Source: Gaiellaceae bacterium | Lineage (GTDB): Bacteria; Actinomycetota; Thermoleophilia; Gaiellales; Gaiellaceae | Reading direction: 5' to 3' | Assembly (NCBI GenBank): GCA_050697555.1 | Contig: JBOHAD010000002.1 | Span: 10,464-74,463 of the forward strand | Length of the DNA: 64,000 nucleotides | Part shown: positions 1-64,000 of the stretch, one piece after another | Layout: the number at the start of each line of letters is the position of its first letter | Position numbering within the stretch: the stretch's first letter is position 1 | Made by a program: the position numbers and the translations under genes | Notes under the pieces: model-generated | Seen by the model: only the letters and a program-made list of their open reading frames with translations | What the model was told of the DNA's origin: nothing | Database searches by the model: none

Positions 1-152
1 AGAGCCTCAGGTACGGCTTCCGGGTGACCGTGCTCGGGGCGCCCTGCGACGCCCGCTGGCGCTCCGAGGCTGGGCTCGGGCTCGTCGGACCGCGCTACTT
101 CGGCTACGACGTCGAGTACGTCCCGGTGGAGGAGCTGGCCGCGCGCGGATGA
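1..152 (+). CDS. 3' end of an unidentified CDS entering from the left edge
   Basis: Frame 3 is open from the window edge with strong GC3 bias and ends at TGA 150..152. Only 49 aa are visible and the product is not recognisable. Confidence 0.4.
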   Translation, partial: SLRYGFRVTVLGAPCDARWRSEAGLGLVGPRYFGYDVEYVPVEELAARG

Positions 153-187
153 GCCTGGTGGTGAGGGTTCGATTCCCTTCGCCCGCT
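153..187 (+). repeat. tRNA 3'-half-like fragment (possible att relic)
   Basis: GAGGG-TTCGATT-CCCTT T-arm followed by the CGCCCGC acceptor strand. It resembles the 3' end of tRNA-Leu at 60826..60910. No 5' half is present. Confidence 0.3.
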
Positions 188-1456
188 CTAGTCCGGAGCC
201 TCGAGCGCGAGGAGGTCGTCGATGGTTTCGCGCCTCCGGATGAGCCGCGTCTTCCCATCCCCGACGAGGACGGCGGCCGGCCTCGGCACGCCGTTGTAGT
301 TGGAGCTCATACCGAGCGTGTAGGCGCCGGTGGCGGGAACTGCGAGGAGGTCGCCGCGCGCCGGTTCCGGGAGAGCGACGCGGTCGATGAGGACGTCGCC
401 GGACTCGCAGTGCTTCCCGCAGACGGCGTAGTTGCCCGTGGCGTCCTCGCTCACGCGGTTGGCGAGGAGGGCGCTGTAGCGGGCGCCGTAGAGCTGCGGC
501 CGCGGGTTGTCCGACATGCCGCCGTCGATCGCCACGTAGGTCGTCGCCTCGCTCGCGGCCTTGACGACGCCTACGCGGTAGAGCGTGAGGCCGGCCTGGC
601 CGACGAGCGAGCGCCCGGGCTCGAGGACGAGCTGCGGAAGCGGCAGCCCGAGGAGGGCCCACTCATGCTCGAGCCGGCCCGCGAGAGCGGCGACGAAGTC
701 CTGCACGCGCGGCGCAGGCTCCTCCGCGACGTGCCGGATGCCGAGTCCGCCCCCGAGATCGACGACGGCGGGCGTCCACCCGAGCTCGGCTCGGCAGTCG
801 GCCGCGAAGGAGGCGAGCCAGTCGACGCTCGCCCGGGCTGCCCGCGTCTCGAGCAGCTGTGAGCCGATGTGGAGGTGAACGCCTGCGACCTCGAGGGACG
901 CCGAGAGCGCCTGCGCGATCGCGTGCAGGGCGAGATCGGACGGGAGGCCGAACTTCGAGCCGTGGTGGGCGGTCATGATCGCCGGGTGAGTGTCGGCGTC
1001 GACGCCCGGCGTGACGCGCACGAGGACGCGACGGATCCCGGCCGCCGCCGCACGCGCGACCTCGTCCAGGGCGTCGAGTACGACGAGGCCCGCTCCGGTC
1101 TCCGCCGCCGCGCATAGCTCCTCGTCGCTCTTGTTGTTCCCGTGTACGACGATCCGCTCGCCGCGAACTCCTGCCTGCCGTGCGAACGTGAGCTCTCCCA
1201 GCGTCGAGACGTCCGCGCCGAGCCCCTCGGCCGCGAGCAGCTTCAGGACCGCGACGTTCGGGAATGCCTTGACGCTGTACGCGACGAGCGCTTCCGGCGC
1301 CGCGCGCCGGTACTCGCGCGCCCGGGCGAGCAGGGTCTGCTCGCAGTAGACGACGAGCGGCGTGCCGAACTCCCCTGCGAGCGTCGAGGCTCGAACGCCT
1401 CCGACGGACAGCTCGCCCTCGTCGGCTGCGGCGGTGTGGGGGAAGAGATCGAGCAC
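188..1456 (-). CDS. lysA: diaminopimelate decarboxylase
   Basis: The 422-aa C-terminal part of ORF 188..2308 has typical PLP-dependent LysA/ODC-fold sequence (AYSVKAFPN, HGNNKS, GSKFG, HLHIGSQ, DLGGGLG, EPGRSLV, CGKHCESGD). GTG start at 1456. The upstream 280 aa of the ORF are Arg/Ser-rich junk. Confidence 0.93.
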   Translation of the reverse strand: MLDLFPHTAAADEGELSVGGVRASTLAGEFGTPLVVYCEQTLLARAREYRRAAPEALVAYSVKAFPNVAVLKLLAAEGLGADVSTLGELTFARQAGVRGERIVVHGNNKSDEELCAAAETGAGLVVLDALDEVARAAAAGIRRVLVRVTPGVDADTHPAIMTAHHGSKFGLPSDLALHAIAQALSASLEVAGVHLHIGSQLLETRAARASVDWLASFAADCRAELGWTPAVVDLGGGLGIRHVAEEPAPRVQDFVAALAGRLEHEWALLGLPLPQLVLEPGRSLVGQAGLTLYRVGVVKAASEATTYVAIDGGMSDNPRPQLYGARYSALLANRVSEDATGNYAVCGKHCESGDVLIDRVALPEPARGDLLAVPATGAYTLGMSSNYNGVPRPAAVLVGDGKTRLIRRRETIDDLLALEAPD

Positions 1457-1715
1457 GGGAGCGGGCGCCGGCCTCCTCGCCGCCTGGGACACGGCCGCGC
1501 GATCGTATCCGCCCGACCGGTTGCACGCGGTTGCCGCGTCGCGACCGCGTCGAGGTGCTCGACCGTTCGCTCGAGGGTTGAAAGCCCGCCTGGGGCGGTG
1601 CGCGGGTGCGTGCCTATTCGCGGCGACTGAGGGATACCTTGTCGAATACCGCGCTGAACGTCGTCTCGCGGCTGCCCCGGCGTGCGACACTTTTCGCGGC
1701 AACGGAGGGGGTCGC

Positions 1716-2189
1716 ATGAGGACGGAGTCCATCGGGTCGCAGGCGCTTGCAGAGCGGATGCTGACCGACGCGTACGAATTCGTGCGCAGCGGCTGGTGCC
1801 AGGGCGCTGCGGCGCTGGACGAGTGCGGGCGGCCGATCGAGCCGGCCAGCGCCTTCGCACGCAAGTGGTCGGCGCTCGGAGCGCTCGAGAGGGCCTGGCG
1901 GCGTGCTCCCGAGCGGCCCGGAGTCGCGCTCGACGCCTTCCAGAGCGCGAAGCTGGCCCTCACCGCGGCGGTGAACGACGTCCCGCGGGTCTGGAACGAC
2001 AGCCCTGACCGGCACGAGAGCGACGTGCTGAGCGCGCTCGCCGAGGCGGTTCGACTCCTCGGCCTTCCCGCGGCGGTACCTCCGTCGGCCCTGGACGACC
2101 TTCTCGAGGACGTGGACGCGATCCGCCCCCGCGGGAGCCTCGAGCTGCAGCCGCTTCTGCCCCTTCCCGCCGAGACGGTCGAGCCGTAG
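1716..2189 (+). CDS. hypothetical protein (GW-QG...CALGAL-type small protein)
   Basis: ATG at 1716 is preceded by GGAGGGG. The 157-aa product looks protein-like. The longer ORF upstream of it is implausible. Confidence 0.6.
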   Translation: MRTESIGSQALAERMLTDAYEFVRSGWCQGAAALDECGRPIEPASAFARKWSALGALERAWRRAPERPGVALDAFQSAKLALTAAVNDVPRVWNDSPDRHESDVLSALAEAVRLLGLPAAVPPSALDDLLEDVDAIRPRGSLELQPLLPLPAETVEP

Positions 2190-2306
2190 GAAGGGCCGCT
2201 CGGGGAGCGGCCCTGGGGGGAGAGGTACGACGCCTTCGCCGGGTGTCTGGGCGTCGAGAGCGCGTCCTTCGGCGCCGAAACCGCGATCCCTTCCTCCGTC
2301 CGGCAC

Positions 2307-3419
2307 ATGGGTCAGGCTTGCGGAGCGATGGAGGAACGCGTCGTCTACATCCGCCCGCGCACGATCCTCGTCGTGCTCGGCATCGTCCTCGTCGCCACCG
2401 CGCTCTTCGCGTTCCTCTACCTCGCGTGGCACGTCATCACGTGGATCCTCATCGCGCTCTTCCTCGCCCTAGCGCTCAACCCCGCCGTCGAGTTCTTCGA
2501 GCGACACGGCCTCAGGCGGGGCCTGGCCTCGGCCGTCGTCTTCCTGCTCGCGCTCGCCGCCTTCGCCGGCCTCGCGTCGCTGCTCCTTCCCCCTCTCGTC
2601 GAGCAGGTGACCGACTTCATCGACGCAATCCCCGGCTTCATCGACGACGTGACGGCCGGCCGGGGGCCGCTCGGCTTCCTCCAGGACGACTACCAGATCG
2701 TCGACAGGGTGGAGGAGGCGCTCGAGACTCGCGGGGCCGGAGAGGTGCTCGGCGTCACGGCGGCCGGGATCGCCATCGCCCAGGGCGTGATCACCGCGGT
2801 CGTCGGCGCCGTTGCGATCGCCTTCATCACGTTCTTCATGCTGCTCGAGGGACCTCGCCTGGTGGAGCGCTTCCTCGGCTTCGTGCCCGCAGGCGCCCGG
2901 CCGCGCTGGGAGCGCGTCGGCCGCGACATCTATCGCACGGTGGGCGGCTACGTCACCGGGAACCTGCTCATCAGCCTCATCGCGGGGATCGCGTCGGCGA
3001 TCGTGCTCTTCGCGCTCGGGAGCGAGTACGCCGTCGCGCTCGCCGTTCTCGTGGCGGTGCTCGACCTCGTCCCCCTCGCCGGCGCCACGCTGGCCGCGAT
3101 CATCGTCTCGACGGTCGGCTTCATCGAGCTGGGCTGGGTGCGCGGCGTGACCCTCATCGTGTTCTTCGTCGTCTACCAGCAGCTCGAGAACCACGTCCTC
3201 CAGCCGGTCATCTACGGCCGCACGGTGCAGCTCTCCCCGCTGATCGTGCTCGTCGCCGTGCTCATCGGCGCCGAGCTGGTCGGCATCCTCGGCGCGCTCG
3301 CGGCCATCCCGGTCGCGGGCATCGTGCAGTCGATCGCGCGGGAGCTGCTCCGCTACCGTCGCGAGGTCCTCGTCGCGCCGGCCGGGCCGACCGTCCTTCC
3401 GGCGGAGGAGCCGCCCTAG
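2307..3419 (+). CDS. AI-2E family transporter (PerM/UPF0118)
   Basis: Multi-TM protein carrying the family-typical YQQLENHVLQPVIYGRTVQLSPL and AAIPVAGIV segments. The start could instead be the Met at 2328. Confidence 0.88.
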   Translation: MGQACGAMEERVVYIRPRTILVVLGIVLVATALFAFLYLAWHVITWILIALFLALALNPAVEFFERHGLRRGLASAVVFLLALAAFAGLASLLLPPLVEQVTDFIDAIPGFIDDVTAGRGPLGFLQDDYQIVDRVEEALETRGAGEVLGVTAAGIAIAQGVITAVVGAVAIAFITFFMLLEGPRLVERFLGFVPAGARPRWERVGRDIYRTVGGYVTGNLLISLIAGIASAIVLFALGSEYAVALAVLVAVLDLVPLAGATLAAIIVSTVGFIELGWVRGVTLIVFFVVYQQLENHVLQPVIYGRTVQLSPLIVLVAVLIGAELVGILGALAAIPVAGIVQSIARELLRYRREVLVAPAGPTVLPAEEPP

Positions 3420-3458
3420 GGCGTTTCAGGCCACAGCCGGTGGGGAGACACGGCCCAC

Positions 3459-3767
3459 GTGGATCTGGACGCCGATGCGACCCAGGCGGTCTTCCGCCGG
3501 GCGAACGAGGAGATCTTCGGCTTCGCCGGGGAGACGCTCGGTGACGAGCCGGATGCTCTCGCGCCGTTCCTCTGCGAGTGCGCCGACCGGCGCTGCACCC
3601 GCATCGTCCGGCTGAGGCCGGCGGAGTTCGAGGCGGCGCGCTCCGTTCCGGGGCAGTTCGTCGTGCTCGCCGGCCACGAGGGGAGGGTCGACGACGAGCG
3701 GGTCGTCGAGCGCGGCGAACGCTTCACGCTCGTCCAAAGGCCCGCGCGAGAACGCTCGTGTAGCTGA
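3459..3767 (+). CDS. small CxC-x5-C / GHE protein, paralog 1
   Basis: 102 aa. Shares FRxxNE...F(L/I)CEC..x..C...VRL..EYE/FE..R...F(V/I)..GHE...ER(V/I)V with the next gene. Confidence 0.6.
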   Translation: MDLDADATQAVFRRANEEIFGFAGETLGDEPDALAPFLCECADRRCTRIVRLRPAEFEAARSVPGQFVVLAGHEGRVDDERVVERGERFTLVQRPARERSCS

Positions 3768-3782
3768 CAAGATAGAGCCGAC

Positions 3783-4118
3783 GTGACGGAGCGCGAGGCC
3801 AGGCTGGCGAAGAACGAGGCGCTCTTCCGCGGCGTCAACGAGCGCGTCAAGGACGTCAAGGGTGAGCTCGGGGAGGCGGCCCCCGGCGCGAGGATCGAGT
3901 TCATCTGCGAGTGCGGCCGCGAGGACTGCGTCGCGCAGGTGCGGCTCACGCTCACGGAATACGAAGGCGTGCGGGCGAACGCGACGCACTTCATCCTCAA
4001 GCCGGGACACGAGACCGCCCACGTCGAGCGGATCGTTCGCGAAGAGGACGGCTACGTCGTCGCCGAGAAGCATCCGGAGGAAGCGACGATCGCGCGGCGG
4101 ACCGACCCGCGCAGCTGA
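3783..4118 (+). CDS. small CxC-x4-C / GHE protein, paralog 2
   Basis: 111 aa tandem paralog of 3459..3767. Confidence 0.65.
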   Translation: MTEREARLAKNEALFRGVNERVKDVKGELGEAAPGARIEFICECGREDCVAQVRLTLTEYEGVRANATHFILKPGHETAHVERIVREEDGYVVAEKHPEEATIARRTDPRS

Positions 4119-4125
4119 CCGCCGG

Positions 4126-4653
4126 CTACTCGCGGGCCGCGAGGGCAACGTTCAGGGCGGTTACGGTCCCGGAGCCAACGACGCCGTCGGGGTCGATGCC
4201 AGCCTCTCTCTGGAAGCGGCGGACGGCCCGGGTGGTTCTCGGCCCGAAGACGCCGTCGGCCGTCAGGCCGTACTCGAGGCTGACGAGTGCACGCTGAAGC
4301 TGGCGGACGCGGGCTCCGCTGTCGCCCTCTCTGAGCACGCCGTCCGCGGGGAGCCGCAGGCGCAGAGCCGGTTCCGTCTCGGTTTCGGTCGGAGTCGTCT
4401 CGGCCGGCGGAGCCGTGGGCGTCCCCTCCTCCGTGTCGCCGTTTCCCTGGAGAGCGACGAGCAGGATGACGATCAGAATGACCGCCGCGCCGCCGACCAG
4501 GGCGATGAGCCGGCGGTTCGGCGCTCCGACGGACGGCCGCGTTGGCCGGGGCCGAGAGGGCCCGGACACCTCCTCGGTGGGCGCCTCGAGCCAGTCCTCC
4601 TCCTCGGCGAGCCAGTCTTCCTCGGGGGGCTCTCCGTCCTCACCGCGCCGCAT
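4126..4653 (-). CDS. membrane-anchored peptidoglycan-binding domain protein
   Basis: Acidic N-terminus, one TM helix (LIALVGGAAVILIVILLVAL), a Thr/Pro/Glu linker and a C-terminal PG_binding_1-like motif (VRQLQRAL..LGY...DGVFGPRTTRAVRRFQ...G). Confidence 0.8.
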   Translation of the reverse strand: MRRGEDGEPPEEDWLAEEEDWLEAPTEEVSGPSRPRPTRPSVGAPNRRLIALVGGAAVILIVILLVALQGNGDTEEGTPTAPPAETTPTETETEPALRLRLPADGVLREGDSGARVRQLQRALVSLEYGLTADGVFGPRTTRAVRRFQREAGIDPDGVVGSGTVTALNVALAARE

Positions 4654-4725
4654 GCCGATACCGTACCCGCGCCGAAGGAGCGCACACGGGGACGCTGCAC
4701 CTTGCGTTTGCAGGGCCTCCCAGGT

Positions 4726-4780
4726 GCGCCTGCCAGGATTCGAACCTGCGACCGCGGAGTAGAAGAAGGTCTCGGGCGCC
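4726..4780 (-). pseudogene. internally deleted relic of tRNA-Arg(TCT)
   Basis: The reverse complement, GGCGCC..CTTCTAC.TCCGCGGTCGCAGGTTCGAATCCTGGCAGGCGCA, matches the acceptor, anticodon-loop and T-arm parts of the intact gene at 22730..22802. It lacks the D-arm and has a T-stem mismatch. Confidence 0.6.
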
Positions 4781-5717
4781 AGAGGCGCGAACGGAACTGA
4801 GACTTTCCCTGCTAGAAGCCTGTTTACGCCGTCTCGGCTCAGGCAGGGTTTCGGCCTTCGGCGGGTCGTGTTGTCCCCTTGTTGTCCCGTCTGGGCTGCC
4901 CCCGTGCGCCTCTACGCCGTCGCCAGTCTCGAGACCGGCCGAACGGGTCGAGGTCTTCTCCGCGCTCCAGCGATGATCGCCGACGTGAGAGCGGACGAGT
5001 CCGACCTCGCAGACAGGCTCACGGTCAAGACGCTCGACCTCGAGACGCCGGCCAACTGAGCCACGACGCGACTCGCGAGGCTGCTCAGCCTCTAGTCAGG
5101 TGAGAGTCGCGGCGCTACCCTCGGTGCGAGGGAGCCGGCCGAGGGAACGTTGAATGCCCCTCCACATCTGTCCCGAAGTGGCCGCGGGTCTGGCCGCGGG
5201 CCCTTGCGGCGGTCGGTTCCCTCGCTTTCGACTCGCCTTTCGGCTAGTAGTTCGAAGTCTTCTGCGTCCTAAGCTTAAGGGCGAGGGAGCCGATCGACTG
5301 CGGCCGGTTGGTTCCCTCGTCTTCCTGCGCTTGCTCAGAACAAGCCCGACACCGGCTCTTCACCAAACCGAAACCCACGTAACGGCTCGCATGCGCGAGC
5401 CTCTACCGTGGGAGTACGGGAGCCAGGCGCGATCTGGAGCGCATGGAGCTGGTACCCGCAACCTCCAACCGAACCTCCTCACGGGGCGCCCCGCGGCCAC
5501 GAAGAAGTGGGCGCCCCCTCGCCCCCTTGGGCTCCATCGCCGTCACACTTGCAGCGACGTAGCCCAAGCGTTCAGCACTCGCCGCGATCGCTCGTCCGGG
5601 CCGGACGATCAAAGTTCGGCCGGACTCTTTCGTTTGCTGTTGTCCGGTCTGTTGTCCCCTGAGAGTTCGTCTACCTGCCAGACAACACCTCATCTCGATT
5701 AGCAGGGACTTCGCGAC

Positions 5718-5790
5718 GCGCCTGGCAGGATTCGAACCTGCGATCCGCGGATTAGAAGACGAGTGCTCTGTCCGCTGACCATGCGGGTTT
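5718..5790 (-). pseudogene. decayed full-length copy of tRNA-Arg(TCT)
   Basis: The 3' 44 nt (anticodon loop to acceptor end) differ from 22730..22802 at one base. The 5' half has diverged, so the anticodon and acceptor stems no longer pair. Confidence 0.7.
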
Positions 5791-5799
5791 GAGCGGCCT

Positions 5800-5821
5800 G
5801 CGCGCCAGTGCGTGCGCCAGT
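5800..5821. repeat. GCGCGCCAGT-type direct repeats (candidate integrase arm sites)
   Basis: GCGCGCCAGT followed by GCGTGCGCCAGT lies immediately inside the left island boundary. The same motif recurs at 22601..22631 and 30391..30412. Confidence 0.5.
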
Positions 5822-5939
5822 CTTGCGCCCGCGAGTGCACCACGGTCACACGGCGCGGTCTCCCCAGAGCCGACCCGAGCATCGCGTCGCGCCTCCCCTG
5901 GTTGCCTGCGCGCGCCCAGCGCGGGGTGCTGTCGCCGGT

Positions 5940-6743
5940 CTACGGGTGGCCGACGAGCCAGTCGGTGATCCGGCTGGATGCGCCGAGTGACGAGAAGTCG
6001 CCCTCCTCGCGGATCTGCACCGCGGCGGCGGCGAAGGCCTCGACCGCTGCCCACGTCAGCGCGCCGCCGACGCTGACGCGGCGGCCACCGGCCTCGACAA
6101 TCTCGCGCAGCGACAGCCCGGGACGGGCGAGCACGTTGACCGGCTTGGAGACGGCCTCGCAGACGGCGCGAATCTCGTGGGCGTTTTGGAGACCTGGTGC
6201 GTAGAGCACGTCGGCGTCCGCGCGTTCGTAGGCCTGCAGCCGGGCGATCGTGTCGTCGAGGTCGGGGTTGCCGCGAATGAGGTTCTCGGCTCGCGCCGTG
6301 AGCACGAACGGGAACGAGAGCCGCCTCGCCGCTTCGCAGGCCGCGGCCACCCGCTCGACCGCGTTTGCGAGCGAGTAGATCGAGCCGCTCGGGTCGTAGT
6401 CCTCGATCGAGCCGCCGACGGCTCCCGCCCCGGCGGCACGCTGGATGGCGGCCGCCGCAGCGCCCGGCTCGGGCCCGTATCCGTTCTCGAGATCGACCGA
6501 GACCGGCAGGCTCGTCGCCCGATCGAGCGCGCGGACGTGCTCGATCACCTCGTCCAGGGTCGCGCCGCCGTCCGGAAGCCCGAGCGTGAAGGCGAAGCCG
6601 GAACTCGTGGTCGCGAGTGCCTTGAAGCCGAGCGCCTGCAGGACCCTGGCCGAGCCGACGTCCCACGGGTTCGGGATGACGAAGGCCGCGCCCTCGTGCA
6701 GCCCGCGAAAGTCCGCCGCCTTCTGTTCCTGGCTTCGTTGCAC
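5940..6743 (-). CDS. isocitrate lyase/PEP mutase family protein (methylisocitrate lyase-like)
   Basis: FVIPNPWDVGSARV, KALATTSSG, PVSVDLENGYG and GGSIEDY motifs. GTG 6743 has GAGGA upstream. The ORF continues to 6800 if the ATG is used. Confidence 0.85.
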   Translation of the reverse strand: MQRSQEQKAADFRGLHEGAAFVIPNPWDVGSARVLQALGFKALATTSSGFAFTLGLPDGGATLDEVIEHVRALDRATSLPVSVDLENGYGPEPGAAAAAIQRAAGAGAVGGSIEDYDPSGSIYSLANAVERVAAACEAARRLSFPFVLTARAENLIRGNPDLDDTIARLQAYERADADVLYAPGLQNAHEIRAVCEAVSKPVNVLARPGLSLREIVEAGGRRVSVGGALTWAAVEAFAAAAVQIREEGDFSSLGASSRITDWLVGHP

Positions 6744-7160
6744 GCTAGTCCTCGTCCTGTGAGGCTTGCCGACCAAGCCAGGCGAGCGTCTCCGCGGCAT
6801 TCATTTGCGGCGCGAACACGGGGTAGAAGACCCAGACGATGCGGCCAGCTTCGGAGATGAGGGTCACGCATGCTTCAAGCATGGCACTCGCGGCGTGGCC
6901 CACGCCTTCGTCTGCGAGCGTATCGCCGCCGCGCGTCCCAAGCTCGGGGGCTTCGTGTCACCAGACGTCTTGCAGTCTGGCACGGCGGCATACCGGGGTA
7001 CGCGCAGGGTGCGGGCTGGGCGAGCGCAGGGGTGGGCGGGCAAGAGGTGCGGTGTCGTCCGGTTCGTCTCGAGCGCGTGAGCGCTTCTCGGCCCGGGTCG
7101 TTCCGCGGTCCCGGAGAACGCCCACGTGGCCACGCAGCAGCGGCGCACCACGCCGGATCA

Positions 7161-8408
7161 CTACGTGTTAAGCGCGTGGAGCTTGCGGGCGAGCCCGGTG
7201 ACTCCGTCTCCGTGACTGACCCGGATGCGGTCCATCGTGAAGGGCTCGCTTCGCGAGGCGAGACCGTGTTCGGTCGTGGTCGCGCCCTGGTAGCCGGCGG
7301 CGCGAACGGCGGACACGACCCTTGCGTCGTAGGCACCGGTCGGGTAGCAGAAGAAGTTGACCGGGACGTCGAAGCGGCGGCGGAGGACTCGCCGCGACCT
7401 AGACACCTCGGCGCGTAGACGCGTCGCGTTCAGCCCCGGCAGGAAAGCATGCGTGAGCGTGTGCGAGTCGAGCTCCCAGTTCGCGGCGAGGAGCGCGCGG
7501 ATCTCCGCTCGGCTCAAGTCGCGCCCGTAGTGGCTGAGGGCGAGGTTGAGCGTCCCCGACCATCCGTGCCGGGCAAGAATTGGTCGCGCACGTCGGTAGT
7601 GGCCGTCGAAGCCGTCGTCGAAGGAGACGACGATCGCCTTCCTCGGCAAGGGACCGCCGTGCCAGTAGTCGTAGACGTCCTGGAGGTTGACGACGTCGTA
7701 TCCGTGCCGAGCCAGATAGCGCATCTGGGCCGCGAACGTGGACGCAGACACCCACAGATGGGTGAGGGGCGTTCCAGCCGGCGGGTCCCCGATCACGTGG
7801 TACATCAGCACGGGCACCCGTCGGTCATGCGATGCGACGATCGGATGCCGGCAACCCCTGCGCCAGTCGCCCGCGTCGGCGATGCAGAGGTCGACGCCCG
7901 CTCCGCCTGCAACGAGGTCGTAGGGCTGCCGGTCACGCGTGCGGAGCCGGTCGCGGCCGTCGCCTCCGAAGAGGCGGTCACGCCCGGTCGCGTCCACGAG
8001 CGCGTCGGAGCCGGCTCCACCTCGGAGCCGATCGTCCCCTTCACCACCCCGGAGCGCGTCGTTTCCCGCCCCACCCAGAAGCAGGTCCCCGCCGGGACCA
8101 CCGCGAAGGACATCGCTTCCAGGGCCCCCAGCAAGCGTGTCGCTCCCCGGGCCGCCGGTGATGAGGTCGTTCCCGGCGCCTCCGCAGATCACGTCGGACC
8201 CGGCGGTGCCCACCAGAACGTCGTCGGCATCCGTCCCCACGATTGTGCAGGACAGTCCCTCCACAATCGTGGGCTCACCTGCCTGCATGGCCGCGGTCGG
8301 CCGCGACGCCCTCCCGTCACGGTTCTCACCGCCCAGGCTGCACGTCGAAAGGGCGAGTGCTACTCCGGCCGCTGTCGCCAGCGCCCAGCTCGAGGACTTC
8401 TTGCCCAT
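7161..8408 (-). CDS. lipoprotein with RTX-type GGxGxD repeats fused to a polysaccharide deacetylase (NodB) domain
   Basis: Lipobox LSTC. About 10 repeats of the GGAGNDxLxGGxGxD type. C-terminal half has VLMYHVI, VSFDDG and HTLTH motifs. Confidence 0.85.
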   Translation of the reverse strand: MGKKSSSWALATAAGVALALSTCSLGGENRDGRASRPTAAMQAGEPTIVEGLSCTIVGTDADDVLVGTAGSDVICGGAGNDLITGGPGSDTLAGGPGSDVLRGGPGGDLLLGGAGNDALRGGEGDDRLRGGAGSDALVDATGRDRLFGGDGRDRLRTRDRQPYDLVAGGAGVDLCIADAGDWRRGCRHPIVASHDRRVPVLMYHVIGDPPAGTPLTHLWVSASTFAAQMRYLARHGYDVVNLQDVYDYWHGGPLPRKAIVVSFDDGFDGHYRRARPILARHGWSGTLNLALSHYGRDLSRAEIRALLAANWELDSHTLTHAFLPGLNATRLRAEVSRSRRVLRRRFDVPVNFFCYPTGAYDARVVSAVRAAGYQGATTTEHGLASRSEPFTMDRIRVSHGDGVTGLARKLHALNT

Positions 8409-8450
8409 GTTGCCAAGCTAGGCACGGGCGCTCAAAATCCACTCAATGAG
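8409..8450 (-). promoter_or_regulatory. conserved upstream element, copy 1 (putative promoter/operator)
   Basis: A 41-nt block is 31/41 identical to 9740..9780, including an AT-rich GCTCAAAATC core. On the minus strand it ends 0-6 nt before the ATG of 7161..8408 (TAGCTT-GGCAAC-ATG). Confidence 0.4.
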
Positions 8451-8842
8451 CTCTCTGGTGGGCCGCCCGGAGTGCGGAGCCTCTGGTTGGGGGACGCGCC
8501 CGACCTCGGATCGGTCAGGCTGCCGGGCGGAAGGATGGAGCGAGGGCTAGGGCAAGGCCCGCGCAGCCAGGCTCGAGCTCTCGCAGTTGAGCCGATCGTT
8601 CGGCCCGTCGGCGCCGCTGCCGGACCAGTGCGACATCGGCACCGCCGCCCCGCATGCGCGCTCATTCCCGCCACGCCAGAACCGTGGGTTGCGACGCATC
8701 CCCGAGCACGCCGCGCGCCTGGAGGCCGGGGGAGACGTCTCACTCGACTCGCGGAGACCGGAACTGTGCGCGCCTCCCTGGTGGCGCGGAGGGGCTCGGC
8801 CTGGAGCTGTTCGTCGGCATCCCTCGCCCGTCCCCTAGAACG

Positions 8843-9307
8843 TCAGTCGGCCTGGGCCTTGCCTTCGTGTACGACGTCCACCGTCCCGGTGGCGAAGTTC
8901 GCCGATCCGGACGCGCCCGGGTGGCCGCCCCCCTTGAGATCGACATACGCGCCCGTCCCGGCGGCGAACCGCCAGTGGCCGGCGAAGAAGGTCGCCGTCG
9001 TCGCTGACGTCCACCGAACGACCGCTTGCCCCGCAACTGTGATCGTCCCGTTGCTGCCTGACAACGTCTTGATCACGTGGATGGTCTCGCCGACGAGGCG
9101 GAACGAGACCACGGAGGTACCCGAGTCCGTCACGGCGCCGGAGATCGTGAAGGTCCCGGCGGTCGAGTTCGGGCCGGTGAAGACCTCGTGCGTCTCGATC
9201 CTGACGGGGTCCGGCGCGCTCGCTGCCACGCCCAGGGGCGCAGCCAGAGCAAGAGCGCCCACCCCGACGAGCACGGCGATTCGTGCCCTCATACGTGTGA
9301 TCTTCAT
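8843..9307 (-). CDS. secreted hypothetical protein
   Basis: Signal peptide (ARIAVLVGVGALALAAPLGVAAS) followed by a beta-rich Thr/Gly/Val mature part. Confidence 0.7.
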   Translation of the reverse strand: MKITRMRARIAVLVGVGALALAAPLGVAASAPDPVRIETHEVFTGPNSTAGTFTISGAVTDSGTSVVSFRLVGETIHVIKTLSGSNGTITVAGQAVVRWTSATTATFFAGHWRFAAGTGAYVDLKGGGHPGASGSANFATGTVDVVHEGKAQAD

Positions 9308-9410
9308 CGTTGATCCTTTCGCTCGTCGACCACCAAACTGAGGGCGAGGGAGGCCGCCGCGCCGGAGGGCCAGCGTGGCGGCCGTACACCTCGCCGGGAG
9401 AAGCCGTGTG

Positions 9411-9713
9411 TCAGGCGTCCGACCTGCATCGACCTTCCCGTGCTATCGGGCGGCCGGGCGGGCCACGTCGTGCGGGCCGATCCGGTGGCGGCGCCTGGCC
9501 AGAGCCGTTCCCACCGCCACAGCCGCTCCCGCGGTGCCGATCCCGATCCCGACGCCCGCGTCGCTCCAGTCGAAGCCCTCGACCCGCACCTGCCGGGGCC
9601 GGGCTGGACGGAGCGGCTCCGCCGCCCTCGTCGGGCACGGCCTGCACGGGCGCCGAGAAGAGCGCCGCCAGGGCGAGCCCGAGCGCGAGTCCGCTGACCT
9701 TCCTGCCCGTCAT
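9411..9713 (-). CDS. small secreted protein, probably frameshifted (alternative frame gives an FDWSDAGVGIG TM anchor plus RRRHR tail ending at 9443)
   Basis: Good signal peptide (LALGLALAALFSAPVQA) and a promoter-like element upstream. After about 40 codons the listed frame turns Arg/Gly junk. The +1 frame encodes a classic C-terminal anchor. Confidence 0.4.
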   Translation of the reverse strand: MTGRKVSGLALGLALAALFSAPVQAVPDEGGGAAPSSPAPAGAGRGLRLERRGRRDRDRHRGSGCGGGNGSGQAPPPDRPARRGPPGRPIAREGRCRSDA

Positions 9714-9739
9714 GTCCGACCTTCTTGCTCGTGGGACCG

Positions 9740-9780
9740 TTGCGAGGCTAGGAAGAGGGGCTCAAAATCGGCTCAACGTG
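9740..9780 (-). promoter_or_regulatory. conserved upstream element, copy 2
   Basis: See 8409..8450. It lies 27-67 nt upstream of the ATG at 9713 on the minus strand. Confidence 0.4.
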
Positions 9781-9807
9781 AACGTTCGGCGGCAGCTCTC
9801 TCGAAAG

Positions 9808-12800
9808 ATGCCCGGCGCCGGCAAGGGGTCGCCGGAGCTTTGCTTGCTCGGCCCGCTCGAAGTGCGTCGAGCGGGCCAACCGCTTCCGCTCGGAGGCGCG
9901 CACGCCCGCGCCCTCCTTGCGCTCCTCTCGCTTCACCGAGGGACGGTCGTCTCGGTGGATCGGATCGTCGACGGGGTCTGGGGCGAGTCGCCGCCGCAGA
10001 CCGCGCGGCACATGGTGGAGGTGTACGTCTCCAAGCTCCGCAAGCTGCTCGGCGCAGACGTGCTGGCGACGCGCGCTCCCGGCTATCTCCTCCGAGTCGA
10101 TCCGGAATATGTTGACATCGCACGCTTCGAGAGGCTGCTCTCCGAGGGGAGGGATGCCCTCGGTGAGGGCGACGCGGCGGTCGCCGCCTCCAAGCTCACG
10201 GGTGGGCTCAGCCTCTGGCGCGGCCCGCCTCTGGCCGATTTCGCCTACGAGCCGTTCGCCCAGGCGGAGATCGCCCGCTTGGAGGAATTGCGGCTGCTGG
10301 CCGAGGAGGAACGGGTCGAGGCGGAGCTGGAGCTCGGCAAGGGCGCGGAGCTGGTCGCGGAACTCGAGGAACTGGTCGTCGGAGCTCCCTTCCGTGAGCG
10401 CTTTCGCGGGCAGCTCATGCTCGCCCTCTACCGGGCGGGCCGCCAGGCGGAGGCTCTCGCCGCATATCGAGCCGCGCGGGAGACGTTGGTCGAGGAACTC
10501 GGCGTCGAGCCGAGCCCAGAGCTTCGCAAGCTCGAACGGGCGATCCTCGGTCAGGAGGAATCGCTCATCGGCCCTCGCGCGCTCGATCGTCGGACGCCCG
10601 AGGGGCGCGAAACACGCAGGGTCGTCACGATCGTCTTCGTCGACCTCGCCGCCGGCGAGGCCGAGCGCGACCCGGAGGCGCTTCGTCCCGTGATGACCCG
10701 GTTGCTCGAGCGCGCCGAGGAGGTATTCCAGCGGTTCGGCGCCACCGTGGAGCAAGTGCCCGGCGGCACCGTCATGGCCGTCTTCGGCAGCCCCGTCGCA
10801 CACGAGGACGACGCCGTACGGAGCTTGTACGCAGTGGCCGAGCTGCGAGAGCTCGGAGTTGTCTCCCGTGCAGCCGTGGATACCGGCGAGGTCCTGGCCG
10901 GCCCCGAACCGGTCGTGCGCGGTCCGGTGGTTCGGGCGGCAGCCCAGCTTCTCGCCTTCGCTTCGCCGGACGAGGTGCTCGCCGGCGAGCTGACCCGTCG
11001 GCTCGCAGCCCATTCAGCACAGTTCGAAGCCGCTGACCTCGACGACGCCAACGCTTGGCGCCTGGTGGACGTCATGTCTGGCGCCGCACCGCGCCCCCTC
11101 CTCCTCGACACACCCGTCGTCGGACGCAGGAAGGAGCTCGCCGAGCTGCGTGAGGCCCTGGCCCGAGCCGTTCACGAGCGGCGTCCCAACCTCGTCACGG
11201 TCGTCGGCGAGGCCGGCATCGGTAAGTCTCGCCTTGCACGAGAGTTTGGCGAGACGGCAGAGTCCGAGGCGCGCGTCCTCACAGGACGTTGCCAGGCGTA
11301 CGGCGAGGGCATCACGTATTGGCCCCTTCACGAGATGATCCGCGAGCTCGCGCCGGATGAGACCGTTCAGGCGCTCAACGCGCTCGTCGCGGAACTTGCC
11401 GATGGTGAGCGGATCGCTCGGCGCCTCGCAGCCACCGTCGGGCTCGTCGAAGACGTTTATCCCGTCGAGGAGGTCCGCTGGGCGGCCCGCCGATTGTTCG
11501 AGCAGCTCGCAGGCGAGCGCCCACTCATTCTCGTCTTCGAGGACGTGCACTGGGCTGAGCCGAGCTTTCTGGATCTCGTTCAACACGTTTTCGAGGTCGG
11601 CAACGACGCTCCGATTCTCCTCGTCTGTCTCGCGCGGCCAGAAATATTGGAAGGGCAGCCGGATGGCCTTCAGACGATCCTCACTCTTGAGGCTCTGAGC
11701 CCCTCCGAGGCCGAGGAGCTCGTCTCGAGACTCGACCCGGCCGCGACGCTCCTTCGCGATCAGCGCGCACAAGTCCTCGCTGCGGCCGAGGGAAATCCGC
11801 TCTTCCTCGAGCAGCTCGTCGCCTTCGCTGGGGAGAAGACCTCGCAGGCACACGATCTCGACGTTCCCCCGACGCTCCAGGCGCTCCTCGCCGCCCGCCT
11901 AGATCTCCTCGGCCCGGGCGAGCGGACGGTCGTGGAATGCGCAGCGGTCGTTGGGCGGGAGTTCTGGGTCGGCGCAGTTGCGGAGCTCCTCCCGCCCAAG
12001 CTTCGAACGACGCTTCTCAGGCACCTCGACGCTCTCCAGAGGAAGGAGCTCCTCGAGCCGGAACCATCGGCGCTTCCGTCTGAGCGCGCCTTTCGGTTCC
12101 GCCATGTCCTCATCCAGGAGGCGGCCTACCGCTCGCTGCCCAAGGAACGGCGGGGCGAGCTACACGAGCGCTTCGCCGGCTGGCTGGACGGAACGGCTGC
12201 GGCCGGAGGCGGGGACCAGGACGAGATCGTCGGCTACCACCTCGAGCAGGCCTACGAGTGCAGGACGGAGCTGGGCCTCGCAGACGACAGCGCGCGGGCG
12301 CTGGCGCTTGGCTCCGGCGAGAAGCTAAGCGCTGCGGCTGGACACGCGCTCGCCCGAAACGACCTGCCGGCCGCGGTGAATCTTCTTATGAGGGCCACCT
12401 CCCTCTACGAGGCGGGCGGTAGACCGCGCCTCGACCTGCTCGTCGACCTCGGAGCGGCGCTCTTCCCGTTGGGAGAAGGGCGGCGGGCTCTCGCCGTCCT
12501 CGACGAGGCGCTCGGGGCGGCGCACGCGTCCGGCGAGCCGGCGCTCGAATGGCGCGCGAGGCTGGAGCGGGATTACGTCGTCTCTCACCTCGAGCCGGGT
12601 GTCCTCTCGGTCGAGGAGGGTCTCCGCACGGCCGAGCGCGCGGTTCAGGCACTCGAGCGCCTCAGCGATCACCGCGCGCTCGCGCGCGCATGGCGGTCGG
12701 TGACCCAGCAGCGTTTCTGGCTGGGGAAGATCGAGAGCTCGCTGGACGCTTCGGAGCGTGCGCTCGATTACGCACGGCGCGTGGGTGACCGCCAAGGGGA

Positions 12801-13572
12801 GATCTGGACGCTTCGCACCCGCATCATGGCTCTCTGGACGGGACCGACGCCGGCGGCCGAGGCCGCCCGGGGCTGCGAGGAGTTACTGGCGGCTGCGGAG
12901 AACGAGGAGGTCGTTGCGTGCGCGCTCGAGAATCTCGGCGGACTCCGCGCCATGCAGGGCCGATTGGAAGAGGCGCGCCACCTCGTCGACAGCTCCGCCG
13001 CCATCTACGAGGAGCTCGGCCTCACGATGCGCCGGGCGTTCTCCATCGGCCTCCACAGAACCGAGGTGCACACGCTGAGCGGAGACTTCGTAGCCGCGGA
13101 GCACGACCTCCGGAACGCAATTGAGCTTTTCGAGTCGATTGGCGACAAGGCGACGCGCTCACTCGCCACCGCCTGGCTGGCCGACACGCTCTACGCCGTC
13201 GGCCGCTACTCGGAGGCCGAGCGGCACGTAGAGATGGGAGAACAGCTTGCGGTCGTCGACGACTACGCGGCCAACTCGAAGCTTCGGTCGGTTCGGGCGA
13301 AGATCCTGGCCCGCCGCGGTGAGTTCCAACGCGCGAAGGCCGCCGTGGAAGAAGCGGTCGGAATCGCCGACGCGACTGACGACCTCGATTCGCGCGGTGC
13401 GCTGTGGATGGACAAGGCAGAGGTCCTCCAGCTCGCAGGCGAACGGGAGGGCGCAGCGTCGTGCCTCGACCGGGCAATCGAGCTGCTCGAGCAAAAGGGC
13501 AATGTCGTGATGGCCGGGCGCGCTCGAGCGAACCTCGCTGAACTGCACGCAGCCGCTGCCTCTTCCCGCTGA
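9808..13572 (+). CDS. SARP/BTAD transcriptional regulator fused to a class III cyclase-homology domain, P-loop ATPase and TPR region
   Basis: OmpR-type wHTH plus BTAD (LLGPLEV, WGE.PP, LWRGPPLADF, LMLALYRAGRQAEAL). Cyclase-like VVTIVFVDL...GGTVMAVFGSPVAHEDDA. Walker A GEAGIGKSRL. Helical repeats to the C-terminus. ORF residues before the ATG at 9808 are junk. Confidence 0.85.
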   Translation: MPGAGKGSPELCLLGPLEVRRAGQPLPLGGAHARALLALLSLHRGTVVSVDRIVDGVWGESPPQTARHMVEVYVSKLRKLLGADVLATRAPGYLLRVDPEYVDIARFERLLSEGRDALGEGDAAVAASKLTGGLSLWRGPPLADFAYEPFAQAEIARLEELRLLAEEERVEAELELGKGAELVAELEELVVGAPFRERFRGQLMLALYRAGRQAEALAAYRAARETLVEELGVEPSPELRKLERAILGQEESLIGPRALDRRTPEGRETRRVVTIVFVDLAAGEAERDPEALRPVMTRLLERAEEVFQRFGATVEQVPGGTVMAVFGSPVAHEDDAVRSLYAVAELRELGVVSRAAVDTGEVLAGPEPVVRGPVVRAAAQLLAFASPDEVLAGELTRRLAAHSAQFEAADLDDANAWRLVDVMSGAAPRPLLLDTPVVGRRKELAELREALARAVHERRPNLVTVVGEAGIGKSRLAREFGETAESEARVLTGRCQAYGEGITYWPLHEMIRELAPDETVQALNALVAELADGERIARRLAATVGLVEDVYPVEEVRWAARRLFEQLAGERPLILVFEDVHWAEPSFLDLVQHVFEVGNDAPILLVCLARPEILEGQPDGLQTILTLEALSPSEAEELVSRLDPAATLLRDQRAQVLAAAEGNPLFLEQLVAFAGEKTSQAHDLDVPPTLQALLAARLDLLGPGERTVVECAAVVGREFWVGAVAELLPPKLRTTLLRHLDALQRKELLEPEPSALPSERAFRFRHVLIQEAAYRSLPKERRGELHERFAGWLDGTAAAGGGDQDEIVGYHLEQAYECRTELGLADDSARALALGSGEKLSAAAGHALARNDLPAAVNLLMRATSLYEAGGRPRLDLLVDLGAALFPLGEGRRALAVLDEALGAAHASGEPALEWRARLERDYVVSHLEPGVLSVEEGLRTAERAVQALERLSDHRALARAWRSVTQQRFWLGKIESSLDASERALDYARRVGDRQGEIWTLRTRIMALWTGPTPAAEAARGCEELLAAAENEEVVACALENLGGLRAMQGRLEEARHLVDSSAAIYEELGLTMRRAFSIGLHRTEVHTLSGDFVAAEHDLRNAIELFESIGDKATRSLATAWLADTLYAVGRYSEAERHVEMGEQLAVVDDYAANSKLRSVRAKILARRGEFQRAKAAVEEAVGIADATDDLDSRGALWMDKAEVLQLAGEREGAASCLDRAIELLEQKGNVVMAGRARANLAELHAAAASSR

Positions 13573-13621
13573 AAGGGACCGCCTCGGCTGCGCAGGCTGC
13601 GCCATCGACGACATACCGCTC

Positions 13622-13828
13622 CTAGGGCACGGGGGAAGTCAGTGCCAGTCGGGAGCAATGTCTTTTCGGCGCCAGTTGCCCGTCGCTGAGCGGCAATCTG
13701 CGCAGGTCGGGGACGACCACGTCGGCAGAATCGCCGAGCAGTGGAGTCACCGCGCGGTAGTCGGCGCGGTCCCCCGGCCAGCCGTGAAGCAAAACCACGG
13801 GAGGCCCGGAACCTGCCTTAGTGCTCAT
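13622..13828 (-). pseudogene. N-terminal fragment of an alpha/beta hydrolase (epoxide hydrolase-like)
   Basis: PPVVLLHGWPGDRADYRAVTPLLGDSADVVVPDLR, then a stop after 68 codons. The nucleophile and rest of the fold are missing. Confidence 0.55.
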
Positions 13829-13915
13829 GGCCGGAAGTCCTGTCCGAGTCAGACGGCGACTCGCATCGAACCGTCGCGCGACCTGGTCGCAAGTGGGCTC
13901 GATATAACGTGTCGG

Positions 13916-14266
13916 GTGACGATCAGAAGGGCAGTCCCGAACATCAGAGCCAATCTGCCCGCCGAGACGCGCGACTTCTTCGTAGACCTGCTCGGCTTCG
14001 AGGTGGCGATGGACATGGGCTGGATCGTGACCGTCGTCTCCCCGAGCGATCCTGCGGTCCAGGTGAGCATCATCGGCAACAACGATCCGGCCGCGCCCGG
14101 CATCTCGGTCGAGGTGGCCGACGTGGATGCGGTCCACGCCAAGGCACTGGAGCGGGGCCTCGAGATCGCCTATCCCCTGCAGGACGAGGAATGGGGAGTC
14201 CGGCGGTTCATGCTTCGCGAGCCGAGCGGCACGATCGTCAACGTCCTCTCCCACCGCTCCGATTGA
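13916..14266 (+). CDS. VOC (glyoxalase/bleomycin-resistance) family protein
   Basis: 116 aa from GTG 13916: FFVDLLGFEV...VEVADVDAVHAKALERGLEI..PLQDEEWGVRRFMLREPSGTIVNV. Confidence 0.8.
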   Translation: MTIRRAVPNIRANLPAETRDFFVDLLGFEVAMDMGWIVTVVSPSDPAVQVSIIGNNDPAAPGISVEVADVDAVHAKALERGLEIAYPLQDEEWGVRRFMLREPSGTIVNVLSHRSD

Positions 14267-14283
14267 GCGGCGCTTGCCGCGGC

Positions 14284-14557
14284 TCAGGCTGCGAGCCGGA
14301 GCTCGGGCTGGTGGGCGGCCAGCCTGTCGACCAACGCGGCGAGCTGCTCGCGGGTGAAGTTCCACTCAAAGGGCTCGGCGACCGCGGCAGACCTCGCGGA
14401 ATTCCGCGAGCGTGTAGTGGCTGCGCTCACGGGCAGCCTGACCGATGGCCAGGGCTTCGTCGTCCCCTGCGGAGGGATAGCGGGCGGCGTACTCCGGCAC
14501 TCGCCCGATCCGAATTGCAATGTGACCTCCGGCGTCGGCTGCACCGTAATTACCCAC
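14284..14557 (-). pseudogene. unidentified gene relic split over two frames
   Basis: VGNYGAADAGGHIAIRIGRVPEYAARYPSAGDDEALAIGQAARE... runs in one frame. It continues as ...EPFEWNFTREQLAALVDRLAAHQPE in another, with the shift near 14366. Confidence 0.3.
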
Positions 14558-14578
14558 GCCGAATCGGCGCTTCGAGGC

Positions 14579-17254
14579 CTACGAGCGGGCGCTGCGAACA
14601 GCCTTGAGCACCCCAATTATGGCCTTGGCCGCATCCTTGAAGCTCGCGTTCGCGCGCACCATGTCCTGATCAGTAGGGTCCGTGCCGATGTGGGCGAAGG
14701 TGCGGTTGCAGCGCAGGTCGTGCAACGTCTGCAAATTAGCGACCTGCTTCGAGAGCTTGGTGCTGCCGAGGGCGGTGATCAGCGCGCCGTAGTCAGGCTT
14801 CGTCTCGTCGGCGCGAATCTGGCTCTTGATGTTCTCGCTGTCCCCGATCTCGAGATAGGCGGCACGCGTAAGCCGCTCGGAGATGATGTCGAGGTTCTCG
14901 AGCTGGCCCGGCCGACCTGATTGGCCTCGGTCGCGCTCCTTCGCCCACAACCCGGCGTGCCGAAAGATCCAGTCCTTCTCGTCACCGTAGAGGACGGCAG
15001 GCGCGATACCCGGATCGAACCCGATCTCGTCGTACAGGCTCGCGAGCGCGACATCTTCGCCTAGTGCCACATTCGCCAGGGCTGCCGACAAATCAGCTCG
15101 AGCCTGCTGGTCGACCTCCTGGCTTTCGCCTTCGAGGAGGGCGACGAGGGCCGCCTGCTGCTCGGGCGTGATGTCGCCGAGGACGGATCCGCATGCCGAA
15201 CGCAACGCCGAGGCCGCCAGGCGGTGGATGTCCTTGTCGTCGTACTCGGCGTCGGGACCGACGTAGCCGAGGAGTGGATTGATGACGGCTGGTCGGCCCA
15301 CGGCCCCGAGCAGCGGCAGGAGCGCACTGACCTCGCTGCGGGAGGAGGCAGCCGCCAGCTCGCTCGTGAAGATCGAGCTCAGGTCGTCCAGTACCTGCGT
15401 TGCCTCACGGCCAAGTTGCCCACCGCCGGCGGCGATCTCGCGGAGATGGCCGATTAGGGGTTGGTCACGCGGCTTGACCTTGCCGATCGCCTGAATGCCC
15501 GCGCGCCGAAGCTCGGGGCGGCCTGACGTGAGCAGGTCGACAACGCCAGGCGGCAGCGTTCCTCCCTCGGGCGTCAACTCTGCGATCGCGGCCGTCGCCT
15601 GTGCTCGGCGCGCCGCATTATTCCTATGGACGTCGCCGACGATCGTCTCGAGGATCGGTTGCTGCGCGGCCGCCCCATGGGACACAACGAGCTTCGTGAG
15701 CTCGTCCTTTTCCGACGCTGAGAGAGCTACCCAGGCCTCCGCACCCCCGGCGAACGCGGCGTCAGGCGCGGACGGAGCCAGCGCCTCGGCAATGTCCAAG
15801 GCGAAGGCCCGCTGCTGAATCCCCGAAGCGGCCTGTACGACCTCGTCGTCACGGTCTTTGATCAGCTCGATGGCAAGCGCGCCGCGCTCAGCTCCCGCGC
15901 CGAGGAACTCGAATGCGTTCTCGACCTGGTCATCGGGAATCAGGAAGGCGACGTCGGTCGTGCCGATCAGGTCGCGCTGCCGTGCACCGAGGATGAGCTG
16001 CGTAGCAAGTACTGGGTCGCTGCCCAAGGCGGCGTCGAGCACGGCTTTGAACATCTGCCGCGTTTCGCCTGAATCGCCCTTACGTGGCCAGCGAATTGCG
16101 TCAATTTGCGCCTGGGTGTTCGCCGCCTCATCGTCTTCCACAACGGTCTGGATGCGGCTGTGGAGCGATTGGCCGACACGTTGCAGAAGAGGATCGTCTG
16201 GGCCCTGCCGCGCTTGCTTCAGTGCAAACGCGACAATCTCCACAGAGATCGTCGCAGGGGCGTTGTCGACGATGTATGCGGCGACGCTTTGCTGAAGGCC
16301 ATCCGCACTCCCGAGTGCCGCCAGGCGCCGCTTCCACTCGCTCTCGTCCCAGTTCGGCATTGATTCGGCGAGGACCCTCCACAAGTGGGGCTGGTGGGCA
16401 GCCGCCGTTGCGAACGCACGTGTGCGATCACGAGCGCCGTCAATGGTTTCGATCGCGCGCAGGAGAGCGCCGCTGCCAGGCGTGTCGGGAAGAGCCTCGC
16501 CGCCGAGCACGACTACGAGCCTCGCCGCATTGGCAACGAGGTTCTCGAGAGCGTCCGGGAAGGTGGTCGACTGCGCGAACCGCGGCGCCTGCTCGACTAG
16601 CCAGTCGAGCAGTGGTTCGAGCGACGGGGGCACGGTGGCCGCGCCCGGAGATGTGCGATCGAGGAAGGTCGTGACCTCGATCCAGGTTTCGCGTGTGGGG
16701 GTGGTCTCTGTCCGCTCGACCATGGCGGCGGCGGCTGCCTTGAGCAGCTTCGGGTCGCTCGCGCAGCGGAGGTACGCGCCCTCGCGCACGGTTTGGTTTG
16801 ATGCACTCGCAGGGGTCTCCTGCTTGACGGCGGCGAGCGCCAGGTCAGCGGCAACGCTGCTCTCTTGCTCGATCACCCACCGCTCCAGGACGCCACGCCC
16901 TGTCTCGTAGTGGTTCTGGGGAAACGGCACCTCGTCACGCAGACGGGCTGCGAGCCTCCGCGTCGCGGACTCGGGCAGCCGCGGTTGATGCTGACTGAGC
17001 GTCGTCACGATCTCGGCTGGAAGAGGATCGGCCATCGTCGAATCCACGATCTCGTCGACGACCATGGCCGTGAGAGCCGGGTGGTCGGCGCGCAGGATGC
17101 AATCGGCGACGATTGCGGCCAGACCGGCGTCGCGATAGCGCCAGAACGCCTCGACGACTTCGAGATGTCCCTGCTCGAGCGCCCGTTCAAGCACCTCCCG
17201 GCCGCTGGCGTCCTCAAGCCAGCGCGCGGCGGTGCTCTTCCTCGTGGGAGTCAT
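14579..17254 (-). CDS. large alpha-helical-repeat (HEAT/ARM-like) protein with HEPN-like C-terminal domain
   Basis: 891-aa uninterrupted ORF, helical and Ala/Leu-rich. The C-terminus contains LQTLHDLRCNRTFAHIG (an R-x6-H HEPN-type motif) in a roughly 120-aa helical module. Composition is slightly AT-richer than neighbouring genes. Confidence 0.6.
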   Translation of the reverse strand: MTPTRKSTAARWLEDASGREVLERALEQGHLEVVEAFWRYRDAGLAAIVADCILRADHPALTAMVVDEIVDSTMADPLPAEIVTTLSQHQPRLPESATRRLAARLRDEVPFPQNHYETGRGVLERWVIEQESSVAADLALAAVKQETPASASNQTVREGAYLRCASDPKLLKAAAAAMVERTETTPTRETWIEVTTFLDRTSPGAATVPPSLEPLLDWLVEQAPRFAQSTTFPDALENLVANAARLVVVLGGEALPDTPGSGALLRAIETIDGARDRTRAFATAAAHQPHLWRVLAESMPNWDESEWKRRLAALGSADGLQQSVAAYIVDNAPATISVEIVAFALKQARQGPDDPLLQRVGQSLHSRIQTVVEDDEAANTQAQIDAIRWPRKGDSGETRQMFKAVLDAALGSDPVLATQLILGARQRDLIGTTDVAFLIPDDQVENAFEFLGAGAERGALAIELIKDRDDEVVQAASGIQQRAFALDIAEALAPSAPDAAFAGGAEAWVALSASEKDELTKLVVSHGAAAQQPILETIVGDVHRNNAARRAQATAAIAELTPEGGTLPPGVVDLLTSGRPELRRAGIQAIGKVKPRDQPLIGHLREIAAGGGQLGREATQVLDDLSSIFTSELAAASSRSEVSALLPLLGAVGRPAVINPLLGYVGPDAEYDDKDIHRLAASALRSACGSVLGDITPEQQAALVALLEGESQEVDQQARADLSAALANVALGEDVALASLYDEIGFDPGIAPAVLYGDEKDWIFRHAGLWAKERDRGQSGRPGQLENLDIISERLTRAAYLEIGDSENIKSQIRADETKPDYGALITALGSTKLSKQVANLQTLHDLRCNRTFAHIGTDPTDQDMVRANASFKDAAKAIIGVLKAVRSARS

Positions 17255-17336
17255 GCCGTCAGGGTAAGCATTGGGCGAGCACTGCCCGGCGGATTTGCGC
17301 GGCCGTGCAATCGCCGCCGCGAAGCCGACTGTGCGC

Positions 17337-17573
17337 TCAGTGCTTCGTGTCCCTCGGCGGGTTCGGGTCGCGAGCCGGCTTCACCGTGTCCGAGTCCCGG
17401 ATGAGTCCACTCGGGCGGTGAATTCGCACTTCGCCTCCGCCCTGGTGTCCGGCATAGCCCTTCGCCGCCGCCTCGGCCTGGGTGGAGTGGTTGGAGCTCG
17501 CGCGCTTCGCGCCCTCAGCTTTCGCGTCCCAGCCGCCCTTCGGGTTGCGCGTGACGTGGTAGTTGCGTGCCAT
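17337..17573 (-). CDS. DUF2188 family protein
   Basis: YHVTRNPKGGWDAKAEGAKRASSNHSTQAEAAA...GGGEVRIHRPSGLIRDSDT matches the DUF2188 pattern. Confidence 0.8.
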   Translation of the reverse strand: MARNYHVTRNPKGGWDAKAEGAKRASSNHSTQAEAAAKGYAGHQGGGEVRIHRPSGLIRDSDTVKPARDPNPPRDTKH

Positions 17574-17737
17574 TGTCGTTCCCTCCAGTCGTCGGTCTCT
17601 ACCTCCACACGTTCCAGGTTACGGCGCGGGTCGGACGCACCCACGGCGTCGTTTGTCTGACGAGCGGCGTCGAGGTGAGGACCGTCCGACGCCGGTCCTA
17701 GGCTCCTCGCATCCCGCCTACTGAGAGGAGCAGCACG

Positions 17738-17950
17738 ATGGCCGAGATCAGTGTCCGCACCGACGAACTCCTGCCAGCGCGCGAGGCGAGCCGGTCGCTG
17801 GGCAAGGCGATCGACCGCCTGCTCGCCGGACAGGTCCAGAAGTACGTGATCGTGAACCGCAACCAGGTGCAGGCGGTCTTGCTCAGCGTCGACCGATATG
17901 CCGAGCTAGCGGACGAGCGCGCTGTCCTGGATGCTCGCCGAGCGGCCTGA
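17738..17950 (+). CDS. Phd/YefM-type antitoxin
   Basis: 70 aa. The AREASRSLGKAIDRLLAGQVQKYVIVNRNQVQAVLLSVDRYAEL pattern is typical of Phd/YefM. Confidence 0.75.
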   Translation: MAEISVRTDELLPAREASRSLGKAIDRLLAGQVQKYVIVNRNQVQAVLLSVDRYAELADERAVLDARRAA

Positions 17951-17968
17951 TCCCGGCAGACGCGGGCA

Positions 17969-18559
17969 GTGGGAGCGACAGAGAGTGGCGTCTTCGCACT
18001 CGCCCGCGAGGCTGGGATCGAACTCGAAGCTGGCCGCTCGCTGCCGTGGCTCTCTAATCGCGGGCACCTGAACCCGCTGGTCTCAGCTTCCGTACCTCGC
18101 GGCACGCTGGGAATCTTGGCCGCGCTGCACGAGCGACTCGGTGGAGACGAGACCGCTCTCGCCCTCAAGCGGTCAGGTGGTGGCCCGCGGCCCGACTTCA
18201 TCCTCCGCGAGGCGGAGCTGATCGTCGAGGTCGATGAAGTTCAGCACTTCACGAGCGACCGACTGTTGACACTCGAGCTCTATCCGAAGCGCATGGAGAT
18301 TGCCTTCGACATTGACGAGTACCGAACGCTCGCGAGCAAGTGGAGTTCGGTGGCGGACAAGTATCGGGCAGCCAAGCCGGCCCTTGACTTTCCACACCCT
18401 GGCGGACGGCGAGCGCAACGAGCCTACTTCGATGCCGTCCGTGACCTGGTGGCGCCCTCGTTCGGCTGGACAGTCTGCCGCATCCCAGCGCCGGAGTGCG
18501 ACCCGATCATCGCCTTCACGAGATTGACCGATCGCCTCGCTCGGCCGTTGTCGCGTTGA
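17969..18559 (+). CDS. DUF559/Vsr-like PD-(D/E)xK nuclease-fold protein (candidate toxin partner)
   Basis: RPDFILREAELIVEVDEVQHF resembles the DUF559 core (D-F...E-x-D-x-x-x-H). It starts 19 nt after the antitoxin stop. Confidence 0.55.
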   Translation: MGATESGVFALAREAGIELEAGRSLPWLSNRGHLNPLVSASVPRGTLGILAALHERLGGDETALALKRSGGGPRPDFILREAELIVEVDEVQHFTSDRLLTLELYPKRMEIAFDIDEYRTLASKWSSVADKYRAAKPALDFPHPGGRRAQRAYFDAVRDLVAPSFGWTVCRIPAPECDPIIAFTRLTDRLARPLSR

Positions 18560-18670
18560 GCAGGGGTCGGCGCCACCATCGTAGCGCTGGGCCGACAGGA
18601 GAACCCGTCGTCGTCGTCGTCGTTCCAGGACTCATGGCTGGTTGAGACCGAATGCGGGGGCCGTTCGCGA

Positions 18671-18877
18671 CTAGACGGCCCGCAGGGCGTTGATGAGAGC
18701 CGCGGTTTCGTCGAGCCCATACGCAAGTTGCGCACGCTCGTCGCCGGCGGCCTGGACGTCGCTCACGTCAATACGAAGCCGGTAGGCCTTGAATGTCTCC
18801 TTGTCCTTCACCTCAGGAATGCCGGCAGCCCGCATCGCCTCCTGCAAGCGGGGTCTCCATCGCCCAGGGATAATCAA
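18671..18877 (-). CDS. hypothetical small protein or gene fragment
   Basis: 68-aa ORF with protein-like composition and no recognisable family. Confidence 0.3.
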   Translation of the reverse strand: MIIPGRWRPRLQEAMRAAGIPEVKDKETFKAYRLRIDVSDVQAAGDERAQLAYGLDETAALINALRAV

Positions 18878-19136
18878 CGACCAGCCGGATGCCTTTCGCG
18901 TAACGCCGGGTAGAAGAGCCCGGCGGCGAGTTCAACGCTAGGGCTCTCCTACTCCCGGCGCCAGGCCAGATCCAGGCTGGAAGGTTGCGGCAGCGCCGGG
19001 CTAAAGGGTTTCCTCTTGAATCTTCTGGTGCAATGGGGTATCACTCTATCTTGCCATCAGGCATCAGGGAGTTTCCTCGGGTCGCGCTCTGCGGTCGCGG
19101 TCCCCGGGACACGCTTCGCGACCATAGGGGGTTACG

Positions 19137-21203
19137 GTGACACGTGCTGTGAGGGCTGCGCGCCGGCTTCGCATGCGGCGACCGTCCGGCTTTGTTCTCG
19201 CGCTCTTGATCCTACTTGTCATCACGGGCTCATTTCGTCTGCCTGAGCGGGCCGCTGCGACTCATGGGGGAACCCATGTGAGCGGGACTATTGGCTCGAA
19301 CGCCACCTGGACTGTGGGAGGAAGCCCGTATGTGCTGGACGGGAACGTGACGGTGGCCTCGGGCGTGACCCTAACGATCGAGCCCGGCGTGGTCGTGAAG
19401 TTCAACGGGCAGTACCGCACGTTTACGGTCAGGGGGACTCTGAGCGCTGTGGGAACGCCGGAGAGCGGGATCGTCTTCACTTCGATTCAGGACGATTCGG
19501 TTGGAGGCGACTCGGGCGGAGATGGCCCGACACCCGGGGCGCCTGGGCAGTGGTACGAGATCGGCTTCAAATCGGGCAGCACGAGTTCACTCCTGAAGTT
19601 CGTCGAGGTTCGCTACGGGGGGTACGGCTCCGCGAACTGGGCCTACGGGGCCATCAACGTCGGGGCTTCGTCGGCAGTCACGATCGAAGACTCACGAATC
19701 ACGGATAGCGACCGCTCGGGAATCAAGATCAACGAGGGCGGGGCGACCGTTCGCCGCTCTGTGATCCAGAAAGGCGGCAACGGAATCTCGGTCAACCAAG
19801 GGTGGGTCGCGGTCGAAGACCGAACGTTCATCCAAGACAACTCGGGCGAAGGCGTCTGGTTCAACCTCACGAGCTCGTACGATGGCCCCGCCTCTTCGAT
19901 CATGGAGAGCGACGTCACGGACAGTGGTGGTGAGGGGATCGAGCTCCAGGTGGCTAGCACGCTCCCCACCTCGAAGTGGCCGCATGGAAACCGAAACAAC
20001 ATTTTTGCGAATGCGGGGAAGCAGCTAAAGCTTTCGGGTTACCATCCGCCGTCGTACACGAAGCAGTACGCGGTCGATTGGACTGGTAACTACTGGGGGA
20101 GTGACGTCCACTTCTGGTATGCGCCGTCGCTCTGCTCAGGAACGGATCCATATTCTCCTGGCCATCTCGGGTACACGTGGAGCAATCCTGCTCCTGAGCC
20201 CGGCGGACTCGTTCCGCCGCCGAGTGGACCGATTAGCTACACCACTTTCAAAGCCGGCACAGGGGACAGCGTCGTCTATTGCGCCTACGATCGCTTCAAG
20301 ATCGACACCTGCCAGCTCTCAACTAGCTATATTATGAGCGACCTTCACACAATTACTTTCTCCACTCCGCAGCCGCTGGAGACGGTCCTGGATTGCGCAG
20401 CCGATGGCGGGGTTTCTCCGCAGCTGCTTCAGTCGAACGTAGCCACAACATGCCCGGATACGCATGTCGGCTACTTTGTCGACCCGCTGGCATCTACGAG
20501 CGATGTACTGGCAGGCTACGAGCCCATGGTGAGTGGCCTCGTCGATGAACTCAACGTAATCGGCGACTTCTCATGCTCATACGCTGGATCGGCGCCTGTC
20601 AACGAGATGGTGGCTATTCACATACCAACCTATGACCCTCGGCTTCCTGACTTTCTCGAGCCGGACTTCGAATGCTCGGCCTCGGATCCTTGGGAGCCTT
20701 CACATGGAAGGATCGACGTCTTTCCTTCCTATCGACCAGGCTTTGAAGGGCAGCGCTATGTGTACCAGCTATTCCGATGGGATGTGGCTCGCCTAGATGT
20801 CCTCAAGGGTTGTGGTAATGGCGTCACCATCGAGGCCGACGCCGTCTTCAATAACTTCGATGGCCAGCAGTACCTTGGTGAGATCGTCGGCTGGGCATCG
20901 AACCTACCGGATGACTACAAAGACACGCAGGCCTTTGATTGTCTCCCGCTATTGCCGTGCAATCGTCGCATCTATACGGTAGGGTCGGCCGACGTGCATC
21001 GCCTACAAGCCAACTTCGCCTACTACACGCTAATTCGAACCAAGCCGGGCAACGCTAGCTCGGATACTGCCGCACTGAACTTTCAGGGCGGTACACGCCT
21101 CCCCGAGTTTTGCCACAAAGCGTGGTGCGTCGAGCCCAAGGAGAGCAAGATCGTGATTCCCGAATGGGGCATTCCGGTGCCCGGCTCTGTCTCCTGGGAC
21201 TGA
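19137..21203 (+). CDS. secreted right-handed parallel beta-helix repeat protein with unknown C-terminal domain
   Basis: Signal/TM segment FVLALLILLVITG. Repeats such as VASGVTLTIEPGVVVKF, VTIEDSRITDSDRSGIKI and NGISVNQGWVAVEDRTFIQDNSGEGVWF. The locus is visibly AT-richer. Confidence 0.8.
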   Translation: MTRAVRAARRLRMRRPSGFVLALLILLVITGSFRLPERAAATHGGTHVSGTIGSNATWTVGGSPYVLDGNVTVASGVTLTIEPGVVVKFNGQYRTFTVRGTLSAVGTPESGIVFTSIQDDSVGGDSGGDGPTPGAPGQWYEIGFKSGSTSSLLKFVEVRYGGYGSANWAYGAINVGASSAVTIEDSRITDSDRSGIKINEGGATVRRSVIQKGGNGISVNQGWVAVEDRTFIQDNSGEGVWFNLTSSYDGPASSIMESDVTDSGGEGIELQVASTLPTSKWPHGNRNNIFANAGKQLKLSGYHPPSYTKQYAVDWTGNYWGSDVHFWYAPSLCSGTDPYSPGHLGYTWSNPAPEPGGLVPPPSGPISYTTFKAGTGDSVVYCAYDRFKIDTCQLSTSYIMSDLHTITFSTPQPLETVLDCAADGGVSPQLLQSNVATTCPDTHVGYFVDPLASTSDVLAGYEPMVSGLVDELNVIGDFSCSYAGSAPVNEMVAIHIPTYDPRLPDFLEPDFECSASDPWEPSHGRIDVFPSYRPGFEGQRYVYQLFRWDVARLDVLKGCGNGVTIEADAVFNNFDGQQYLGEIVGWASNLPDDYKDTQAFDCLPLLPCNRRIYTVGSADVHRLQANFAYYTLIRTKPGNASSDTAALNFQGGTRLPEFCHKAWCVEPKESKIVIPEWGIPVPGSVSWD

Positions 21204-21365
21204 GCCGGAAGGGCCAGTCGTGCTTCAGGGAATCGAACGTGCTGAAGAAGACGGGTCTCGCGGACTCGGATCCCGACAACCGAGGCCTTTTGGTCGAGCC
21301 ATGCCGCTGGACTCCCCGAAGAGGGGACGTCGCTCGCGTGCTCTTGTACTACTCTTTGGAGGGTC

Positions 21366-21899
21366 GTGTCGCAGCTAGCTGCTAGGGGGACGAAGCTGAC
21401 GTTCGCCTTTTCGGCGGGTTTGTTGTGGATCCCTCTAGTCATCGGCGCACTGATTGCCGCTGACACGGGTCCCCTCGCCGTGGCCGTCGCGTTCGCGATC
21501 GCGGGATCGTGTGCGCTCGGGAGCGCGATCGTACTATCGGTTGTGCGCGGCGCGATGGTGAGGGTCACGGCGCTCGCCGGGCTCTCGCTCGGCGTTGTGC
21601 TCGCGTCAGCTGGCCTTCCGGTCACCGTGCCGAGTTACGACCCGTACACCGAAGTGGGATTCGGTTATCCGATTCCCTTCGTCTTCGCTGATCTTTCGTA
21701 CGGGGGCGGCCACCAGCCCGTCGCCCATCCCACCACGGAGCACTGGAATCCATGGGAGCAGCCTGCGCTATTGGATCTACCTCGCTTCTTGCTCTCATAT
21801 CTCGTCGTCTTCGCTTTGCTCACTGTGATCTCACTCGGCGCCCGCGCAAGCTGGCGACGCGTACGCCACTCGCCGGTTCGGCGGTCGAGCTCCTGGTAA
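21366..21899 (+). CDS. integral membrane protein (about 4 TM)
   Basis: Hydrophobic segments throughout. It follows the beta-helix gene on the same strand. Confidence 0.6.
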   Translation: MSQLAARGTKLTFAFSAGLLWIPLVIGALIAADTGPLAVAVAFAIAGSCALGSAIVLSVVRGAMVRVTALAGLSLGVVLASAGLPVTVPSYDPYTEVGFGYPIPFVFADLSYGGGHQPVAHPTTEHWNPWEQPALLDLPRFLLSYLVVFALLTVISLGARASWRRVRHSPVRRSSSW

Positions 21900-22600
21900 G
21901 GCCTTAGACTGCGAGTCGCCAGACGGCTTCGACGTTTCGCTTGCTCAGCCGGACTTCGGCGCTCGGGCACCAGCGAGCGGGTATCACTCCCTATGGCCTT
22001 CGATGGCTCGAGGCTCAGTCGGGACGCGACAGAGTTCTCCACGACGCGCATGGAGTCATGGTCTTTGAGGCCGAGCCGACTCCTTCGTTCGCCTCACTTG
22101 GGCCAGTGACAGCGGTGGTCGTAAGCCCGGCGAACGGGTGGTCGAGATAGTGCAGGCCGCCGCTCGGCCGGACGTCCAGATGACCGAGCAGCAACAGCTC
22201 GCCTTCGACCTCTACTCGGCCTCGTTCTCTGAAGAGTCAGCGGACGCGCGCTTCCTACTGATGATGGCGGTCGAGACCCTGCTGGAGCCCCAGAAACGCT
22301 CCGAAGCCGTCGCCGCGCACGAAGGTGAGACCGCGTTCCTGCTCGCGGGCGACGAGAAGCTGAAGGTGCGTCGGCCAGGGCTGGCCTGGGATCGGCCCGG
22401 CCCGCCCAACCGACAGGGCCCGCCTCGCACCGCGCCTGCTGGTTCCTCGCCCCTTGGCTGCTCAAGAGGACTCGAGGCACGGTAGCCATGTCGGCGCGTG
22501 CTTAAGCCATCCCTGCGACCGCCGGTCGCCCCGGCCGGCGGTCGCTCCCGCTTGCTCGGCTCGCCCGGCGAGTCCTCGCGCCCGGCGCTGACGGGCGAGT

Positions 22601-22666
22601 GCGCGCCAGTCGCGCGCCAGTGCGCGCCACTCTTGAGCGGTCTCTAGCGGTCTAGGGCGGTCTCGC
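22601..22666. repeat. tandem GCGCGCCA(G/C)T x3 and GCGGTCT x3 repeats (candidate integrase arm sites)
   Basis: Read directly: gcgcgccagt c gcgcgccagt gcgcgccact, then gagcggtct ctagcggtct agggcggtct. They lie 65-130 nt inside the island from the tRNA. Confidence 0.5.
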
Positions 22667-22729
22667 GGAGGACGCCGCCTGGAGCCCGAAACCGGCGGGA
22701 TTGCAGCGGTTTCCGCATGAACAGGCGCA

Positions 22730-22802
22730 TGCGCCTGGCAGGATTCGAACCTGCGACCCGCGGATTAGAAGTCCGCCGCTCTGTCCACTGAGCTACAGGC
22801 GC
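22730..22802 (-). tRNA. tRNA-Arg(TCT)
   Basis: Cloverleaf read by hand: acceptor GCGCCTG/CAGGCGC, D-arm GCTC-AGTGGACA-GAGC, anticodon arm GCGGA-CTTCTAA-TCCGC, T-arm GCAGG-TTCGAAT-CCTGC, discriminator A. No CCA is encoded. Confidence 0.95.
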
Positions 22803-22844
22803 CCGGCGCCACCGTACCACTCGCTACACTCGGCTCCAGAGCGC

Positions 22845-22918
22845 GGTGGCGGTAGCTCAGCTGGTAGAGCCCCGGGTTGTGGTCCCGGTGGTCGTGGGTT
22901 CGAATCCCATCCGCCACC
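22845..22918 (+). tRNA. tRNA-His(GTG)
   Basis: G-1 plus acceptor GTGGCGG/CCGCCAC, anticodon arm CCGGG-TTGTGGT-CCCGG, T-arm GTGGG-TTCGAAT-CCCAT, discriminator C. Confidence 0.95.
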
Positions 22919-22919
22919 C

Positions 22920-24053
22920 CTAGCCTCTGGCCCCGATGAGCCGGCGGCCGACGCCCCTCATCTCGAGTGCCCGCGCGACGTCCGTCACGGAGAGAATTCC
23001 GACGAGCCGCTCTCCGTCCAGGACGAGCGCGCGGTTGACGTCGTTCTCGCCGAGCTCCGCGGCGGCGGCGATGAGCTCGTCCTCCTCCGCGACGACCGGC
23101 ACCTCCTCGCGCGGGATCATGCAGTCGCCGACGGTGCGCGTATCCCATTCGCGCCGGGGCACCTCAGCCACGCGGCGGAAGGGGAGGAGGCCGACGGCGC
23201 GGCCGTTGTCGGTCACGGGGTAGGTCGTGTGGCGGCGCGTCCAGACGACGTCGTCCATGAACTCGCCCAGCGTGACGTCCGCCCGCGTGCTGACGGGATT
23301 GCGCACCATCAGGTCGCGCACGCGCAGACCGGCGAGCGCCTGCCGCGTGAGGAGGTAGCGATCCTCTGCGCCCGCGGCCATGAGCAGGAACCAGCCGATG
23401 AACGCCAGCCAGGCGCCGCTGAACGCGTTCAGGAAGATGAGCAGGGCGATTCCGCCGCCGATGAAGAGGTAGCCCATGGACCGCCCGATCGCCGCCGCGA
23501 TGCGGGTCGCCCAGGCGAACTCGCCGCGGAAGTGCCAGAGCGCTGAGCGCAGCACCCGGCCGCCGTCGAGAGGCAGGGCCGGCAGCAGGTTGAAGACGAG
23601 GAGCGTCAGGTTGATGTAGCCGAGCCAGAAGAGGACGCCGTCGACGCTCGGCGTCATGCGCAGGGCCCAGGCGAGGAGCGCGAAGAGGAGCCCGAGCACG
23701 AGCGAGACGAGCGGCCCCGCGACGGCGATGCGGAACTCGGCGCCCGCGGTCGGGAACATGCCCTTGAACTTCGCCACCCCGCCGAAGAGCCAGAGCGTGA
23801 TGCCCTCGATCTCCATCCCCTCCCGTCGCGCCTCGAGCGCATGGCCGAGCTCGTGGAGGAGGAGCGAGACGAAGAAGAGGACCGCCGCGACGATCGCCAT
23901 GGCGACGTACGTCCCGTCGGAGAGGCCGGGGTTCTGGTTCGGGAAGATGCCGGTCGCCAGCGTCCAGACGATCAGCGCGAAGACGACGAGCCAGCTCCAG
24001 TTGAGCCCGATGCGGATGCCGCCGATGCGGCCGAGGGTGAAGCTGTCCTGCAA
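22920..24053 (-). CDS. site-2 protease family (M50) metalloprotease with CBS pair
   Basis: HELGHAL zinc motif in a multi-TM N-terminal half. The C-terminal region has tandem CBS-like segments (VSTRADVTLGEFMD, VTDNGRAVGLL, LVLDGERLVGILSVTDV). Confidence 0.9.
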   Translation of the reverse strand: MQDSFTLGRIGGIRIGLNWSWLVVFALIVWTLATGIFPNQNPGLSDGTYVAMAIVAAVLFFVSLLLHELGHALEARREGMEIEGITLWLFGGVAKFKGMFPTAGAEFRIAVAGPLVSLVLGLLFALLAWALRMTPSVDGVLFWLGYINLTLLVFNLLPALPLDGGRVLRSALWHFRGEFAWATRIAAAIGRSMGYLFIGGGIALLIFLNAFSGAWLAFIGWFLLMAAGAEDRYLLTRQALAGLRVRDLMVRNPVSTRADVTLGEFMDDVVWTRRHTTYPVTDNGRAVGLLPFRRVAEVPRREWDTRTVGDCMIPREEVPVVAEEDELIAAAAELGENDVNRALVLDGERLVGILSVTDVARALEMRGVGRRLIGARG

Positions 24054-24059
24054 CGGCTT

Positions 24060-24236
24060 CTACCGGGCCTTGCGGGCCTTCTGGACGGCCGTGCCGATCC
24101 GTCGGGCCACGACCGGCCCGTGCGTGCGCACGCTTCGACCGGCCGTCTCCCTGATCCGGCGGCGCTGCTCAGGCGGGATGCGCTTCCAGCCCCGCCGTGC
24201 TCGGTTGGCGACGAAGATCAGCTTCCACACGACCAT
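24060..24236 (-). CDS. small basic hypothetical protein
   Basis: 58 aa. The ATG is preceded by GGAGAGAGAGGAGGTGG. Confidence 0.5.
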   Translation of the reverse strand: MVVWKLIFVANRARRGWKRIPPEQRRRIRETAGRSVRTHGPVVARRIGTAVQKARKAR

Positions 24237-24462
24237 CCACCTCCTCTCTCTCCGCTCCGGGCGCTTTCGTAACGGTACGCGTCCGGCGTAGGTCTCGCAG
24301 GATCGCTCCCTCCCGAGGAGAACCCAGCCGCCGTGGCCCTCCTGGTTCTCGCGCGGCCCGGCGACGCAAGCGCGGAGACGCTGGCGCTCGCGCTCGTCCC
24401 GAACGGCTGACGTTCGGCGGGCCACGACCGCGAGCGGGGTCCTCACGCCGGCTCAGCCGGAC

Positions 24463-25474
24463 GTGGGGATCGTGGTCGAGCGCAGGGCCGGTCCGGGCTG
24501 GGAGACGGTCGCGGAGACCGCCACCGACGCGGCGGGCGCCTTCTCCGCGACCTTCGAGCCGCGGGCGGGAGGCAGGGTCCGCGCGCGAATCGCCGACGCA
24601 GGTGCGATCAGCTCCGAGGTCCGCCTCAGCGTCCTTCCCAGCATTGCGGTCAGGAGGAGCGGGGGCCGCGCGTTCCTCGGCGCGCCGCTCCGCGTGCAGA
24701 TCCGTCCGGTCACCTACCGAGGCCGGGTCACCGTCTTCTCGCTGCGGGGCGGGCCGCGTGGTCGGGCGCGCGAGCGGACGTGTCCGGGACGGACGCCTGC
24801 GCGTGGTCGCGCCCACGCCCGGGATCGGGAGCTTTCGCGTGAGACTGGCTTTCCGGCAGCGTTCGGCCTCGAGCCGCGCATAGTGAAGTCACGCGTGCGG
24901 GCGACGGCGCGACGCCTCTCGGTCGGGTCGCACGGCCCCGACGTGCGCGCGCTTCACCGCAGGCTCGCCGAGCTACGGGTGCACGTCCCGGGGCTCTCAC
25001 GCCGCTACTCCTGGGCGACGTTCGACGCGGTGCTTGCCTTCCAGAAGGCGGTCGGCCTCTCGCGCACGGGCGTCGTCTCGGCCGCGACCTGGCGGGCGCT
25101 GGGCCGCCGCCGCGGCTTCGGCCCTCGCTACGGCAAGCCGAAGCTCCACATCGAGGTCGGCAAGACCCGGCAGATCCTCATGGTCGTCCGGCGGGGGCGC
25201 GTGACGGCCGTGCTGCCCGTGTCGACGGGCGCCACCGGGAACACGCCTGAGGGCGCCTTCCGCATACCTCTGGAAGGCGCCGGCGACGAGCACCTGGCTG
25301 GGGCCCGGGATCCTCTATCGCACGATGACCTTTCACGGGAACTTCGCCATCCACGGCTGGGCCGACGTACCGCGCTACCCGGCGAGCCACGGGTGCGTGC
25401 GCGTTCCCATCTGGGCCGCCGACTGGCTCTACGACCGCTCGCCGGTCGGAGAGCGCGTGTACGTCTACGGCTGA
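24463..25474 (+). pseudogene. L,D-transpeptidase (PG-binding plus YkuD domains), frameshifted
   Basis: PG_binding motif (VRALHRRLAEL...FDAVLAFQKAVGLSRTGVVSAATWRAL) and the YkuD start (HIEVGKTRQILMVV..G.V.AVLPVSTGATGNTPEGAFRI) are in frame 1. The catalytic part (YLWKAPATSTWLGPGILYRTMTFHGNFAIHGWADVPRYPASHGCVRVPIWAADWLY...VYVYG, stop 25472..25474) is in frame 2. The shift is near 25264, and there may be further shifts near 24745 and 24860. Confidence 0.75.
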
Positions 25475-25501
25475 GCAGCCGTGCGGGTATAAAGGTCGGA
25501 G

Positions 25502-26239
25502 GTGGCTGACCGCGTGGGGGAAAGGCTCGCGCTCGAGCAGGCTGTCGAGGCGGTGCCGGGCACGGACCTCGCCGCGTCGCTCGACGACGTCGCGGCGGCG
25601 CTCCCGGTGGCTGTCTCGGTCGAGGCCGTGACGATCCGCCTCCGCGACACGGAGACAGAACGGCTGCATCTGCTCGCGGCAGCCGGGATGCCCTCGCGCG
25701 ACGTGCGCCGGCTGAGCCTGGAGCCGCTCACGATCGCGCACGCGCGTACGCTCCTCGCCGTCGGCGCGGAGCACTCGCTCGCGCGCAAGGTCGGCCTCGT
25801 CTGGCTGCACGGCCGGTGGCTGGCGGACGAGGGCGATCCGCTTGGACTCGTGCTCGTCGGCTCACGAACCCGTCGCCGGGCGGACGACGACGATCTCGCG
25901 CTGATCGCGGCGACGGCGGCGCTCCTCGCCGAGCGGCTCGCCCACGTCGATCGCTCACCGGCGGCTCTGCACGCGGCGTCGCTCTCGCTCGTCCGTCGTC
26001 TCGTCCTCGAGACGCCGCCCAGCCTGGACGGCCGCCTGGCCGCGCTGCGGCCGCGGGAGCAGACGATCCTCGAGCTCTACGCGGACGGCCTCTCGGCCCG
26101 CGAGATCGCCGAGCTGCTCGTCATCTCGCCGCATACGGTGCGGACGCACCTCAAGCTCGCCTTCAAGCGGCTCGACATCCACTCCCGCGATGATGCGACG
26201 GAGATCGTCCGCCGCGACCAGCTGCTGACACTGCTCTGA
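25502..26239 (+). CDS. LuxR-family transcriptional regulator (GAF-like N-terminus, LuxR HTH C-terminus)
   Basis: LRPREQTILELYADGLSAREIAELLVISPHTVRTHLKLAFKRLDIHSRDDA. Confidence 0.88.
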   Translation: MADRVGERLALEQAVEAVPGTDLAASLDDVAAALPVAVSVEAVTIRLRDTETERLHLLAAAGMPSRDVRRLSLEPLTIAHARTLLAVGAEHSLARKVGLVWLHGRWLADEGDPLGLVLVGSRTRRRADDDDLALIAATAALLAERLAHVDRSPAALHAASLSLVRRLVLETPPSLDGRLAALRPREQTILELYADGLSAREIAELLVISPHTVRTHLKLAFKRLDIHSRDDATEIVRRDQLLTLL

Positions 26240-26240
26240 G

Positions 26241-26843
26241 CTACGAGCCCGAGTAGCCCTCCGCGACCTTCGCCCACTCGACGACGTTCCACCAGGCGTC
26301 GATGTAGTCCGGGCGTCGATTCTGGTACTTGAGGTAGTAGGCGTGCTCCCAGACGTCGACGCCGAGGAGCGGCGTCTTTCCCTGCGAGATCGGGTTGTCC
26401 TGGTTCGGCGTCGAGACGACCGCGAGACCGCCGCCCTCCTCGACCAGCCACGCCCAGCCGGAGCCGAACTGGTTCACGCCGGCGTCCTTGAGCTGGGCCT
26501 TGAAGTCCTCGAAGGAGCCGAAGCCCGACTGGATCGCCTCCGCGAGCGCGCCCTCGGGATCGCCGCCGCCGCCCGCGCTCATCCACTCCCAGAAGAGGGA
26601 GTGGTTGTAGTGGCCGCCGCCATTGTTCCGAACCGGGGTGCGCTTGTCGTCCGGGATCCGGTCGAGGTTTCGGAGTACCTCCTCGATCGGCTTGTCCGCC
26701 CACTCGGTGCCTTCGAGCGCGGCGTTGACCTTGTCCACGTAGGCCTGGTGGTGCTTGTCGTGGTGGACCCGCATCGTCTGCTCGTCGATGTGCGGCTCGA
26801 GCGCGCCGTAGTCGTAGGGAAGTGCCGGAACCTCGTACGCCAT
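26241..26843 (-). CDS. sodA: Fe/Mn superoxide dismutase
   Basis: [36 protein letters not shown]...[12 protein letters not shown]...[18 protein letters not shown]. Confidence 0.97.
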
Positions 26844-26995
26844 TGCGGTGCCTCCTTCGCGTCGTGTCGATCTGCCCGGAATCTACAGTGGCCTCGATTC
26901 GTCCCGCCGACGATTGCCCCGGTGGGGCATCTCCGCGACGATTTGCGCCCGTAGCTGCTGGAGATCAAGGCCCCGAGTTCCTTACCTGGTCGCGC

Positions 26996-28129
26996 TTGCC
27001 CGGGGAGCCAGGGGCATCATCCGTTCTCAGCCGCCGGGCCCTGAACCGGGCGACCCTCGAGCGGCAGCTGCTGCTCCGTCGCTCGGAGCTGTCGGCCCTC
27101 GACGTCGTCGAGCACCTCGTCGGCATGCAGGCCCAGGTGCCCCTGAATCCGTACACGGCGCTGTGGTCGCGGCTCCAGCGGTTCCGGCCCGACGAGCTCG
27201 CGCAGCTGCTCCTGGACCGCAAGGTCGTTCGGATCGTCGTCATGCGGGGGACGCTGCACCTCGTCACCGCCGGCGACTGCCTGGTGCTGCGGCCGCTCGC
27301 ACAGCCCGTGCTCGACCGCGAGCTCACCCGCCATCCGCAGTACGGGCCCGCGCTCCTCGGGGTCGAACTCGACCCGGTCCTGGCCTTCGCCCGGGCGCTG
27401 CTCGCCGAGCGGCCACGCACCGGCGCTGAGCTGCGCGCCGCCATGGAGGAGCGGTTCCCGGAGTACGACGGAGCAGCACTGGCGTACGCCTGTCGCAACC
27501 TGTTGGCCTTCGTCCAGGTCCCGCCGCGGGGCGTGTGGGGCCGCACCGCCCAGGTCGCCTCCACGACCGCCGAATCGTGGCTGGGCCGGCCGCTGGCGAC
27601 CAACCCGTCGATCGACGACGTCGTTCTCCGCTACCTCGCCGCCTTCGGTCCGGCGACGGTGGCCGACGTGGCCACCTGGTCGCGCCTGACGGGGCTGCGG
27701 GAGGTCGTCGACCGGCTCCGGCCCCTGCTACGGACGTTTCGGGACGAGCGCGGCCGCGAGCTGGTCGACCTCCCCAACGCGCCCCGGCCCGACCCCGACA
27801 CGCCGGCCCCGCCTCGCTTCCTGCCCGAGTTCGACAACGTGCTGCTCTCGCACGCCGACCGCAGCCGTTTCGTCTCGGAGGAGCAGCGCGCGCGCCTCCC
27901 CGCCACCGTCGGGCCGGTTCACGGTTCCGTGCTCAACGACGGGTTCCTCTGCGGCACCTGGCGGCTCGAACGCGACGGCGACCCCGGGAGCGCCACGCTG
28001 GTGGTCAGCCACCTGGAGCGCCTGACCAAGCGGGCCACGGCCGCGCTCGCGGCCGAGGGCCGCCGACTTCTTGGCTTCGTGGCCGCCGACGCCGACGCCC
28101 ACGACGTCCGCTTCGTCGCCGTCGACTGA
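26996..28129 (+). CDS. winged-helix DNA-binding domain protein (AlkZ/YcaQ-like DNA glycosylase family)
   Basis: LNRATLERQLLL.R...L..VVEHLVGMQAQVPLNPY.ALWSRL..F....L..LL.DRKVVRIVVMRGTLHLV. The start is uncertain: TTG 26996 is suggested, but the ORF is open from 26822. Confidence 0.8.
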   Translation: MPGEPGASSVLSRRALNRATLERQLLLRRSELSALDVVEHLVGMQAQVPLNPYTALWSRLQRFRPDELAQLLLDRKVVRIVVMRGTLHLVTAGDCLVLRPLAQPVLDRELTRHPQYGPALLGVELDPVLAFARALLAERPRTGAELRAAMEERFPEYDGAALAYACRNLLAFVQVPPRGVWGRTAQVASTTAESWLGRPLATNPSIDDVVLRYLAAFGPATVADVATWSRLTGLREVVDRLRPLLRTFRDERGRELVDLPNAPRPDPDTPAPPRFLPEFDNVLLSHADRSRFVSEEQRARLPATVGPVHGSVLNDGFLCGTWRLERDGDPGSATLVVSHLERLTKRATAALAAEGRRLLGFVAADADAHDVRFVAVD

Positions 28130-28153
28130 CTTCCCGCGTTGGGCGGGGAGCGT

Positions 28154-28633
28154 CTAGGTGCCCGGCTGGGCCGGCGGGCTGCCCGGGAGGTGGAGGAGGT
28201 TCTCGACCGCGCGGACGCCCTTCACGTTGCGGACTCGGGCCTCGAGCTCCGCGACCAGCTCCGGTCGGTCGACCTGACCCCGCAAGAAGACGACGCCTTC
28301 CTCGGCGTTGATGTTGATCTGGCCCTTGGGGACGTCACGGTCGCGGAAGAGGATGCTCTCGACTTTGTGCGCGAGCGTCACGTCGTCGGGGTCCTCCCTG
28401 CTGTGCGGTAGCGCGCGGGCGACGCGTCTCGCACGGCCAAGGGTCTCGGCGGACGCGTGGCGCGCGAAGCGGCGGGCCCGGTTCTCGCCACGGCGGGCGA
28501 GCTTGAGCCCGCGGTCGCGCGTGGTGTGCCGGCGCCGCCTCCCGCTCGAGGGATCGAGGAAGTGCGCGAGGGCCGCTCCGACAGCCGCCGAGGCGGCGAG
28601 GAGGAGGGTCAGTGGGCGCGCGGAGGGACGCAT
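28154..28633 (-). CDS. BON domain-containing membrane protein
   Basis: N-terminal TM segment. C-terminal ININAEEGVVFLRGQVDRPELVAELEARVRNVKGVRAVENLL. Confidence 0.85.
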   Translation of the reverse strand: MRPSARPLTLLLAASAAVGAALAHFLDPSSGRRRRHTTRDRGLKLARRGENRARRFARHASAETLGRARRVARALPHSREDPDDVTLAHKVESILFRDRDVPKGQININAEEGVVFLRGQVDRPELVAELEARVRNVKGVRAVENLLHLPGSPPAQPGT

Positions 28634-28686
28634 GCGGCGGATGCCGCGACCCTACCATCCGTCGGGGCCGAGTCAATGGGCGCCTG

Positions 28687-29199
28687 TCAGGCCGTGCGCC
28701 TGCGCGCCGCGGGGCCCTCGAGGAGCTTGAAGCGGCCCTCCAGGGCGAGCAGCTTGCGGTCCTTGAGGCGCTTGGTGATGAGCTCGCAGAGGCGCTCGCG
28801 CGCGGCGGCCGTCTCCCTGCTGGCCTGCTCCTCTTCCCGGTGTCGCAGATAGGCGTTCGCGAGGAAGCCGATCTGGATGACGTCGCCGCGCGCGGCGCGA
28901 ATCGCCTTCTTCGCCTCGTCGAGTGTGAGGGAGACCTCTGCCGGCAGCTCCACGGGAAGGTCCGGCGCTACCTCTTCGCCAGGTGCATAGGGGCGCGCGT
29001 ACTCACTCGCAGGGTGCCTGGGACGCGGTCCCGCGGGCGCCGTCTGCTCGTCCTCGGGCGCCGTCTGCGCGTCCTCGGGCGCCGCCGGAGGGACCGGCGG
29101 CCGGGTCGGCTCAGACTCCTCCGTTGTCGGTTCTTCGGTTGCCGGTACTTCGCCCGCATTCTCGACGCGCCGGCGCCACGGCCACAGTCGCAGCTTCAT
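28687..29199 (-). CDS. hypothetical protein (Pro/Glu/Thr-rich N-terminus, helical C-terminus)
   Basis: 170-aa ORF with a protein-like C-terminal half. No family recognised. Confidence 0.55.
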   Translation of the reverse strand: MKLRLWPWRRRVENAGEVPATEEPTTEESEPTRPPVPPAAPEDAQTAPEDEQTAPAGPRPRHPASEYARPYAPGEEVAPDLPVELPAEVSLTLDEAKKAIRAARGDVIQIGFLANAYLRHREEEQASRETAAARERLCELITKRLKDRKLLALEGRFKLLEGPAARRRTA

Positions 29200-29319
29200 G
29201 CGCTCCTTCTACCGCAGGTGCACGATCTCCGTCGCGGGTCGGGTGATCGAGTTTAGGGCCCCGGCGTCTCGAGGCCGAGTAGAGAACCTCGAGTCTGCCA
29301 GACCGGCGCCGTTGCGCGT

Positions 29320-29862
29320 TCAGTCTCCGCGCTCTTCCTTGGCGTCGAGCACCTCGGCGAGCATGAACGGGGTCCCGTCGGGGTCGTAGAAGGTAGAGGG
29401 CTTGACCTGACCTTCGATCTCGTGGGTGTCGCCGTCGAACTTCACGCCTCGCGACTCCATGTGCAGGCGGGCGGCGTCGATGTCGGAGACGCCGAAGGTG
29501 GGCGTCGTCCCGCCCGGCTTGACCTCCTCGACTTGGCCGAGTCCGAGGCTGAGCCCCTCGACGCTCGTCGCCAGCTCGCACCAGCCGTAGTCGTCCATCA
29601 GGTAGGTCGGCTCGAACCCGAGCATCTCGCCCCACCAGTCGATCGAGCGGTGGAGGTCGGAGACGTTCACGGAGATGACGACGTTCCGGGTGCGCTCGAA
29701 CGGCAGCGCCCTGCTCGTCGCATCACTGTTGGGCGCGCCCGTGCTGGCCGAGCTGGATCGTTCGAGGGGAAGCCGCTTCGTCACCCTCTCGAGCCGGCTC
29801 GCGCTGAGCCGGGAGTCGCTGCGCCGCACCCTGACGGCGCTGATCGACGCCGGACTGGTCAT
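29320..29862 (-). CDS. VOC (glyoxalase) family protein, N-terminal boundary unresolved
   Basis: The VOC domain begins about 29682 (VVISVNVSDLHRSIDWWGEMLGFEP...). No ATG/GTG/TTG lies near it, and the only Met (29862) overlaps the divergent HxlR ORF. Confidence 0.7.
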   Translation of the reverse strand: MTSPASISAVRVRRSDSRLSASRLERVTKRLPLERSSSASTGAPNSDATSRALPFERTRNVVISVNVSDLHRSIDWWGEMLGFEPTYLMDDYGWCELATSVEGLSLGLGQVEEVKPGGTTPTFGVSDIDAARLHMESRGVKFDGDTHEIEGQVKPSTFYDPDGTPFMLAEVLDAKEERGD

Positions 29863-30229
29863 GAAGAACCCAGGCTACGGCCACCCACTCCGGCCGGAGT
29901 ACATCCTGACCGAGCGCGGGCGCGCCCTCGCGCCCGCCTGCGCGCGTTTGCTCGCAGCGCTCGCGCGGCTGGGCGCGAACGAGGTCGGCCTCAAGAAGTG
30001 GTCGATGCCGGCCGTGCTCGCGCTTGCCGCCGGGGAGTGCCGCTTCTCCGAGTTGCGCAAGCGGCTCCCCGAGGTCACGCCGCGAGCGCTAACACTCGCG
30101 CTCAAGGACCTCGACGCCGTCGGCCTCGTCGAGCGCCAGGTGACCGGCGACTACCCGCCCGCCACGATCTACCGGCTCAGACGCAGCGCGGAACCGCTGG
30201 CCCGCATCCTCTCCGGGCTCGCCGCCTAG
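29675..30229 (+). CDS. HxlR-type winged-helix transcriptional regulator (two wHTH-like halves)
   Basis: KKWSMPAVLALAAGECRFSELRKRLPEVTPRALTLALKDLDAVGLVERQV is classic HxlR. The start is uncertain because of overlap with 29320..29862. Confidence 0.75.
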   Translation: MTTFRVRSNGSALLVASLLGAPVLAELDRSRGSRFVTLSSRLALSRESLRRTLTALIDAGLVMKNPGYGHPLRPEYILTERGRALAPACARLLAALARLGANEVGLKKWSMPAVLALAAGECRFSELRKRLPEVTPRALTLALKDLDAVGLVERQVTGDYPPATIYRLRRSAEPLARILSGLAA

Positions 30230-30296
30230 AACCCGCGCCAGAGCCCGGGAGCGTCGCTAACACGCATGAAGAGCGGGATTCCAGATGACTAGAGAG

Positions 30297-30343
30297 GATG
30301 GCCCCGGGAGGAGTCGAAGCTGGGCACGCGGATTCGAAGCCCG
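30297..30343 (-). repeat. degenerate copy of the tRNA-Arg(TCG) 3' half (old att site)
   Basis: gatggccccgggaggagtcgaaGctGGgcacgcggattcgaagCccg differs at 4 positions from the repeat at 35581..35627 and 59656..59702. The T-stem no longer pairs. Confidence 0.6.
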
Positions 30344-30390
30344 AGGACCGAAACCCGATTTGCAGGGGGAAACTGCTCGATGTGAAGGCG

Positions 30391-30412
30391 GCGCGCCAGT
30401 GTGCGCGCCATT
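30391..30412. repeat. GCGCGCCAGT / GCGCGCCATT direct repeats
   Basis: Same 10-mer as at 5800..5821 and 22601..22631, located about 50 nt inside the islet boundary. Confidence 0.45.
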
Positions 30413-30732
30413 CCCGCGTAGGGCGCTGAGTGACGCAATCACTGCGGCCCGATGTCCTCGTCACTATCTACGGGCTCGACCAGCCGCAGGTCGCCTCTCC
30501 GCCGACTGGTCGACCTCAGCGGCTCCCGTTCCGCGCACCACGAGATTGCCGCGGTTTTCGAGACCGGACTGAAAGGGCCGATTTGCAGCGGGTTATGACC
30601 TGGTTCGCCAGTAAGTTCTAGCACGCAGCTCCTCGAACGCATGGAGATAAGTCGAGTGCGACACTCGACGCCAAGCGCGGGCGGAGGCGGGCGAGTCCTC
30701 GGCTCTTGAAACCAAGGCTGTAGTCGCTTACC

Positions 30733-31095
30733 TTGACAGCTGTAGTCAGCAGAGGACGGACGTTGGACCGCAGTCCCAACGCGCTTGTGAAGGTCGATCT
30801 CGGCGGGAACCGTTTCGTCGCCGTCGAGGCGCACAACGTCAGCCCGGAGAGGCCGGTCGGGATCCGAGACGTTCTCCCGTTCGAGGGACTCTCGGACTCC
30901 ATCGAAGCGATCGCAGAGCGCATGACGGCGGCCTTCGATCGCGTGAAACCCGACCGGGCTGCAGTCGAGTTCGGCGTCGACGTCGGCGTGGAGTCCGGCG
31001 GGCTGACTGCGCTGATCGTGAAGGGGACCGGCACCGCCACGATCAAGGTGACGCTGGAGTGGCAGAACAGCAAGGCGACCGAGGATGAAGGATGA
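30733..31095 (+). CDS. trypsin-co-occurring domain 2 (trypco2 / CU044_2847-like) small protein
   Basis: VKVDLGGNRFVAVEA...AAVEFGVDVGVESGGLTALIVKGTGTATIKVTLEW matches the remembered family pattern (V.FG.K...E.G..IAK...E....V.L.W). The start may be GTG 30787. Its stop overlaps the next start (ATGA). Confidence 0.65.
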   Translation: MTAVVSRGRTLDRSPNALVKVDLGGNRFVAVEAHNVSPERPVGIRDVLPFEGLSDSIEAIAERMTAAFDRVKPDRAAVEFGVDVGVESGGLTALIVKGTGTATIKVTLEWQNSKATEDEG

Positions 31096-32945
31096 TGAGC
31101 ACGGCCGGAAACGGCGCCGGCCTGATCACCGACCGCGAGTTGCGCGTGTGCACGGTTCGCATCGATGTCGCCGGCGCGCCCAAGGGGACTGGCTTCTTCG
31201 TCGCTCCCGGCCACGTCGTGACGTGTGAGCATGTGCTCGGAGGTGCGACCGAGGGCATCCAGATCTCGGATGTCGACGGCGCCGAGTACTCGCTCGTCAA
31301 GGTCGCGGATGTCTCCAAGGACGCCGACCTCGCCGTCCTTCAGGTCAAGCCCGCAGCCGAGCACCGCTGCGTGCTGCTCATCGGCGGACAGAACTTCGAG
31401 GATCGCTTCCTCACATTCGGCTACTCCGAGCTCCACCGCGAAGGCGTTCCGAGCCCACTCGTAGCCGAGGGAAACACGGGTGACGAGCGGCTCCTGAAGC
31501 TCGGCCGGGGACAAGTTCAGCCGGGCATGAGCGGCGCGCCCATCCTCAACAGGCGCACAGGCGGAGTGTGCGGCGTCCTCAGCTGGACGCGCAACGAGCA
31601 GACGGACCTCGGTGGATATGCCATCCCGATCGAGCGATTGTGGCTCCTGAGCCCGACCCTCAAGAGGCAAAACGAGGCGTACCACGAGGCGCATCGTGAC
31701 GAGTGGCTCGACAAGCTGCCGATGATCCAGAAATCGGTATTGCTCAACGCGCGCCCGGGAACGCCCTCCACCGCGGGCTTCACGACCTGGTTCGTCGTCT
31801 CGGTCGGGGGTGAGCAGCGCCACTGGCGGGTCAGCGCGACGCTGCACCCGAGCGGCGAGCTTCTTCCTGCCGAGCCGGCGGACGTGCACCTCGTGCTCGA
31901 CCAGGCGGCGCGGCTCTTCCGCGATTGGGCTGCGCGTCCACGTGTCGACCCGACCGGCACAATCCAGTGGCGGTTCAACCAAGGCGAGGCAATCCGCCTG
32001 CTCGGAAGCATCCTCTTCGACGCTGTGCTGCCGGACGAGATCGGGAGGCGCTTCGACGAGCTCTTGGCGGCCGGAGACGAGCGCGTCCAGCTCGCGCTCC
32101 ATTTCGACCGGACGGTCATCCCGACGGAATTCGTCGACATGCCCTGGGAGTACCTCTACCTCGGCGATGAGCGCGGCTTCCGGAGAGACGCGCACGTAGC
32201 GGCCGAGGAGAAGCTCGCGTTCGTGCGCGTCGAGCAGAACGAGTTCCGAGAGCCCGACCGGCCGACCGGGCGCCAGCTGTCCGCGCTGATGGTCCGGGTC
32301 ACGCCGCCTTCGCAGGGCGGCGACTCCGCCGTCGATGACATTTCCGAGCACGCCTGCGACGTCATTCGTGACCTCGCCGGATTCGAGGCCAAGCCGCTGG
32401 TGATGGCGAAGGCCCTGGATCTTAGGGACGAGATCGCGCTCGGCGCGTATGACATCGTCCACTACGTCGGCTTCGGGCGCTACCACGAGGGCGCCGATCG
32501 CCTCGCGCTCGGAGGCTCGCCCGACTATGACTATCGGGAGGCGCAAATGTTCGCGACTCTCCTGCCGGACGCCGAGCAACGACCGCGCGTCGTCGTCCTC
32601 CAACAGATCGACGGGCCGAGCGAGTTCGTCCCCCCGGACCTCTCCGTCTTCGCCTGGAGGCTCCTCGAGCGCGGCGTGGAAGCCGTCGTGGCGTACCAGT
32701 TCCCGCTCGCCGCGCGGTTCAGCAAGGCGTTCAACAAGGAGCTCTACACCCAGCTCGCCGCCGGCGAGTGCCTGGAGAACGCAGTGCAGAAGGCACGCGC
32801 GTTGATCTGGACCATGGAGCCGGACGTCCATGCTTTCCGCGCGCCGGCCGCCTTCGTGACCCGGCCCGGCGAGCTCAGACTTACCGCCCGAGCAGGGCCG
32901 TCCGCTCCGTCGGCCCGGGTCGGCGTGACCGCAGGACACGCGTAA
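31092..32945 (+). CDS. trypsin-like serine protease fused to a CHAT (caspase-fold) domain that appears catalytically degenerate
   Basis: S1 triad contexts are VVTCEHVL, KDADLAVLQV and QPGMSGAPIL. The C-terminal half has CHAT topology (VQLALHFD...DMPWEYLYL; DIVHYVGFGRY; RVVVLQQIDG; GVEAVVAYQFPL...F...LY..LAAGECLENAV). Confidence 0.8.
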   Translation: MMSTAGNGAGLITDRELRVCTVRIDVAGAPKGTGFFVAPGHVVTCEHVLGGATEGIQISDVDGAEYSLVKVADVSKDADLAVLQVKPAAEHRCVLLIGGQNFEDRFLTFGYSELHREGVPSPLVAEGNTGDERLLKLGRGQVQPGMSGAPILNRRTGGVCGVLSWTRNEQTDLGGYAIPIERLWLLSPTLKRQNEAYHEAHRDEWLDKLPMIQKSVLLNARPGTPSTAGFTTWFVVSVGGEQRHWRVSATLHPSGELLPAEPADVHLVLDQAARLFRDWAARPRVDPTGTIQWRFNQGEAIRLLGSILFDAVLPDEIGRRFDELLAAGDERVQLALHFDRTVIPTEFVDMPWEYLYLGDERGFRRDAHVAAEEKLAFVRVEQNEFREPDRPTGRQLSALMVRVTPPSQGGDSAVDDISEHACDVIRDLAGFEAKPLVMAKALDLRDEIALGAYDIVHYVGFGRYHEGADRLALGGSPDYDYREAQMFATLLPDAEQRPRVVVLQQIDGPSEFVPPDLSVFAWRLLERGVEAVVAYQFPLAARFSKAFNKELYTQLAAGECLENAVQKARALIWTMEPDVHAFRAPAAFVTRPGELRLTARAGPSAPSARVGVTAGHA

Positions 32946-32951
32946 CGCGCG

Positions 32952-35507
32952 ATGAGCCACGCGCTCGACACGATCCGGGACGCGGCGCGTTGGCTGGGCC
33001 CGCATCCGACCTCGCCGGAACAGGAGCTCAACGACATCCGCGACCGCTGGCGCGCCTCCTTCGCAGACGTCGCGCAGGATGCGCACCGGCTGGCCGCGCT
33101 CGTCGACGAAGCGTTGGCGTCCGCAAGCTCCGTGGAATCGTTCGACGCCGAGCGCACTGGCTTCGAAGAGCTGGCAACGGCAGGGAAGCAGGCCGTAGGG
33201 CGGATCCGCTCCGTCATCGACCACATCGACCGGCTGCGCGACGAGTGGAGGGCCGTGCACCGCTTTACGCCCGAGGCGCTCGAGGCCCTGAAGCAGGAGC
33301 TCGACGCGAGGCTCGCCGACTCGAGCGGTGGCGGCGCTCGGGCCTGGCTGAGCGAGCTCCTCGACGCGGCGGACGCCGGCGAGGAAGAGGCGGCAGCGGC
33401 GATCGCGACGGCCGATCTGCCCTGGCCTGAAGATCTTCGCCCGGGCGCAGCGCGGCTGGCGGAGGCGTTTCGGGACTGGCGTGACGGCGGGCCGCCGCCT
33501 GCCCTCGAGCCGATCGAGGAGGTCGCGGAAGGGGCGCTCGCGGGATGGCAGGAGTTGCTGACGCGCGACCTTCGGAGTCGAGCGCATCGATTCGCGGCCT
33601 GGACCGTGCTTCGAGGCGAAGGCGATTCAGCCCGGGCGGTCGCCCACATGGACACTGCGGTCAAGCTTTATCCCTATGCGGGTCGGATGCACGCGGAGCG
33701 CGCCGCGTTCCGCCTGTTCGTCGGCGACTTCGAGCGGGCTGCGACCGACGCTCAGCACGCGATCGAGATGACGCCGCAGGAGCCGTTCGGCTACCTGATG
33801 CTCGGCATCTGGGCCGAGCTGACGGGCAAGTTCGCCACGGCCGATGACCTCTACCGGCGTGGGTTCAGCCGCATGGCAACCGCCGCCGTGGCGCACGTCC
33901 ACAATCGCTCGGCGCTCATTGACCCGCCGGGACGGCTCCTAAAGATGGCGGCCGCCGTGTTGCTCGAGAGCGGTCGCCCCGAGCAGGCTCTCGAGCTCGC
34001 GGACGAAGCGCTGCTGAGCGGCGTCCGCGGCGTGGAAGCGCACCCCGAGGCGGATGCGCACGTGATCCGTCGGAAGGCGCTCGAGCAGCTCCCGGACCGC
34101 CCGCGAAGCCAAGCAGCCGACGCTGCCATCAAGGCCGGCCGGCTGTGCCTCTGGAACGGCGACGTTGATTGCGCGATCGACGAGCTCGATCGCGCGACGA
34201 AGCTCGGCGGGCCTCCGGAGAGCGGCTGGCTCCTCGCGGACGCGCTGCTGACGAAGAGCTACCCGCTCGGCGCGCTGACCCCCGACCAGGAGCTCGTTGC
34301 GCGCGCGCGCTCAATCTGGGAGGCCACGGTCGACGAGACGGGGATCCCGCGTGGGCGTACTGCGTGGGCATACGTCACGAGGGCGATCGTCGCCGATCTC
34401 CAGTCGCAGCGCCCGGACACCGATCGCCGGCGCCCCGGTCTCTTCGAGGCGCTCATGTACGTCGAAAAGGCGATCGTGCATAACTACACCGATGCGCAGC
34501 GGTGGGGCTATGTCGCGCAGTACCTTCGCTACCTCGGGCTCGAGGAGCTGGCCTTCGAGGCGGCGGAGGCCGGGTACGAGCTCGCAGCAGCCGACAGGCA
34601 AGTTCTCGCCGAGCGGCTCCCGCTGCTCGCCAACCGACGCGCGTTCGACGAGGCCGAGGCCGTCGCCGAGCAGCTTGTGGCGATGTACGGCGAGGACCCG
34701 TGGGTGAGCGCCGTCCGCGCGTGGCTCGCGCTCCACCACCGGCGGGACGACGAGCGCACGCTAGCGCTACTCCAGCTCCCGATTACACAGGGCAACGACC
34801 AAGCCTGGTACTGCGAACTGCAAGCCCACGCGTATCTCCTGCGGGACGATGTCGCGGAGGCTCGCGCCGCGTACGGCCGGGTGCTCGAGGTCGAACCGAT
34901 CGACGGCAACACGAAGTGCCGTTTGGCCCGGGCGTCGCTGGCGCTCGGGAAGACCGAGGACGCGCGGGGGTGGCTCGCGAAGGCACGGGACGATTCGACG
35001 ACGCCGCGCCCGAGCTACGTCGTGACGGCCGCGCTGCAGGCTGTTGCTGCCGGCGATTCCGAGGCCGCAGTGCGGAGGCTCGGCGAGGCCGTCCGCCTCG
35101 CGTCGAGTGCCGTGGAGATCGATGACATCCTGTTCGAGACGACGCTCGCGATGCGCGCAACAGCGGCGGACGGAGCCGAAGCTGCGGCCGCACGGGAGCG
35201 CGAGCTCCTCGAGGCTACGAAGGAGACCGTCGCGGAACGGAAGTCAGAGCTCGAGCGGGATCCTCCGACGGCCGACTCGGAACTCGAACGCGCGTTGGCA
35301 GGGCTACCCGAAGGTTCGCTCGATATGCCGGCGATCGCTCTTCTCGCCCTGGCCGGCCGTCGCGACGCAGCCGCCGGTCGCCACGACATCGCCCGAGGGC
35401 GGTATGAGCAGCTGCGCGGCACATGGTTCGAACCCGAGGCGACAATCGCCTTCGAGCGGGAGCTCAAGCGCGTGCGGACGCGCAACGTGTCCATGTCGCG
35501 CCGGTAG
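32952..35507 (+). CDS. large TPR-repeat protein with about 230-aa helical N-terminal region
   Basis: 851 aa. Many 34-aa A/L/Y-rich repeats (for example AERAAFRLFVGDFERAATDAQHAIEMTPQEP). No P-loop seen. Confidence 0.8.
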   Translation: MSHALDTIRDAARWLGPHPTSPEQELNDIRDRWRASFADVAQDAHRLAALVDEALASASSVESFDAERTGFEELATAGKQAVGRIRSVIDHIDRLRDEWRAVHRFTPEALEALKQELDARLADSSGGGARAWLSELLDAADAGEEEAAAAIATADLPWPEDLRPGAARLAEAFRDWRDGGPPPALEPIEEVAEGALAGWQELLTRDLRSRAHRFAAWTVLRGEGDSARAVAHMDTAVKLYPYAGRMHAERAAFRLFVGDFERAATDAQHAIEMTPQEPFGYLMLGIWAELTGKFATADDLYRRGFSRMATAAVAHVHNRSALIDPPGRLLKMAAAVLLESGRPEQALELADEALLSGVRGVEAHPEADAHVIRRKALEQLPDRPRSQAADAAIKAGRLCLWNGDVDCAIDELDRATKLGGPPESGWLLADALLTKSYPLGALTPDQELVARARSIWEATVDETGIPRGRTAWAYVTRAIVADLQSQRPDTDRRRPGLFEALMYVEKAIVHNYTDAQRWGYVAQYLRYLGLEELAFEAAEAGYELAAADRQVLAERLPLLANRRAFDEAEAVAEQLVAMYGEDPWVSAVRAWLALHHRRDDERTLALLQLPITQGNDQAWYCELQAHAYLLRDDVAEARAAYGRVLEVEPIDGNTKCRLARASLALGKTEDARGWLAKARDDSTTPRPSYVVTAALQAVAAGDSEAAVRRLGEAVRLASSAVEIDDILFETTLAMRATAADGAEAAAARERELLEATKETVAERKSELERDPPTADSELERALAGLPEGSLDMPAIALLALAGRRDAAAGRHDIARGRYEQLRGTWFEPEATIAFERELKRVRTRNVSMSRR

Positions 35508-35580
35508 TGCTCGCCTTGGAGCCCCCGGGCCAGTAGACGACGCTGACGTATCAAAATTAGCTCTTTACGGGGAGCTTCGT

Positions 35581-35627
35581 GATGGCCCCGGGAGGAGTCG
35601 AACCTCCGCACGCGGATTCGAAGTCCG
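35581..35627 (-). repeat. attR-type direct repeat: exact 47-bp copy of the tRNA-Arg(TCG) 3' half
   Basis: gatggccccgggaggagtcgaacctccgcacgcggattcgaagtccg is identical to 59656..59702. Confidence 0.85.
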
Positions 35628-35729
35628 TCTGGGCAGGCTGCGGCGAAGCGCGCTTCGCGGAAAGTTCCTGCAAAGAAGTCATTCCAGATTGCAGTGGCTT
35701 GCTTCGAATGGCGCCCTTTGGAGGCAAGC

Positions 35730-35751
35730 CGGTACGCGCACGGTACGCGCA
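35730..35751. repeat. tandem GGTACGCGCAC x2 (candidate integrase arm sites)
   Basis: Perfect 11-mer twice here and once at 59586..59596, just inside the opposite island end. Confidence 0.55.
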
Positions 35752-36004
35752 CCCCTGGGCACGAATCCCTGCAGCGCGCGGAAACCCTGGAGAAGCCAGA
35801 CCCGGCTACACAGGGACGATCGCGTCGGCAGCGAGCTGAATCGCCACCGGCGTGCCGCGCTCGAGCCGCTCAAGGAGCGCGAGGTTTCCCAGACCCGTGA
35901 TTCCTGTCCATGGCCTGAGTCCAGGCCGGACCTTGCGCGGCCGGAGGGGAGCCGAGTTCCGGCTCACCCTCTGGTCGTCGGCTGGCCCAGGAATCGCCAC
36001 GGCC

Positions 36005-36859
36005 TCATACGGGGAAGACCTCCGCGAAGAAGTCGGCGAAGACGGCGAGGGCAAGAAGCCAGAGGCCGACTAGGACGAGGATGCGGCCGCCCCAGCGCTT
36101 CAGGGCGGGTGCGCTCTCCTCCAGCGTTCGGGCGACTCGGTCCTGGCCGGCCGCCAGCAGGAGGGCGAGCGTGAAGACGAGGAGGATCATCGTCAGGGCG
36201 GCGACGAGGAAGGCGAGGAACGCGGGTGCGAATCCGCCCATCGTGAGCGCTTGCCCGGCCAAACCGGCCAGGATCGGGCCCGTTCAGCCGAAGCCGGCGA
36301 GGATGTAGCCGAAGCCGAAGACGAAGTGGCCGGCAAGGGGTCGGCGGCGGCGAAAGCCCGCCTGCCGTCGGAGCAATCCATGCACCGCCGGCTCGAATCC
36401 TCTGAAGGAGATGCGAAGTCGGCCGAGCTGGACGAGCCCGAGGAGGATGAGGAGCGCGCCGACGAGAGCGCGGATGAGACGGCCGGTTGTGCTCGTGAAG
36501 GTCACGCCCTCGAAGAGTGCGGCCCCGGCGATCGCAATCAGCGTGCCCGTGAGGAGGAGGAAGGTGGCCGCTCCGAGCGCGAGCGCCGCCGCGAAGACGA
36601 AACCCGCGCGCCCGTCGCCGCCTCGCCCGCGAGGCGCGTGGGCGAGGATCGAGAGAAGGAGGGGGAAGGAGCAAGGCGAGAAGAAGGAGGCGATGCCCGC
36701 GCCGGCGGCTAACAGGAGGAGCCCGCCTCCCGTCCCTGCCGGCAGCTCGAAGCGGGGGTAGACGACATAGCCGAAGTAGCCGACGAGCGCGACGACAACG
36801 GTCGCGAGCGCGAGCAGCGCGTAGCGGGCCCGCGGATCAGCGAGAACCTTCTCGGTCAC
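36005..36859 (-). CDS. CcdA/DsbD-core family membrane protein with in-frame TGA (36284..36286) at the second redox Cys: candidate selenoprotein
   Basis: ORFs 36284..36859 and 36005..36262 share one frame and are separated by a single TGA. FFSPCSFP aligns with the first CcdA motif, and AGFG-TGA-TGPILAG aligns with GWTPCVGPTLAA of the paralog at 40491..41204. A hairpin follows the TGA. Confidence 0.6.
36254..36272 (-). other. candidate bacterial SECIS hairpin
   Basis: mRNA reads UGA-ACGGGCCCGAU-CCUGGCC-GGUUU-GGCCGGG: a 7-bp stem starting 11 nt after the UGA, with a 5-nt loop starting GG. Confidence 0.45.
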
Positions 36860-36962
36860 GCCGGCAACCGTAGAGATTGCCGTAGCGGGAAGGTCAGGCG
36901 GCTAGGGTTGACGGCATGGCGGCGGCCAAAGTTCGAGACGTCGGCCGCGGAGCCAGCGCCGC

Positions 36963-38111
36963 TCAGGCCACAAACGTCGGCGGCGCGAGCACCGGAACGG
37001 GACAGTTGACGGTAAACACGGTCCCTTTCGTGTCGGGCATGCCTGGGAACTCGTCGAGCTCGCCTCCGTCGCGGGCCGCGTGGATCTCCTTTTCGCTGGT
37101 CAAGAGACGGGCTTCGGCATCGTCCGCCCACCCATACGTGAAGTGGTCCCAGTAAGGACTCCATTCTGGCGCGCCGGCGTCGAAGTCGAAGACGGACGGC
37201 TGGAAGCCCATCGGTCCAGGCCCGGGGAGGCCGTTCATGAAGACGTTCGTGCGGCCCGTCGCGCCTGCTTCGCTCGGTCCGCCCTGCAAACCAGGCGAGA
37301 AGATCGTCTTCGTCATCGCCGCCGCCGGGGCGATCGAGTGCTCGGTGACGAAGTATCGGCTGCCCGGATAGCACTGACCGAGCTTGAAGGTGACGCGCAT
37401 TGCGCCGGTGTCCGGCGGCTCGAGAAGCGGCCCCTCGCCGAGATAGCCCTTGCGCTCTCGGTCGACAGCGAGCTCGCCGGTTGACCACTTGATAATTGCG
37501 GCGTTGAGGACGAATCCGCTGTCCTCGACCATGAGCGCGCCTGCGCGCTTGGCCTCTTGGATCTCTGCCACTGAAGCGAGCTCGCGTGGGCCGTTGCTCC
37601 AGCGCAAGTAATGGACACGCCAGGCCGGCGTGTAGGCCTCGCGCCCCGGCTCCGATGAGAAGATCGCGGGCCGGTCCGCGGCGACGCGATCCACGTAGAC
37701 AGCACCCGAAAGCTTCGGGGTCGCGAGAGCGGCCAGCTTCGGCACGAAGACGAGGCGCTCCGCGTCAGCGAAGCCCTCGTCCGAGACGTCCGTGCGGATG
37801 AAATAGACGTCGCTCCCGTCCACGCGCCCGCCATGGAGGCGCATCGTGACGAAGCCGAAGTCACCGTCCCATTCGTCGGATTCAAGCGAGAAGTCGACGA
37901 CGTCGCCGATGATGGGCCGGGCCCGCTCCGCCGCCTCCTCGAGTGTCGCCGTCCCGACGCCTGACTCACTAGGCGCCGCCTCGTCCCCGCTGCCGCCGCA
38001 GGCGGCCAGCAGGGTCGGGCCAAGCGTGCCGACGGCCACCACACCTGTGGCACGCCGGAGCAGCTCCCCCCGGTCGAGTCGAACTGTCGCAATCGATCCC
38101 TGAGGTTGCAC
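36963..38111 (-). CDS. Tat-signal lipoprotein of unknown function
   Basis: GTG 38111 is preceded by GAGGGGGG. Twin-arginine motif and lipobox (ELLRRATGVVAVGTLGPTLLAACGG). The conserved-looking C-terminus is WSPYWDHFTYGW...FTVNCPVPV. Confidence 0.7.
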   Translation of the reverse strand: MQPQGSIATVRLDRGELLRRATGVVAVGTLGPTLLAACGGSGDEAAPSESGVGTATLEEAAERARPIIGDVVDFSLESDEWDGDFGFVTMRLHGGRVDGSDVYFIRTDVSDEGFADAERLVFVPKLAALATPKLSGAVYVDRVAADRPAIFSSEPGREAYTPAWRVHYLRWSNGPRELASVAEIQEAKRAGALMVEDSGFVLNAAIIKWSTGELAVDRERKGYLGEGPLLEPPDTGAMRVTFKLGQCYPGSRYFVTEHSIAPAAAMTKTIFSPGLQGGPSEAGATGRTNVFMNGLPGPGPMGFQPSVFDFDAGAPEWSPYWDHFTYGWADDAEARLLTSEKEIHAARDGGELDEFPGMPDTKGTVFTVNCPVPVLAPPTFVA

Positions 38112-38249
38112 GTCTGCCCCCCTCGTTGGACTGCCGAACAAGTAGGTTGGATGCGAGCGGGCGACGAACGTCGCTGCGCCACGCGTCTCGGCGCCTCGTC
38201 GCACGAGCGAGCGCGTGGACGGAGAGCCCGGGCAGTTTCAATCGACCTT

Positions 38250-38414
38250 CCGGAGGGAGAGTTGGCCGTGCGGAGGAGCGAACCGGTCCTGTCGACGGAA
38301 TCGAGATGCGGTGGCTCGAGCGCGGTGCCGATCGTATTCGTGCGTGGGATTCCGACCTCGCCAGAGCTGTGGCGCCTGGTCTTGTCGCTCGTCCCCTCGT
38401 CTGTGGCGCGATGA
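38250..38414 (+). pseudogene. N-terminal relic of an alpha/beta hydrolase (haloalkane dehalogenase-like)
   Basis: DGIEMRWLERGA in one frame and PIVFVRGIPTSPELWRLV in another, followed by a stop. Confidence 0.35.
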
Positions 38415-38787
38415 TGCGGTCGGCGCTACGCGAAGGCGCGCAGCTCAGGCAAGGGGCCAACCGATCGAGGAGGAGTTGACGGCCGTCCACACGCAGGGTG
38501 CGAGCGTGCCGGAGATGAGCCGCTAAGGGCGGCCGCGGCCGTCACGACTGGGGGGCGCTGTGTGAGGTGCAGGCGACGGCGCGCTGCCCGGCGGCAGCGT
38601 CCGCTTTCGCGTCCGCGTAGTAGAAACGTGAGGAGCCCGGCGGCGAAGAGCATTCCTCGGTGAAACGGGCCTGCGCGCCCGCTCTCGGGTGGAGCCTTTC
38701 CGACTCCTTGCGAGTGACCCTAGTCTTGCCCACTCCCGACACGGACGGCATGCGGCGCCAGGGCGGCTGGGGGCATCCAACGGATGG

Positions 38788-39927
38788 ATGAGGCGCATCG
38801 TCGTGCTGGGCGGGTTGCTCGCGCTCGTCGCCATGGGCTGCGGTGGCGGCGATGAGGGCGGCGCGGGCGGGGGGCGGTCGAGCGGAGAGGCGAGTGACGA
38901 GCTTGCCGTCTCGACTCTCGGGTGGGAGACCGACTTCTCCAAGCACACGGTGCCCCTCTCAGAATTCATGAGCGGGGGACCGGGGAAGGACGGGATCCCG
39001 GCGGTCGACGAGCCGAAGTTCGTTTCGGTCGAGGAGGCAGGCGACTGGCTCGCCGCGCGGGAGCCGGTCATCGAGCTCGAGCTCGGCGGTGTCACCCGCG
39101 CGTATCCGCTCCAGATTCTCGTCTGGCACGAGATCGTGAACGACGAGGTTGCCGGTCGCCCTGTGGCGGTGACGTTCTGTCCCCTCTGCAACACGGCCAT
39201 CGTCTTCGACCGGCGTTTGGACGAACGGGTGCTCGACTTCGGCACGACAGGCAATCTGCGCCACTCGGACCTCGTCATGTACGACCGCCAAACCGAGAGC
39301 TGGTGGCAACAGTTTGGGGGCGAGGCCGTCGTGGGCGAGCTCGCCGGCGAGCGCCTGGAGCTGCTGCCCTCGCGGATCGTCGCCTGGGGGGACTTCGCCG
39401 GCCGCCATCCCGACGGGGAGGTTCTCTCCCGGGACACAAGCTTCGGCCGCGACTACGGCCGTAATCCCTACGCCGGCTACGACGACGTCGACTCGGGCCC
39501 CTTCTTCCCTGCGAAGGGAGCGGACGACGATCGACTCCTGCCGAAGGAACGCGTCGTGTTCATCGAGCTCGAAAACGAGGCCGTCGCGGTTCCGTTCTCT
39601 GTCCTGCGGAAGGAGCAGACGATGGAGGTGGAGGTCGGGGGAGAGCGGCTCGAGCTCCGCTGGGTGCCGGGGGTCGGTTCCGCGCTCGACTCGCCCGACA
39701 TCGGGGATGGGCGCGAGGTCGGCTCCGCGGAGGTGCGGTCGCTCGTGAGTGGCGAGCCGGTGCCGTTCGACCAGCCGTTCTGGTTCGCGGTTGCCTCCTT
39801 CCGCCCCGACATCCGGATCGTGGGAGCCGAGGCGGGGGCGAGCTCCTCCTCGTCCGCCCCAAAGGACACCGTCCCGGCCGCGCCAGCCTCTCCGCCGCGG
39901 CGCGGTTACCTGGCTCCTCAGGCGTAG
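38788..39927 (+). CDS. DUF3179 domain-containing lipoprotein
   Basis: Lipobox LVAMGCGG. GKDGIPAVDEPKF, ELGGVTRAYPLQILVWHEIVND, TFCPLCNTAIVFDR and GTTGNLRHSDLVMYDRQTESWWQQ are typical DUF3179 motifs. Confidence 0.85.
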   Translation: MRRIVVLGGLLALVAMGCGGGDEGGAGGGRSSGEASDELAVSTLGWETDFSKHTVPLSEFMSGGPGKDGIPAVDEPKFVSVEEAGDWLAAREPVIELELGGVTRAYPLQILVWHEIVNDEVAGRPVAVTFCPLCNTAIVFDRRLDERVLDFGTTGNLRHSDLVMYDRQTESWWQQFGGEAVVGELAGERLELLPSRIVAWGDFAGRHPDGEVLSRDTSFGRDYGRNPYAGYDDVDSGPFFPAKGADDDRLLPKERVVFIELENEAVAVPFSVLRKEQTMEVEVGGERLELRWVPGVGSALDSPDIGDGREVGSAEVRSLVSGEPVPFDQPFWFAVASFRPDIRIVGAEAGASSSSSAPKDTVPAAPASPPRRGYLAPQA

Positions 39928-39932
39928 CCGCG

Positions 39933-40475
39933 CTACTCCCAGGTGATCGAGCGTCGGACCCAGCTGAACTCGGCCGCGTGAGCGGTCTGGTTCTCGGCGG
40001 CGAAGATGATGATCGCCACTTCGCCGGAGTCGAGCTCGATTCCATAAACGCGCATGGTCGGGCCAAGCGGGTCGTCCTGGTTGGCCGCCCAGATGATCGA
40101 CGCCTCGACGCCGGGTCGGTCGCCGATGCGGGCGGTCTGCGTGTACACGAGCGTCGTTCCGTCACCCCGGGGAGGACGCAGGATGGCGGCGGCGAGCTCG
40201 GCAAACTCCGCATGGGATCTGTGCTTGCGCCGCGGGAGATACTGCACGCCGATGAAGGCCGCTGTTCGCTCCGTGTTGTCGTTCAGGAGCTCGCCGAAGC
40301 GGTCGGAGCGGCCTCGGCCCCAGTCGCTCGGGTATCGCAGCGTCAGCCGTCCATCCGCGTAGGTCTCGTCGATCCAGGAGGGGAAGTATTCCTCGACCGG
40401 TGGCGTGGAGGTCTGTTCGTTGCCGAGCGAGCAGCCCGCCCCGAGGAGAGCGAGGAGAACAAGAATCGTGGGCAC
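39933..40475 (-). CDS. lipoprotein of unknown function
   Basis: Lipobox LLGAGCS. 180 aa. Confidence 0.65.
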   Translation of the reverse strand: MPTILVLLALLGAGCSLGNEQTSTPPVEEYFPSWIDETYADGRLTLRYPSDWGRGRSDRFGELLNDNTERTAAFIGVQYLPRRKHRSHAEFAELAAAILRPPRGDGTTLVYTQTARIGDRPGVEASIIWAANQDDPLGPTMRVYGIELDSGEVAIIIFAAENQTAHAAEFSWVRRSITWE

Positions 40476-40490
40476 ATCCGGTTGGATGCG

Positions 40491-41204
40491 TCAGATCTGC
40501 CAACCGGTGTAGCGGGCGAGCCGTGTCGTCAGTCGGACGAGGTCGCCGCTGATGAGGAGCGCGCCGAAGGCGACGAGCACAGTGGCGGAGGCAACGCTGA
40601 CGGTGCGCCAGTGACTGCGCAGCCAGCGGACGAGCCCGAGCGAGCGCGTGAACGCGAGCCCGAAGAAGAGGAACGGCAGGCCGAGGCCGAGCGAGAAGGC
40701 GGCCAGGAGGACGGCACCCTCGGCCGCGCCTCCGCCTCCGGCTGAGAGCGTCAGGATCGCCGCCAGCGTCGGCCCGACGCAGGGCGTCCACCCGATCGCG
40801 AATGCGACTCCGGTGAGCCCGGAGGCAGCCATGCTTCCGCCGGGTCGGAGGCCGAGGCGGCGCTCGGTCGAGAGGAGCCGCGGAAGGGGGAGCCCGAGGA
40901 AGGTGACGGCGGCGACGATGATCAAGATCCCCGCGGCGATCTCGAGCGGGCGCCGGTTCTCGAGCAGGAAACTGCCGAACCAGGCGGCCCCGGCGCCGAA
41001 CGCGACGAACATGGCCGTGAATCCGCCGACGAAGGCCGCCGTAGACGTGGTGACCCGGCGCGGGCGGGCGCCGAGCTCGTCGAAGCCGACCCCCGAGACG
41101 AAGGAGAGATAGCCGGGCACGAGCGGGAGCACGCAAGGCGATGTGAAAGAGACGACGCCGGCGGCGAAGGCGAGCGCCAGCCCTGCGGGGCCGAGCTCGA
41201 TCAC
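40491..41204 (-). CDS. ccdA: cytochrome c biogenesis / thiol-disulfide transfer protein CcdA
   Basis: FTSPCVLPLVPGYL and IGWTPCVGPTLAAIL motifs, 6 TM. GTG 41204 overlaps the stop of the upstream reductase (GTGA). Confidence 0.88.
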   Translation of the reverse strand: MIELGPAGLALAFAAGVVSFTSPCVLPLVPGYLSFVSGVGFDELGARPRRVTTSTAAFVGGFTAMFVAFGAGAAWFGSFLLENRRPLEIAAGILIIVAAVTFLGLPLPRLLSTERRLGLRPGGSMAASGLTGVAFAIGWTPCVGPTLAAILTLSAGGGGAAEGAVLLAAFSLGLGLPFLFFGLAFTRSLGLVRWLRSHWRTVSVASATVLVAFGALLISGDLVRLTTRLARYTGWQI

Positions 41205-42565
41205 GTATCCGCAGCCGGGTCGAGCGGCAGGTCGCGGGCGGCAAAGAAGAGCGCCTCCGAGAAGGTGGGGAAGGGCTGGATTGTGCTTCGGAGGACGTCG
41301 ACGGGGACTTCCGCCTGGATCGCGAGCGTGACCTGGCCAATCCACTCGCCGGCCTCGGGGCCGACGGCGACCGCGCCGACCAGGATGCGACGCCCGGGAT
41401 CCGCGAAGAGCCTGACGAAGCCGGGCCGCTTCGGTCGCTCATAGGTCGAGGAGCGCGAGGTGGCGTTGACCTCCCAGCTCGCGGAGACGAGCCCCTCGCC
41501 GTCGGTGCGGCCGACCGAGGCGACCTGAGGGTCGGTGAAGGCTACAGCCGGAACCGCCCGGTAGTCGGCCCGGGCGTCGCCGCCGGCGACGTTCACCGCG
41601 GCCACCCGTGCCTGATACTTGCCCATGTGCGTGAAGAGCGCGATCCCGGTGACGTCCCCGATCGCCCACACGTTCTCCGCGGCCTGGAGGCGGTCGTCGA
41701 CCTCGATTCCGGTCCTACCGAGCCGCACGCCGACGTCCTTGAGACCGAGTCCGTCGACATTCGGACGCCGGCCGGTCGCGACGAGGAGCCGTTCCGCCTC
41801 GAGCAGCACGCCTCCGGGGAGGTGGAGGCGGAAGCCGTCCGACGTCCGCTCGACCGCCTCCGTGAGCGTGTTCAGGAGGATGTCGATTCCCTCCTCTTCG
41901 AGGGTGGCCTGGATGAGGCGACCCGCGTCGGGGTGGTCGCGGGGCAAGAGATGGTCGATGTCCTGGACGATCGTGACCCTCGTGCCTAGCCGTGCGAAGA
42001 ACCGGGCGAGCTCGCAGCCGACCACCCCGCCGCCGAGCACGACGAGGCTGCCCGGCAGCTCGCGAGTCGTCGTCGCCTCGCGGTTCGTCCAGTAGCCGCT
42101 GCCCTTGAGGCCGTCGATGGGGGGCGCGGAGGCCGAGGAGCCCGTCGCGACGACGAGCTTCTGGTACTCCACCTCGCGGTCTCCGACTTGGAGGGGGCCG
42201 GGGCGGACGACCCGTCCGGCGCCGCGGACGACTTCGACCTGTCGGTCGGCGAGCCAGGTCTCGTGGCTCGAGTCGTCGAGCTCGTCGGTAACGTGGTCCC
42301 GCCACCAGAGGACGCGCTCCCAGTCCGTCTCTCCGTTGACCGCCTCGGCCGCACCCGGGGCGCGGCGTGCCGCCGCGACGACTTCGAGCGGGCGCAGGAG
42401 CGTCTTCGAGGGCATGCACGCCCAGTAGGTGCACTCGCCCCCGAGGAGTTCTCTCTCGACGAGCGTGATCGGCACCTCGGCATCGAGGCGCCTGAGCGCC
42501 CCGCCGCACGCCTCGCCGGTCGAGCCGCCGCCGAGGACGACGACGCGTCCGCCCTCACCTGCCAT
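41201..42565 (-). CDS. class I pyridine nucleotide-disulfide oxidoreductase (LpdA/dihydrolipoyl dehydrogenase-like)
   Basis: VVVLGGGSTGE FAD motif. Redox pair GGECTYWACMPSK. NAD motif VVLGGGVVGCELA. C-terminal dimerisation domain. The ATG at 42565 is preceded by GGAGGGAG. Confidence 0.88.
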   Translation of the reverse strand: MAGEGGRVVVLGGGSTGEACGGALRRLDAEVPITLVERELLGGECTYWACMPSKTLLRPLEVVAAARRAPGAAEAVNGETDWERVLWWRDHVTDELDDSSHETWLADRQVEVVRGAGRVVRPGPLQVGDREVEYQKLVVATGSSASAPPIDGLKGSGYWTNREATTTRELPGSLVVLGGGVVGCELARFFARLGTRVTIVQDIDHLLPRDHPDAGRLIQATLEEEGIDILLNTLTEAVERTSDGFRLHLPGGVLLEAERLLVATGRRPNVDGLGLKDVGVRLGRTGIEVDDRLQAAENVWAIGDVTGIALFTHMGKYQARVAAVNVAGGDARADYRAVPAVAFTDPQVASVGRTDGEGLVSASWEVNATSRSSTYERPKRPGFVRLFADPGRRILVGAVAVGPEAGEWIGQVTLAIQAEVPVDVLRSTIQPFPTFSEALFFAARDLPLDPAADT

Positions 42566-42687
42566 TGATTCGCTCCCTCCGTTCGATCGTAGGATGCACT
42601 GCTCGTGTTCGATTCCCCGGGAGCGCCGAACGTTGCACGGCCACTCCTTGCGGCGCTCGACCGCCCGCGCGCATCTGAAGGAGAGCC

Positions 42688-44172
42688 ATGAGCGGGAACG
42701 GCGCACCGAGAGCCCGCATCGACCGGCCCGAGGTCTTCCTCGAGCTGACCAAATCGATCTGCCCTCTCTGCAAGCGGGTGATCGACGCGGAGGTCAACGT
42801 GCGTGACAACCGCGTGATCATGCGCAAGCGCTGCCCCGAGCACGGGCCCTTCGAGGCCCTCGTCTACTCCGATGCCGAGCTCTACACGGCGCAGCTCCGC
42901 TTCAACAAGCCGGGGACGTTGCCGCTCGAGTTCCAGACGGAGGTGAAGGACGGCTGCCCGTTGGACTGCGGGCTCTGTCCCGAGCACAAGCAGCACGCCT
43001 GCCTGGGGCTGATCGAGGTGAACTCCAACTGCAACCTCGACTGTCCCATCTGCTTCGCCGACTCGGGGCACCAGCCCGACGGGTTCGCGCTGACGGTCGA
43101 GCAGGTCTCCTTCATGGTCGACCGCTTCGTGGCCGCGGAGGGGGAGCCGGAGGTGCTCCAGTTCTCCGGAGGCGAGCCCTCCATCCACCCGCGGATCGTC
43201 GAGTTCATGGAGCTCGCGAAGGGACGCGGGATCCGCGTCGTCATGCTGAACACGAACGGCCTCCGGCTCGCCCGCGACCCGCGTTTCGCCGCCGAGTGCG
43301 CCCGCGTGGGGTCGCACGTCTACCTCCAGTTCGACGGCTTCGAGCGCGAGACGCACCTGGCGATCCGGGGTCGTGACCTGCGCTCCGACAAGGAGCGAGC
43401 GCTGGCCAACTGCCAACGGGAGGGTGTGAGCGTGACCCTCGTGGCGGCCGTCGAGCGGGGCGTGAACGAGCACGAGGTCGGCGAGATCGTCCGCCTCGGC
43501 GTCTCCCACCCGGCCGTGAACAGCGTCGTCTTCCAGCCCGTGACGCATGCAGGCCGGCACCTCGTCTTCGACCCTCTCGAGCGTCTCACGAACGCCGATG
43601 TCATGAAGCTCGTCGCCGCTCAGGTGCCCGAGTGGTTCCGGGTCGACGACTTCGTTCCCGTCCCCTGCTGCTTTCCGAACTGCCGCAGCATGAGCTATGC
43701 GCTCGTCGACGGGGGAGACGTGATTCCGCTCACGCGCCTCTTCGAGGTCGAGGACTACCTGGACTACCTCTCGAACCGGGTCATCCCCGACCTCGAGATC
43801 CGGGGCGCGCTCGAGCGGATGTTCTCGTCGTCTGCGACGCCCGGCGCCGAGGCCGCCCTCCTCGCCTGTGAGAGCTGCGCGGTCGACGTTCCTGCCGCCC
43901 TCGCCGACGTCCGTGAGCACGCGTTCGTGCTCGCCGTGCAGGACTTCCAGGATCCGTACACGCTGAACGTCCGCCAGCTGATGAAGTGCTGCATCGCGCA
44001 GATCACGCCGGACGGGCGACTCATCCCCTTCTGCGCCTACAACTCCGTCGGCTACCGCGAGCAGGTGCGCGCGCTGCTGACCGGTGCCGAGGTTGTGCCG
44101 GTCGTCCCGAACGCGGAGCCGCTCCAGCCCTTGCTGGCCTACACGTCCTACGGATCGAGGCGCCTGCCGTGA
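42688..44172 (+). CDS. radical SAM protein with N-terminal Cys-rich ribbon (MJ0619 / tetraether-synthase-like branch, from memory)
   Basis: ICPLCKRVIDAEV...KRCPEHGPF, GCPLDCGLCPEHKQH, and radical SAM cluster motif NSNCNLDCPICFA (CxxxCxxC). LQFSGGEPS SAM-binding motif. Confidence 0.85.
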   Translation: MSGNGAPRARIDRPEVFLELTKSICPLCKRVIDAEVNVRDNRVIMRKRCPEHGPFEALVYSDAELYTAQLRFNKPGTLPLEFQTEVKDGCPLDCGLCPEHKQHACLGLIEVNSNCNLDCPICFADSGHQPDGFALTVEQVSFMVDRFVAAEGEPEVLQFSGGEPSIHPRIVEFMELAKGRGIRVVMLNTNGLRLARDPRFAAECARVGSHVYLQFDGFERETHLAIRGRDLRSDKERALANCQREGVSVTLVAAVERGVNEHEVGEIVRLGVSHPAVNSVVFQPVTHAGRHLVFDPLERLTNADVMKLVAAQVPEWFRVDDFVPVPCCFPNCRSMSYALVDGGDVIPLTRLFEVEDYLDYLSNRVIPDLEIRGALERMFSSSATPGAEAALLACESCAVDVPAALADVREHAFVLAVQDFQDPYTLNVRQLMKCCIAQITPDGRLIPFCAYNSVGYREQVRALLTGAEVVPVVPNAEPLQPLLAYTSYGSRRLP

Positions 44173-45005
44173 CCGCAAGCCCGGAGGCGATCAAGGCCTG
44201 CTGCGCGACCGCCTACGCCTCGCCCGTCGCGCGCTGGCTCTTGGGCTCGAGCTTCCATCCCGGCGGGGTGGCGCTCACGCGGCGGCTGATCCGTTCCCTC
44301 GGCGTAGGTTCGGGCGACACGGTCGCGGACGTGGCATGCGGCCCGGGCGCGAGTTCAATGCAGCTTGCCCGCGAGGCGGGGTGTCGCGTCGTCGGGATCG
44401 ACCTCTCGTCCGAGTCCATCGAGTCGGCCCGGCGCGCAGCAGAAGAGACGGGGCTCGCCGCCTCGGTCAGCTTCGTGGTCGGGGACGCGGAGGCGCTTCC
44501 TCTCGAGGACGCGAGCGTCGACGGGGTCCTCTGCGAGTGCTCTCTCTGCACGTTCCCGGACAAGCGTTCGGCGGCCGCCGAGCTCTCCAGGGTCTTGAAG
44601 CCGGGCGGACGGCTCGCGCTCTCCGACATGACCGCCGATCCCGCGAAGCTGCCCGCGTCGCTGCGGACCCTCGAGGCCTGGATCGCCTGCCTGGCCGACG
44701 CGCGTCCGCTTCCTGCGCTCGTCGAGCTCCTCCGCGGCGCGGGGCTCGTCGTCGAGAGCGTGGAGCGCCACGACGACGCGCTCGCACGACTCCTCGACCG
44801 TGTCGAGGCGCGCCTTCGCCTCGCACGGGTCGCCCTCGCCCACGGCGGCGATCCCGCTCTCGTCGACCGCGGCCTTGAGCTCGTGGCGGTCGCGCGAGAG
44901 AGCCTCGAGCGCGGCTTCCTCGGCTACGCCGTCCTCGCCGCCCGCCGGCCGGCCGGCCGAGTCGAAGCGACCGCCAGGCCGGTCGGCGCATCGAACCTCG
45001 TGTGA
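44169..45005 (+). CDS. class I SAM-dependent methyltransferase, ArsM-like (CC motif)
   Basis: IKACCATAYASPVARWLLGSSFHPGG, VADVACGPGASS (motif I), VDGVLCECSLCTFPDK and LKPGGRLALSD. The GTG start overlaps the rSAM stop (GTGA). Confidence 0.8.
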   Translation: MTASPEAIKACCATAYASPVARWLLGSSFHPGGVALTRRLIRSLGVGSGDTVADVACGPGASSMQLAREAGCRVVGIDLSSESIESARRAAEETGLAASVSFVVGDAEALPLEDASVDGVLCECSLCTFPDKRSAAAELSRVLKPGGRLALSDMTADPAKLPASLRTLEAWIACLADARPLPALVELLRGAGLVVESVERHDDALARLLDRVEARLRLARVALAHGGDPALVDRGLELVAVARESLERGFLGYAVLAARRPAGRVEATARPVGASNLV

Positions 45006-45607
45006 GCGGCGAAGAACGTCCGCGAAACCGCCGCCCTCCCCTGCGGATCGGCCTCGCGGCGCTTGCGCTGGCTGCCCTTCTTGCCGTAGCGGTCTTCGCC
45101 GCTCTCGCCCTCCTCTCCGACGACGGAGCGCTCCGGGGGAGCCCGAGCCCCGGCTCCCCCGGCGCCTCCTCGGCGCAACCGGTCGCAGTGACGCCGGAGG
45201 AGGCGCCGACGCTGCTCGGGGAGGATCCGATCAGCGGGGAGGAGGTCACGCTCGCCGACTTCCGTGGGAAGCCGGTGGTGATCAACGTCTGGGCCTCCTG
45301 GTGCCCGGGCTGCAACGACGAGGCGGCCGACCTGCGCGAGTTCGCCGCCGACCACCCCGAGGTCGTGGTCCTGGGCGTCGACTTCCAGGACACCGTCGAG
45401 GGGGCGCGCCGCTTCTACCGGCGCTGGGAGTGGACGCACCCGAGCATCTTCGACTCGTCGGGAACGCAGAGCGCGGCGCTGGGGCTTTTCGGCATGCCGA
45501 CGACCCTGTTCCTCGACAGCCGGCACCGCATCGCCGCGCGCGTCGTGGGGGCCACCGACCGGGCCGGATTCGAGCACGGGCTCGAGCTCGCCACGCAGGC
45601 CTCGTAA
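45002..45607 (+). CDS. membrane-anchored TlpA/ResA-family thiol:disulfide oxidoreductase (CPGC)
   Basis: TM anchor, then FRGKPVVINVWASWCPGCNDEA. The GTG start overlaps the methyltransferase stop (GTGA). Confidence 0.88.
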   Translation: MSGEERPRNRRPPLRIGLAALALAALLAVAVFAALALLSDDGALRGSPSPGSPGASSAQPVAVTPEEAPTLLGEDPISGEEVTLADFRGKPVVINVWASWCPGCNDEAADLREFAADHPEVVVLGVDFQDTVEGARRFYRRWEWTHPSIFDSSGTQSAALGLFGMPTTLFLDSRHRIAARVVGATDRAGFEHGLELATQAS

Positions 45608-45692
45608 GAGAGGCCGGTGCTCCGTGCAACCGGGAGGGCGCGTGCGCATCGGACCGCGAAGGTAAGACAAACGACAGAGGGGGCAAGCTGCG

Positions 45693-46199
45693 ATGCAGTT
45701 CAACTGGTGGGAAGGCCTCGCAGCGGGCGCGGTCGCGACCGTGGCGATGACAGTCCTCATGCAGATGGGTGCGGCGATGGGCATGACGCGCATGAACATG
45801 GCCCTCATGCTCGGCTCTATGTTCCGCCGCGATCCCGAGTCTGCCAGGTCGGTAGGGATGACCCTCCACTTCATGAACGGCCTCGCGTTCGGCGTTCTCT
45901 ACGCACTCGTCTGGAGGGCGATCGATCCTGCCGATCTCGCCGACGCCTGGTGGATCGGTCTCATCTTCGGCGCCGTGCACGGGGTGGTCGCGATGGCCAT
46001 GATGCCGGTGATGAGCGCCATGCACCCGCGCGTCCGAAGCGACGCGCTGGCGGTCTCCGAAGGACCGGGGAGCGAGGTGCGGCTCCCCCCGTTCGGCTTC
46101 GGCGGCCGCGGCTTCGGTGCGATGACGCCGATGGGCATCCTGCTCGGCCACCTCGTGTTCGGCGTCGTCTGGGGGTTCGTTTTCTGGTGGCTCGCCTAG
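45693..46199 (+). CDS. integral membrane protein (4 TM, Met-rich)
   Basis: 168 aa, hydrophobic, Met/Gly-rich. Confidence 0.65.
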   Translation: MQFNWWEGLAAGAVATVAMTVLMQMGAAMGMTRMNMALMLGSMFRRDPESARSVGMTLHFMNGLAFGVLYALVWRAIDPADLADAWWIGLIFGAVHGVVAMAMMPVMSAMHPRVRSDALAVSEGPGSEVRLPPFGFGGRGFGAMTPMGILLGHLVFGVVWGFVFWWLA

Positions 46200-46219
46200 A
46201 CGGAAACACAACGGTCGCC

Positions 46220-46531
46220 GTGGAGCTGCTCTACTTCGAAGGCTGTCCACACTGGCGGCAGGCGGCCGCAGCAATTGCCGACGCTGCCCGGGTCACGGGG
46301 ATCAGGTCGGATGTCCGCGCGACCAGAGTCTCTGACCCAGAGGACGCCGTTCGCCATCATTTCCTCGGCTCGCCCACGGTGCGTGTCGCGGGTCGCGACG
46401 TCGACCCTGCGGCGCAGCAGCGTTCCGCGTACGCGCTCGCCTGCCGGGTCTACGACTCGGAGGCGGGACGAGCGTGGTCCCCTCCAGTCGGGTGGATCGC
46501 CGCCGCGCTTCACGAGGCCGCGGGCGCGTGA
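46220..46531 (+). CDS. small thioredoxin-fold-like protein (YFEGCPHW motif)
   Basis: VELLYFEGCPHW...HHFLGSPTVRVAGRDV resembles small thioredoxin-like proteins. GTG 46220 is the suggested start. Confidence 0.6.
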   Translation: MELLYFEGCPHWRQAAAAIADAARVTGIRSDVRATRVSDPEDAVRHHFLGSPTVRVAGRDVDPAAQQRSAYALACRVYDSEAGRAWSPPVGWIAAALHEAAGA

Positions 46532-47031
46532 GCCCGCCTCTCCTCGCCCGGTGGCCGCCGCTGGCACCTCTTCTCTACGGGCTCCTCCTGGCAGGAATGG
46601 CGGCGGGTCAGGTCGCCAGCCTCGACACCTTCGAGGACGCGCTGGCGTCCTACGAGCTCCTGGGCGGACTGCTTCCCGCCGCCGTGATCGGTCTGCCGGC
46701 GCTGGAGGTGCTTGCCGCCCTGGGGCTGCTCGGGTCCCGCCTGCTGCCTCGGCGTGCCGCCCGCGCGGCCGGAGTGCTCGGCATTGTCGTCGCCGTCGCC
46801 TGGTCGGTCCTCGCCGTCCAGGCGTTCGCGCGCGGGCTCGCGGTCGAGAACTGCGGCTGCTTCGGCGCCTATCTGGCTCAGGAGCTCCGCTGGTGGGTGC
46901 TGCTCGAGGACGCCTACCAGCTGCTGCTCGCTCTCCTGGCGGCGCGCGCGCTCGACGTTCGCCTCCTCGGAAGAGGCCGGGTGCCGGTCTCCGCGTTGGG
47001 CGAGGCCCCGCCGGAGCCTGCCCGGCGATGA
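46528..47031 (+). CDS. MauE/DoxX-family redox-associated membrane protein
   Basis: 4 TM plus the ENCGCFG motif. The GTG start overlaps the previous stop (GTGA). Confidence 0.8.
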   Translation: MSPPLLARWPPLAPLLYGLLLAGMAAGQVASLDTFEDALASYELLGGLLPAAVIGLPALEVLAALGLLGSRLLPRRAARAAGVLGIVVAVAWSVLAVQAFARGLAVENCGCFGAYLAQELRWWVLLEDAYQLLLALLAARALDVRLLGRGRVPVSALGEAPPEPARR

Positions 47032-47684
47032 CCCGGCTCGCCGTGTTTGCGGCAGTGGCGGCCGTGGCGCTCATCGTTCCCGCCCCGGGCGCCGCAGGCA
47101 CCGAGCGCTGCTGCTTCCTCGTCGATGCGCGGGCTTCCGGGCGCCTGTCGCTGACGGCCGGAACCGATCTCGCGGCACCGGGTGCGAGTGCCTATCGCGC
47201 TCGCTGGCGCTGGAGGGTGCGGCACGTCGTCCGCTACGTCGAGCACGGCCGGATCTTCAACGCCCTCACGACATTCGGATCGTTGCGGCAGCGCGAGCTC
47301 TCGATCCGGCTCTCGGAGGAGCGAGCCGGCCTGCGCGTCCCAACCTGCCGGCGCGAAGTCAGCCGGGACCTCGCGAGAGGGAGCAGGGAGGCGTACGTCT
47401 CCTTGGAGGACACGACCGAGGGCGACATAGCGCTCGTGGTTCGCGCCAATCATCAGGCGCTTCGGTCGCGCTGCAGCCCCGCGCTCGCGCTGCCGACGGC
47501 ACACATCGGCCCGGCGCCCGCGGGCGTCCTCCTGCGACAGGCACGCACGCTCTCACTCGCCTGGCGAGATCCGATCCGTCTCGAAGACGGTCGTCTCGTC
47601 GGGTCGGTCGAGGTTAATGTGCGCCTGTCGGTGGTTTCGCCGACGCGCGTCGCCGCCGCATTTCACCACGGCCGGCGCCCGTGA
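47028..47684 (+). CDS. secreted hypothetical protein
   Basis: The ATG overlaps the MauE stop (ATGA). Signal peptide AVFAAVAAVALIVPAPGAAG. Contains a CC pair. Confidence 0.6.
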   Translation: MTRLAVFAAVAAVALIVPAPGAAGTERCCFLVDARASGRLSLTAGTDLAAPGASAYRARWRWRVRHVVRYVEHGRIFNALTTFGSLRQRELSIRLSEERAGLRVPTCRREVSRDLARGSREAYVSLEDTTEGDIALVVRANHQALRSRCSPALALPTAHIGPAPAGVLLRQARTLSLAWRDPIRLEDGRLVGSVEVNVRLSVVSPTRVAAAFHHGRRP

Positions 47685-47701
47685 TCTGCCGCGGAGTCGC
47701 C

Positions 47702-47974
47702 TCAGCCTGCGTCGTCCCGGCCCTCGTCCCGCACGCGCCCAAGGACCCGAGAGGTAAAGTCAGGATCGGGAGGCGGCTCTTCGCGGCCGAGGCCTCGGAG
47801 GGACTCGAGCGTCGCGAGAAACGAGCGGTAGAGGGCCTGGCACTTCTCGCACCGCGCCAGATGACGAGCGACCCGCCAGCGGCGGTAACCGGTGAGCTCG
47901 CCCTCGGCGTATTCCGAAATGGAGCGGGCGGTCTCCCCGTGCGACCCGTTGATGGCGAAGAGGAGGATGCTCAC
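47702..47974 (-). CDS. zf-HC2 anti-sigma factor-like protein
   Basis: YAEGELTGYRRWRVARHLARCEKCQALY contains the H-x3-C-x2-C motif. GTG 47974 is suggested, because the longer ORF would overlap the sigma gene start. Confidence 0.6.
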   Translation of the reverse strand: MSILLFAINGSHGETARSISEYAEGELTGYRRWRVARHLARCEKCQALYRSFLATLESLRGLGREEPPPDPDFTSRVLGRVRDEGRDDAG

Positions 47975-48043
47975 GGTCTCTTGGATGCGGCGGCCGCCGG
48001 GCCCGTCGCAGGCTAGCGGAACAAGGCTGCTAGCGTCCTCCCG

Positions 48044-48631
48044 ATGCCGCATCCGGAAGCCGCGCTGCTCCTGCGGGCACAGGAAGGCGACCTCGACGCC
48101 TTCGCCGAGTTCGTCCGCGTGTTCGAGCGTCGCGTCCGAGGGGTGCTCGCGCGCCTCCTCGATGACGAGCGCGACATCGAGGAGGCGGCGCAGGACACGT
48201 TCGTGCAAGCGTGGCGGCATCTCGATCGCTTCCGCGGCGAGGCCGCCCCCTTCACCTGGCTCTACCGGATCGCTGTCAACGAGGCACTGCAGCGAAACCG
48301 ACGGCGGCGCCTGGACACGCAGCCGCTCGAGCAAGCGGCCGATCTCGAGACTCGCGTCAGTCCCGAGTCGACTGCCGGGCGGCCGCTGCCGGCGGACGTC
48401 GCGGCCGGGCAGCGTGAGGAGATCGCAGTCTTGCTCGCCGAGTTGCGCGCGCTTCCCTTTGAGTCACGCGCGCCCCTCGTCCTCCACGACGTCGAGGGAT
48501 GGCCGTACGAGGACGTCGCCGCCGTGCTGGATATCTCAGTCTCCGCCGCCAAGAGCCGCGTGCACCGGGCGCGGCTCCAGGTGATCCGAGCCCTCACCGG
48601 CCTGGGACCGGGAGGGGGGCTCACGGGTTGA
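48044..48631 (+). CDS. ECF (sigma-70 family) RNA polymerase sigma factor
   Basis: Region 2 (DIEEAAQDTFVQAWRHLDRFRGEAAPFTWLYRIAVNEAL) and region 4 (LVLHDVEGWPYEDVAAVLDISVSAAKSRVHRAR). Confidence 0.9.
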   Translation: MPHPEAALLLRAQEGDLDAFAEFVRVFERRVRGVLARLLDDERDIEEAAQDTFVQAWRHLDRFRGEAAPFTWLYRIAVNEALQRNRRRRLDTQPLEQAADLETRVSPESTAGRPLPADVAAGQREEIAVLLAELRALPFESRAPLVLHDVEGWPYEDVAAVLDISVSAAKSRVHRARLQVIRALTGLGPGGGLTG

Positions 48632-48721
48632 CCTTCGGCGCAGCGAAGCCGGGCCGCCGGTCATCGAACCGGGCGATGCGATCCGCGCCGGACGAGGCGA
48701 GACCGACTGTCGACAACTTCG

Positions 48722-49282
48722 GTGACCGGTCGTAGGTTCGCATCCGTTCTGGCCCTCGGCGCGTCGGCGGCTGGACTCTACGGCCTCCTTGTTCGTGGAG
48801 CGCTGACGGTCGATATCCAGATCGGCAGGAGCGTGCGCCCGCTCGGACCCTTCACCGTCCGGATCGACGCATCTCGCGAGGTCGTCTTCGACGTGATCTC
48901 GGCGCCCTATCTGCGCCGGACCCCACGGGCGCTCGAGGGGAAGCTCGAGGTCGTCGAACGGGGAACTGACATGGTGCTAGCCGCGCACTTCACGGACGTC
49001 GGTCGCCTCGTCGCGACTACGCTCGAGACCGTCCGCTTCGACCCGCCGAGCGAGATCCATTTCCGTCTCGTTCGCGGCCCCGTGCCGTACGTGGTCGAGA
49101 GCTTCGTCCTGAGCGAGGCCGGCCCCGGGACGGTGCTCGAGTATGCCGGCGAGCTCGGCACGGACCTGTGGTCGCTCGGCCGGTGGTGGGGGGGCCGGGT
49201 CGCCCCGCGGTGGGAGGCGGCGGTCGAGAGCTCACTCGCTGACGTGAAGACGGAGGCCGAGCGACGGGCCCCCCGGAGGTAA
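48722..49282 (+). CDS. SRPBCC (START/polyketide cyclase-like) family protein with N-terminal TM
   Basis: 186 aa. VVFDVISAPYL...EIHFRLVRGPVPYVVESFVL...GTVLEYAGELG. Confidence 0.7.
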   Translation: MTGRRFASVLALGASAAGLYGLLVRGALTVDIQIGRSVRPLGPFTVRIDASREVVFDVISAPYLRRTPRALEGKLEVVERGTDMVLAAHFTDVGRLVATTLETVRFDPPSEIHFRLVRGPVPYVVESFVLSEAGPGTVLEYAGELGTDLWSLGRWWGGRVAPRWEAAVESSLADVKTEAERRAPRR

Positions 49283-49333
49283 GCACTGGCGGCCGCACAT
49301 CCGTTCATAAGCAGGAAAGATCCTTCGGCTACG

Positions 49334-49849
49334 GTGAACCGGATGCTGCGTCTCGGAGCCCTCGCCGTCGCACTCGCCGCGCTCGCCGCGTGCGGCGGGA
49401 ACAGCTCGGGCGGCGCCGACGCGGCTGGTAGCGCGGCAACCAGCTCCCCAGCAGCCTCGACCGTCGCGCTCGAGGGCGAGACGCTCGACGGCGACCGCCT
49501 CTCACTTGCCGACCTCCGCGGGAAGCCGGTCTTCGTCAACGTCTGGGCCTCCTGGTGACCCATCTGCAACGGCGAGGCGGTCGCCTACGCGCGCTTTGCG
49601 GAGAGCCACCCGGAGTACGGGTTCGTCGGCCTGAATATCTCCGACGACCGAGACGACGCCAAGGGATTCCTGCACAAGTACGGCTGGACGTGGCCCTCGC
49701 TCGCCGACCCGGGCGCCGAGCTCGCCGGCTCCCTCGGACTCTACGGACACCCCGCCGTCGCCGTCCTCGACGAGCGCGGCGCCGTAATCGCCCGCCACAT
49801 CGGCGGCGGTGACGCCACAATCTGGGAGGCGCTCGCAGACGAGCTCTAG
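49334..49849 (+). CDS. TlpA-family thiol:disulfide oxidoreductase lipoprotein with in-frame TGA (49556..49558) at the first Cys of CxxC: candidate selenoprotein (UPIC)
   Basis: Lipobox LAACGG. LRGKPVFVNVWASW-TGA-PICNGEA aligns residue for residue with FRGKPVVINVWASWCPGCNDEA of 45002..45607. The frame stays open and homologous to TAG 49847..49849 (YGWTWPS, GLYGHPAVAVLDERG). Confidence 0.65.
49571..49585 (+). other. candidate bacterial SECIS hairpin
   Basis: GGCGA-GGCGG-UCGCC starts 12 nt after the UGA. The loop starts GG. The stem is short (5 bp). Confidence 0.35.
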
Positions 49850-49935
49850 GTGAATCGCTTCGGCTGGGCGCGCATCGGACCCAGGTACCCACAACCGATA
49901 GGGGGATTCGCGATGCTACGTCGCCGCACAGTCTC

Positions 49936-50427
49936 GTGGGTGTTCGTCCCTATGGCGGTTGTCCTTGCGCTCGCGGGAACAGCAAGTACTGGCAGCAGCT
50001 GACGAGCCTGATGGAGCCGGTCGACTTGCCGTCGATGACCGACCACCGAGCCTACATGCTCCCGAGCGGCCATCTGCTCGCCCTCCACTTCGACGACATG
50101 GAGCTAGCCCAGGCGAAGAACCTGAACTGGGTCGCCCTCGGCGTGCCCGGCACGTTCTGCAAGAACGACCAGCAGCGCGTCGAGAACGAGTACGGCTCCG
50201 GTTTCACCCACTTCCACGACCTCGAGGCCGACACGCACGGCGGCAAGCCGGGCGCGAAGGGCGTCTGGTTCGTCCACGTCGGTGTGCGCGACTTCGAGTC
50301 GCCGATGTCCACCGGCCCGGTGACCGGCGGGGAGGTCGACGACGGCTTCATGCCGACCCCGCCCCCGAGCTGCGCGGAGCGCGAAGCGAGCAGGGAGCAG
50401 GTGCGTGACTTCGGGTACAGGCCGCCC
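49936..50427 (+). CDS. hypothetical protein (HFHDLEADTHGGKPG motif), boundaries unresolved
   Basis: The protein-like body is in frame 1. A good signal peptide (MLRRRTVSWVFVPMAVVLALAG, ATG 49913) sits in frame 2. There is no stop before the next gene. Confidence 0.35.
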
Positions 50428-51104
50428 ATGACGAGAGCGGTCGCGTTCGATGCGATGGGAACCCTCTTTGAACTGTCGCCTCTGCGCGACCGCCTCCGCG
50501 GCATCGGGGCGCCCGAGCAGACCCTGGAGGCGTGGTTCGGGAGGCTCCTCCACTCGGCGGCCTCCCTCACACTCGCCGGAGACTTCCGCGCCTTCGCGGA
50601 CCTCGCCGAGACAGCCCTGCAAACCACGCTGGCGCAACAGGGTCGGGACCAGAGCCTAGCGGGGGACGTGCTCGAGGGCTTCGCTGAGCTCCCGCCGTAC
50701 GAGGACGCGGAAGAGGCGCTCGCAAAGGCGCGCGAGGCGGGACTCACTGTCGCGCTGCTCACGAACGGAGGCGAGCCGAACACGAGAAAGCTCTCGATAC
50801 AGCCGCCCTCGACCGGTACGTGGACGCAGCGATCAGCGTCGACGAGGTTCGGAAATACAAGCCGGCGCCGGAGCCGTACCTGCATGCAGTCAACCGCCTC
50901 GGCGTCGAGCCAGGCGACGTCTGCTTGGTCGCCGCGCACGGTTGGGACGTGCTCGGCGCGCGAAACGCGGGCCTACAGGCCGTGTGGGTCGATCGGCTCG
51001 AGCGGCGCTGGCCGTTCCCGCTCCCCGAACCTGCGCGAGCGCCCGGCCTCGTCGAGGCGGTCGCGCTGGTGCTGCAAGGAAATGCAACCGGCTCGCGTCC
51101 ATGA
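50428..51104 (+). pseudogene. HAD-superfamily hydrolase (haloacid dehalogenase type II-like), frameshifted
   Basis: AFDAMGTLF (motif I) and LLTNGG are in frame 1. LDTAALDRYVDAAISVDEVRKYKPAPEPY...VAAHGWDVLGARNAG is in frame 3. The shift is near 50788..50790 (gagaaagc). Confidence 0.7.
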
Positions 51105-51405
51105 CTTGAATGCGGACGGCGCTGCGGAGCCGCCGGCGACGCTTGGCCCTGCTCCGAACTGAAGGGTCCCAGTCACCGCGGCCACCGGCTAACACTCTCG
51201 CGGCGCTCTCCCCAACGGCAAGGAAGGGGCCCAGAGGCGGATTTCGGCGATCGTCCTGCGACGGACAAGCTTCAGGGCCTGGTCGGTCCAATGCCGACGA
51301 CGTAGGCCGGCGTGACCATGACCACGGCGACCTTCTCGACGTCGTACGCGTCCATACTTCATTCTCTATAGCGGCCTCGAATGGACCGCGGTAACCTCGG
51401 GCTTC

Positions 51406-52353
51406 GTGGACGAGGCGTCGATCGGGATCCTCTACGAGCACCCGCTCTGGTTCCGGCCGCTGTTTGCGGAGCTCGACCGGCGCGGAGTGCCGTACGAGCG
51501 GCTGCACGCCAATGAGCTCACGTTCGATCCGGGCGAGCGCGAGAGCCCGTACTCCGTCCTGCTCAACCGAATGAGCCCATCGGCATGGACGCGCGGGCAC
51601 GCCCAGGCGATCTTCCACAGCCTCCATTTCCTCGCCTACCTCGACGAAATCGGTACCGATGTGATCAACGGCCACCACGCCTTCCAGGTGGAGATCTCGA
51701 AGGCTCGCCAGTGCGCGCTGTTCGCGCGCGTCGGCGTGCGTTACCCGGCGGCGCGGGCGGTCAACGACGTTAGGCAGCTCGAAGCTGCGGCAGAGGGGCT
51801 GCGCTTCCCCGTGCTGGTAAAGCCGAACGTGGGCGGAAGCGGCGCCGGCATCCGCTCCTTCGCGACCCCAAGCGAACTCCGCGAAGCCGTTACGGAGGTG
51901 AGCCTCGGGCTCGGCGTGGACGGCACCGGCCTCGTGCAGGAGCAGCTGCCCGCCGCGGACGAGTCGGTCGTTCGGGTCGAGATCCTGAGCGGCGAGTTCC
52001 TCTACGCGATCCGTCTCCGGCTGCTCCCAGGCAGCTTCAACCTCTGCCCGGCCGACTATTGCGAGTTGCCGGGGATCACGGACGGCGTCTCCGGTCGCGG
52101 GCTGCCGATCGAACACTACTCCCCGCCGAGCGAGCTGATCGAGGACGCGAAGCGGATCGTGGCCGCGGCCGGGATGGAGGTCGGCGGGGTCGAGTACCTC
52201 GTGAACGAGCGGGACGGCCTGCCCTACTTCTACGACGTCAACGCGCTCTCGAACTTCGTCGCGAACGCGCCCGACGTGATCGGTTTCGACCCGTTCGTCG
52301 ACCTCGTCGACTTCCTGCTCGGCCGGGCCCGCGGACTCGTCGCGATCCGGTAG
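51406..52353 (+). CDS. ATP-grasp domain protein (RimK/glutamate-ligase-like)
   Basis: FPVLVKPNVGGSGAGIRSF and VRVEILSGEFLYAIR. 315 aa. Confidence 0.75.
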   Translation: MDEASIGILYEHPLWFRPLFAELDRRGVPYERLHANELTFDPGERESPYSVLLNRMSPSAWTRGHAQAIFHSLHFLAYLDEIGTDVINGHHAFQVEISKARQCALFARVGVRYPAARAVNDVRQLEAAAEGLRFPVLVKPNVGGSGAGIRSFATPSELREAVTEVSLGLGVDGTGLVQEQLPAADESVVRVEILSGEFLYAIRLRLLPGSFNLCPADYCELPGITDGVSGRGLPIEHYSPPSELIEDAKRIVAAAGMEVGGVEYLVNERDGLPYFYDVNALSNFVANAPDVIGFDPFVDLVDFLLGRARGLVAIR

Positions 52354-52361
52354 TAGCGCTG

Positions 52362-52730
52362 CTAGAGGGAGTCGAGCGCGGCGACCGCGTGCTCGAGGTC
52401 GGGGCAGATGCGAACGGCGACGTAAACCGTCCAGGGGTGCGGAGGTGCGCCGCCGGTGTACGCGACGACCGGTTTGCCCGCCGCGTGCGCGTACCAGGCC
52501 TCCATCGCCGTTCCCTCGTCGGCGTGGGTGAACGCGGCAAGCACGGCGTCGCAGCTGTCGATGTCGGCGAGATCGCCCTCGACGATCTCGCGCTCGTGCC
52601 CCTCAGTGCGGCTGCGGAAGTCGCGCCGCATCGGGTCGACTGCTTCCCATCCTCGCTGCTCCACGAGGGTGGCCGCCCGACGGCGATACTCATCCGCGCA
52701 GGGCGGGCCAGCGAGGTAGAGGCGCTTCAC
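52362..52730 (-). CDS. nucleoside 2-deoxyribosyltransferase-like protein
   Basis: MKRLYLAGP...DLADIDSCDAVLAAFTHADEGTAMEAWYAHAAGKPVVAY matches the NDT-like fold pattern. Confidence 0.6.
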   Translation of the reverse strand: MKRLYLAGPPCADEYRRRAATLVEQRGWEAVDPMRRDFRSRTEGHEREIVEGDLADIDSCDAVLAAFTHADEGTAMEAWYAHAAGKPVVAYTGGAPPHPWTVYVAVRICPDLEHAVAALDSL

Positions 52731-52762
52731 GTCTTGAAGCTTGAAGCGCCTAGAGTACGCGC

Positions 52763-53146
52763 GTGACCGACGTTCGCTCCACTGAGGAGTTCGTCGCGCT
52801 CGGACATGCCGGCTCCGAACACTACGCCGGATTGGAGACGTTCGAAAATCCGGGCGTTACGCGCGTCGAGATGACGAGCGACGAGCTGACCGCGGTCTGC
52901 CCGATCACGAGACAGCCGGACATGTACGTCGCAACAATCGAGTACAGCCCACAAGCGCTCTGCCTCGAATCGAAGTCGCTCAAGCTGTACCTCGCCCGGT
53001 ACCGAAACGAGGGCGCGTTCTGCGAAGCCCTGGCCGTGCGGATCCGTGGCGACATCGCGGAAGCGCTCGAGCTCGAGACGAGCGAAGTCAGGGTGACGTT
53101 GAGGCAGAAGGCGCGCGGCGGCATCACGGTCACGGCAACCGCCTGA
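52763..53146 (+). CDS. queF: NADPH-dependent 7-cyano-7-deazaguanine (preQ0) reductase, unimodular type
   Basis: TAVCPITRQPDMY (catalytic Cys) and the QueF signature ESKSLKLYL. Confidence 0.88.
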   Translation: MTDVRSTEEFVALGHAGSEHYAGLETFENPGVTRVEMTSDELTAVCPITRQPDMYVATIEYSPQALCLESKSLKLYLARYRNEGAFCEALAVRIRGDIAEALELETSEVRVTLRQKARGGITVTATA

Positions 53147-53196
53147 CCTCGGCGGAGGGAAAGGCAGGGGCGACCTCGGGCCGCGCGCCCATTCGC

Positions 53197-53640
53197 CTAA
53201 CTCGAGGCGATCTGCCCGCGGATTTGGCCGGCGCCATTCTTCGGCGTGTGGCTATTCACGTAGGTGCCGCCGCCGAGGATCTTCTTCATCACGGCTGCGG
53301 ACGCGCCTTCGAGCGCGCGCTGCTCCCACGTGACCTAGTTGAGGTCGCGGGTGTTGACGACGAGCACGATCAGGCGCGGGTCGCCCCAGCGCTGCCAGTA
53401 CTTGGCGATCGTGATCAGTTCGTTCGGCCCGTTCATCTGCATCGCGCCGTCGCCGATGAGCGCGATTGCGACCCGGTCGGGACGGGCGAACTGGCTGCGA
53501 TCGCGTAGGGGACGCCAGGACCCATCGTCGCGAGCGTGCCCGAGAGCGACGCCATCATCCCGCGCCGTAGCTTGGGGTCGCGCGCGAACGCAGTCCGGCT
53601 GGATTCCGGGTAGGTACTGAACATGTCTGCGATCAGCGTG
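53197..53640 (-). pseudogene. C-terminal relic of a thiamine-pyrophosphate enzyme (pyruvate oxidase/PoxB-like)
   Basis: GTLATMGPGVPYAIAA / VAIALIGDGAMQMNGPNELITIAKYW...LIVLVVNTRDLN-TAG-VTWEQR. There is one frameshift (about 53480), one in-frame TAG (53335..53337) and no N-terminal domains. Confidence 0.7.
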
Positions 53641-53827
53641 CTCTGGCTCGTAGGGCGATGGCTGTCCTAGCGATCGTTGTCGTTGCCGTCATCTTCGCCG
53701 TCTCAGGCGGAGGCGATGGCGAAGGCCCGTGCGGATCCGACGACGCGCGCGCCTTGACGGGAAGGGTCGCGCGCTCGTACTCGTCCGGGGCGGGCTGCGA
53801 TGCGGCGGCGGCCTGTCCCCGGACGGT

Positions 53828-54010
53828 TCAAGACTCGCCACGGATGATCTGCGCTACCCGTTGACGCGTGACGCCGAGAGTCCGGCCGATGGTCGCCAGG
53901 CTCGCGCCCCCTCGTGGGCGGTGCTGATCGCCTCCCGGTATTCGCGGCGGGCCTCGGCGAGGGCGGCCTCGCGCTCTTGGATGCGCTCGGCCGCTCGACG
54001 AATTCGGGCA
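53828..54010 (-). pseudogene. small HTH protein, frameshifted
   Basis: EAQLLARIRRAAERIQEREAALAEARREYREAISTAHEG is in one frame and GASLATIGRTLGVTRQRVAQIIRG in another. The shift is at the C5/G5 run near 53908. Confidence 0.4.
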
Positions 54011-54301
54011 AGGAGTTGGGCCTCGGTCGGACCGGCAGGCGGCGCGCTTGCAGGAGCAGCGCGACGTGCTCAGGGCCGGCGAGCCCGTCCGCTGCAAGTG
54101 CTGCCTCCCCATGATCGAGTCGTCCCGCGAGGCCGCCGAGAAGCACCGGACGCTCGTCCACGCCGGCGACGGCGAGCGACAGTGGGGCGCCGCCCCGACG
54201 ACTACGAGGAGGCCGCCGAGTGACCCTCTGTCCGCCGGAACTACTAAGCTCGATAACACGCGAGCCGCAGATGCATCCGATGATGCTCTTATGCTGCACG
54301 T

Positions 54302-57236
54302 GTGCTCTCAGTAGCTAAGCTGACGCCGGGGCAGGAGGCCTACTACGAGCGGGCCGTGGCCGCCGGCCTGGACGACTACTACGCCGGCAAGGGTGAGTCA
54401 CCGGGGATCTGGGCCGGTGCGGGCGCGGCGAGCCTCGGGCTCGAGGGAGAGGTGGAGAAGGGTGAGCTGGGTTCGCTCGTCCGCGGCAAGCACCCGCAGA
54501 CTGGGGACGAGCTTCGCGCCCACGTGAAGGCGCGTACGATCACGGTCGAGCGGATCGACGCCGAGTCGGGGAAGCGCTGGCTCGAGGAGAAGAAGCTCGC
54601 ACCCGTCGCGGGCTTCGACCTGGTCTTCTCGACTCCCAAGAGCGTCAGCCTCCTGCACGCCCTCGGCGAGGAGGAGACCCGCAGCGCGATCGCCGAGGCG
54701 CACCGCTGCGCCTGGCAGGCGGCGCTTGCCTACCTGGAGGAGGAGGCCTGCGTCACGCGCCGGGGGAAGGACGGGTTCATCCGCGAGCGCGGGGGCGGCT
54801 TCGTCGCGGCTGCCTACCAGCACCGGACGAGCCGAGCGCAGGACCCGCACCTACACACGCATGTGATCGTCGCCAACATGACGCAGAGTCCCTCCGACGG
54901 CGAGTGGCGGGCGCTCGACGGGGAGGCGATTCTCAAGACCTGCCGGCTCGCGGCCGGTTACCTGTACGAGGCGCACCTGCGTTTCGAGCTCTCCACCAGG
55001 CTCGGGCTCGAGTGGGAGAAGCCGGAGAAGGGCTGGGCCGAGCTCGAGGGTGTCCCCCGGGCCGTGATCGACGCCTTCTCGACCCGGCGGGCGCAGGTGG
55101 TCGGGCATATGGGCGAGCAGGCGACCTCGGGCTTCTACGCCGCCCAGGTGGCCGCGGTGGCGAGCCGCGAGCGGAAGGAGGAACTCGACCTTCCGCGCCT
55201 CAGGGAGGAGTGGGCCGCCCGCGCCACGGAGCACGGCCTCGACCAGAAGGAGCTCGAAGGGCTCCTCGACCGCTCTCCCTACCGCGAGCCGAGCCCGGCC
55301 GGGCTGGTCGCGCTCGCCGAACGCATGCTCGGCCCCGAAGGGCTGACGGAGAAGCGAAGCGCCTTCTCGACGCCCGAGCTCGTGATGGCCTGGGCGCAGG
55401 CACACGCTCAGGGCGCTGCGGTCGAGCGCATCCGCTCCCTCTGCGCCCGCTTCCTCGAGCTACCGGGCGTCGAGCGCGTGGCCGAGACTCCCGCGCCGGG
55501 GCGGGCGGCCTACTACTCGACGGCCGAGCTGCTCCGGATCGAGCGAGAGGCGCTCGCTCTCGTCGAGCGCAGGCACGGCGCCGACGCCTCGGCCGTGCCC
55601 GCCGCCGATCTCGACGAGCTCCTGCGAGAGCCCGCGGGCCGTCCCCTCTCCCCGAGCAGGAGCGCATGGTCCGCGCGGTCGCGGGCAGCGACGACCGCGT
55701 GGTCTCGGTTGTCGGGCTCGCGGGCGCCGGGAAGACGACGGCGACGCACGAGCTCGCGTCTGCCTTTGCCGCAGCCGGGATCCCGGTGCTCGGGGCCGCT
55801 CCCTCCGGGATTGCCGCCGAGCGTCTGCAGGACGAGAGCGGCATCCCGGCAACGACACTCCACCGCCTCCTCGCCGGGGCGCGACGGGCAGGCGGGCTCC
55901 CGAAGGGCTGCGTCCTCGTCGTCGACGAGGCGGGGATGGCGGAGACGCGCGTGCTTGCCCCGCTGCTCGCGCTCGTCGAGGAGGCGGAGGGGAAGGCGGT
56001 GCTCATGGGCGACCCGCGCCAGCTCCCCGCCGTCGGCGCGGGCGGCCTCTTCGCCGCCATCGTCGAGCGCCACGGCGCGATTCAGCTGCGCGAGAACCGA
56101 CGCCAGCGGGACGAGCTCGAGGGAAGCGCGCTCGCGGCCCTCCGCGGCGGCCTGGGGCGCGAGTACCTCGCCTTCGCCGAGCGGAACGAGCGCCTCGTCC
56201 TCTCGGAGGGTCCACAGGAGACGAGGGCGCGGCTCCTGGCCGACTGGTGGGAGGCGGCGAAGGAGGACCTGCCGCGAAGCGTCATGATCGCCCCCGGCGC
56301 GCCGACGTGGGCGAGCTGAACGCGCTCGCGCGCAGGCTGATGGAGAGAGTGGGGCGGCTCGGGCAGGAACGCCTAAGCGTCGGCGACCTCGAGCTTCGGG
56401 CCGGCGACCGGATCGTCTGCCGTCGCAACTCGGACGCGCTCGGCGTTCGCAACGGCACGCTGGGTACGGTCGCGGGCGTCCACCCCGATCGGGGGGCGGT
56501 GACGCTGGCCCCAGACCGCGGCGGCGAGGTGGAGCTTCCCCGCCGCTACCTGGAGGCCGGGCACGTCCAGCACGCCTACGCGCTCACCGGACATGCCGGG
56601 CAGGGCCTCACGGTCGAGCACGCCTTCGTGCTCGGCTCCGACCGCGGAAGGCTGCAGGAGTGGGGCTACGTCGCCCTCTCCCGCGCCCGCAAGCAGACGC
56701 ACCTCTATGTGACGGAGACTGTCGGAGCGCGGGAGGCCCACTTCCACGAGCTGGACAAGCGCGATCCGGTGACGCGGCTGGCGCAGGCGCTTGAGGAATC
56801 CGAGGCCGAGCGGCTGGCGAGCGAGCAGCGACCGCTTGGTTCGGGCCCGCCCCGCGGCACACGCCCGGTCATCACGCGATCGCCGCCGGCCGAGCGCGAG
56901 CGCTCGCGCCTGCGCCTCCTCGACAGGCGAGTGCGGGACACGGCGCAACTACGCGCCCGCGCCCAGCGGCGGCTTGACGCGGCGGAGGACGGACTCGCCG
57001 CTCTCGGCTGGCGCGGCCGCGGCGGCCGCGGGCGCGGGCTGCGCAGTGAGATCGCGCGCGAGCGGAGCGCGCTCGCCCTCGCGGAGGAGAAGATCGTCGA
57101 GCTCGCGCGGGAGCGGAAGCAGGTGCTCGAACGCCTCACCCTCGCCGAGCAGGCGCCCCTCCGCGGGCGCCGGCCCGAGATCGCCGGCCGTGAGTACGCG
57201 CCGGAGCGGCAGCTCAGCCTCGACCTCGACCTGTAG
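54302..57236 (+). pseudogene. MobF/TrwC-TraA-type conjugative relaxase-helicase, two frameshifts
   Basis: Relaxase N-terminus (AYYERAVAAGLDDYY, GFDLVFSTPKSVS, YQHRTSRAQDPHLHTHVIV). The P-loop helicase (VVGLAGAGKTT, VLVVDEAGM) is in a second frame after about 55652. The C-terminus (AYALTGHAGQGLTVEHAFV) is in a third frame after about 56295. Confidence 0.85.
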
Positions 57237-57242
57237 GGAGCG

Positions 57243-57764
57243 CTACAGCTCGAGCTCGAGCGTGTGCCCCAGTGAGCGTTCCAGCTCGTGCAGGCGGCGC
57301 ATGCCGAGCAGGAGCTCCAGGTCCTGCTCGCGCCCGCGAGCGGCAAGCATGCGGGAGAGGTCGTTGATCGAGGCGACGTCGGCACGCACGCCCTGGCCGA
57401 GGTATTCGCGGCGGGCGCGGCGGCGCAGGTCGTCGTAGCCCTTCGTCCCAGTGGGGGTGGGGACGATCTTGAGCTCGCCCCGCTCCGTGCGGAAGGGGAT
57501 CACCTCCTCGCCGCGGGCGATCCGCTCGGCCAGCGGGGTCTTCCTGCGATCCCTCGCCTGCGCGCCCAGGTAGTCGACGGCCGCTTCCACCCGCTCGAGG
57601 TTCTTCTCGCGCAGGGAGGGTGTGATGTCCACGCCGCGCGAGAGCTCGTCCGCGCCCTGGAGGACGCGCGCGAGACCTCCCACGAGCACGTAGCTGACCG
57701 CCTTGCGCTCGAAGGCGGCCACGATCGCGAGCGGATCGAAGCGCTCCTCAGCCACGGCGTCCAC
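57243..57764 (-). CDS. nucleotidyltransferase-fold protein (AbiEii/MNT-like)
   Basis: YVLVGGLARVLQGADELSRGVDITP resembles the minimal NTase hG[GS]...D.D strand-turn motif, though the second acidic residue is absent. It overlaps the upstream HTH gene by 17 nt. Confidence 0.5.
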   Translation of the reverse strand: MDAVAEERFDPLAIVAAFERKAVSYVLVGGLARVLQGADELSRGVDITPSLREKNLERVEAAVDYLGAQARDRRKTPLAERIARGEEVIPFRTERGELKIVPTPTGTKGYDDLRRRARREYLGQGVRADVASINDLSRMLAARGREQDLELLLGMRRLHELERSLGHTLELEL

Positions 57765-58062
57765 CCCCTCTGCCGATGTCGGCCTCGACCGCCTTCACGA
57801 GCTGCTCCAATCTCCGCTCGGGCGAGAGCTTGAGGTTGGCGGTCAGGCGCTCGTTCCTATTCGTCTCGTAGGGGACGAGCACGAGCTCGAGGTCGAAGCC
57901 GCAGGCACGCAGCAAGTCGACGAGCGTCTCTACGGAGGGGGAGACGACCTCCTGTTCCCAGCGGGCGATCACGGCCCGGTCGCGGCCCGTGCGCTCGGCC
58001 AACTCGTGCTGGGTGAGGCCCGCCCGCAGCCTCGCCTCCTGCAAGAGCGCGCCGCTCTTCAT
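57748..58062 (-). CDS. XRE-family HTH transcriptional regulator
   Basis: LLQEARLRAGLTQHELAERTGRDRAVIARWEQ. Confidence 0.85.
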   Translation of the reverse strand: MKSGALLQEARLRAGLTQHELAERTGRDRAVIARWEQEVVSPSVETLVDLLRACGFDLELVLVPYETNRNERLTANLKLSPERRLEQLVKAVEADIGRGGGRRG

Positions 58063-58084
58063 GAGGGGAGTCTAACCCGACGAG

Positions 58085-58372
58085 TTGATGTCGTCATGTG
58101 ACGCAGATATGCTTCATCAGCTTCCGATGGCTCAGGCACTCGCGCCGGCGCTCAGTCCCTACCTCCTCGTCGAGGACGTCGCCCGCCGCCTGCGCTGCTC
58201 CCGCCGGACCGTGCACGAGCTCACCCGCACCTGCGCCATCCCCCACCGCCGCCTCCCCGGCGGGCGGCGCTGCCTCTTCCGCGAGGATGAACTCGAGGCC
58301 TGGGAAGGCGGCACTCCGCTCGAGGTGATCGAGACTGCTCGCGGCGGTAGAGTCGTTCGGCCGAAGAGCTGA
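58085..58372 (+). CDS. excisionase-family (MerR-like HTH) DNA-binding protein
   Basis: LLVEDVARRLRCSRRTVHELTRTCAIPHRRLPGGRRCLFREDELEAW. The start could be 58109 or 58127. Confidence 0.8.
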   Translation: MMSSCDADMLHQLPMAQALAPALSPYLLVEDVARRLRCSRRTVHELTRTCAIPHRRLPGGRRCLFREDELEAWEGGTPLEVIETARGGRVVRPKS

Positions 58373-59530
58373 TGGCGAGCCTGCAGGCCAGACACAGCCG
58401 CACCTGTGCCCTCGGGAAGCCGTGGACGCCCTTCGAGCGCGCGAGCGAGGGATGCTCGTGCCCGGGCGGCGGGCCCACCTACTACGTCGTCGTGCGCGAG
58501 GGACGGAGAGTGCATCGAGAACGGGCAGGCCAAGAACCGCCGCCAAGCCGAACGGGCACTGACCAAGATCCAGGCCCACGTCGACGACGGCGACTTCCGA
58601 CCCCAACGCACCATCCGCTTCGCCGAATGGGGCGAACGCTGGCTCCGCTCGCTCGAACGCAAGGACAACACGATTCGCTCGTATGTATCGACCATCGCTT
58701 ACGCCTCCGAGGCATTCGGCGACAAAATCGTTCGCCAGCTGACGCCCGCCGATGTCTCCGCCTTCAATCGGCTCCTGCGCGACCGCGGCATTGCGACCTC
58801 GACACGGGCCAAGCACCTGCGGGTCCTTGGCGCCTGTTTGAACTCGGCAGTCCAGCACGGCTACGCGGCCCGTAACCCGGCGCGCGACCTCCCCAAAGCC
58901 GAACGGCCACGTCCATCACGCAAGGAAGCCGCGTACTTCGAGAACGAGGAGCTTCCTCGACTCTTCGCCGAGGTTGAGCCGGGCGTCTTTCGAAGTCTCT
59001 TCCTCGTCGCTCTCAAGACCGGAATGCGTCAAGGAGAACTCACCGCGGTGACCTGGAACGATGTCGACCTGTCAGCAGGGGTGATCCGCGTGCGTAGCTC
59101 GTACACGGCCGGCTTTCTTTCCCCACCGAAGAACCACGAGCGTCGTGACGTCGATCTCACCGCAGACGTCGTCGAGCTCCTCGGTGAATGGTGGGGAGAG
59201 TGCGGGCGACCCGGCGACAACGTGCTTGTCTTCCCGGGCGACGGAAAGCGGGGTTACGTCGTCGACTCGACCATCCGCCGGCGGGAGCTCTATCCGGCCA
59301 TGGGGCGCGCCGGCGTCTCGCGAGTGGGGCCAACGGGCGAGTTGCGGACCTTCCACTCGTTCCGCCACACGTTCGCGAAGCGCGCGCTTGAGAACGGCGC
59401 TCAGATCACCTGGCTCAGCCGCCATCTCGGGCACTCGTCTCTGAAGGTCACGACGGACGTGTACGGACACTGGGAGCGCGCCGAGCGGAAGCGACAGGCT
59501 GAGCTGCTCCTCGGAGCCTTCGGCGTGTAA
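58372..59530 (+). pseudogene. tyrosine recombinase/integrase, frameshifted near 58531
   Basis: The N-terminus (MASLQARHSRTCALGKPW...CSCPGGGPTYYVVVREGRRVHRERAG) is in frame 1. The remainder (KNRRQAERALTKIQ... FHSFRHTFAKRAL...LGHSSLKVTTDVYGH, with R..H.R..Y catalytic contexts) is in frame 2. Confidence 0.85.
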
Positions 59531-59585
59531 CCGGCCGAGATCCGCCGACGACCCGAGGCGCATCTGAGTGATTTCGTACTACTAC

Positions 59586-59596
59586 GGTACGCGCAC
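59586..59596. repeat. GGTACGCGCAC arm-type 11-mer
   Basis: Identical to the tandem pair at 35730..35751. Confidence 0.5.
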
Positions 59597-59657
59597 GCCT
59601 CTGGAACGCGTCGTAGGACTGAGTCGAATGTATCTGTTTGCAGGAAGATTCGAGAGA

Positions 59658-59729
59658 TGGCCCCGGGAGGAGTCGAACCTCCGCACGCGGATTCGAAGTC
59701 CGCCGCTCTATCCGCTGAGCTACGGGGCC
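59658..59729 (-). tRNA. tRNA-Arg(TCG)
   Basis: Acceptor GGCCCCG/CGGGGCC, D-arm GCTC-AGCGGATA-GAGC, anticodon arm GCGGA-CTTCGAA-TCCGC, T-arm GGAGG-TTCGACT-CCTCC, discriminator A. Confidence 0.93.
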
Positions 59730-59757
59730 ATTCGCCTGAGTGTAGCCGCGGCCCTGC

Positions 59758-60789
59758 TCAGGCCTTCGCCGGCGCTTGGAGCTCTTCCTCGGCCGGCTTT
59801 CCCTGGCGGAGCTCGCGGCTCCGCTCCGCCTCGGAGTTGATCTCGGCGCCCAGGAGAAGCGCGAGCGCGGAAAGCCAGAGCCAGGTCAGCATGACGATCA
59901 CGGCCGCGAGCGAGCCCCAAGCCTTGTTGTACGAGCCGAACATGCTCACGTAGACGGCGAAGAGGCCCGAGGCGACGAGCCAGACGAGGCCCGCGAAGAC
60001 CGCTCCGGGCGTCAGGAACTGCCAGCGCGGGTGGTCGACGTTCGGGCCGAGGTAGAGGATCCCGGCGAAGGCGAGCAGGAGGCCGAGCACGAGGATCGGC
60101 CACTGGAGCGTCCACCAGATCCAGCCGAAGGCGCTCTCGAGCCCGAGGACGCCGCCGAGCCAGTCCGCGATCACGGGCCCGAGGACGAGCAGGCCGAACG
60201 AAAGGGCGAAGGCAAGGAGCATGCAGGCGAGCATTGCGAGCGCGGTGATGCGCTGCTTGAGAAAGTTGCGCGTCTCCTTGCGGTCGTAGACCCTGTTCAG
60301 CCCGCGCATGAGGCCGGTCATCGCGCCAGTCGTCGTCCAGAGCGCGAGGAGGAAGCCGAGCAGCACCATGGCGAGCCCACCGCTCGAGTTCTCCGTCATG
60401 CGCGTGAGGCTCTCGCGAAGGAGGTCGATCGCGTCGGCGGGGACGACCCCCTGGAGGCGCTCCATCGCCGAGTCCACGGTGCCCGGCCCCGCGACGAGGC
60501 TGAAGATACCCACCGCGACGAGGAGCGCGGCCGGGATGGCCAGGAACGCGTAGTACGCGAGCGCGGCCGCGACGTCCGTGACGCCGTCGGCGAGCGCCTC
60601 CTTGCCGGCACGCACGACGATCGCCTTGTAGTCCCGCCGCAAGAGGTCCGAGAGCGAGGGATCGCGGAGCTCCGGCTCCCGGCGCTCGGGCTGCGGCCTC
60701 GGCGCTTCGTCAGGGAGCGTGCCGTTTCCGCGGCGCACCTGCGGACCGTTCGGCGCGCTCCGCCGCCGCTTCCTGCCGAGGATTCCCAT
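59758..60789 (-). CDS. YihY/BrkB family membrane protein
   Basis: AAALAYYAFLAIPAALLVAVGIFSL plus 6 TM, and a typical C-terminal YVSMFGSYNKAWGSLAAVIVMLTWLWLSA. Confidence 0.88.
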   Translation of the reverse strand: MGILGRKRRRSAPNGPQVRRGNGTLPDEAPRPQPERREPELRDPSLSDLLRRDYKAIVVRAGKEALADGVTDVAAALAYYAFLAIPAALLVAVGIFSLVAGPGTVDSAMERLQGVVPADAIDLLRESLTRMTENSSGGLAMVLLGFLLALWTTTGAMTGLMRGLNRVYDRKETRNFLKQRITALAMLACMLLAFALSFGLLVLGPVIADWLGGVLGLESAFGWIWWTLQWPILVLGLLLAFAGILYLGPNVDHPRWQFLTPGAVFAGLVWLVASGLFAVYVSMFGSYNKAWGSLAAVIVMLTWLWLSALALLLGAEINSEAERSRELRQGKPAEEELQAPAKA

Positions 60790-60825
60790 GGCGTCCGTCT
60801 ACCCCGCGGCTATCGTTTCTCACAC

Positions 60826-60910
60826 GCGGGCGTGGCGGAACTGGCAGACGCGACGGGTTTAGGTCCCGTTGGGCCGCAAGCCCTTGGAGGTTCGAGTCCT
60901 CTCGCCCGCA
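60826..60910 (+). tRNA. tRNA-Leu(TAG)
   Basis: Acceptor GCGGGCG/CGCCCGC, anticodon arm ACGGG-TTTAGGT-CCCGT, long variable arm, T-arm GGAGG-TTCGAGT-CCTCT. Confidence 0.93.
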
Positions 60911-61025
60911 CCTCGAGTCACGAGCCCGGTTGCCCGCGAACAGTCATACTGAGAACAACCAACGTGCTCCCTCCGCCTCTCTGACTCATCGGCCACTGGG
61001 GTCGGAGAGCAGAAAGGGGGGCTTC

Positions 61026-61232
61026 ATGCCACCCGAGGAAATGCAGATGCACGGCGTCGAACATCCTGCGACTCACCTCGAGGAGAGGGTACTGGGCGAG
61101 CCGCCAACGGTGATGCTCCGCGTTCCGATCGAGAGCAAACTGGGGCTGGGGCCCAGCGATCCCGACAGCGCCAGGCCGCGGATTGCGGAGCCGACGCCCG
61201 GCAAACGGGCGCGCCGCCGCCGCCGCCTCTGA
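61026..61232 (+). CDS. hypothetical small protein
   Basis: The ATG is preceded by AAAGGGGGG. 68 aa with a basic C-terminal tail. Confidence 0.4.
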   Translation: MPPEEMQMHGVEHPATHLEERVLGEPPTVMLRVPIESKLGLGPSDPDSARPRIAEPTPGKRARRRRRL

Positions 61233-61259
61233 CTCGCGGGTGCGCAGGAGCTCGACGGA

Positions 61260-61454
61260 GTGAGTGACGGCGCGCCGACCAGGCTCGAGCTGATCCTCGT
61301 CAACGGCGAGAGCCGTTCCATGACGCTGCCTGCTCACACCGGTTCTCTCGGAAACGTCTTCGATCGCCTCGACGACTGGATCCAGACCGACGACGGCGGC
61401 TGGGTGCAGAAGAGCTTCGTCGTCGAGGTGCGGCCCGCCGCACCCGCGCATTAG
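61260..61454 (+). CDS. hypothetical small protein
   Basis: 64-aa ORF with protein-like composition (LELILVNGESRSMTL...WVQKSFVVEV). Confidence 0.4.
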   Translation: MSDGAPTRLELILVNGESRSMTLPAHTGSLGNVFDRLDDWIQTDDGGWVQKSFVVEVRPAAPAH

Positions 61455-63157
61455 AAGCTGCGCGGCAGGACGAGCTGGAAGCGTGCGCCTCGCGGCTCTG
61501 CGGGCTCGTAGAGAAGGTCGCCCCGGTGCGCGTGGGCGTACGAGCGGGCGATCGCGAGGCCGAGCCCCGTGCCCGCCCGGCCGCGTGCCTCGGGACTGCG
61601 GGTGAAGCGTTCGAAGAGCTCGGGCACGAACTCGGCCGAGACGCCCGGACCGCGGTCCTCGACCGTGAGGCGGAAGTGGCGATCGCTCTGCGCCGCGTGC
61701 ACCGCGATCGGGGGCTCGCCGTAGCGAAGCGCGTTCTGGAGCAGGTTCGAGACGACACGGTCGAAGGCGGCGAGATCGGCGGTGGCCGCGAGATCCTCCG
61801 GGATGGCGATCTCGACGTCCTGGACGCGCGGCCCCGCGAGGGTGGTGACGAGCTCTTGTACCCGGCGCCGCACGACGAACGGCACGGGCTCGATCGCCAC
61901 GGCCTCGGCCTCCAGCCGGGAGAGGTCGAGCAGCTGCTCCACGAGCAGACGCAGCCGCTCGGACTGCGCGTGCAGGTGCGAGTGCAGCTGGGTCACCAGG
62001 GCGGGGGAGAGGTCGGCGCTCCGGCGGGTGAGCGTCTCGGCCGTCGTGTGCACGGTTGCGACGGGTGCCCGCAGCTCGTGGGCAGCGAGCGCGACGAAGT
62101 GGCTCTTGAGCTCGTCGGCCCGCTCCAGCGCCACACGGGCCTCCCGCTCCTGCGCGAAGAGGCGGGTGCGGTCGAGCGCCAGCCCCGTCAGCGCGCCGAG
62201 CGTCTCGAGCAGCCGCCGCTCCTCGTGCCCGAAGTAGGGCGCGTACGGGCTCGCCCAGACAGTCAGCGATCCGCCCGGGATGTCGACGGTGAACGTCGCG
62301 TTCGGCCGCTCCTCAGCTTCCGGGACGGTGTCGTAGGTACCGACGACTCGCTCGTCCTCTCCGCGGAGGACGAGCGCACGCGCCCCGACGATGTGCGCCA
62401 TCGGCGGAAGGACCTGAGCGGCGACCTCCTCCTGGCTCGTCGCTCCCATGAGCCCGGCGACGCCGGCCTGGAGCCGCTCCTGCTCGGGGCGGCGCCAGAG
62501 CACGCGAAGGAAGGTCGGCGGTGCCAGCCCGAAGAGGAAGGCGAGCGCGCTGAGCGTGACGAGGAGCGCGACGACGAGGTCGGCCCAGGGCTCGTCTTCC
62601 GGCCCGAAGGCCGAGAAGAAGAGGGCCGCCGTGACCGCGAGCATCGCGAAGACGAGAAGCTGCATGCGGCGGCGGGCGACGGTCGGCTCGCCCCGCGCGC
62701 CGCGCCAGAGCCGGCCGCCGGAGACGAACGTCAGAACCGTCCAGTGGACGACGAACGCGGCCACGTAGGCGGTGAACCAGGTGGGCTGCGGCTCTCCCTC
62801 CTCGGGAAGGGAGGGGAGCGCGAACGTCCAGGCGATCAGCACGACGGTCATGACGCCCAGGCGCTCCTCCAGCCGGCGCGAAGGCGGGTTGAACGCGGTC
62901 GTGAACCTGTAGAGCAGGTACGGGAAGAGGACGAGCGTCGCGATCAGGAACCGCCTGGCGACCGCGACGAGGTCGGAGGAAGACTCCTCGGGCAGCACCT
63001 CGCCGACGTCGACGACGGCGGCGAGCGCGACGAACGCGAGGGCCGCCCACAGCCCGGCTCGCCCGTGCCCGAGGCGCCATTCGCGCAGGGCGACGACGGC
63101 GACAGCCGTCAGGAGCGCGAGATTCGCATACCCAAGGTACTCGACGATCGACCGCAC
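61451..63157 (-). CDS. sensor histidine kinase (multi-TM N-terminus, HisKA, HATPase_c)
   Basis: H-box FVALAAHELRAPV, N-box VVSNLLQNALRYG, G-boxes EDRGPGV and GTGLGLAIA. No adjacent response regulator. Confidence 0.9.
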   Translation of the reverse strand: MRSIVEYLGYANLALLTAVAVVALREWRLGHGRAGLWAALAFVALAAVVDVGEVLPEESSSDLVAVARRFLIATLVLFPYLLYRFTTAFNPPSRRLEERLGVMTVVLIAWTFALPSLPEEGEPQPTWFTAYVAAFVVHWTVLTFVSGGRLWRGARGEPTVARRRMQLLVFAMLAVTAALFFSAFGPEDEPWADLVVALLVTLSALAFLFGLAPPTFLRVLWRRPEQERLQAGVAGLMGATSQEEVAAQVLPPMAHIVGARALVLRGEDERVVGTYDTVPEAEERPNATFTVDIPGGSLTVWASPYAPYFGHEERRLLETLGALTGLALDRTRLFAQEREARVALERADELKSHFVALAAHELRAPVATVHTTAETLTRRSADLSPALVTQLHSHLHAQSERLRLLVEQLLDLSRLEAEAVAIEPVPFVVRRRVQELVTTLAGPRVQDVEIAIPEDLAATADLAAFDRVVSNLLQNALRYGEPPIAVHAAQSDRHFRLTVEDRGPGVSAEFVPELFERFTRSPEARGRAGTGLGLAIARSYAHAHRGDLLYEPAEPRGARFQLVLPRSF

Positions 63158-63233
63158 TGGACGCTCCCTTTCGAGGCTCCGACCGGGAATCCCTCAGGGA
63201 TCGTCGGATCGTAGCTGCGGAATCCGGCTTCTG

Positions 63234-63506
63234 CTAGGCCGCTTGAAGCCGCCTGTCGACCTCCTCGGAGTCGAGCCCTTCGACCTCGACGACCTTGCTC
63301 CGTGACGTGTGCCCGGCGACGAGCCGCACGTCCGCAAGCGGCACGCCGAGGGTCTCGGCGAGGAGCCGTTGCAGCGCCGCGTTCGCGCGCCCGCGCTCGG
63401 GCTGCGCGGCGACTCTCACCTTCCAGGCGTCTCCGTGGCGCCCGGCGATCTCGGTGCGACGCGCGCCGGGGGAGAGATGAATCCTGACCCGGCTCATTAC
63501 TGACAC
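63234..63506 (-). CDS. DUF167 (YggU) family protein
   Basis: VRVAAQPERGRANAALQRLLAETLGVPLADVRLVAGHTSRSKVVEV. Confidence 0.85.
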   Translation of the reverse strand: MSVMSRVRIHLSPGARRTEIAGRHGDAWKVRVAAQPERGRANAALQRLLAETLGVPLADVRLVAGHTSRSKVVEVEGLDSEEVDRRLQAA

Positions 63507-63517
63507 AATGGCCCCCA

Positions 63518-64000
63518 GTGAGGACGAAGGTCGAGGAGCTCCCGGAAAGCCGCGTCCGCCTCGAGGTCGAGGTTCCCGAGGAGGACGTCCAGCACGCGCT
63601 CGAGCACGCCGCTTCCGATCTGGCGGGCTCGCTGCGCATCCCCGGCTTTCGCAAGGGGAAGGCGCCGGTCAAGGTGGTCGCAGCCCGTGTGGGGCGCGAA
63701 GCCCTCTGGGAGGAGGCTGTGCGCAGCCACCTGGACGGCTGGTTCTGGACGGCCGCGCAGAGCTCCGGCATCCATCCGGTGGCCAACCCGGAGGTCGAGA
63801 CCGGTAACGGTCCGCCGTCGGAGGGCGACCCCTTCCGCTTCACCGCGACCGTCGCGGTCGTGCCCACGCCCGAGCTCCCCGACTGGACGACGCTCGAGGT
63901 AGGCGCCCCCGAGGCCGAGGTTCCCGGCGAGCTCGTCGATCTCGAGCTCGACCGTGTGCGCGCGAGCGTCGCCGAGCTCACGCCCGCCGACCGGCCGGTC
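63518..64000 (+). CDS. tig: trigger factor, N-terminal part (continues beyond the window)
   Basis: GTG 63518. VRTKVEELPESRVRLEVEVPEEDVQHALEHAASDLAGSLRIPGFRKGKAPVKVV. The frame is open to the window end. Confidence 0.85.
   Translation, partial: MRTKVEELPESRVRLEVEVPEEDVQHALEHAASDLAGSLRIPGFRKGKAPVKVVAARVGREALWEEAVRSHLDGWFWTAAQSSGIHPVANPEVETGNGPPSEGDPFRFTATVAVVPTPELPDWTTLEVGAPEAEVPGELVDLELDRVRASVAELTPADRPV

Follow-up and report, generated by a model that had tools for sequence, protein, structure and literature searches.

We describe a cassette of three genes at positions 30763-35507 of the window, the whole stretch of 64,000 nucleotides of Gaiellaceae DNA that was analysed, and read it as a putative protease-effector conflict module that has no NTPase and most likely acts against phages by abortive infection. 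Our confidence in this reading is a little above even. It takes as its base an analogy with the experimentally characterised Trypco2/Pepco pore toxin, not homology. It agrees with an earlier note on this DNA, which had proposed a candidate module for protease-based defence or toxin activation; such a module fits the active trypsin-like domain, the dead CHAT domain, the TPR partner and the lack of an NTPase.

Organization of the three-gene cassette

Gene 1 (30763..31095, forward strand) encodes the small protein Trypco1/CU044_2847 (110 aa), the proposed latent effector. Its open reading frame runs from a first TTG (30733..31095, 120 aa); the TTG at 30763, which follows AGAGGA and coincides with the gene call in an identical public contig, is the more likely start. 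Gene 2 (31092..32945, forward) encodes a cytoplasmic protein of 617 aa, in which a linker domain stands between a trypsin-like protease and a pseudo-CHAT domain. Gene 3 (32952..35507, forward) encodes an all-helical TPR protein of 851 aa, which we propose as the sensor or regulator. Read directly, the junction of genes 1 and 2 is an ATGA overlap (31092-31095) and that of genes 2 and 3 a 6-nt gap (TAA, cgcgcg, ATG), as expected from the tight packing claimed earlier. Where gene 2/gene 3 junctions do overlap, the start/stop overlap is 8 nt. Gene 2 is translationally coupled to the upstream Trypco1 gene and to the downstream gene of the TPR solenoid.

The interval between two tRNA-derived repeats (30342-35580) holds these three genes and nothing else coding. 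They do not fill the whole of it, as had been claimed: 421 nt at the left (30342..30762, forward) form a non-coding leader, in which a 15-nt direct repeat, CCGATTTGCAG(G/C)GGG, is found at 30355 and 30578. This leader is not common to other triad loci, whose nucleotide homology begins at ~30692. The cassette is compact (4.8 kb) and therefore directly clonable.

Gene 2 joins a serine protease to a pseudo-CHAT domain

Judged from its sequence, gene 2 is an intact HtrA/DegS-like serine protease joined to a caspase-fold domain without a catalytic His. The protease, a PA-clan Trypsin_2 (HtrA/DegS-like) domain of chymotrypsin fold (31143..31691, forward; aa 18-200), matched its HMM with 48.5 bits (cutoff 27.6, E 2e-12). 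HtrA/DegS was also the top Foldseek match of gene 2 (E 1e-10), the AF2 model of which has a pLDDT of 88. The His/Asp/Ser triad reported earlier is indeed complete: His47 (31230-31232), Asp79 (31326-31328) and Ser147 (31530-31532; all forward) are found here, and the triad is intact in 184/187 relatives (104/106 plus 80/81, ~98%). The PADLOC models closest to this domain are RT-Protease_XI (3e-10), LmuA (2e-9) and Avs1b, all proteases fused to defence sensors; genes 1 and 3 matched no PADLOC system model. A conserved linker domain (31734..32081, forward; aa 215-330), with a three-stranded sheet plus helices and the motif VARLFRDWA, matched no known family.

The CHAT/caspase-fold domain (32082..32891, forward; aa 331-600) scored 25.3 bits against CHAT PF12770 (gathering score 24), which most relatives carry. 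We found that the gene 2 family profile aligned with the SAVED-CHAT structure 8tl0 at E 9e-7 and with 8rot at 0.011. In the alignment to 8tl0, HYVGF461G and VVVLQQI506 correspond to HFIGHG and LNAC, so that Phe461 (32472-32474, forward) and Ile506 (32607-32609, forward) fall on the positions of the catalytic His and Cys. This result confirms the loss of the dyad (Phe for His, no Cys) that had been read from the gene itself. The catalytic His is kept in only 5/187 relatives (4/106 plus 1/81) and lost in ~97% of the family; in this clade the Cys is lost as well. Values of dN/dS between 0.16 and 0.26 in three comparisons indicate that the pseudo-CHAT domain is kept by purifying selection despite the lost His. 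Residues H457, Y458, G460, D516, Y552, Q566 and R569 are invariant in its ex-active-site pocket. The domain offers a clean natural case of a protease turned pseudo-enzyme and retained under selection.

Gene 3 is a TPR protein

TPR was the only domain matched in gene 3. Its AF2 model (pLDDT 91.8) is all-helical, with a long helical hairpin at aa 22-102 within a fast-evolving N-terminus (aa 1-220) and a TPR solenoid after it; the top Foldseek matches are generic TPR scaffolds. These results agree with the earlier description of a TPR protein with a helical N-terminus and no NTPase. HMM searches matched no NTPase family in gene 2 or gene 3, and no conserved Walker A was found in gene 3: the single regex match, ASLALGKT at aa 661, falls within a TPR helix, where the consensus of the family is ALGD, not GK[ST]. 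A sensor of the STAND/Avs NTPase type was rejected, as neither gene 2 nor gene 3 gave a P-loop NTPase (NACHT/AP-ATPase) match.

Gene 1 is Trypco1

In HMM searches, gene 1 matched Trypco1 (PF19493; 57 bits, cutoff 24.6) and CU044_2847 (NF041216; 58.3 bits, cutoff 23), and PF19493 was present in 83/83 gene 1 homologues. The earlier assignment to trypco2/CU044_2847 thus stands as to CU044_2847 and falls as to Trypco2. An HMM search for Trypco2 (PF19631) gave no match at E<=0.1, and hhalign detected no similarity of the gene 1 family profile (probability 0.15%, E 0.39) to SsPepco, which is a Trypco2 (PF19631, E 5e-18); an identity of gene 1 as Trypco2 was rejected on these grounds. After an invariant LEW, the tail of the gene 1 family is variable (1-16 aa) and contains no conserved Ile, unlike that of SsPepco. 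The best-conserved Ile of the family lies in a PVGI loop (54/84).

Trypco1 is found next to a trypsin-like peptidase gene, here via the ATGA overlap and likewise in 9 other loci, and beside such peptidases Trypco1 and Trypco2 exclude each other (PMC7159879). Because Trypco1 has no detectable similarity to Trypco2, the only arguments for the effector role that we propose for it are its position and this mutual exclusivity. At long range Trypco1 is the slowest-diverging component of the triad, which fits the expectation for an effector.

The triad is conserved in unrelated contexts

The family occurs widely among uncultured Actinomycetota of soil, with ~99 full-length members among the best 150 50%-identity cluster representatives. 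Co-conservation of the three genes, expected from the earlier note, was found: the triad is present in 9 of the 12 independent neighbourhoods inspected (L001, L002, L003, L006, L007, L009, L014, L025 and L027), and its neighbours differ from one to the next; 2/12 (L005, L026) are visibly degraded. Identity between triads ranges from 32 to 97%, and the genomic contexts in which they recur are unrelated; the three genes co-diverge and travel together between them. At the other loci the triad mostly lies among housekeeping or metabolic genes rather than in classical defence islands.

One clade has a TIR-Trypsin-CHAT protein, with TIR at the N terminus, plus TPR and no Trypco1 gene. The presence of TIR in place of Trypco1 suggests that the Trypco1 position is an effector slot. 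In three comparisons, dN/dS was 0.07-0.36 in every segment of the three genes; at this coarse scale no segment showed positive selection, the highest value (0.36) being that of the gene 3 N-terminus. The sensor-side parts are the fastest-diverging of the triad.

The tRNA-Arg(TCG) repeats and a neighbouring element

An intact tRNA-Arg(TCG) (59656..59730, reverse strand) is the integration target in this region. As the earlier note had stated, copies of its 3' half stand on both sides of the triad, a degenerate one at 30295..30341 (43/47, direct) and a perfect 47-nt one at 35581..35627 (47/47). All three copies, including the true tRNA, are in direct orientation; a 19-mer of the repeat is present in 3 copies (0.02 expected) and a 44-mer in 2 (0 expected). 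Both flanking repeats were left behind by site-specific integration at tRNA-Arg(TCG), and we read the degenerate copy as an old att scar at the outer border of a tRNA-Arg integration hotspot.

To call the triad a self-contained islet bracketed by tRNA repeats was misleading. The right repeat lies outside the triad and is the distal att site of a separate integrative mobilisable element of ~24 kb (35628..59655), which carries redox cargo besides genes for a TrwC relaxase (54302-56287, forward), an HTH_3 repressor (57748-58071, reverse), an HTH_17 Xis-like protein (58076-58372, forward) and a Tyr integrase (58406-59530, forward). A 97%-identical relative (L014) is without this element and its triad adjoins the intact tRNA. 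The perfect repeat belongs to the element, which inserted between triad and tRNA later than the degenerate scar. No integrase or excisionase is among the genes of the islet (30342-35580), those for integrase, Xis and relaxase all lying in 35628-59655. Neither the repeat core nor a genuine tRNA was found beside the triad in any of the 8 other loci searched (L001-L007, L009). The triad sits in a tRNA-Arg integration hotspot and is itself no mobile unit.

Direct repeats of a tRNA 3' half, seen here at tRNA-Arg(TCG), are shared with the tRNA-targeting integrative elements of actinobacteria (AICE/IME type). The adjacent 24-kb element resembles this type in having integrase, Xis and relaxase beside a tRNA, whereas the islet has neither integrase nor excisionase and borrows its right repeat from that neighbour.

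Proposed mechanism and alternatives

In the mechanism that we favour, the TPR protein, the dead CHAT domain and the linker would make up the sensing and regulatory half, which would keep the protease inactive as long as it has bound no trigger; this trigger is probably a phage protein. The triggered protease would then cleave Trypco1, a presumed latent membrane-damaging toxin by analogy with Trypco2/Pepco, and the outcome would be cell death or growth arrest. More tentatively, the triad may represent a new class of pattern-recognition receptor in bacteria, one that works without an NTPase. TPR solenoid and pseudo-CHAT would then form a two-protein allosteric switch, in which the ex-active-site pocket, as a ligand or peptide site, licenses the fused protease, and the protease would unleash Trypco1 as a second, structurally unrelated family of protease-activated membrane toxins. 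Such a switch would recall the TPR plus pseudo-protease arrangement of separase and Csx29. We regard this extended version as conceivable rather than probable.

It is unlikely, in our view, that the protease itself is the effector and degrades cellular or phage proteins, with Trypco1 as an adaptor, chaperone or inhibitor. Kaur et al. (PMC7159879) and Dore et al. do treat Trypco1/2 as adaptor-type accessory domains, and Trypco1 is neither homologous to the pore-forming Trypco2 nor equipped with a cleavable Ile-containing tail. However, TIR, a known effector domain, takes the Trypco1 position in the sister clade, the slow long-range divergence of Trypco1 is that expected of an effector, and the functionally analogous Trypco2 is needed for toxicity. 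The cassette might also have no bearing on phages, being either a stress- or development-linked module of regulated proteolysis or programmed death, or a toxin-antitoxin-like addiction cassette that keeps the island stable, with the TPR protein as protease inhibitor or antitoxin. Its position outside recognisable defence islands and in a tRNA-linked island region, the lack of any matched PADLOC system, and the reported enrichment of such systems in multicellular/filamentous lineages (PMC7159879) are consistent with such a role. We nevertheless hold it improbable, as the nearest models of the protease domain are defence-system proteases, the sensor-side parts diverge fastest, and the swap of Trypco1 for a TIR effector together with patchy spread over unrelated contexts are hallmarks of defence modules.

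Decay would offer another account, in which the islet is the remnant of an old integrated element and its genes are non-functional cargo between tRNA-derived repeats. The absence of an integrase, the degenerate left repeat and the visible degradation of 2/12 inspected loci (L005, L026) point this way, but the three ORFs are all intact, every segment has a dN/dS of 0.07-0.36 in the three comparisons, the triad is kept down to 32% identity, and the catalytic residues of the protease are kept in ~98% of relatives. Purifying selection and co-conservation thus largely refute this account, to which we give very little credence.

The gating of death effectors by a protease is emerging as a major principle in prokaryotic immunity. 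To our knowledge, every characterised example has its protease coupled to one of the following: an NTPase (STAND/Avs), a CRISPR complex, a receptor for a nucleotide signal, or a reverse transcriptase. If the cassette is a protease-effector conflict module as we propose, the same output would be controlled without an NTP- or nucleotide-dependent switch, by a TPR protein together with a pseudo-caspase domain. The cassette would also give a first functional handle on Trypco1, as distinct from the tested Trypco2.

Comparison with known systems

Trypco2 (SsPepco) is a beta-barrel toxin activated via protease cleavage after a conserved Ile in its unstructured C-terminal tail; the barrel is pre-assembled as a 9-10-mer, and toxicity needs both protease and trigger (Evans et al. 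2025, bioRxiv 10.1101/2025.11.14.688446). The earlier statement that such a module had not been studied experimentally therefore fails for the general principle and stands for the trypsin/pseudo-CHAT/TPR architecture. The SsPepco-SsAvs4 pair of Streptomyces subrutilus shares with our cassette a ~110-aa gene directly upstream of, and coupled to, a trypsin-like protease gene, a protease placed as N-terminal domain in a larger protein that bears a sensor, and an origin in Actinobacteria. The logic of a latent effector activated by site-specific proteolysis would be shared as well. By contrast, the small protein is Trypco2 (PF19631) there and Trypco1 (PF19493) here, with no detectable similarity; the Ile-containing cleavable tail is missing from Trypco1; and a STAND ATPase sensor is fused to the protease there, whereas a dead CHAT domain and a separate TPR protein are found here. 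The two proteases are weakly similar (BLASTP E 0.014).

Trypco1 and Trypco2 were defined in vWA-MoxR/VMAP ternary conflict systems (Kaur, Burroughs, Iyer, Aravind 2020, PMC7159879), which share with the triad a modular, effector-swapping organisation. The triad differs in being without vWA, MoxR ATPase or VMAP, implying that it has no NTP-dependent switch; in the neighbourhoods inspected, genes for vWA, MoxR AAA+ or VMAP were neither in the triad nor conserved beside it.

SAVED-CHAT (PDB 8tl0, profile E 9e-7) shares the caspase/CHAT fold, and Csx29, the TPR-CHAT protease of type III-E CRISPR, shares the association of CHAT with TPR repeats. Unlike in these CHAT defence proteases, the dyad is lost here and the fused trypsin-like domain supplies the proteolysis. 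The cassette differs further from SAVED-CHAT in having no SAVED domain and no cyclic-oligonucleotide synthase, and from Csx29 in having TPR and CHAT on separate polypeptides. In the type III-E Craspase, TPR and CHAT form one polypeptide, the dyad is active and gRAMP/Cas7-11 lies adjacent. We rejected this identity because TPR and CHAT are separate, the dyad is lost and no cas-like Pfam match was found among the flanking genes scanned.

Pairs of a trypsin-like protease and an MBL-nuclease, and other pairs of protease and effector (Tuck et al., Science 2025, PMC12799240; Evans et al. 2025) likewise combine a trypsin-like protease with a swappable latent effector and diverse sensors. Searches of text and supplement found neither a Trypco1/TIR effector nor a pseudo-CHAT/TPR sensor in the lists of these two studies; the proposed effector here is Trypco1 or TIR, and the proposed sensor is pseudo-CHAT plus TPR.

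A compact three-gene unit headed by a Trypco1 protein

The three tightly packed open reading frames described in the earlier note were found at 30733..31095 (gene 1), 31092..32945 (gene 2, 617 aa) and 32952..35507 (gene 3, 851 aa). Their GC3 of 0.81-0.86 is the signature of real genes in a genome of about 70% G+C. The stop codon of gene 1 overlaps the start of gene 2 as ATGA, and a spacing of 6 nt separates gene 2 from gene 3. We adopted TTG 30763 as the start of gene 1, which gives 110 aa, because a protein of this length is called there in an identical public contig (GCA_975254935.1, L012) and AGAGGA precedes the TTG. These genes nearly fill the space between two tRNA-derived repeats, which had been described as filled completely; a non-coding stretch at 30342-30762 is left over. 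This leader contains a 15-nt direct repeat, CCGATTTGCAG(G/C)GGG, at 30355-30369 and 30578-30592, whose 9-mer core occurs twice (0.17 occurrences expected). The repeats may represent old integrase arm sites or may have arisen by chance; in L014, a metagenomic relative, a similar sequence, GGATTTGCAGGAG, is located immediately outside the tRNA. Promoter, terminator and Rfam scans over 29.5-36.5 kb gave nothing above chance. No signal peptide-like or transmembrane stretch was found in the three proteins (maximum 19-residue hydropathy 1.3).

Gene 1 had been called trypco2-like. Profile searches assign it instead to Trypco1 (57 bits to Pfam PF19493, cutoff 24.6; 58 bits to NCBIfam CU044_2847, cutoff 23) and returned no match to Trypco2. 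The C-terminal half of Trypco1 from such triads is extremely conserved (VEFGVDVGVESGxLTALIVKGTGTATLKVTLEW), and the tail beyond it is variable, with 1-16 residues and no conserved Ile. Among the Ile residues of these proteins, the best conserved (54/84) belongs to a PVGI(G/R)D loop spanning residues 31-36.

The names Trypco1 and Trypco2 were introduced for two small proteins that exclude one another and are encoded next to trypsin-like peptidases in predicted conflict systems (Kaur et al. 2020, PMC7159879); both have since been given the joint name Pepco (Evans et al., bioRxiv 10.1101/2025.11.14.688446). The latter study showed experimentally that one such protein, SsPepco, is a pre-assembled 9-10-mer beta-barrel, that it becomes toxic once the trypsin-like domain of its sensor SsAvs4 cuts off its C-terminal tail after Ile97, and that this cleavage is triggered by a phage portal protein. 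SsPepco is cut after a defined Ile, whereas the variable tail of triad Trypco1 has no conserved one. Furthermore, SsPepco (sequence from the supplement of Evans et al.) is a Trypco2 protein (PF19631, E 5e-18). Compared with the gene 1 family it shows no similarity at the profile level (hhalign probability 0.15%), and the SsAvs4 protease bears only a marginal resemblance to gene 2. Carrying the Trypco2 mechanism over to gene 1 by homology was therefore rejected. Because of the family difference and the lack of a conserved Ile in the tail, the idea that gene 1 might encode a latent toxin freed by proteolysis is a well-motivated analogy and not a homology-based assignment. Amphipathicity of Trypco1, in beta-strand or helical form, was dropped as pore evidence, since its maxima did not exceed those of shuffled sequences.

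An intact protease fused to a conserved pseudo-CHAT domain

The following comparisons show gene 2 to be a protease with an intact catalytic triad fused to a conserved caspase-fold domain that is predicted to be catalytically dead. The Trypsin_2 match of gene 2 covers residues 32-162 (E 2e-12), and a CHAT match follows at residues 443-575 (25.3 bits, cutoff 24). A conserved linker domain at residues 215-330, with the motif VARLFRDWA, matched no known family. An AF2 model built on 72 relatives was confident (pLDDT 88). The best Foldseek matches of this model are HtrA/DegS/MucD protease domains (E about 1e-10); the top 50 listed for the whole model were all of trypsin fold (HtrA/DegS-type) and do not inform on the folds of the pseudo-CHAT and linker domains. 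The solved SAVED-CHAT protein 8tl0 was recovered (E 9e-7) with a profile built from the C-terminal 400 residues. In this alignment the family's HYVG-F-G falls on HFIG-H-G and VVLQQ-I falls on VVLNA-C, placing Phe461 and Ile506 at the positions of the CHAT catalytic His and Cys. The earlier reading that the CHAT half lacks both residues is borne out.

The serine protease triad is intact in 104 of 106 relatives of a first set and in 80/81 of a further set, and the CHAT catalytic His is kept in 4 and 1 of them, respectively. In the first set, its position is mostly taken by Phe (60), Tyr (25) or Leu (5). In the window's clade (P0001-P0026), the catalytic Cys position is always occupied by Ile or Val. 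Cys is still retained in about half of the deeper branches, indicating that the dyad was lost stepwise, His before Cys. Comparison of the window with three relatives at 97%, 84% and 72% identity gave dN/dS values of 0.16-0.26 for the pseudo-CHAT segment, so this domain is not decaying. Values in the same comparisons were at most 0.36 for every segment of genes 2 and 3. Several residues around the former active site are invariant (H457, Y458, G460, D516, Y552, Q566 and R569). A few family members (P0028, P0030 in locus L027, P0032 and P0276) possess both residues of the CHAT dyad. Such proteins might contain two active protease domains, or they might reflect the ancestral state.

The domain matches of gene 3 are to TPR only. 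Its AF2 model (pLDDT 91.8, pTM 0.83) is entirely helical, with a long helical hairpin at the N-terminus (aa 22-102) followed by a TPR solenoid, and Foldseek returned generic TPR scaffolds only (e.g. Ski3, Ctr9, TTC7B and OGT). No NTPase family was matched in gene 2 or gene 3. A lone Walker-A regex match in gene 3 was rejected: it lies inside a TPR helix and is unconserved, the family consensus being ALGD and not GK[ST]. The absence of an NTPase, proposed from the sequence at the outset, is upheld.

Co-inheritance of the three genes and replacement of Trypco1 by TIR

We found 122 relatives of gene 2 in a 5.8-billion-protein collection, nearly all of them Trypsin_2+CHAT proteins of 590-640 aa from soil metagenomes and from MAGs of Gaiellaceae and other Actinomycetota. 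When 1.84 billion cluster representatives were searched exhaustively with a profile, 3620 matched at E<=1e-30. This count is an upper bound, since a match to the protease alone can score as well; of the best 150 representatives, about 99 span both domains. A narrower genome-collection scan gave only three true relatives, and the taxonomic range (Gaiellaceae, Thermoleophilaceae, Solirubrobacteraceae and Nocardioidaceae) rests mainly on metagenome names. Phage and plasmid searches, in IMG/VR by the patterns used and in PLSDB, returned no full-length relative.

Neighbourhoods were surveyed at twelve independent loci. The order Trypco1, trypsin/pseudo-CHAT, large TPR protein was kept at nine of them (L001, L002, L003, L006, L007, L009, L014, L025 and L027, the last counted though cut by a contig end), so the three genes are co-conserved, a point that the earlier note had wanted surveyed. 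Across these nine, gene 2 identity runs from 97% down to 32%, and the flanking genes are unrelated at each locus. Gene 2 is tightly coupled to Trypco1 upstream and to the TPR solenoid downstream. In L002, L003, L004 and L025 its stop overlaps the start of gene 3 by 8 nt. A further 15 gene 2/gene 3 pairs have equal source-contig sizes in both homologue tables. Because nucleotide homology with other triads is limited to window positions 30692-35507, the conserved unit consists of exactly three genes. Two of the twelve loci (L005 and L026) are degraded.

In one clade, the protease carries a fused TIR domain (about 180-230 aa) at its N-terminus, the Trypco1 gene is absent and the TPR partner is kept. 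It is exemplified by L004 (7001-12542, with a TPR partner of about 1025 aa) and further includes P0041, P0052 and P0057. The TIR domain keeps a YCREEL stretch, which we take to resemble the (W/Y)CxxE motif of NADase TIRs. Since TIR takes the place of Trypco1 here, the position upstream of the protease appears to be an effector slot. Divergence of the triad parts is correlated, with Trypco1 and the protease domain slowest at long range and the pseudo-CHAT domain and the N-terminal 220 residues of gene 3 fastest. Cumulatively, these results establish that the three genes are co-inherited and co-diverging, and that TIR replaces Trypco1 in one clade of a system devoid of an NTPase.

A candidate Trypco1-protease conflict module

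The closest PADLOC models to the gene 2 protease domain are RT-Protease_XI (3e-10), LmuA (2e-9) and Avs1b, all proteases attached to defence sensors; PADLOC gave no model for genes 1 or 3 and no system-level match. Literature text searches returned no description of a system combining trypsin, an inactive CHAT/caspase domain and TPR. The conflict-module principle invoked in the earlier note has gained experimental footing through protease-activated SsPepco. We consider it very probable that the triad is a Trypco1-protease conflict module. In the chain of events we propose, the TPR protein together with the pseudo-CHAT and linker domains would sense a trigger and control the oligomeric or allosteric state of the protease. 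Processing of Trypco1, or of the fused TIR, by the protease would follow, and the processed product would kill or arrest the cell, an abortive-infection outcome. This complete chain, from sensing to death or arrest, is somewhat favoured and is much less certain than the module assignment itself.

Other roles can be envisaged for the same genes. The protease might itself be the real effector with Trypco1 as its adaptor, which we regard as unlikely, and a similarly low probability is given to a module for non-phage stress, death or addiction in which the TPR protein acts as an inhibitor. That the genes are decayed cargo is highly improbable, being contradicted by the purifying selection acting on them. 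With its assignment of gene 1 and its view of the repeats corrected, the core proposal of a protease-based defence or toxin-activation module stands, now with experimental support for the principle. The effector logic is already known; what is new is a control module made of a pseudo-caspase and a separate TPR protein without an NTPase.

The triad lies in a tRNA-Arg integration hotspot

The only tRNA-Arg(TCG) gene in the window is at 59656-59730 (minus strand). Copies of its 3' half are found in direct orientation at 35581-35627 (47/47) and 30295-30341 (43/47). A 44-mer of the repeat occurs twice with 0 occurrences expected, and a 19-mer three times with 0.02 expected, indicating that both the perfect and the degenerate copy noticed previously are real and not due to chance. 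A complete and separate integrative mobilisable element, bounded by perfect 47-nt repeats, occupies 35628-59655 between the perfect copy and the tRNA. It carries a tyrosine integrase abutting the tRNA (58406-59530), a TrwC relaxase (54302-56287), an HTH_17 Xis-like gene and an HTH_3 repressor. Its thiol/redox cargo comprises a radical SAM protein with an HMPTM Zn-ribbon, a pyridine-nucleotide disulfide oxidoreductase (Pyr_redox_2), a DsbD-like protein (DsbD_TM), AhpC/TSA, DUF3179 and DUF7482.

The relative L014 matches window positions 30823-35550 at 97% identity and 59637-64000 at 95% identity. Because its two matching blocks are separated by no more than 354 unrelated bases plus an intact tRNA-Arg(TCG), the 24-kb element is absent from this otherwise collinear locus. 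Most simply, the element was inserted later in the window's lineage; it may instead have been excised in that of L014. The perfect repeat is the distal att site of the element, and the degenerate one is most plausibly the scar of an older integration. This older segment contains the triad and has no integrase. Neither a copy of the repeat core nor a genuine tRNA was found beside the triad in L001-L007 and L009. An 86-nt tRNA-Arg(CCG) called by ARAGORN in L006 (11712-11797) is probably spurious, being a GC-rich, coding-like sequence that overlaps the TPR gene at its end. In metagenome relatives of the left-flank HxlR gene, synteny is lost directly behind the stop codon of HxlR, which would fit a variable region beginning there; neither tRNA-Arg nor triad, and no empty integration site, was found past HxlR in them. 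The triad is thus located in a tRNA-Arg integration hotspot and is not itself a repeat-bounded mobile unit. The notion of an islet bracketed by tRNA repeats is withdrawn, as the repeats reflect a hotspot and the neighbouring element, whose att site is the right repeat.

The 354 nt between triad and tRNA in L014 (4721-5074) are without counterpart in the window, where the att copy follows the gene 3 stop after only 73 nt. A tRNA-like sequence at window positions 5697-5778 (minus strand), which shares 76% identity with the tRNA-Arg region of L014 and has a TCT-like anticodon loop, received no ARAGORN call; it could be a pseudogene of a tRNA or a further att remnant. Finally, a stretch at about 9750-22700 contains ORFs of lower GC3 with almost no Pfam matches, including one of 933 aa (14582-17380, minus strand). 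This stretch, which extends up to tRNA-Arg(TCT) and tRNA-His (22730-22920), is a possible second foreign island.

Follow-up and report, generated by a model that had tools for sequence, protein, structure and literature searches.

A candidate selenoprotein of the CcdA/DsbD superfamily with selenocysteine at the second intramembrane redox position

Introduction

The mechanism of the DsbD superfamily depends on a pair of intramembrane cysteines, located in TM1 and TM4, and a member of this superfamily, ScsB, has been linked to copper tolerance (PMC3322552). No CcdA-like family appears among the 119 prokaryotic selenoprotein families catalogued in 2026 (PMC13188914). Among catalogued selenoproteins, TsoB (NF045694, a 572-position model; Haft & Tolstoy 2025, cited from PMC13188914) is alone in having a DsbD-like membrane part; it is a rhodanese/DsbD fusion-like protein that has two selenocysteine (Sec) residues in a UxxxxU motif and that the review files as a rhodanese-like form. 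The same review describes a Sec-containing "putative mercuric transport protein", which is MerT-like (PF02411) with a C/SxxU motif, as well as other Sec-containing transport proteins, namely SaoP, YeeE/YedE and the SO_0444 family. CcdA-domain "mercury transporter" proteins have been annotated in actinomycete mer operons (PMC12195606, Table 4).

Here we analyzed a stretch of 64,000 nucleotides (the window) from a Gaiellaceae MAG. A preliminary description of this DNA proposed that a CcdA-like gene in it is interrupted by an in-frame UGA at the second redox cysteine and is a candidate selenoprotein. We find that the UGA at 36284-36286 probably encodes Sec (probability roughly 0.82), within a single gene that carries a SECIS-type hairpin and whose product appears to be a remote member of the CcdA superfamily.

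Results

One reading frame with a single UGA

On the minus strand of the window, 191 sense codons (36859..36287) are followed by TGA at 36284-36286 and then by another 92 sense codons in the same frame (36283..36008), with a stop at 36005-36007. The TGA is the sole interruption of the joined frame; the ORF coordinates and the translation thus bear out the initial observation of two ORFs in one frame that are split only by this codon. The joined product holds FFSPCSFP, which includes Cys63, and GFG-TGA-TGPILAGLAG. The gene and its parts are as follows.

36005..36859, minus strand: single gene, probably encoding a membrane selenoprotein of about 284 residues in the CcdA/DsbD superfamily (frame continuity, comparative loci, hhalign)
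36671..36673, minus strand: codon of Cys63 in FFSPCSFP, first (TM1) redox cysteine, invariant in alignments A1-A3 and aligned with the CcdA SPC cysteine by hhalign
36284..36286, minus strand: UGA of residue 192, probably decoded as selenocysteine, where CcdA has its second (TM4) redox Cys; TGA in 81/81, Cys in homologues
36254..36272, minus strand: SECIS-type hairpin CCUGGCC / GGUUU / GGCCGGG, 11 nt after the UGA (synonymous constraint, covariation, fdhF register)

Public annotation divides the locus into a 191-aa "CcdA" (MGH3004438.1, truncated in GenBank) and an 85-aa ORF. Contigs of two further NCBI assemblies encode the identical N-terminal product, as do Logan run assemblies; the MAGs GCA_050697835.1 and GCA_975254935.1 also carry the gene.

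The UGA is shared by close relatives and replaced by cysteine in distant ones

We compared this codon with that of the best 80 related loci, drawn from species-level genomes. All 80 have TGA here and a frame that runs on, making 81 of 81 with the window, and these 81 genomes span four phyla. Most of the related loci have about 93 more sense codons past the TGA, ending in ...FPV. At least 245 species-level genomes carry a member of the family. They belong to Actinomycetota, Chloroflexota, Acidobacteriota and Gemmatimonadota, and the core clade of the family appears, from sequence, to be essentially always Sec.

Gene calls in databases reflect the same codon. Among the best 120 protein clusters, 110 end exactly at ...AGFG, six read through with Cys and one is called with Trp. 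Within the close clade P0002-P0008, Cys occupies the UGA column in P0002-4 and P0006-8, and P0005, a JGI entry, is the one called with Trp. All 39 aligned distant full-length homologues have Cys in this column, and full-length Cys forms make up 47 of 149 family representatives when recognized by motif. The proposed inspection of this column in orthologs therefore returned TGA in every one of the 81 close relatives and Cys in the distant full-length homologues. Directly after the UGA, the residues T-G-P of codons +1 to +3 are conserved, and the third positions of these codons vary synonymously. The first possible restart codon after the UGA is scattered from +4 to +57, with none conserved.

A SECIS-type hairpin is conserved with the UGA

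The window hairpin is formed by CCUGGCC (36272-36266), GGUUU (36265-36261) and GGCCGGG (36260-36254) after a spacer of 11 nt. It is as first described, a 7-bp stem with a 5-nt loop, one of the pairs being U-G, and its 24-nt core has a folding energy of -13.1 kcal/mol. Taken alone, this hairpin is at the level expected by chance in such G+C-rich DNA (z = -1.5; an equally good fold in 17 of 200 shuffles), so its significance, like that of the resemblance to the paralogue, comes from comparative data and not from the window by itself.

At codons +5 to +9 the synonymous entropy drops to 0.2-0.7 bits, compared with 1.7-1.9 gene-wide, and the suppression of synonymous variation is confined to these five codons past the 12-nt spacer. 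In the hairpin region, 58 of 60 Gly codons are GGT. Across the TGA forms the helix is 94.7% paired, with compensatory changes at five of six pairs, a result that 0 of 500 shuffles match. GGU CUG lies at nt +21..+26 in the relatives, the exact register of E. coli fdhF. Of four Cys forms that we examined, three have a disrupted stem and the remaining one has lost the loop U. The hairpin thus acquires compensatory changes with TGA and is degraded in these four Cys forms, and the conservation at synonymous sites, the compensatory pairs and the fdhF register all agree with the bacterial SECIS geometry that had been suggested.

The E. coli fdhF SECIS stem has a bulged U. The element studied here resembles it in having a UGA, a spacer of about 11-12 nt, a G+C-rich stem and a GGUC(U) apical loop; it differs in stem sequence and has no obvious bulged U. 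The window copy also departs from the GGUCU loop consensus with GGUUU, a variant seen at one other locus alone (L079). Rfam covariance models run around the site, at gathering thresholds and at E 10, returned only noise and no matching model. A scan of the window for further in-frame TGA codons with GGU-loop hairpins found the target alone.

The joined protein is a remote relative of CcdA

How is the joined protein related to CcdA? The window protein has no Pfam match even at E 10, including DsbD_TM (PF02683), neither it nor 28 family members match NCBIfam, and a PDB sequence search with the joined protein gave no match. Because these direct searches returned nothing, profile-profile comparison was needed to show homology. 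DsbD_TM matches three of the 28 family members, weakly (best E 4e-6), and precomputed PF02683 matches exist for some database relatives. With alignment A3 against CcdA, hhalign gave a probability of 98% (E 1.5e-13) over about 206 columns, pairing SPC with SPC and GFGC-TGP with WTPC-xGP, so that both redox positions are aligned.

The window also encodes a paralogue, which its PF02683 match confirms as the ordinary ccdA it was taken for.

40491-41204, minus strand: ordinary all-Cys CcdA paralogue (PF02683, E 8e-15), with FTSPCVLP and GWTPCVGPTLAAIL, 3.6 kb from the target

BLASTP between the target and this paralogue is barely significant (E 0.039). The profile alignment nevertheless upholds both of the correspondences drawn from it: FFSPCSFP is the counterpart of FTSPCVLP, since Cys63 aligns with the SPC cysteine, and the TGA sits at the second redox Cys, since position 192 aligns with the second CcdA Cys.

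The fold of the DsbD_TM family is a six-TM inverted repeat; for the target, hydropathy and charge suggest seven TM helices with the N-terminus inside, and the charge pattern is positive-inside. An AlphaFold2 model built from a 40-row alignment headed by the Cys form P0002 was too poor for use (pLDDT 63, pTM 0.40), so it is the profile alignment that supports the fold. Judged by that alignment, the joined protein belongs to the CcdA/DsbD-beta superfamily as a remote member; an additional helix is predicted at its N-terminus.

Like CcdA (PF02683), which is a stand-alone, DsbD-beta-like membrane thiol-disulfide transporter, the target has an SPC Cys in an early TM helix, a later second redox residue followed by xGP, and a similar size. 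Unlike CcdA, it would use Sec as the second redox residue (GFG-U-TGP versus WTP-C-xGP), it has the additional predicted N-terminal TM helix, the Pfam model misses the window protein, and its family has genes for metal-type MerR regulators as neighbors, not those for cytochrome c maturation. It shares with DsbD and ScsB the superfamily logic of redox residues in TM1 and TM4, and ScsB shows that a role in metal (copper) tolerance occurs within that logic. In contrast to those proteins, it lacks periplasmic alpha or gamma domains, the fusions in its family are N-terminal HMA domains predicted to be cytoplasmic, and it would rely on Sec. TsoB is alike in its DsbD-like membrane part, and the window's ordinary CcdA matches the DsbD region of NF045694 weakly, but the target and 28 family members have no match to that model, and the target has no rhodanese domain and a single predicted Sec. 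The view that a CcdA-type conduit is not a recognized selenoprotein family agrees with both the 119-family catalogue and NCBIfam.

Genomic neighborhood in the window and in relatives

Searches by tblastn with E. coli SelA, SelB and SelD found no selA, selB or selD in the 64-kb window or the fetched loci, and ARAGORN found no tRNA-Sec in either; we therefore infer Sec decoding in this MAG indirectly. Six relatives encode Sec-type FdhA on the same contig, with CNRT-TGA-HAPS and the hairpin GUCGCC-GGUCU-GGCGGC. These FdhA-bearing relatives are Acidimicrobiia-type and not Gaiellaceae.

The other neighbors of interest in the window are the following.

36963..38039, minus strand: DUF7482 protein gene, upstream of the target and on the same strand (PF24298, E 5e-62)
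38788..39927, plus strand: DUF3179 protein, Cys form with FCPLCN (PF11376)
41201-42565, minus strand: pyridine-nucleotide disulfide oxidoreductase, preceding the CcdA paralogue
45002-45607: TlpA/ResA-like gene

The DUF7482 gene is called at 358 aa, its longest ORF extends to 38204, and its N-terminus is twin-arginine/lipoprotein-like. The order DUF3179/DUF7482/target is repeated in the close relatives L086-L088, and 13 loci have a homologue of the DUF7482 protein close to the target. Known selenoproteins occur in the DUF3179 family (Table 1 of the review, PMC13188914). A 304-aa ORF at 38523-39437 on the minus strand was rejected as a spurious frame opposite the DUF3179 gene. The flavoprotein at 41201-42565 was considered as a true MerA and rejected; it has a CTYWAC active site but lacks the C-terminal Cys pair and falls below the TIGR02053 cut-off.

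Using a real mer locus as query, we found heavy-metal-type MerR regulators near the gene in 43 loci. In about 33 of these MerR is directly upstream, either divergent within 900 nt (21 loci) or co-directional (about 12). The window's own locus has no MerR neighbor, and no neighbor is universal among relatives. Eleven loci have HMA-domain P-type ATPases and seven have ArsR regulators; TlpA/ResA-like genes lie near the target in eight loci, and CcdA genes in eight. Some Sec forms have N-terminal HMA-domain fusions, with the HMA domain predicted to be cytoplasmic. Among the Cys homologues, P0121 lies in a locus with MerR, DF and MerB, P0002 and P0008 adjoin MerR-family genes, and P0002 also adjoins a flavoprotein disulfide reductase fragment. 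The distant Cys homologues P0217 and P0243 are fused to TlpA/AhpC-like domains. No family member matches the Mer transporter families PF02411 or PF03203, and the distant homologue P0251 has a weakly MerC-like N-terminal region (E 5e-4).

Discussion

The TGA column, the conservation of the hairpin and the profile homology to CcdA all support the candidate selenoprotein reading. Could the TGA instead be a true stop, in a split or decayed ccdA-like gene that yields two polypeptides or is a pseudogene? The public annotation and every gene caller treat it this way, with a 191-aa product plus an 85-aa ORF, and Sec machinery is absent from the 64-kb window. We nevertheless consider a true stop very unlikely: TGA and frame are shared by 81 of 81 genomes in four phyla, downstream codons are conserved (about 93 in most), the residues directly after the TGA are under protein-level selection, no restart codon is conserved, the RNA hairpin is selected at synonymous sites, and homologues have Cys at the TGA position.

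It is likewise highly improbable that the UGA is decoded as Trp, Cys or Gly because the codon has been reassigned or termination is leaky, even though P0005 has been called with Trp here. The hosts belong to Actinomycetota, Chloroflexota and lineages like these, and TGA is the stop codon of ordinary ORFs both in the window and in those related loci that we examined. Moreover, Cys in homologues is a Sec signature, the hairpin agrees in sequence and register with the SelB-binding element of fdhF, and Sec-type FdhA is found on the same contigs in relatives. The source is a MAG, and a TGC or TGT could in principle have been turned into TGA by an assembly or sequencing error, but nothing specific points to this. 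Two further NCBI assemblies and Logan run assemblies contain the identical N-terminal product, and 80 other genomes have the same TGA, which effectively refutes such an error.

If the UGA is read as Sec, SelB and Sec-tRNA would use the hairpin 11-12 nt downstream to insert it, giving a membrane protein of about 284 residues. Cys63 in TM1 (FFSPC) and Sec192 in TM4 (GFG-U-TGP) would then be its two intramembrane redox positions, with Cys63 the presumed partner of Sec192.

What might this Cys/Sec pair do? The reading we prefer, at slightly under even odds, is that it forms a membrane-embedded soft-metal site of the Hg(II) type. Metal would be moved across the membrane or passed to cytoplasmic thiol partners, such as the fused HMA domain, a DF-family protein or a flavoprotein disulfide reductase, under the control of an adjacent metal-type MerR regulator. 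More tentatively, the family may represent an unrecognized, MAG-restricted class of metal-responsive proteins of CcdA fold, in which the intramembrane Cys-Sec pair binds Hg(II) or another soft metal and hands it across the membrane to cytoplasmic HMA- or DF-type partners. Counting against a metal site are the lack of MerR at the window locus and of a universal neighbor among relatives. In addition, a selenolate might hold Hg(II) too tightly for turnover.

The main alternative, also a tentative one, is that the same selenoprotein is a classical CcdA-type conduit. Cytoplasmic thioredoxin would reduce a Cys63-Sec192 selenenylsulfide, and the pair would in turn reduce an extracytoplasmic thioredoxin-like protein. 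Sec would speed exchange in an oxidizing envelope, and metal-type regulation would mean envelope thiol repair under metal stress, comparable to the copper tolerance of Scs. A conduit fits the CcdA homology with both redox positions conserved, the DsbD mechanism, with its intramembrane Cys pair in TM1 and TM4, and the tie of ScsB to copper tolerance (PMC3322552). It also fits the TlpA/ResA-like genes of eight loci and of the window (45002-45607), the CcdA genes in eight loci and the TlpA/AhpC-like fusions of P0217 and P0243. However, the commonest neighbor is a metal-type MerR and not an exported thioredoxin-like protein, and the HMA fusions are predicted on the cytoplasmic side, where a conduit needs thioredoxin rather than a metal-binding domain. 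An ordinary CcdA is already present 3.6 kb away, and the closest Cys homologue is located among MerB genes. The context therefore leans to metal handling. Of the original proposal, the CcdA-type selenoprotein stands; its role as a reductant conduit becomes one of two live functional readings, with the metal context favoring the other.

A soft-metal site would have precedents. The Sec-containing MerT-like protein and the other Sec-containing transporters show Sec in membrane transporters that have been tied to mercury or other soft metals, with comparable regulatory and operon logic (MerR, MerB, HMA), but they are unrelated in sequence and differ in fold family and motif. The actinomycete CcdA "mercury transporters" are CcdA-like membrane proteins found with mer genes, as P0121 is in its MerR/MerB locus; unlike the target, they are all-Cys. 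They are not close relatives either, because tblastn of the Cys form P0002 against 72,556 PLSDB plasmids, a collection expected to hold actinomycete mer plasmids, found nothing at E 1e-5.

If our reading is correct, a widespread membrane-embedded selenoprotein family would be added to the bacterial selenoproteome, in Gaiellales, Acidimicrobiales, Anaerolineales and Vicinamibacterales, where selenium use is little explored. Every member seen here is annotated wrongly, its gene appearing as a truncated CcdA and a small orphan ORF, and a rule combining AGFG-TGA-TGP with a GGUCU hairpin would mend hundreds of gene models. Since the SECIS agrees with that of E. coli fdhF in loop and register, testing in E. 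coli is realistic. A selenol inside a DsbD-type membrane relay would be a natural experiment on Sec in transmembrane thiol chemistry. Should the metal site prove true, mer-type transporters would gain a new kind, one that is almost obligately Sec in four phyla; it would also be the first member of the DsbD superfamily to have Sec in its transmembrane redox pair. The context of MerR, HMA and MerB suggests that, in soil bacteria, selenium is linked to the handling of mercury, or soft metals.

A CcdA-like gene interrupted only by UGA

The preliminary description joined two minus-strand ORFs that share one frame and are parted by a TGA alone, and both coordinates and frame bear this out. Positions 36859..36287 hold 191 codons and positions 36283..36008 hold 92 in the same frame, with the TGA at 36284-36286 as the sole interruption. 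The joined product includes ...IASFFSPCSFPLLL... and then ...FGYILAGFG-TGA-TGPILAGLAGQ.... Gene callers place a separate 85-aa ORF after the 191-aa ORF, and GenBank lists the latter as 'cytochrome c biogenesis protein CcdA' (MGH3004438.1, 191 aa). The features first described are thus present, and their meaning depends on comparative data. Sequence comparison shows 36005-36859 to be one gene, whose neighbourhood is as follows.

Genes at the target locus
36005-36859, minus: target gene, CcdA-like membrane protein
36963-38039, minus: DUF7482 protein with a Tat/lipoprotein-like leader
38788-39927, plus: DUF3179 protein, Cys form (FCPLCN)
39933-40475, minus: lipoprotein
40491-41204, minus: ordinary CcdA (PF02683, E 8e-15)
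41201-42565, minus: flavoprotein disulfide reductase (pyridine-nucleotide disulfide oxidoreductase, best match MerA)
42688-44172, plus: TrsS/Tes-like radical SAM protein
44169-45005, plus: DVU_1556-like methyltransferase
45002-45607, plus: TlpA/ResA-like thiol-disulfide oxidoreductase
45617-46531 (homology 46220-46489), plus: DF family (seleno)protein, Cys form (NF049942, above cut-off)

The joined protein has no match in Pfam or NCBIfam. PDB sequences gave no match, NCBIfam gave one stray ArsG-permease match, DsbD_TM was touched weakly by 3 of 28 family members, and the AlphaFold model was too poor for use. As proposed, 40491-41204 encodes an ordinary CcdA, with the PF02683 match and the motifs FTSPCVLP and GWTPCVGPTLAAIL; BLASTP between this paralogue and the target is marginal (E 0.039). 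A profile of 28 read-through translations matched a profile of five ordinary CcdAs with 98% probability (E 1.5e-13, 206 columns), pairing SPC with SPC and GFG-[U]-TGP with WTP-C-xGP. This places the target in a remote branch of the CcdA/DsbD superfamily, and the original placement of the TGA at the second redox cysteine stands, since both redox sites align. In this superfamily a pair of cysteines within the membrane, one in TM1 and the other in TM4, carries the chemistry (PMC3322552). By this alignment, the UGA stands at the TM4 redox position (predicted Sec192) and Cys63 at the TM1 position. Loop K+R counts (4.5, 7.1 and 4.5 in alternate loops; 1.0, 2.3 and ~0 in the remaining loops) would agree with a seven-helix topology whose N-terminus lies inside.

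Conservation of the UGA codon

A search of 5.8 billion proteins returned 314 relatives. Among the best 120 clusters, 110 terminate precisely at ...AGFG, six are full length with AGFG-C-TGPIL, and one carries a Trp call. For P0005 (JGI metagenome 3300067032), a family member whose gene call runs the full length with Trp in place of Sec, the caller presumably applied a TGA=Trp code. HMMER run in full over 1.84 billion representatives brought 491 relatives; among the 149 of these matches listed, 66 end at the Sec codon and another 47 extend to full length, with Cys in the aligned position. When one genome per GTDB species was scanned, 245 relatives were found, and all 80 loci kept have TGA at the target codon and an open frame beyond it, in most cases with 93 more sense codons ending ...FPV. 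These loci include Acidimicrobiales, Gaiellaceae, Solirubrobacterales, Nitriliruptorales, Anaerolineales, Thermomicrobiaceae, Caldilineaceae, Vicinamibacteraceae and Gemmatimonadales, among others. Cys occupies the column in 39/39 full-length homologues put into the alignment. The TGA is conserved, and elsewhere Cys takes its place. The CcdA-like selenoprotein family is systematically mis-annotated. Every member seen is of MAG or metagenome origin, which may be why RefSeq-based surveys missed it.

Thr-Gly-Pro directly 3' of the TGA is kept as protein with third positions free (ACG 32, ACC 22; GGG 24, GGC 15, GGT 13), and the earliest possible in-frame restart codon has no fixed place, ranging from +4 to +57. 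The ribosome therefore reads through the TGA, and independent initiation of the C-terminal part is unsupported.

A SECIS element and probable Sec decoding

The hairpin reported 11 nt past the TGA was found as described (CCUGGCC-GGUUU-GGCCGGG, 36272-36254, minus strand). Its 24-nt core folds at -13.1 kcal/mol. The 44-nt window fold has z = -1.5 and was equalled in 17/200 shuffles, so by itself it is unremarkable for such G+C-rich sequence. The evidence comes from comparison. Across 61 ungapped sequences, synonymous-codon entropy stays near the gene-wide value except at codons +5 to +9 (Leu-Ala-Gly-Leu-Ala, nt +15..+29), where it is 0.2-0.7 bits vs 1.7-1.9. Gly +7 is GGT in 58/60 sequences, although at the gene's other Gly positions GGT is in the minority. 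Among 50 distinct sequences, 94.7% of cells in a 6-bp helix are paired, with two-sided changes (C-G to G-C, U-A, etc.) at 5/6 pairs; 0/500 shuffles reached these values, and slid registers all collapse. The GGUCU loop places GGU CUG at nt +21..+26 after the target UGA, and E. coli fdhF has GGU CUG at the identical place after its own Sec UGA. Four Cys forms had readable DNA; the stem is broken in three (loci L082, L089 and L090) and the loop U is gone in the fourth (L081), a decay in the expected direction in a small sample. The proposed tie between hairpin and TGA forms is thus upheld, and the hairpin is under selection as an fdhF-type RNA element, a textbook SECIS.

Six relatives (L049, L050, L052, L055, L059 and L077) carry a formate dehydrogenase alpha subunit gene on the same contig as their CcdA-like gene, with CNRT-TGA-HAPS, 12 nt, and then GUCGCC-GGUCU-GGCGGC. 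These lineages therefore decode Sec with such an element. The FdhA genes lie 1-2 kb downstream of the CcdA-like gene (e.g., L055 9777) and show as split ORFs in the fetched loci. The window belongs to a Gaiellaceae MAG. Its four tRNAs are all ordinary, with no tRNA-Sec in its 64 kb or among 60 loci scanned, and E. coli SelA, SelB and SelD queries had no match in the window or fetched loci. SelB-dependent Sec insertion at the UGA would produce a Cys63/Sec192 pair inside the membrane.

Genomic neighbourhood

The target has no universal neighbour across relatives. Most frequent is a heavy-metal-type regulator of the MerR family (43 loci, in 21 of which it is divergent and no more than 900 nt away and in ~12 co-directional just upstream), which keeps a Cys79-like 'PC' and a C-terminal Cys and scores roughly equally against MerR, ZntR and CadR/PbrR (about 85-110 bits), with CueR slightly lower. 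Other neighbours are DF-family proteins (12 loci including the window), flavoprotein disulfide reductases (9-12), P-type ATPases with HMA domains (11), TlpA-like proteins, CcdA and rhodanese (8 each), ArsR (7), zf-CopZ (5), DUF3179 (5 clustered loci, plus close relatives L086-L088) and MerB-like proteins (4). An N-terminal HMA-like (CxxC) extension occurs in 5/77 Sec-form loci and 11/47 Sec-form representative clusters; Pfam confirmed HMA in five of five representatives tested, and the match was precomputed for P0117. Outside the clade, the nearest Cys homologue is P0121 (42% identity), in a MerR / DF / MerB-domain / [CcdA-like] / rhodanese locus with a full MerB beside it. The actinobacterial mer-type locus L089 3035-5033 encodes MerR, a DF-family protein, two small MerB-domain pieces, the Cys-form CcdA-like protein, rhodanese and a divergent full-length MerB. 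It suggests a mercury-related thiol role for the DF family, which has so far been recorded solely as a 'hypothetical' selenoprotein family. Both P0002 and P0008, which are Cys forms, adjoin MerR-family genes, and P0002 (L081) also adjoins a fragment of the flavoprotein type GGEC[ST][FY][YW]ACMPSK, a type also present in the 9-12 Sec-form loci. More distant Cys homologues have TlpA/AhpC-like domain fusions. Ordinary CcdA-like ORFs in Anaerolineae loci (L033 3216-3989, L064 370-1149, L079 19-651) carry SPCVLP at the C-terminal end, just ahead of a stop, suggesting ccdA genes that are in tandem or unusually split.

In the window, the flavoprotein gene overlaps the start of the ordinary ccdA; its product has the CTYWAC active site, lacks the C-terminal Cys pair of MerA and scores 327 bits against MerA, under the cut-off of 454. 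Four genes run in one direction at 42688-46531 (plus), and several of their families have selenoprotein members elsewhere. The radical SAM protein has its best match in TrsS, a (seleno)protein model (346 bits, below the cut-off of 490; Tes 321 bits), and its gene lies close to the target in L008, L021 and L069 as well; the methyltransferase scores 149 bits against DVU_1556 (cut-off 155), and the DF protein 97 bits against NF049942, with CPHW. DUF3179 is listed as a selenoprotein family, UxxC/T (PMC13188914). A 304-aa ORF at 38523-39437 (minus), opposite the DUF3179 gene, is spurious. Directly downstream of the target on the opposite strand, 30787-35507 (plus) encodes Trypco1 (102 aa), a 616-aa Trypsin_2 protein that also matches CHAT weakly, and a TPR protein (851 aa), as read from the near-identical locus L086 with its gene calls and Pfam marks. 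The three resemble a conflict or signalling module built on proteases, with no relation to the selenoprotein.

Possible functions: metal handling or reductant transfer

What might a Cys63/Sec192 pair do? We favour a soft-metal site of the Hg(II) type, at a probability of roughly 45%. Metal would be taken from outside and handed to cytoplasmic thiols (HMA, the DF protein, the flavoprotein or MerB), and the MerR-type regulator would switch the gene on. The classical conduit is somewhat less probable, though a serious contender: thioredoxin would reduce the selenenylsulfide, and an exported thioredoxin-like protein would then be reduced. MerR regulators at 43 loci and the HMA extensions are consistent with the metal site, and the TlpA-like neighbours and TlpA/AhpC-like fusions with the conduit. 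The target's own surroundings in the window, where DUF7482 and DUF3179 are exported and MerR is absent, favour neither.

A new branch of a known superfamily

A 2026 review of 119 prokaryotic selenoprotein families includes no stand-alone CcdA/DsbD_TM protein (PMC13188914); the nearest entry, TsoB, is rhodanese/DsbD fusion-like with UxxxxU and is filed under rhodanese forms (PMC13188914). NCBIfam release 20, including those selenoprotein models, has none that matches the family. Full-text literature searches for selenoprotein with CcdA, DsbD or 'cytochrome c biogenesis' gave nothing relevant, and the passages searched in the main texts of the deep-Sep and BSepDB papers describe no CcdA-like selenoprotein family. 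The suspicion that the family was not already recognised thus agrees with the review and NCBIfam, and an earlier mention is possible. Altogether, the interpretation as a Sec-containing CcdA-like protein holds, and the family adds a new, widespread Sec-containing branch to a superfamily of membrane proteins already known; the function of this branch would lie in either metal handling or reductant transfer.

Follow-up and report, generated by a model that had tools for sequence, protein, structure and literature searches.

The known electron donor to CcdA is thioredoxin, and to our knowledge no class I flavoprotein disulfide reductase (FDR) reduces CcdA directly. Carbon-arsenic bonds are formed by the radical SAM (rSAM) enzyme ArsL together with the methyltransferase (MTase) ArsM, and an extra cysteine motif in ArsL binds As(III). 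DUF3179 proteins are listed as a selenoprotein family of the UxxC/T type. Proteins of these several kinds are encoded side by side within a 64,000-nucleotide window (the whole stretch of DNA that was analysed) from a Gaiellaceae bacterium.

The window contains a 24-kb integrative mobilizable element (35,581-59,702), and positions 36005-49849 form the main part of its cargo. The attL repeat (repeat family D2) is 100% identical to positions 59656-59702 in a repeat search, and a third, degenerate copy is located at 30297-30343. The att repeats in tRNA-Arg, the integrase and the TrwC relaxase are the basis on which the cargo, described as horizontally transferable in a first-pass annotation, is upheld as such. 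Other island genes are unrelated to the thiol-redox cargo (QueF-like, deoxyribosyltransferase and ATP-grasp proteins). The host of the element is a soil actinobacterium.

GC3-based gene calling, translation, and scans against Pfam and NCBIfam recovered the gene set collected in Table 1, where (U) and (C) denote the selenocysteine (Sec) candidate and the cysteine form of a protein. All genes (17/17) that the first-pass annotation had placed in a dense 14-kb set were found where it had put them, with minor corrections, and its description of the cargo as rich in exported thiol-redox proteins is borne out by the recovered genes. Two operons are held together by overlapping stop and start codons: rSAM, MTase and TlpA(C) are joined by two GTGA overlaps (42688-45607), and the DF protein, MauE and a secreted protein by GTGA and then ATGA (46220-47684).

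Table 1. Features of the element and its cargo (window coordinates)
Feature	Position	Strand	Basis or remark
attL	35581..35627	.	47-nt direct repeat identical to 3′ part of tRNA-Arg(TCG)
CcdA(U), DsbD/CcdA-superfamily membrane selenoprotein candidate	36005..36859	-	translation, hhalign
MerR-type operator/promoter upstream of CcdA(U)	36867..36896	-	predicted from dyad match
DUF7482 Tat-signal lipoprotein	36963..38108	-	Pfam PF24298, 210.8 bits; mature part with 2 Cys
DUF3179 lipoprotein, CPLC motif	38788..39927	+	Pfam PF11376, 327 bits
180-aa lipoprotein, no family	39933..40475	-	translation, Pfam/NCBIfam scans
CcdA(C), classical two-Cys CcdA	40491..41204	-	Pfam DsbD_TM, 55.6 bits
Class I FDR, MerA-like	41201..42565	-	Pfam Pyr_redox_2/dim; CTYWAC
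Tes/TrsS-like rSAM enzyme, N-terminal Zn ribbon	42688..44172	+	Pfam Radical_SAM, Zn_ribbon_HMPTM
Cys-rich ArsM-like (DVU_1556-type) SAM MTase	44169..45005	+	NCBIfam
TlpA(C), membrane-anchored TlpA/ResA-type thioredoxin, WCPGC	45002..45607	+	Pfam AhpC-TSA/Redoxin
Met-rich DUF6789 membrane protein	45693..46199	+	Pfam PF20587, 27.8 bits (cut-off 27.1)
DF family (seleno)protein, Cys form (CPHW)	46220..46531	+	NCBIfam NF049942, 98.3 bits (cut-off 70)
MauE-like membrane protein, invariant CGC	46528..47031	+	Pfam MauE, 45.2 bits; GTGA overlap with DF
Secreted 218-aa protein, 4 Cys, no family	47028..47684	+	gene call, Pfam/NCBIfam scans
zf-HC2 (ZAS-type) anti-sigma, about 90 aa	47702..47974	-	Pfam zf-HC2, 32.4 bits; start chosen
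ECF sigma factor	48044..48631	+	Pfam Sigma70_r2/r4_2; divergent from anti-sigma
SRPBCC (START-like) protein, membrane-anchored	48722..49282	+	Pfam Polyketide_cyc2, 32.6 bits
TlpA(U), lipoprotein TlpA/Redoxin selenoprotein candidate	49334..49849	+	translation, Pfam scan
135-aa His-rich domain run together with frameshifted HAD-like hydrolase	50011..51100	+	
TrwC-type relaxase	54302..56287	+	Pfam TrwC, 278 bits
Tyrosine integrase	58406..59530	+	Pfam Phage_integrase, 74.5 bits
tRNA-Arg(TCG)	59656..59730	-	ARAGORN and Rfam; 3′ 47 nt (59656-59702) = attR

The organising core of the gene set is the rSAM-MTase pair, not a reductase-CcdA-TlpA series. Of 83 related loci (rSAM identity 62-93%), 82 have the two genes side by side; the loci come from Gaiellales, Acidimicrobiia, Chloroflexota, Streptomyces and Pseudonocardia. 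Neither protein reaches the curated cut-off of any named family: the rSAM enzyme reaches 346 bits for TrsS (cut-off 490) and 321 bits for Tes (cut-off 450) in NCBIfam, and the MTase 149.3 bits for the DVU_1556 family (cut-off 155) and 104 bits for arsenite MTase. The rSAM enzyme matches GDGT-MAS (PDB 7tol) over its full length at 268 bits, with all cluster cysteines kept. Its 19 invariant cysteines include extra PVPCC and CESC motifs, and four extra invariant cysteines are missing from Tes. In the MTase, C11, C12, C124, C127 and C174 are invariant in 77-78 of 78 homologues; the invariant residues lie at CC, CxCxxC and WIAC positions, and the protein retains the cysteines that ArsM/AS3MT uses for trivalent arsenic binding. 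A second MTase in one related locus (L002; loci are cited by number) has a TGA aligned to the WIAC cysteine, giving 'G*IAGA', which is the UxxG motif of ArsM selenoproteins.

The neighbourhood of the pair was compared across genomes, and a large part of the gene set is found linked in other genomes too. Of FDR, DUF3179, TlpA, MauE and CcdA, one or more lie close to the pair in 14 of 18 Gaiellales-like, 22 of 28 actinomycete (Streptomyces-type) and 2 of 31 Acidimicrobiia-type loci. In two distant clades, the Gaiellales-like and the Streptomyces-type loci, the recurring families are the MerA-like flavoprotein, DUF3179, TlpA, MauE, CcdA and SRPBCC, together with regulators of the ECF/anti-sigma or MerR kind. 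Of 26 control proteins taken from other parts of the window, 25 match 0-1 rSAM loci out of 83, against up to 82 for proteins of the cluster. Compact operons are formed by SRPBCC-MauE-rSAM-MTase-DUF3179 (L087), by TlpA-CcdA-DUF3179 (L011), and by DUF3179-rSAM-MTase-TlpA-MauE, the last with SRPBCC and a divergent anti-sigma/sigma pair (L002). SRPBCC homologues (58-77% identity) occur in 13 loci. The lipoproteins and secreted protein recur less: a DUF7482 homologue is present in one of the 83 rSAM loci, where it adjoins rSAM (L060), and L007 is the single one with a homologue of the 218-aa protein and, among related loci, holds the sole homologue of the 180-aa lipoprotein.

The first-pass annotation had read two in-frame TGA codons as putative Sec codons, and their position, the reading frame, SECIS-like hairpins and the stops in homologues all behave accordingly; judged on these features, both codons very likely encode selenocysteine. 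The TGA of CcdA(U) (36284-36286) falls exactly at the second redox cysteine ('AGFG*TGPIL'), next to a SECIS-like hairpin at about 36253-36272 that is 95% paired with one compensatory pair. Of the 120 best cluster representatives among its homologues, 108 end at the same 'GFG', and the TGA and downstream frame are kept in L086, L087, L088, L094 and L095. The TGA of TlpA(U) (49556-49558; U-P-I-C, 'WASW*PICNGEA') is accompanied by a SECIS-like hairpin with a GGUC loop (49563-49602). The same TGA is present in an orthologue from L089 (63% identity), and immediately after it the two DNA sequences are almost the same, including an unbroken run of 28 matching bases.

CcdA(U) is not detected directly by Pfam DsbD_TM and has no pairwise similarity to CcdA(C) outside an SPC motif; its homology to CcdA is recognised because of a profile-profile match with the CcdA(C) family (hhalign 97.3%, E 1.8e-11), in which U is aligned with the second cysteine. 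The proposal that CcdA(U) is a Sec upgrade of CcdA(C) does not hold. It belongs instead to a separate branch, distinguished by an additional N-terminal helix. About 90% of this branch contains TGA, and its members are often fused to an HMA metal-binding domain (present in 10 of 10 N-terminally extended representatives tested) and MerR-controlled. The branch was found in no selenoprotein list and in no NCBIfam model. In L086 and L087 a merR gene and dyad operator adjoin CcdA(U); the operator is retained in the window (TGACCTTCCCGCTACGGCAATCTCTACGGT, matching the merR-ccdA(U) intergenic dyads of both loci), and there is no MerR gene within the window.

There are two CcdA-superfamily and two TlpA proteins (the latter 41% identical to each other), and their pairing runs crosswise: in L089 a CcdA(C) orthologue (77% identical) is divergent to the TlpA(U) orthologue, and in L002 TlpA(C) is directly followed by MauE. 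The MauE CxC is kept in 12 of 12 homologues. In DUF3179 the first cysteine of the motif is invariant, and the second position is occupied by C in 10 homologues and by T in 6.

The FDR overlaps CcdA(C) by GTGA. It scores 328 bits against NCBIfam MerA, under the cut-off of 454, and in the PDB it is matched best by the core of MerA, at 228 bits. Unlike MerA, it has neither an NmerA domain nor a C-terminal CC, and ends in 'FPTFSE'. Homologues are present in 29 of the 83 rSAM loci. The coupling to CcdA(C) is confined to the window and its copy (L001), being absent from all other loci with CcdA(C) (for example L007); outside these two, the FDR adjoins rSAM or a CC-motif membrane protein.

The anti-sigma has no transmembrane segment. 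Its divergent layout with the ECF sigma is the same in L002 and L007, and orthologues of the sigma factor (55-90% identity) are found in 12 Gaiellales-like loci. The cargo had been presented as one self-contained module; its families do recur together, but it is served by no fewer than two regulatory circuits, one of the ECF/ZAS kind and one with a MerR-type promoter.

The island has no ars or mer structural genes. In about 8 Acidimicrobiia loci, with differing gene orders, the pair abuts PiT, ArsR, ArsI/CadI (199 bits, cut-off 116), aquaglyceroporin and ArsC. In L060 it lies beside merR and a canonical merA (HMA domain, C-terminal CC), and Streptomyces-type loci contain a heavy-metal MerR, the MerA-like FDR, and also a membrane protein whose 'ACCAP' motif resembles that of MerT. 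A secreted protein client had been put forward as one candidate substrate; the ars and mer genes of related loci point instead to soft metal(loid) handling. Since resistance genes tend to collect on mobile islands, this adjacency may be due to co-selection and not to a common pathway.

A self-contained relay had been proposed, in which electrons pass from NAD(P)H through the flavoprotein and CcdA to TlpA, with one copy of each component possibly upgraded to Sec, and keep a secreted client reduced (candidates being DUF7482, the 218-aa protein or the rSAM/MTase product). The GTGA coupling of FDR and CcdA(C) is real, two CcdA-superfamily and two TlpA proteins are at hand, the cargo has exported proteins with Cys pairs, and TlpA-CcdA neighbours recur (also in L011, L060, L084 and L085). 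The coupling is specific to this island, however, and direct reduction of CcdA by a class I FDR rather than thioredoxin would be without known precedent; with CcdA(U) in a different subfamily, the would-be clients DUF7482 and secreted protein recurring in one locus each, and rSAM and MTase as the invariant partners, such a relay is improbable. A similarly low likelihood attaches to envelope lipid remodelling, in which the rSAM enzyme would couple or functionalise lipid tails as archaeal Tes does, the MTase would add methyl branches, SRPBCC and a CDP-alcohol phosphatidyltransferase would handle the lipid, and the thiol-redox genes would be a separate, co-travelling, ECF-controlled envelope-stress set. 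Given the full-length similarity to GDGT-MAS with its cluster cysteines, the Tes score, and lipid-related neighbours that include SRPBCC, CDP-OH_P_transf (10 loci) and Lgt (7 loci), a lipid role fits the pair equally well, and bacterial Tes homologues are suspected brGDGT genes. Yet five to six invariant MTase cysteines at the arsenic-binding positions of ArsM are hard to explain in a lipid C-methylase, and the four additional rSAM cysteines, the ArsR, MerR, ars and mer contexts, and the tight operons with DUF3179, MauE and TlpA also speak against it.

A chance mosaic, in which a mobile element has gathered unrelated cargo genes that share no function, is less probable again. CcdA(U) also stands alone (L095), as does the CcdA(C)-TlpA(U) pair in a housekeeping-like context (L089), and the multiple regulatory circuits and unrelated island genes would agree with it; against this, these families reappear beside the pair, in changed gene orders and overlapping-stop operons, in clades with no more than 35-50% identity between orthologues, and control genes show no such recurrence. 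The least probable reading is that the island carries a duplicate of a classical CcdA-TlpA/ResA pathway, which supplies reductant for the maturation of cytochrome c or copper centres: CcdA(C) and the TlpA proteins match DsbD_TM, DsbE, ResA and TlpA models, but all TlpA and DsbE scores are below NCBIfam equivalog cut-offs, and the island and the related loci examined lack genes for ccsBA/resBC, cytochrome c, Sco and cox.

We give about an even chance to the reading that the cargo is a composite, transferable module for a thiophilic metal(loid), built of conserved sub-modules and not one linear relay, in which SAM-dependent reactions in the cytoplasm are combined with a thiol/selenol network of the envelope. 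Gene layout, Sec codons, mobility genes, the invariant rSAM-MTase pair and its recurrent linkage belong to what is shown; what we infer of the direction of electron flow, the substrate and the chemistry is as follows. The substrate would be a toxic metal or metalloid of the kind represented by As, Hg, Se or Te; it would be bound and held in reduced form by exported Cys/Sec proteins, pass through Cys/Sec membrane proteins, and undergo reduction and alkylation or methylation in the cytoplasm. The first sub-module would be the cytoplasmic Tes-family rSAM enzyme translationally coupled to the MTase. In the second, CcdA(C) may pass reducing equivalents to TlpA(U) and TlpA(C), with MauE as a putative partner of TlpA(C) and the DF protein; DUF3179, which shares operons with TlpA-CcdA and with rSAM-MTase, is probably the terminal thiol oxidoreductase or a metal(loid)-binding protein of this envelope network. 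The MerA-like flavoprotein would form a third. CcdA(U), the fourth, probably passes the soft metal(loid) through the membrane, or else the reducing power that it requires, and the ECF sigma, cytoplasmic zinc anti-sigma and SRPBCC protein may constitute a thiol-stress switch, the fifth.

The gene set probably extends to about 51.1 kb, taking in the His-rich domain and HAD hydrolase. This is the sole control ORF with matches in 8 of the 83 rSAM loci, and after frame repair the hydrolase scores 74.8 bits against Pfam Hydrolase.

The cargo of the island is a modular unit, and its constant core is a pair of adjacent genes encoding a radical SAM (rSAM) protein and a methyltransferase (MTase). A scan of 185,579 species genomes for the rSAM protein returned 80 loci (62-93% identity), and these scan loci, together with contigs from exact-protein look-ups, make up 83 independent loci at which gene presence was counted within the fetched flanks. 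The MTase is present at 82 of the 83 loci, followed by the class I flavoprotein disulfide reductase (FDR) at 29, the DUF3179 lipoprotein at 17, TlpA at 15-17, MauE at 14, the ECF sigma factor and the SRPBCC protein at 13 each, the zf-HC2 anti-sigma factor at 11, the DF protein at six, CcdA(C) at five and DUF6789 at two; the DUF7482 Tat-lipoprotein, the secreted protein and the 180-aa lipoprotein were each counted once. The first-pass annotation had held that homologues occurring only scattered and unlinked in other genomes would count against its gene set. This is not the pattern seen, since the families recur near the rSAM-MTase pair in tight operons and, of 26 proteins encoded elsewhere in the window and taken as controls, 25 match 0-1 loci. 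The remaining control, an ORF 3′ of TlpA(U), recurs near rSAM at 8 of the 83 loci; homologues of its HAD-like part lie directly 5′ of rSAM in loci L074 and L082 (L001 to L095 designate related loci from other genomes or contigs, L001 being a copy of the island itself), and in L007 the ECF sigma and SRPBCC genes flank a homologue of its His-rich domain.

Gene orders vary between loci, and the recurring tight operons include DUF3179-rSAM-MTase-TlpA-MauE followed by a divergent anti-sigma/sigma pair and SRPBCC (L002), SRPBCC-MauE-rSAM-MTase-DUF3179 (L087) and TlpA-CcdA-DUF3179 (L011). The order in Streptomyces is MerR-DUF427-CDP-alcohol phosphatidyltransferase-SRPBCC-[FDR-CC-membrane protein]-DUF3179-MauE-rSAM-MTase...TlpA-CcdA. 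When a redox set is scored as present wherever at least one of FDR, DUF3179, TlpA, MauE and CcdA is found at the locus, it accompanies the pair at 14/18 Gaiellales-like loci, 22/28 loci of actinomycetes (Streptomyces, Pseudonocardia, Actinomadura and others), 2/31 loci of the Acidimicrobiia type and 1/6 loci of Chloroflexota/Dormibacterota.

The region is identical to NCBI contig JBOHAN010000074.1 (assembly GCA_050697835.1), the nearest relatives of its genes are found in Gaiellaceae/Gaiellales MAGs, and the G+C content of the window is about 70%. Since direct att repeats at a tRNA gene enclose a tyrosine integrase and a relaxase, the genes described here form the principal cargo of an integrative, mobilizable element of 24 kb, which justifies the term island used in the first-pass annotation. 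No type IV secretion genes were seen in the element, so the evidence extends to mobilization but not to self-transmission; as the whole set is carried on the element, the set is able to spread as a unit. All genes previously listed were recovered by GC3-based gene calling, translation and Pfam/NCBIfam scans, as were the 4-nt overlaps at FDR/CcdA(C), DF/MauE and MauE/secreted protein, and similar 4-nt overlaps join rSAM to MTase and MTase to TlpA(C).

Positions of features in the window and at related loci
Feature	Sequence	Positions	Strand	Remarks
att direct repeat, 47 nt	window	35581-35627 and 59656-59702		100% identity; matches 3′ part of tRNA-Arg(TCG)
Degenerate third att copy	window	30297-30343		91% identical
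CcdA(U)	window	36005-36859	-	TGA (putative Sec) form
Dyad operator/promoter	window	36867-36896		MerR-type; upstream of CcdA(U)
Gap between divergent DUF7482 and DUF3179 genes	window	38109-38787		680 nt; no raised-GC3 frame or hidden TGA-split gene; non-coding or decayed
CcdA(C)	window	40491-41204	-	Cys form
FDR	window	41201-42565	-	CTYWAC
rSAM	window	42688-44172
MTase	window	44169-45005
TlpA(C)	window	45002-45607	+	Cys form
DF/MauE overlap	window	46528-46531
Anti-sigma factor	window	47702-47974		divergent from sigma gene
TlpA(U)	window	49334-49849	+	TGA (putative Sec) form
ORF 3′ of TlpA(U)	window	49936-51162		135-aa His-rich domain fused in reading with HAD-like hydrolase; frameshifted near 50780
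TrwC relaxase	window	54302-56287		between repeats; Pfam 278 bits
Tyrosine integrase	window	58406-59530		between repeats; Pfam Phage_integrase 74.5 bits
Possible nucleoside or DNA-modification module	window	51406-53146		within the island
Apparent older tandem insertion	window	30297-35627		bounded by third att copy
Trypsin_2+CHAT protein	window	31092-32945
TPR protein	window	32952-35507
Low-GC stretch	window	19000-22920		GC 0.59 vs ~0.70
PEP mutase family gene	window	5940-6800		232 bits; outside the island
Second ArsM-like MTase	L002	5621-6235		upstream of DUF3179
FDR homologue	L013	821-2152		in-frame stop
Membrane protein with MerT-like helix	L081	7345-8253
CcdA(C) and TlpA(U) orthologues	L089	5199-6501		divergent pair

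The rSAM protein belongs to the radical SAM superfamily (PF04055, 74.6 bits vs 29.5; CNLDCPIC invariant in 84/84 homologues) and aligns over its full length with the tetraether synthase GDGT-MAS (PDB 7tol; 268 bits), with all cluster Cys kept; the Zn ribbon, the rSAM cluster and two auxiliary Cys clusters are common to both. The island protein differs in being bacterial, in scoring under the Tes cut-off (321 bits vs 450), in possessing four additional invariant Cys, located in PVPCC and CESC and absent from the archaeal enzyme, and in having an obligatory Cys-rich MTase partner. Its other best NCBIfam match is TrsS (NF045646), at 346 bits again under the cut-off (490), and the adjacent MTase best matches the DVU_1556 family (NF045667) at 149.3 bits, marginally under the cut-off of 155; both island proteins are Cys forms, which likewise sets them apart from the TrsS and DVU_1556 pair. 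Haft and Tolstoy, in 2025, reportedly defined TrsS, Tso and DVU_1556, arriving at Tes-related rSAM and ArsM-like MTase families via selenoprotein neighbourhoods. A split rSAM gene in L086 was considered as a Sec case and rejected, as the split is caused by frameshifts.

Against the arsenite methyltransferase model PRK11873 the MTase reaches 104 bits, far below the cut-off of 263. Five of its Cys, located in CC, CxCxxC (C124/C127) and WIAC (C174), recur in 77-78 of the 78 homologues, and C174 aligns with the Sec of the second, ArsM-type MTase in L002, where a TGA occupies the putative As-binding Cys position ('LWTG*IAGA') and 'G*IAGA' matches UxxG, the ArsM selenoprotein motif. We take C124 and C174 to correspond to the As(III)-binding C156 and C206 of AS3MT ('SNCVINL...PDK' and 'WGECLGGA'), a putative correspondence that serves as a lead. 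There is precedent in the arsenic systems, where the rSAM protein ArsL acts with ArsM to form C-As bonds and As(III) is bound by an additional Cys motif of ArsL. The island pair resembles such organoarsenical pairs (ArsL/ArsM for arsinothricin, ArsS/ArsM for arsenosugars) in that an rSAM with extra Cys motifs adjoins an MTase with candidate As(III)-binding Cys, and in its position beside ars operons in Acidimicrobiia. It differs in that the rSAM is Tes-like and belongs to neither the ArsL (RCCLKC-tail) nor the ArsS (TIGR04167) type, and in the low ArsM scores of the MTase.

The genomic context of the pair points to soft metal(loid)s. At about eight Acidimicrobiia loci it is flanked, in differing orders, by a PiT phosphate transporter, ArsR, an ArsI/CadI enzyme (199 bits vs 116), an aquaglyceroporin and an LMW-PTP ArsC. 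L060 holds SRPBCC, DUF7482, rSAM, MTase, DUF3179, CcdA, TlpA and DUF6789, and this set adjoins merR and a canonical merA, whose product bears an HMA domain and the tail 'LSCCAA'. Streptomyces-type loci encode a MerR of heavy-metal type, which scores ~95-109 bits with the CadR, ZntR, MerR and CueR models, along with a membrane protein whose 'GVACCAPTVL' helix is MerT-like; in L067, L079, L081 and L085 the membrane protein with the MerT-like 'GVACCAPTVLIALGAG' helix is located between the MerA-like FDR and DUF3179, and it matches no Pfam or NCBIfam family.

The island FDR most resembles the MerA core (4k8d, 228 bits) and retains the redox CxxxxC, yet it scores 328 bits against a cut-off of 454 for NCBIfam MerA, ends in '...FPTFSEALFFAARDLPLDPAADT' without CC, carries no HMA/NmerA domain and is devoid of the His of the HPT motif. 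In L013 an FDR homologue is interrupted by an in-frame stop at the first redox Cys ('GGT*ITRGC') and is possibly a selenoprotein form of the MerA-like flavoprotein. CcdA(C) is a DsbD_TM protein (PF02683, 55.6 bits vs 27.1) with both Cys invariant in 5/5 homologues. DUF3179 (PF11376, 327 bits) is a CxxC lipoprotein with CPLC, of which the first Cys is invariant and the second is Cys or Thr among homologues, and the family includes Sec forms. Structure prediction, recommended for the lipoproteins in the first-pass annotation, gave for DUF3179 an AlphaFold2 model with an all-beta core (pLDDT 71.7) that had no significant match among PDB folds (best E 0.09, weak Rieske/NirD-like) and hence yielded no functional clue; PDB sequence searches with DUF3179 and DUF7482 found nothing.

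The DF protein is a Cys form (CPHW) of the DF family (seleno)proteins (NF049942, 98.3 bits vs a cut-off of 70), and MauE (PF07291, 45.2 bits vs 27) has a CGC conserved in 12/12 homologues. As in MauD-MauE of methylamine dehydrogenase maturation, a TlpA-like thioredoxin is directly followed by a MauE with CxC in L002 and L008-L010; unlike that system there are no mau genes, and in the island DF and DUF6789 intervene between TlpA(C) and MauE. The ECF sigma factor (Sigma70 r2 and r4) and the adjacent ZAS anti-sigma factor, a zf-HC2 protein with 'HLARCEKC', keep their divergent layout in L002 and L007. The pair is similar to SigR-RsrA-type thiol-stress switches in joining an ECF sigma to a small soluble zf-HC2 anti-sigma, and differs from them in its divergent transcription and in the SRPBCC gene that is always downstream. 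Two candidate regulatory sequences were rejected, namely an ECF promoter motif GCAAC-N-TCGRAC that was not above chance (1 match vs 0.47 expected), and a conserved sequence 5′ of the sigma gene that looks like a leaderless -10 element rather than a regulon motif.

Selenocysteine is indicated at two places in the island. TlpA(U) has W-U-P-I-C where its paralogue TlpA(C), 41% identical, has WCPGC. The sole orthologue found (63% identity, in the metagenomic locus L089) has TGA at the same position, and the DNA just 3′ of the TGA, nearly identical between them, includes an unbroken run of 28 matching bases and a GGUC-loop hairpin; a UGA at the CxxC site, its conservation in an orthologue and a SECIS-like hairpin after it are thus all present, and UxxC selenoproteins of the Redoxin/TlpA type are a known kind. 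No tRNA-Sec was found within the 64-kb window. The L089 orthologue is divergently paired with an orthologue of CcdA(C) (77%) in a housekeeping-like context (ClpS, a CsoR-like repressor and HisIE) that includes no rSAM.

For CcdA(U) a full-length query returned 314 homologues; among the best 120 cluster representatives, 108 stop exactly at '(A/G)GFG', and the site holds Cys in six and Trp in one. The same codon is TGA in the DNA of five further loci, where the frame is conserved to a common C-terminus. A hairpin 14-33 nt past the UGA, CCUGG(C/U)C-GGU(U/C)U-G(G/A)CCGGG, is 95% paired over six sequences with one compensatory change (C:G to U:A), and its single-sequence folding z-score does not reach significance in DNA this rich in GC. 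CcdA(U) matches no Pfam or NCBIfam family and falls short of the PF02683 gathering score, its pairwise similarity to CcdA(C) is confined to the SPC motif, and profile-profile comparison (hhalign) relates it to the CcdA family at 97.3% (E 1.8e-11), with its U opposite the second redox Cys. As this homology is visible at the profile level only, CcdA(U) represents a distinct branch of the CcdA/DsbD_TM superfamily, with 230 representatives at 50% identity and an active-site TGA in ~90% of close members. NCBI records annotate truncated 'CcdA' proteins for the family, and a CcdA/PF02683 entry is absent from the three sources compared, a 2026 selenoprotein review, the BSepDB paper and the deep-Sep paper (Haft and Tolstoy 2025 lying outside this comparison). 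The family therefore looks uncurated in this respect, and CcdA(U) likely typifies a large membrane selenoprotein family not yet curated as such. An HMA domain scores above the Pfam cut-off in 10/10 N-terminally extended representatives tested. In L086 and L087 a merR gene precedes CcdA(U), as does a dyad operator placed between -35 and -10; the same operator is kept in the window, within which no MerR gene occurs anywhere. Traced through its own homologues, CcdA(U) is separated from the rSAM cluster by 1-3 kb in these two of the five further loci and stands alone in the others.

The island combines features of systems already known, namely CcdA/TlpA pathways, mer-like logic and rSAM+ArsM pairs. 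With CcdA-TlpA/ResA/Etrx systems of the DsbD superfamily it shares a two-Cys CcdA beside exported CxxC proteins of the TlpA/Redoxin fold, an adjacency that recurs in L011, L060, L084, L085 and L089. It differs in that cytochrome c, Msr or Sco client genes are missing, one TlpA is UxxC, DUF3179, MauE and DF are extra partners, and CcdA(C) is coupled to a MerA-like flavoprotein with no visible reliance on thioredoxin. With the mer operon (MerR-MerP-MerT-MerA) it shares a regulator or operator of the heavy-metal MerR type, an exported CxxC protein, a MerA-like flavoprotein and membrane proteins in which Cys are paired (here Cys with probable Sec), HMA-fused in some cases, and in L060 a canonical merR-merA stands beside the set. 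Here the differences are the flavoprotein without NmerA and C-terminal CC, the missing MerR gene, the lack of MerP, MerT and MerB homologues, and a membrane protein that has the CcdA fold.

We place moderate confidence in the view that the island is a transferable module for a thiophilic metal(loid); the anatomy, mobility genes, invariant pair and recurrent linkage are shown, as very probably are the Sec codons. In such a module CcdA(C) would reduce TlpA(U), as the divergent neighbours in L089 suggest, and MauE would be the partner of TlpA(C) and DF, like MauE with MauD. DUF3179 might act as the terminal exported reductase or as a binding protein, and CcdA(U), with its many HMA-bearing relatives, may relay metal(loid) or reducing power over the membrane. 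The MerA-like flavoprotein would reduce the metal(loid) or a disulfide carrier, the rSAM-MTase pair could alkylate or methylate a thiol-bound metalloid, and the soluble ZAS anti-sigma would free the ECF sigma upon thiol-reactive stress. Against this view, ars and mer structural genes are missing from the island, its flavoprotein departs from MerA, and resistance genes that share islands can reflect mere co-selection.

A role of the rSAM-MTase pair in lipid chemistry is a serious rival, albeit an unlikely one, to which the Tes homology of the rSAM and the presence of SRPBCC, CDP-alcohol phosphatidyltransferase and Lgt among the neighbours lend support. The linear relay from NAD(P)H reductase through CcdA to TlpA, as proposed in the first-pass annotation, we likewise judge doubtful: its main support is the FDR-CcdA(C) overlap, and this overlap does not recur. 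What survives of that interpretation is the recurring gene set on a mobile island, with the rSAM-MTase pair as its core in place of the relay. That these genes are a chance mosaic is quite improbable given their recurrent operons, and cytochrome c maturation, which the CcdA-TlpA likeness might bring to mind, was rejected as the main role for want of ccs, res or cytochrome genes and is very unlikely indeed.

Within the metal(loid) reading, a more speculative version, which we consider rather unlikely, is that the Tes-like rSAM and its ArsM-like partner constitute a new organo-metal(loid) route, in which a terminal lipid or alkyl carbon would be joined to a thiol-bound metalloid that is then methylated, served by a dedicated Cys/Sec envelope relay including CcdA(U). 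Such a route would be a bacterial source of arsenolipid-type compounds, and the presence of the pair in cultivable Streptomyces makes the idea directly testable. Cultured strains with the pair include S. swartbergensis HMC13, Kitasatospora hibisci HNM1077 and Streptomyces sp. NBC_01092. The pair is conserved (to the same 62-93% identity from Gaiellales to Streptomyces), experimentally tractable and repeatedly found in ars, mer or thiol-redox neighbourhoods; it bears on the role of bacterial Tes homologues, which are widely assumed to be brGDGT genes, and on the origin of lipid-soluble organo-metalloids. The CcdA(U) family, for its part, is tied to HMA domains and MerR regulators, and the phylum concerned is not one known for its selenoproteins.

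Several neighbouring features stand apart from this gene set. An ATP-grasp protein, a nucleoside 2-deoxyribosyltransferase and a QueF-like protein within the island may form a separate nucleoside or DNA-modification module. To the left of the island, a 120-aa ORF and the Trypsin_2+CHAT and TPR proteins occupy what looks like an older tandem insertion; a PADLOC scan of the Trypsin-CHAT/TPR genes gave weak protease matches only. The low-GC stretch, beside tRNA-Arg(TCT) and tRNA-His, may be another insertion site, and the PEP mutase family gene hints at phosphonate metabolism.
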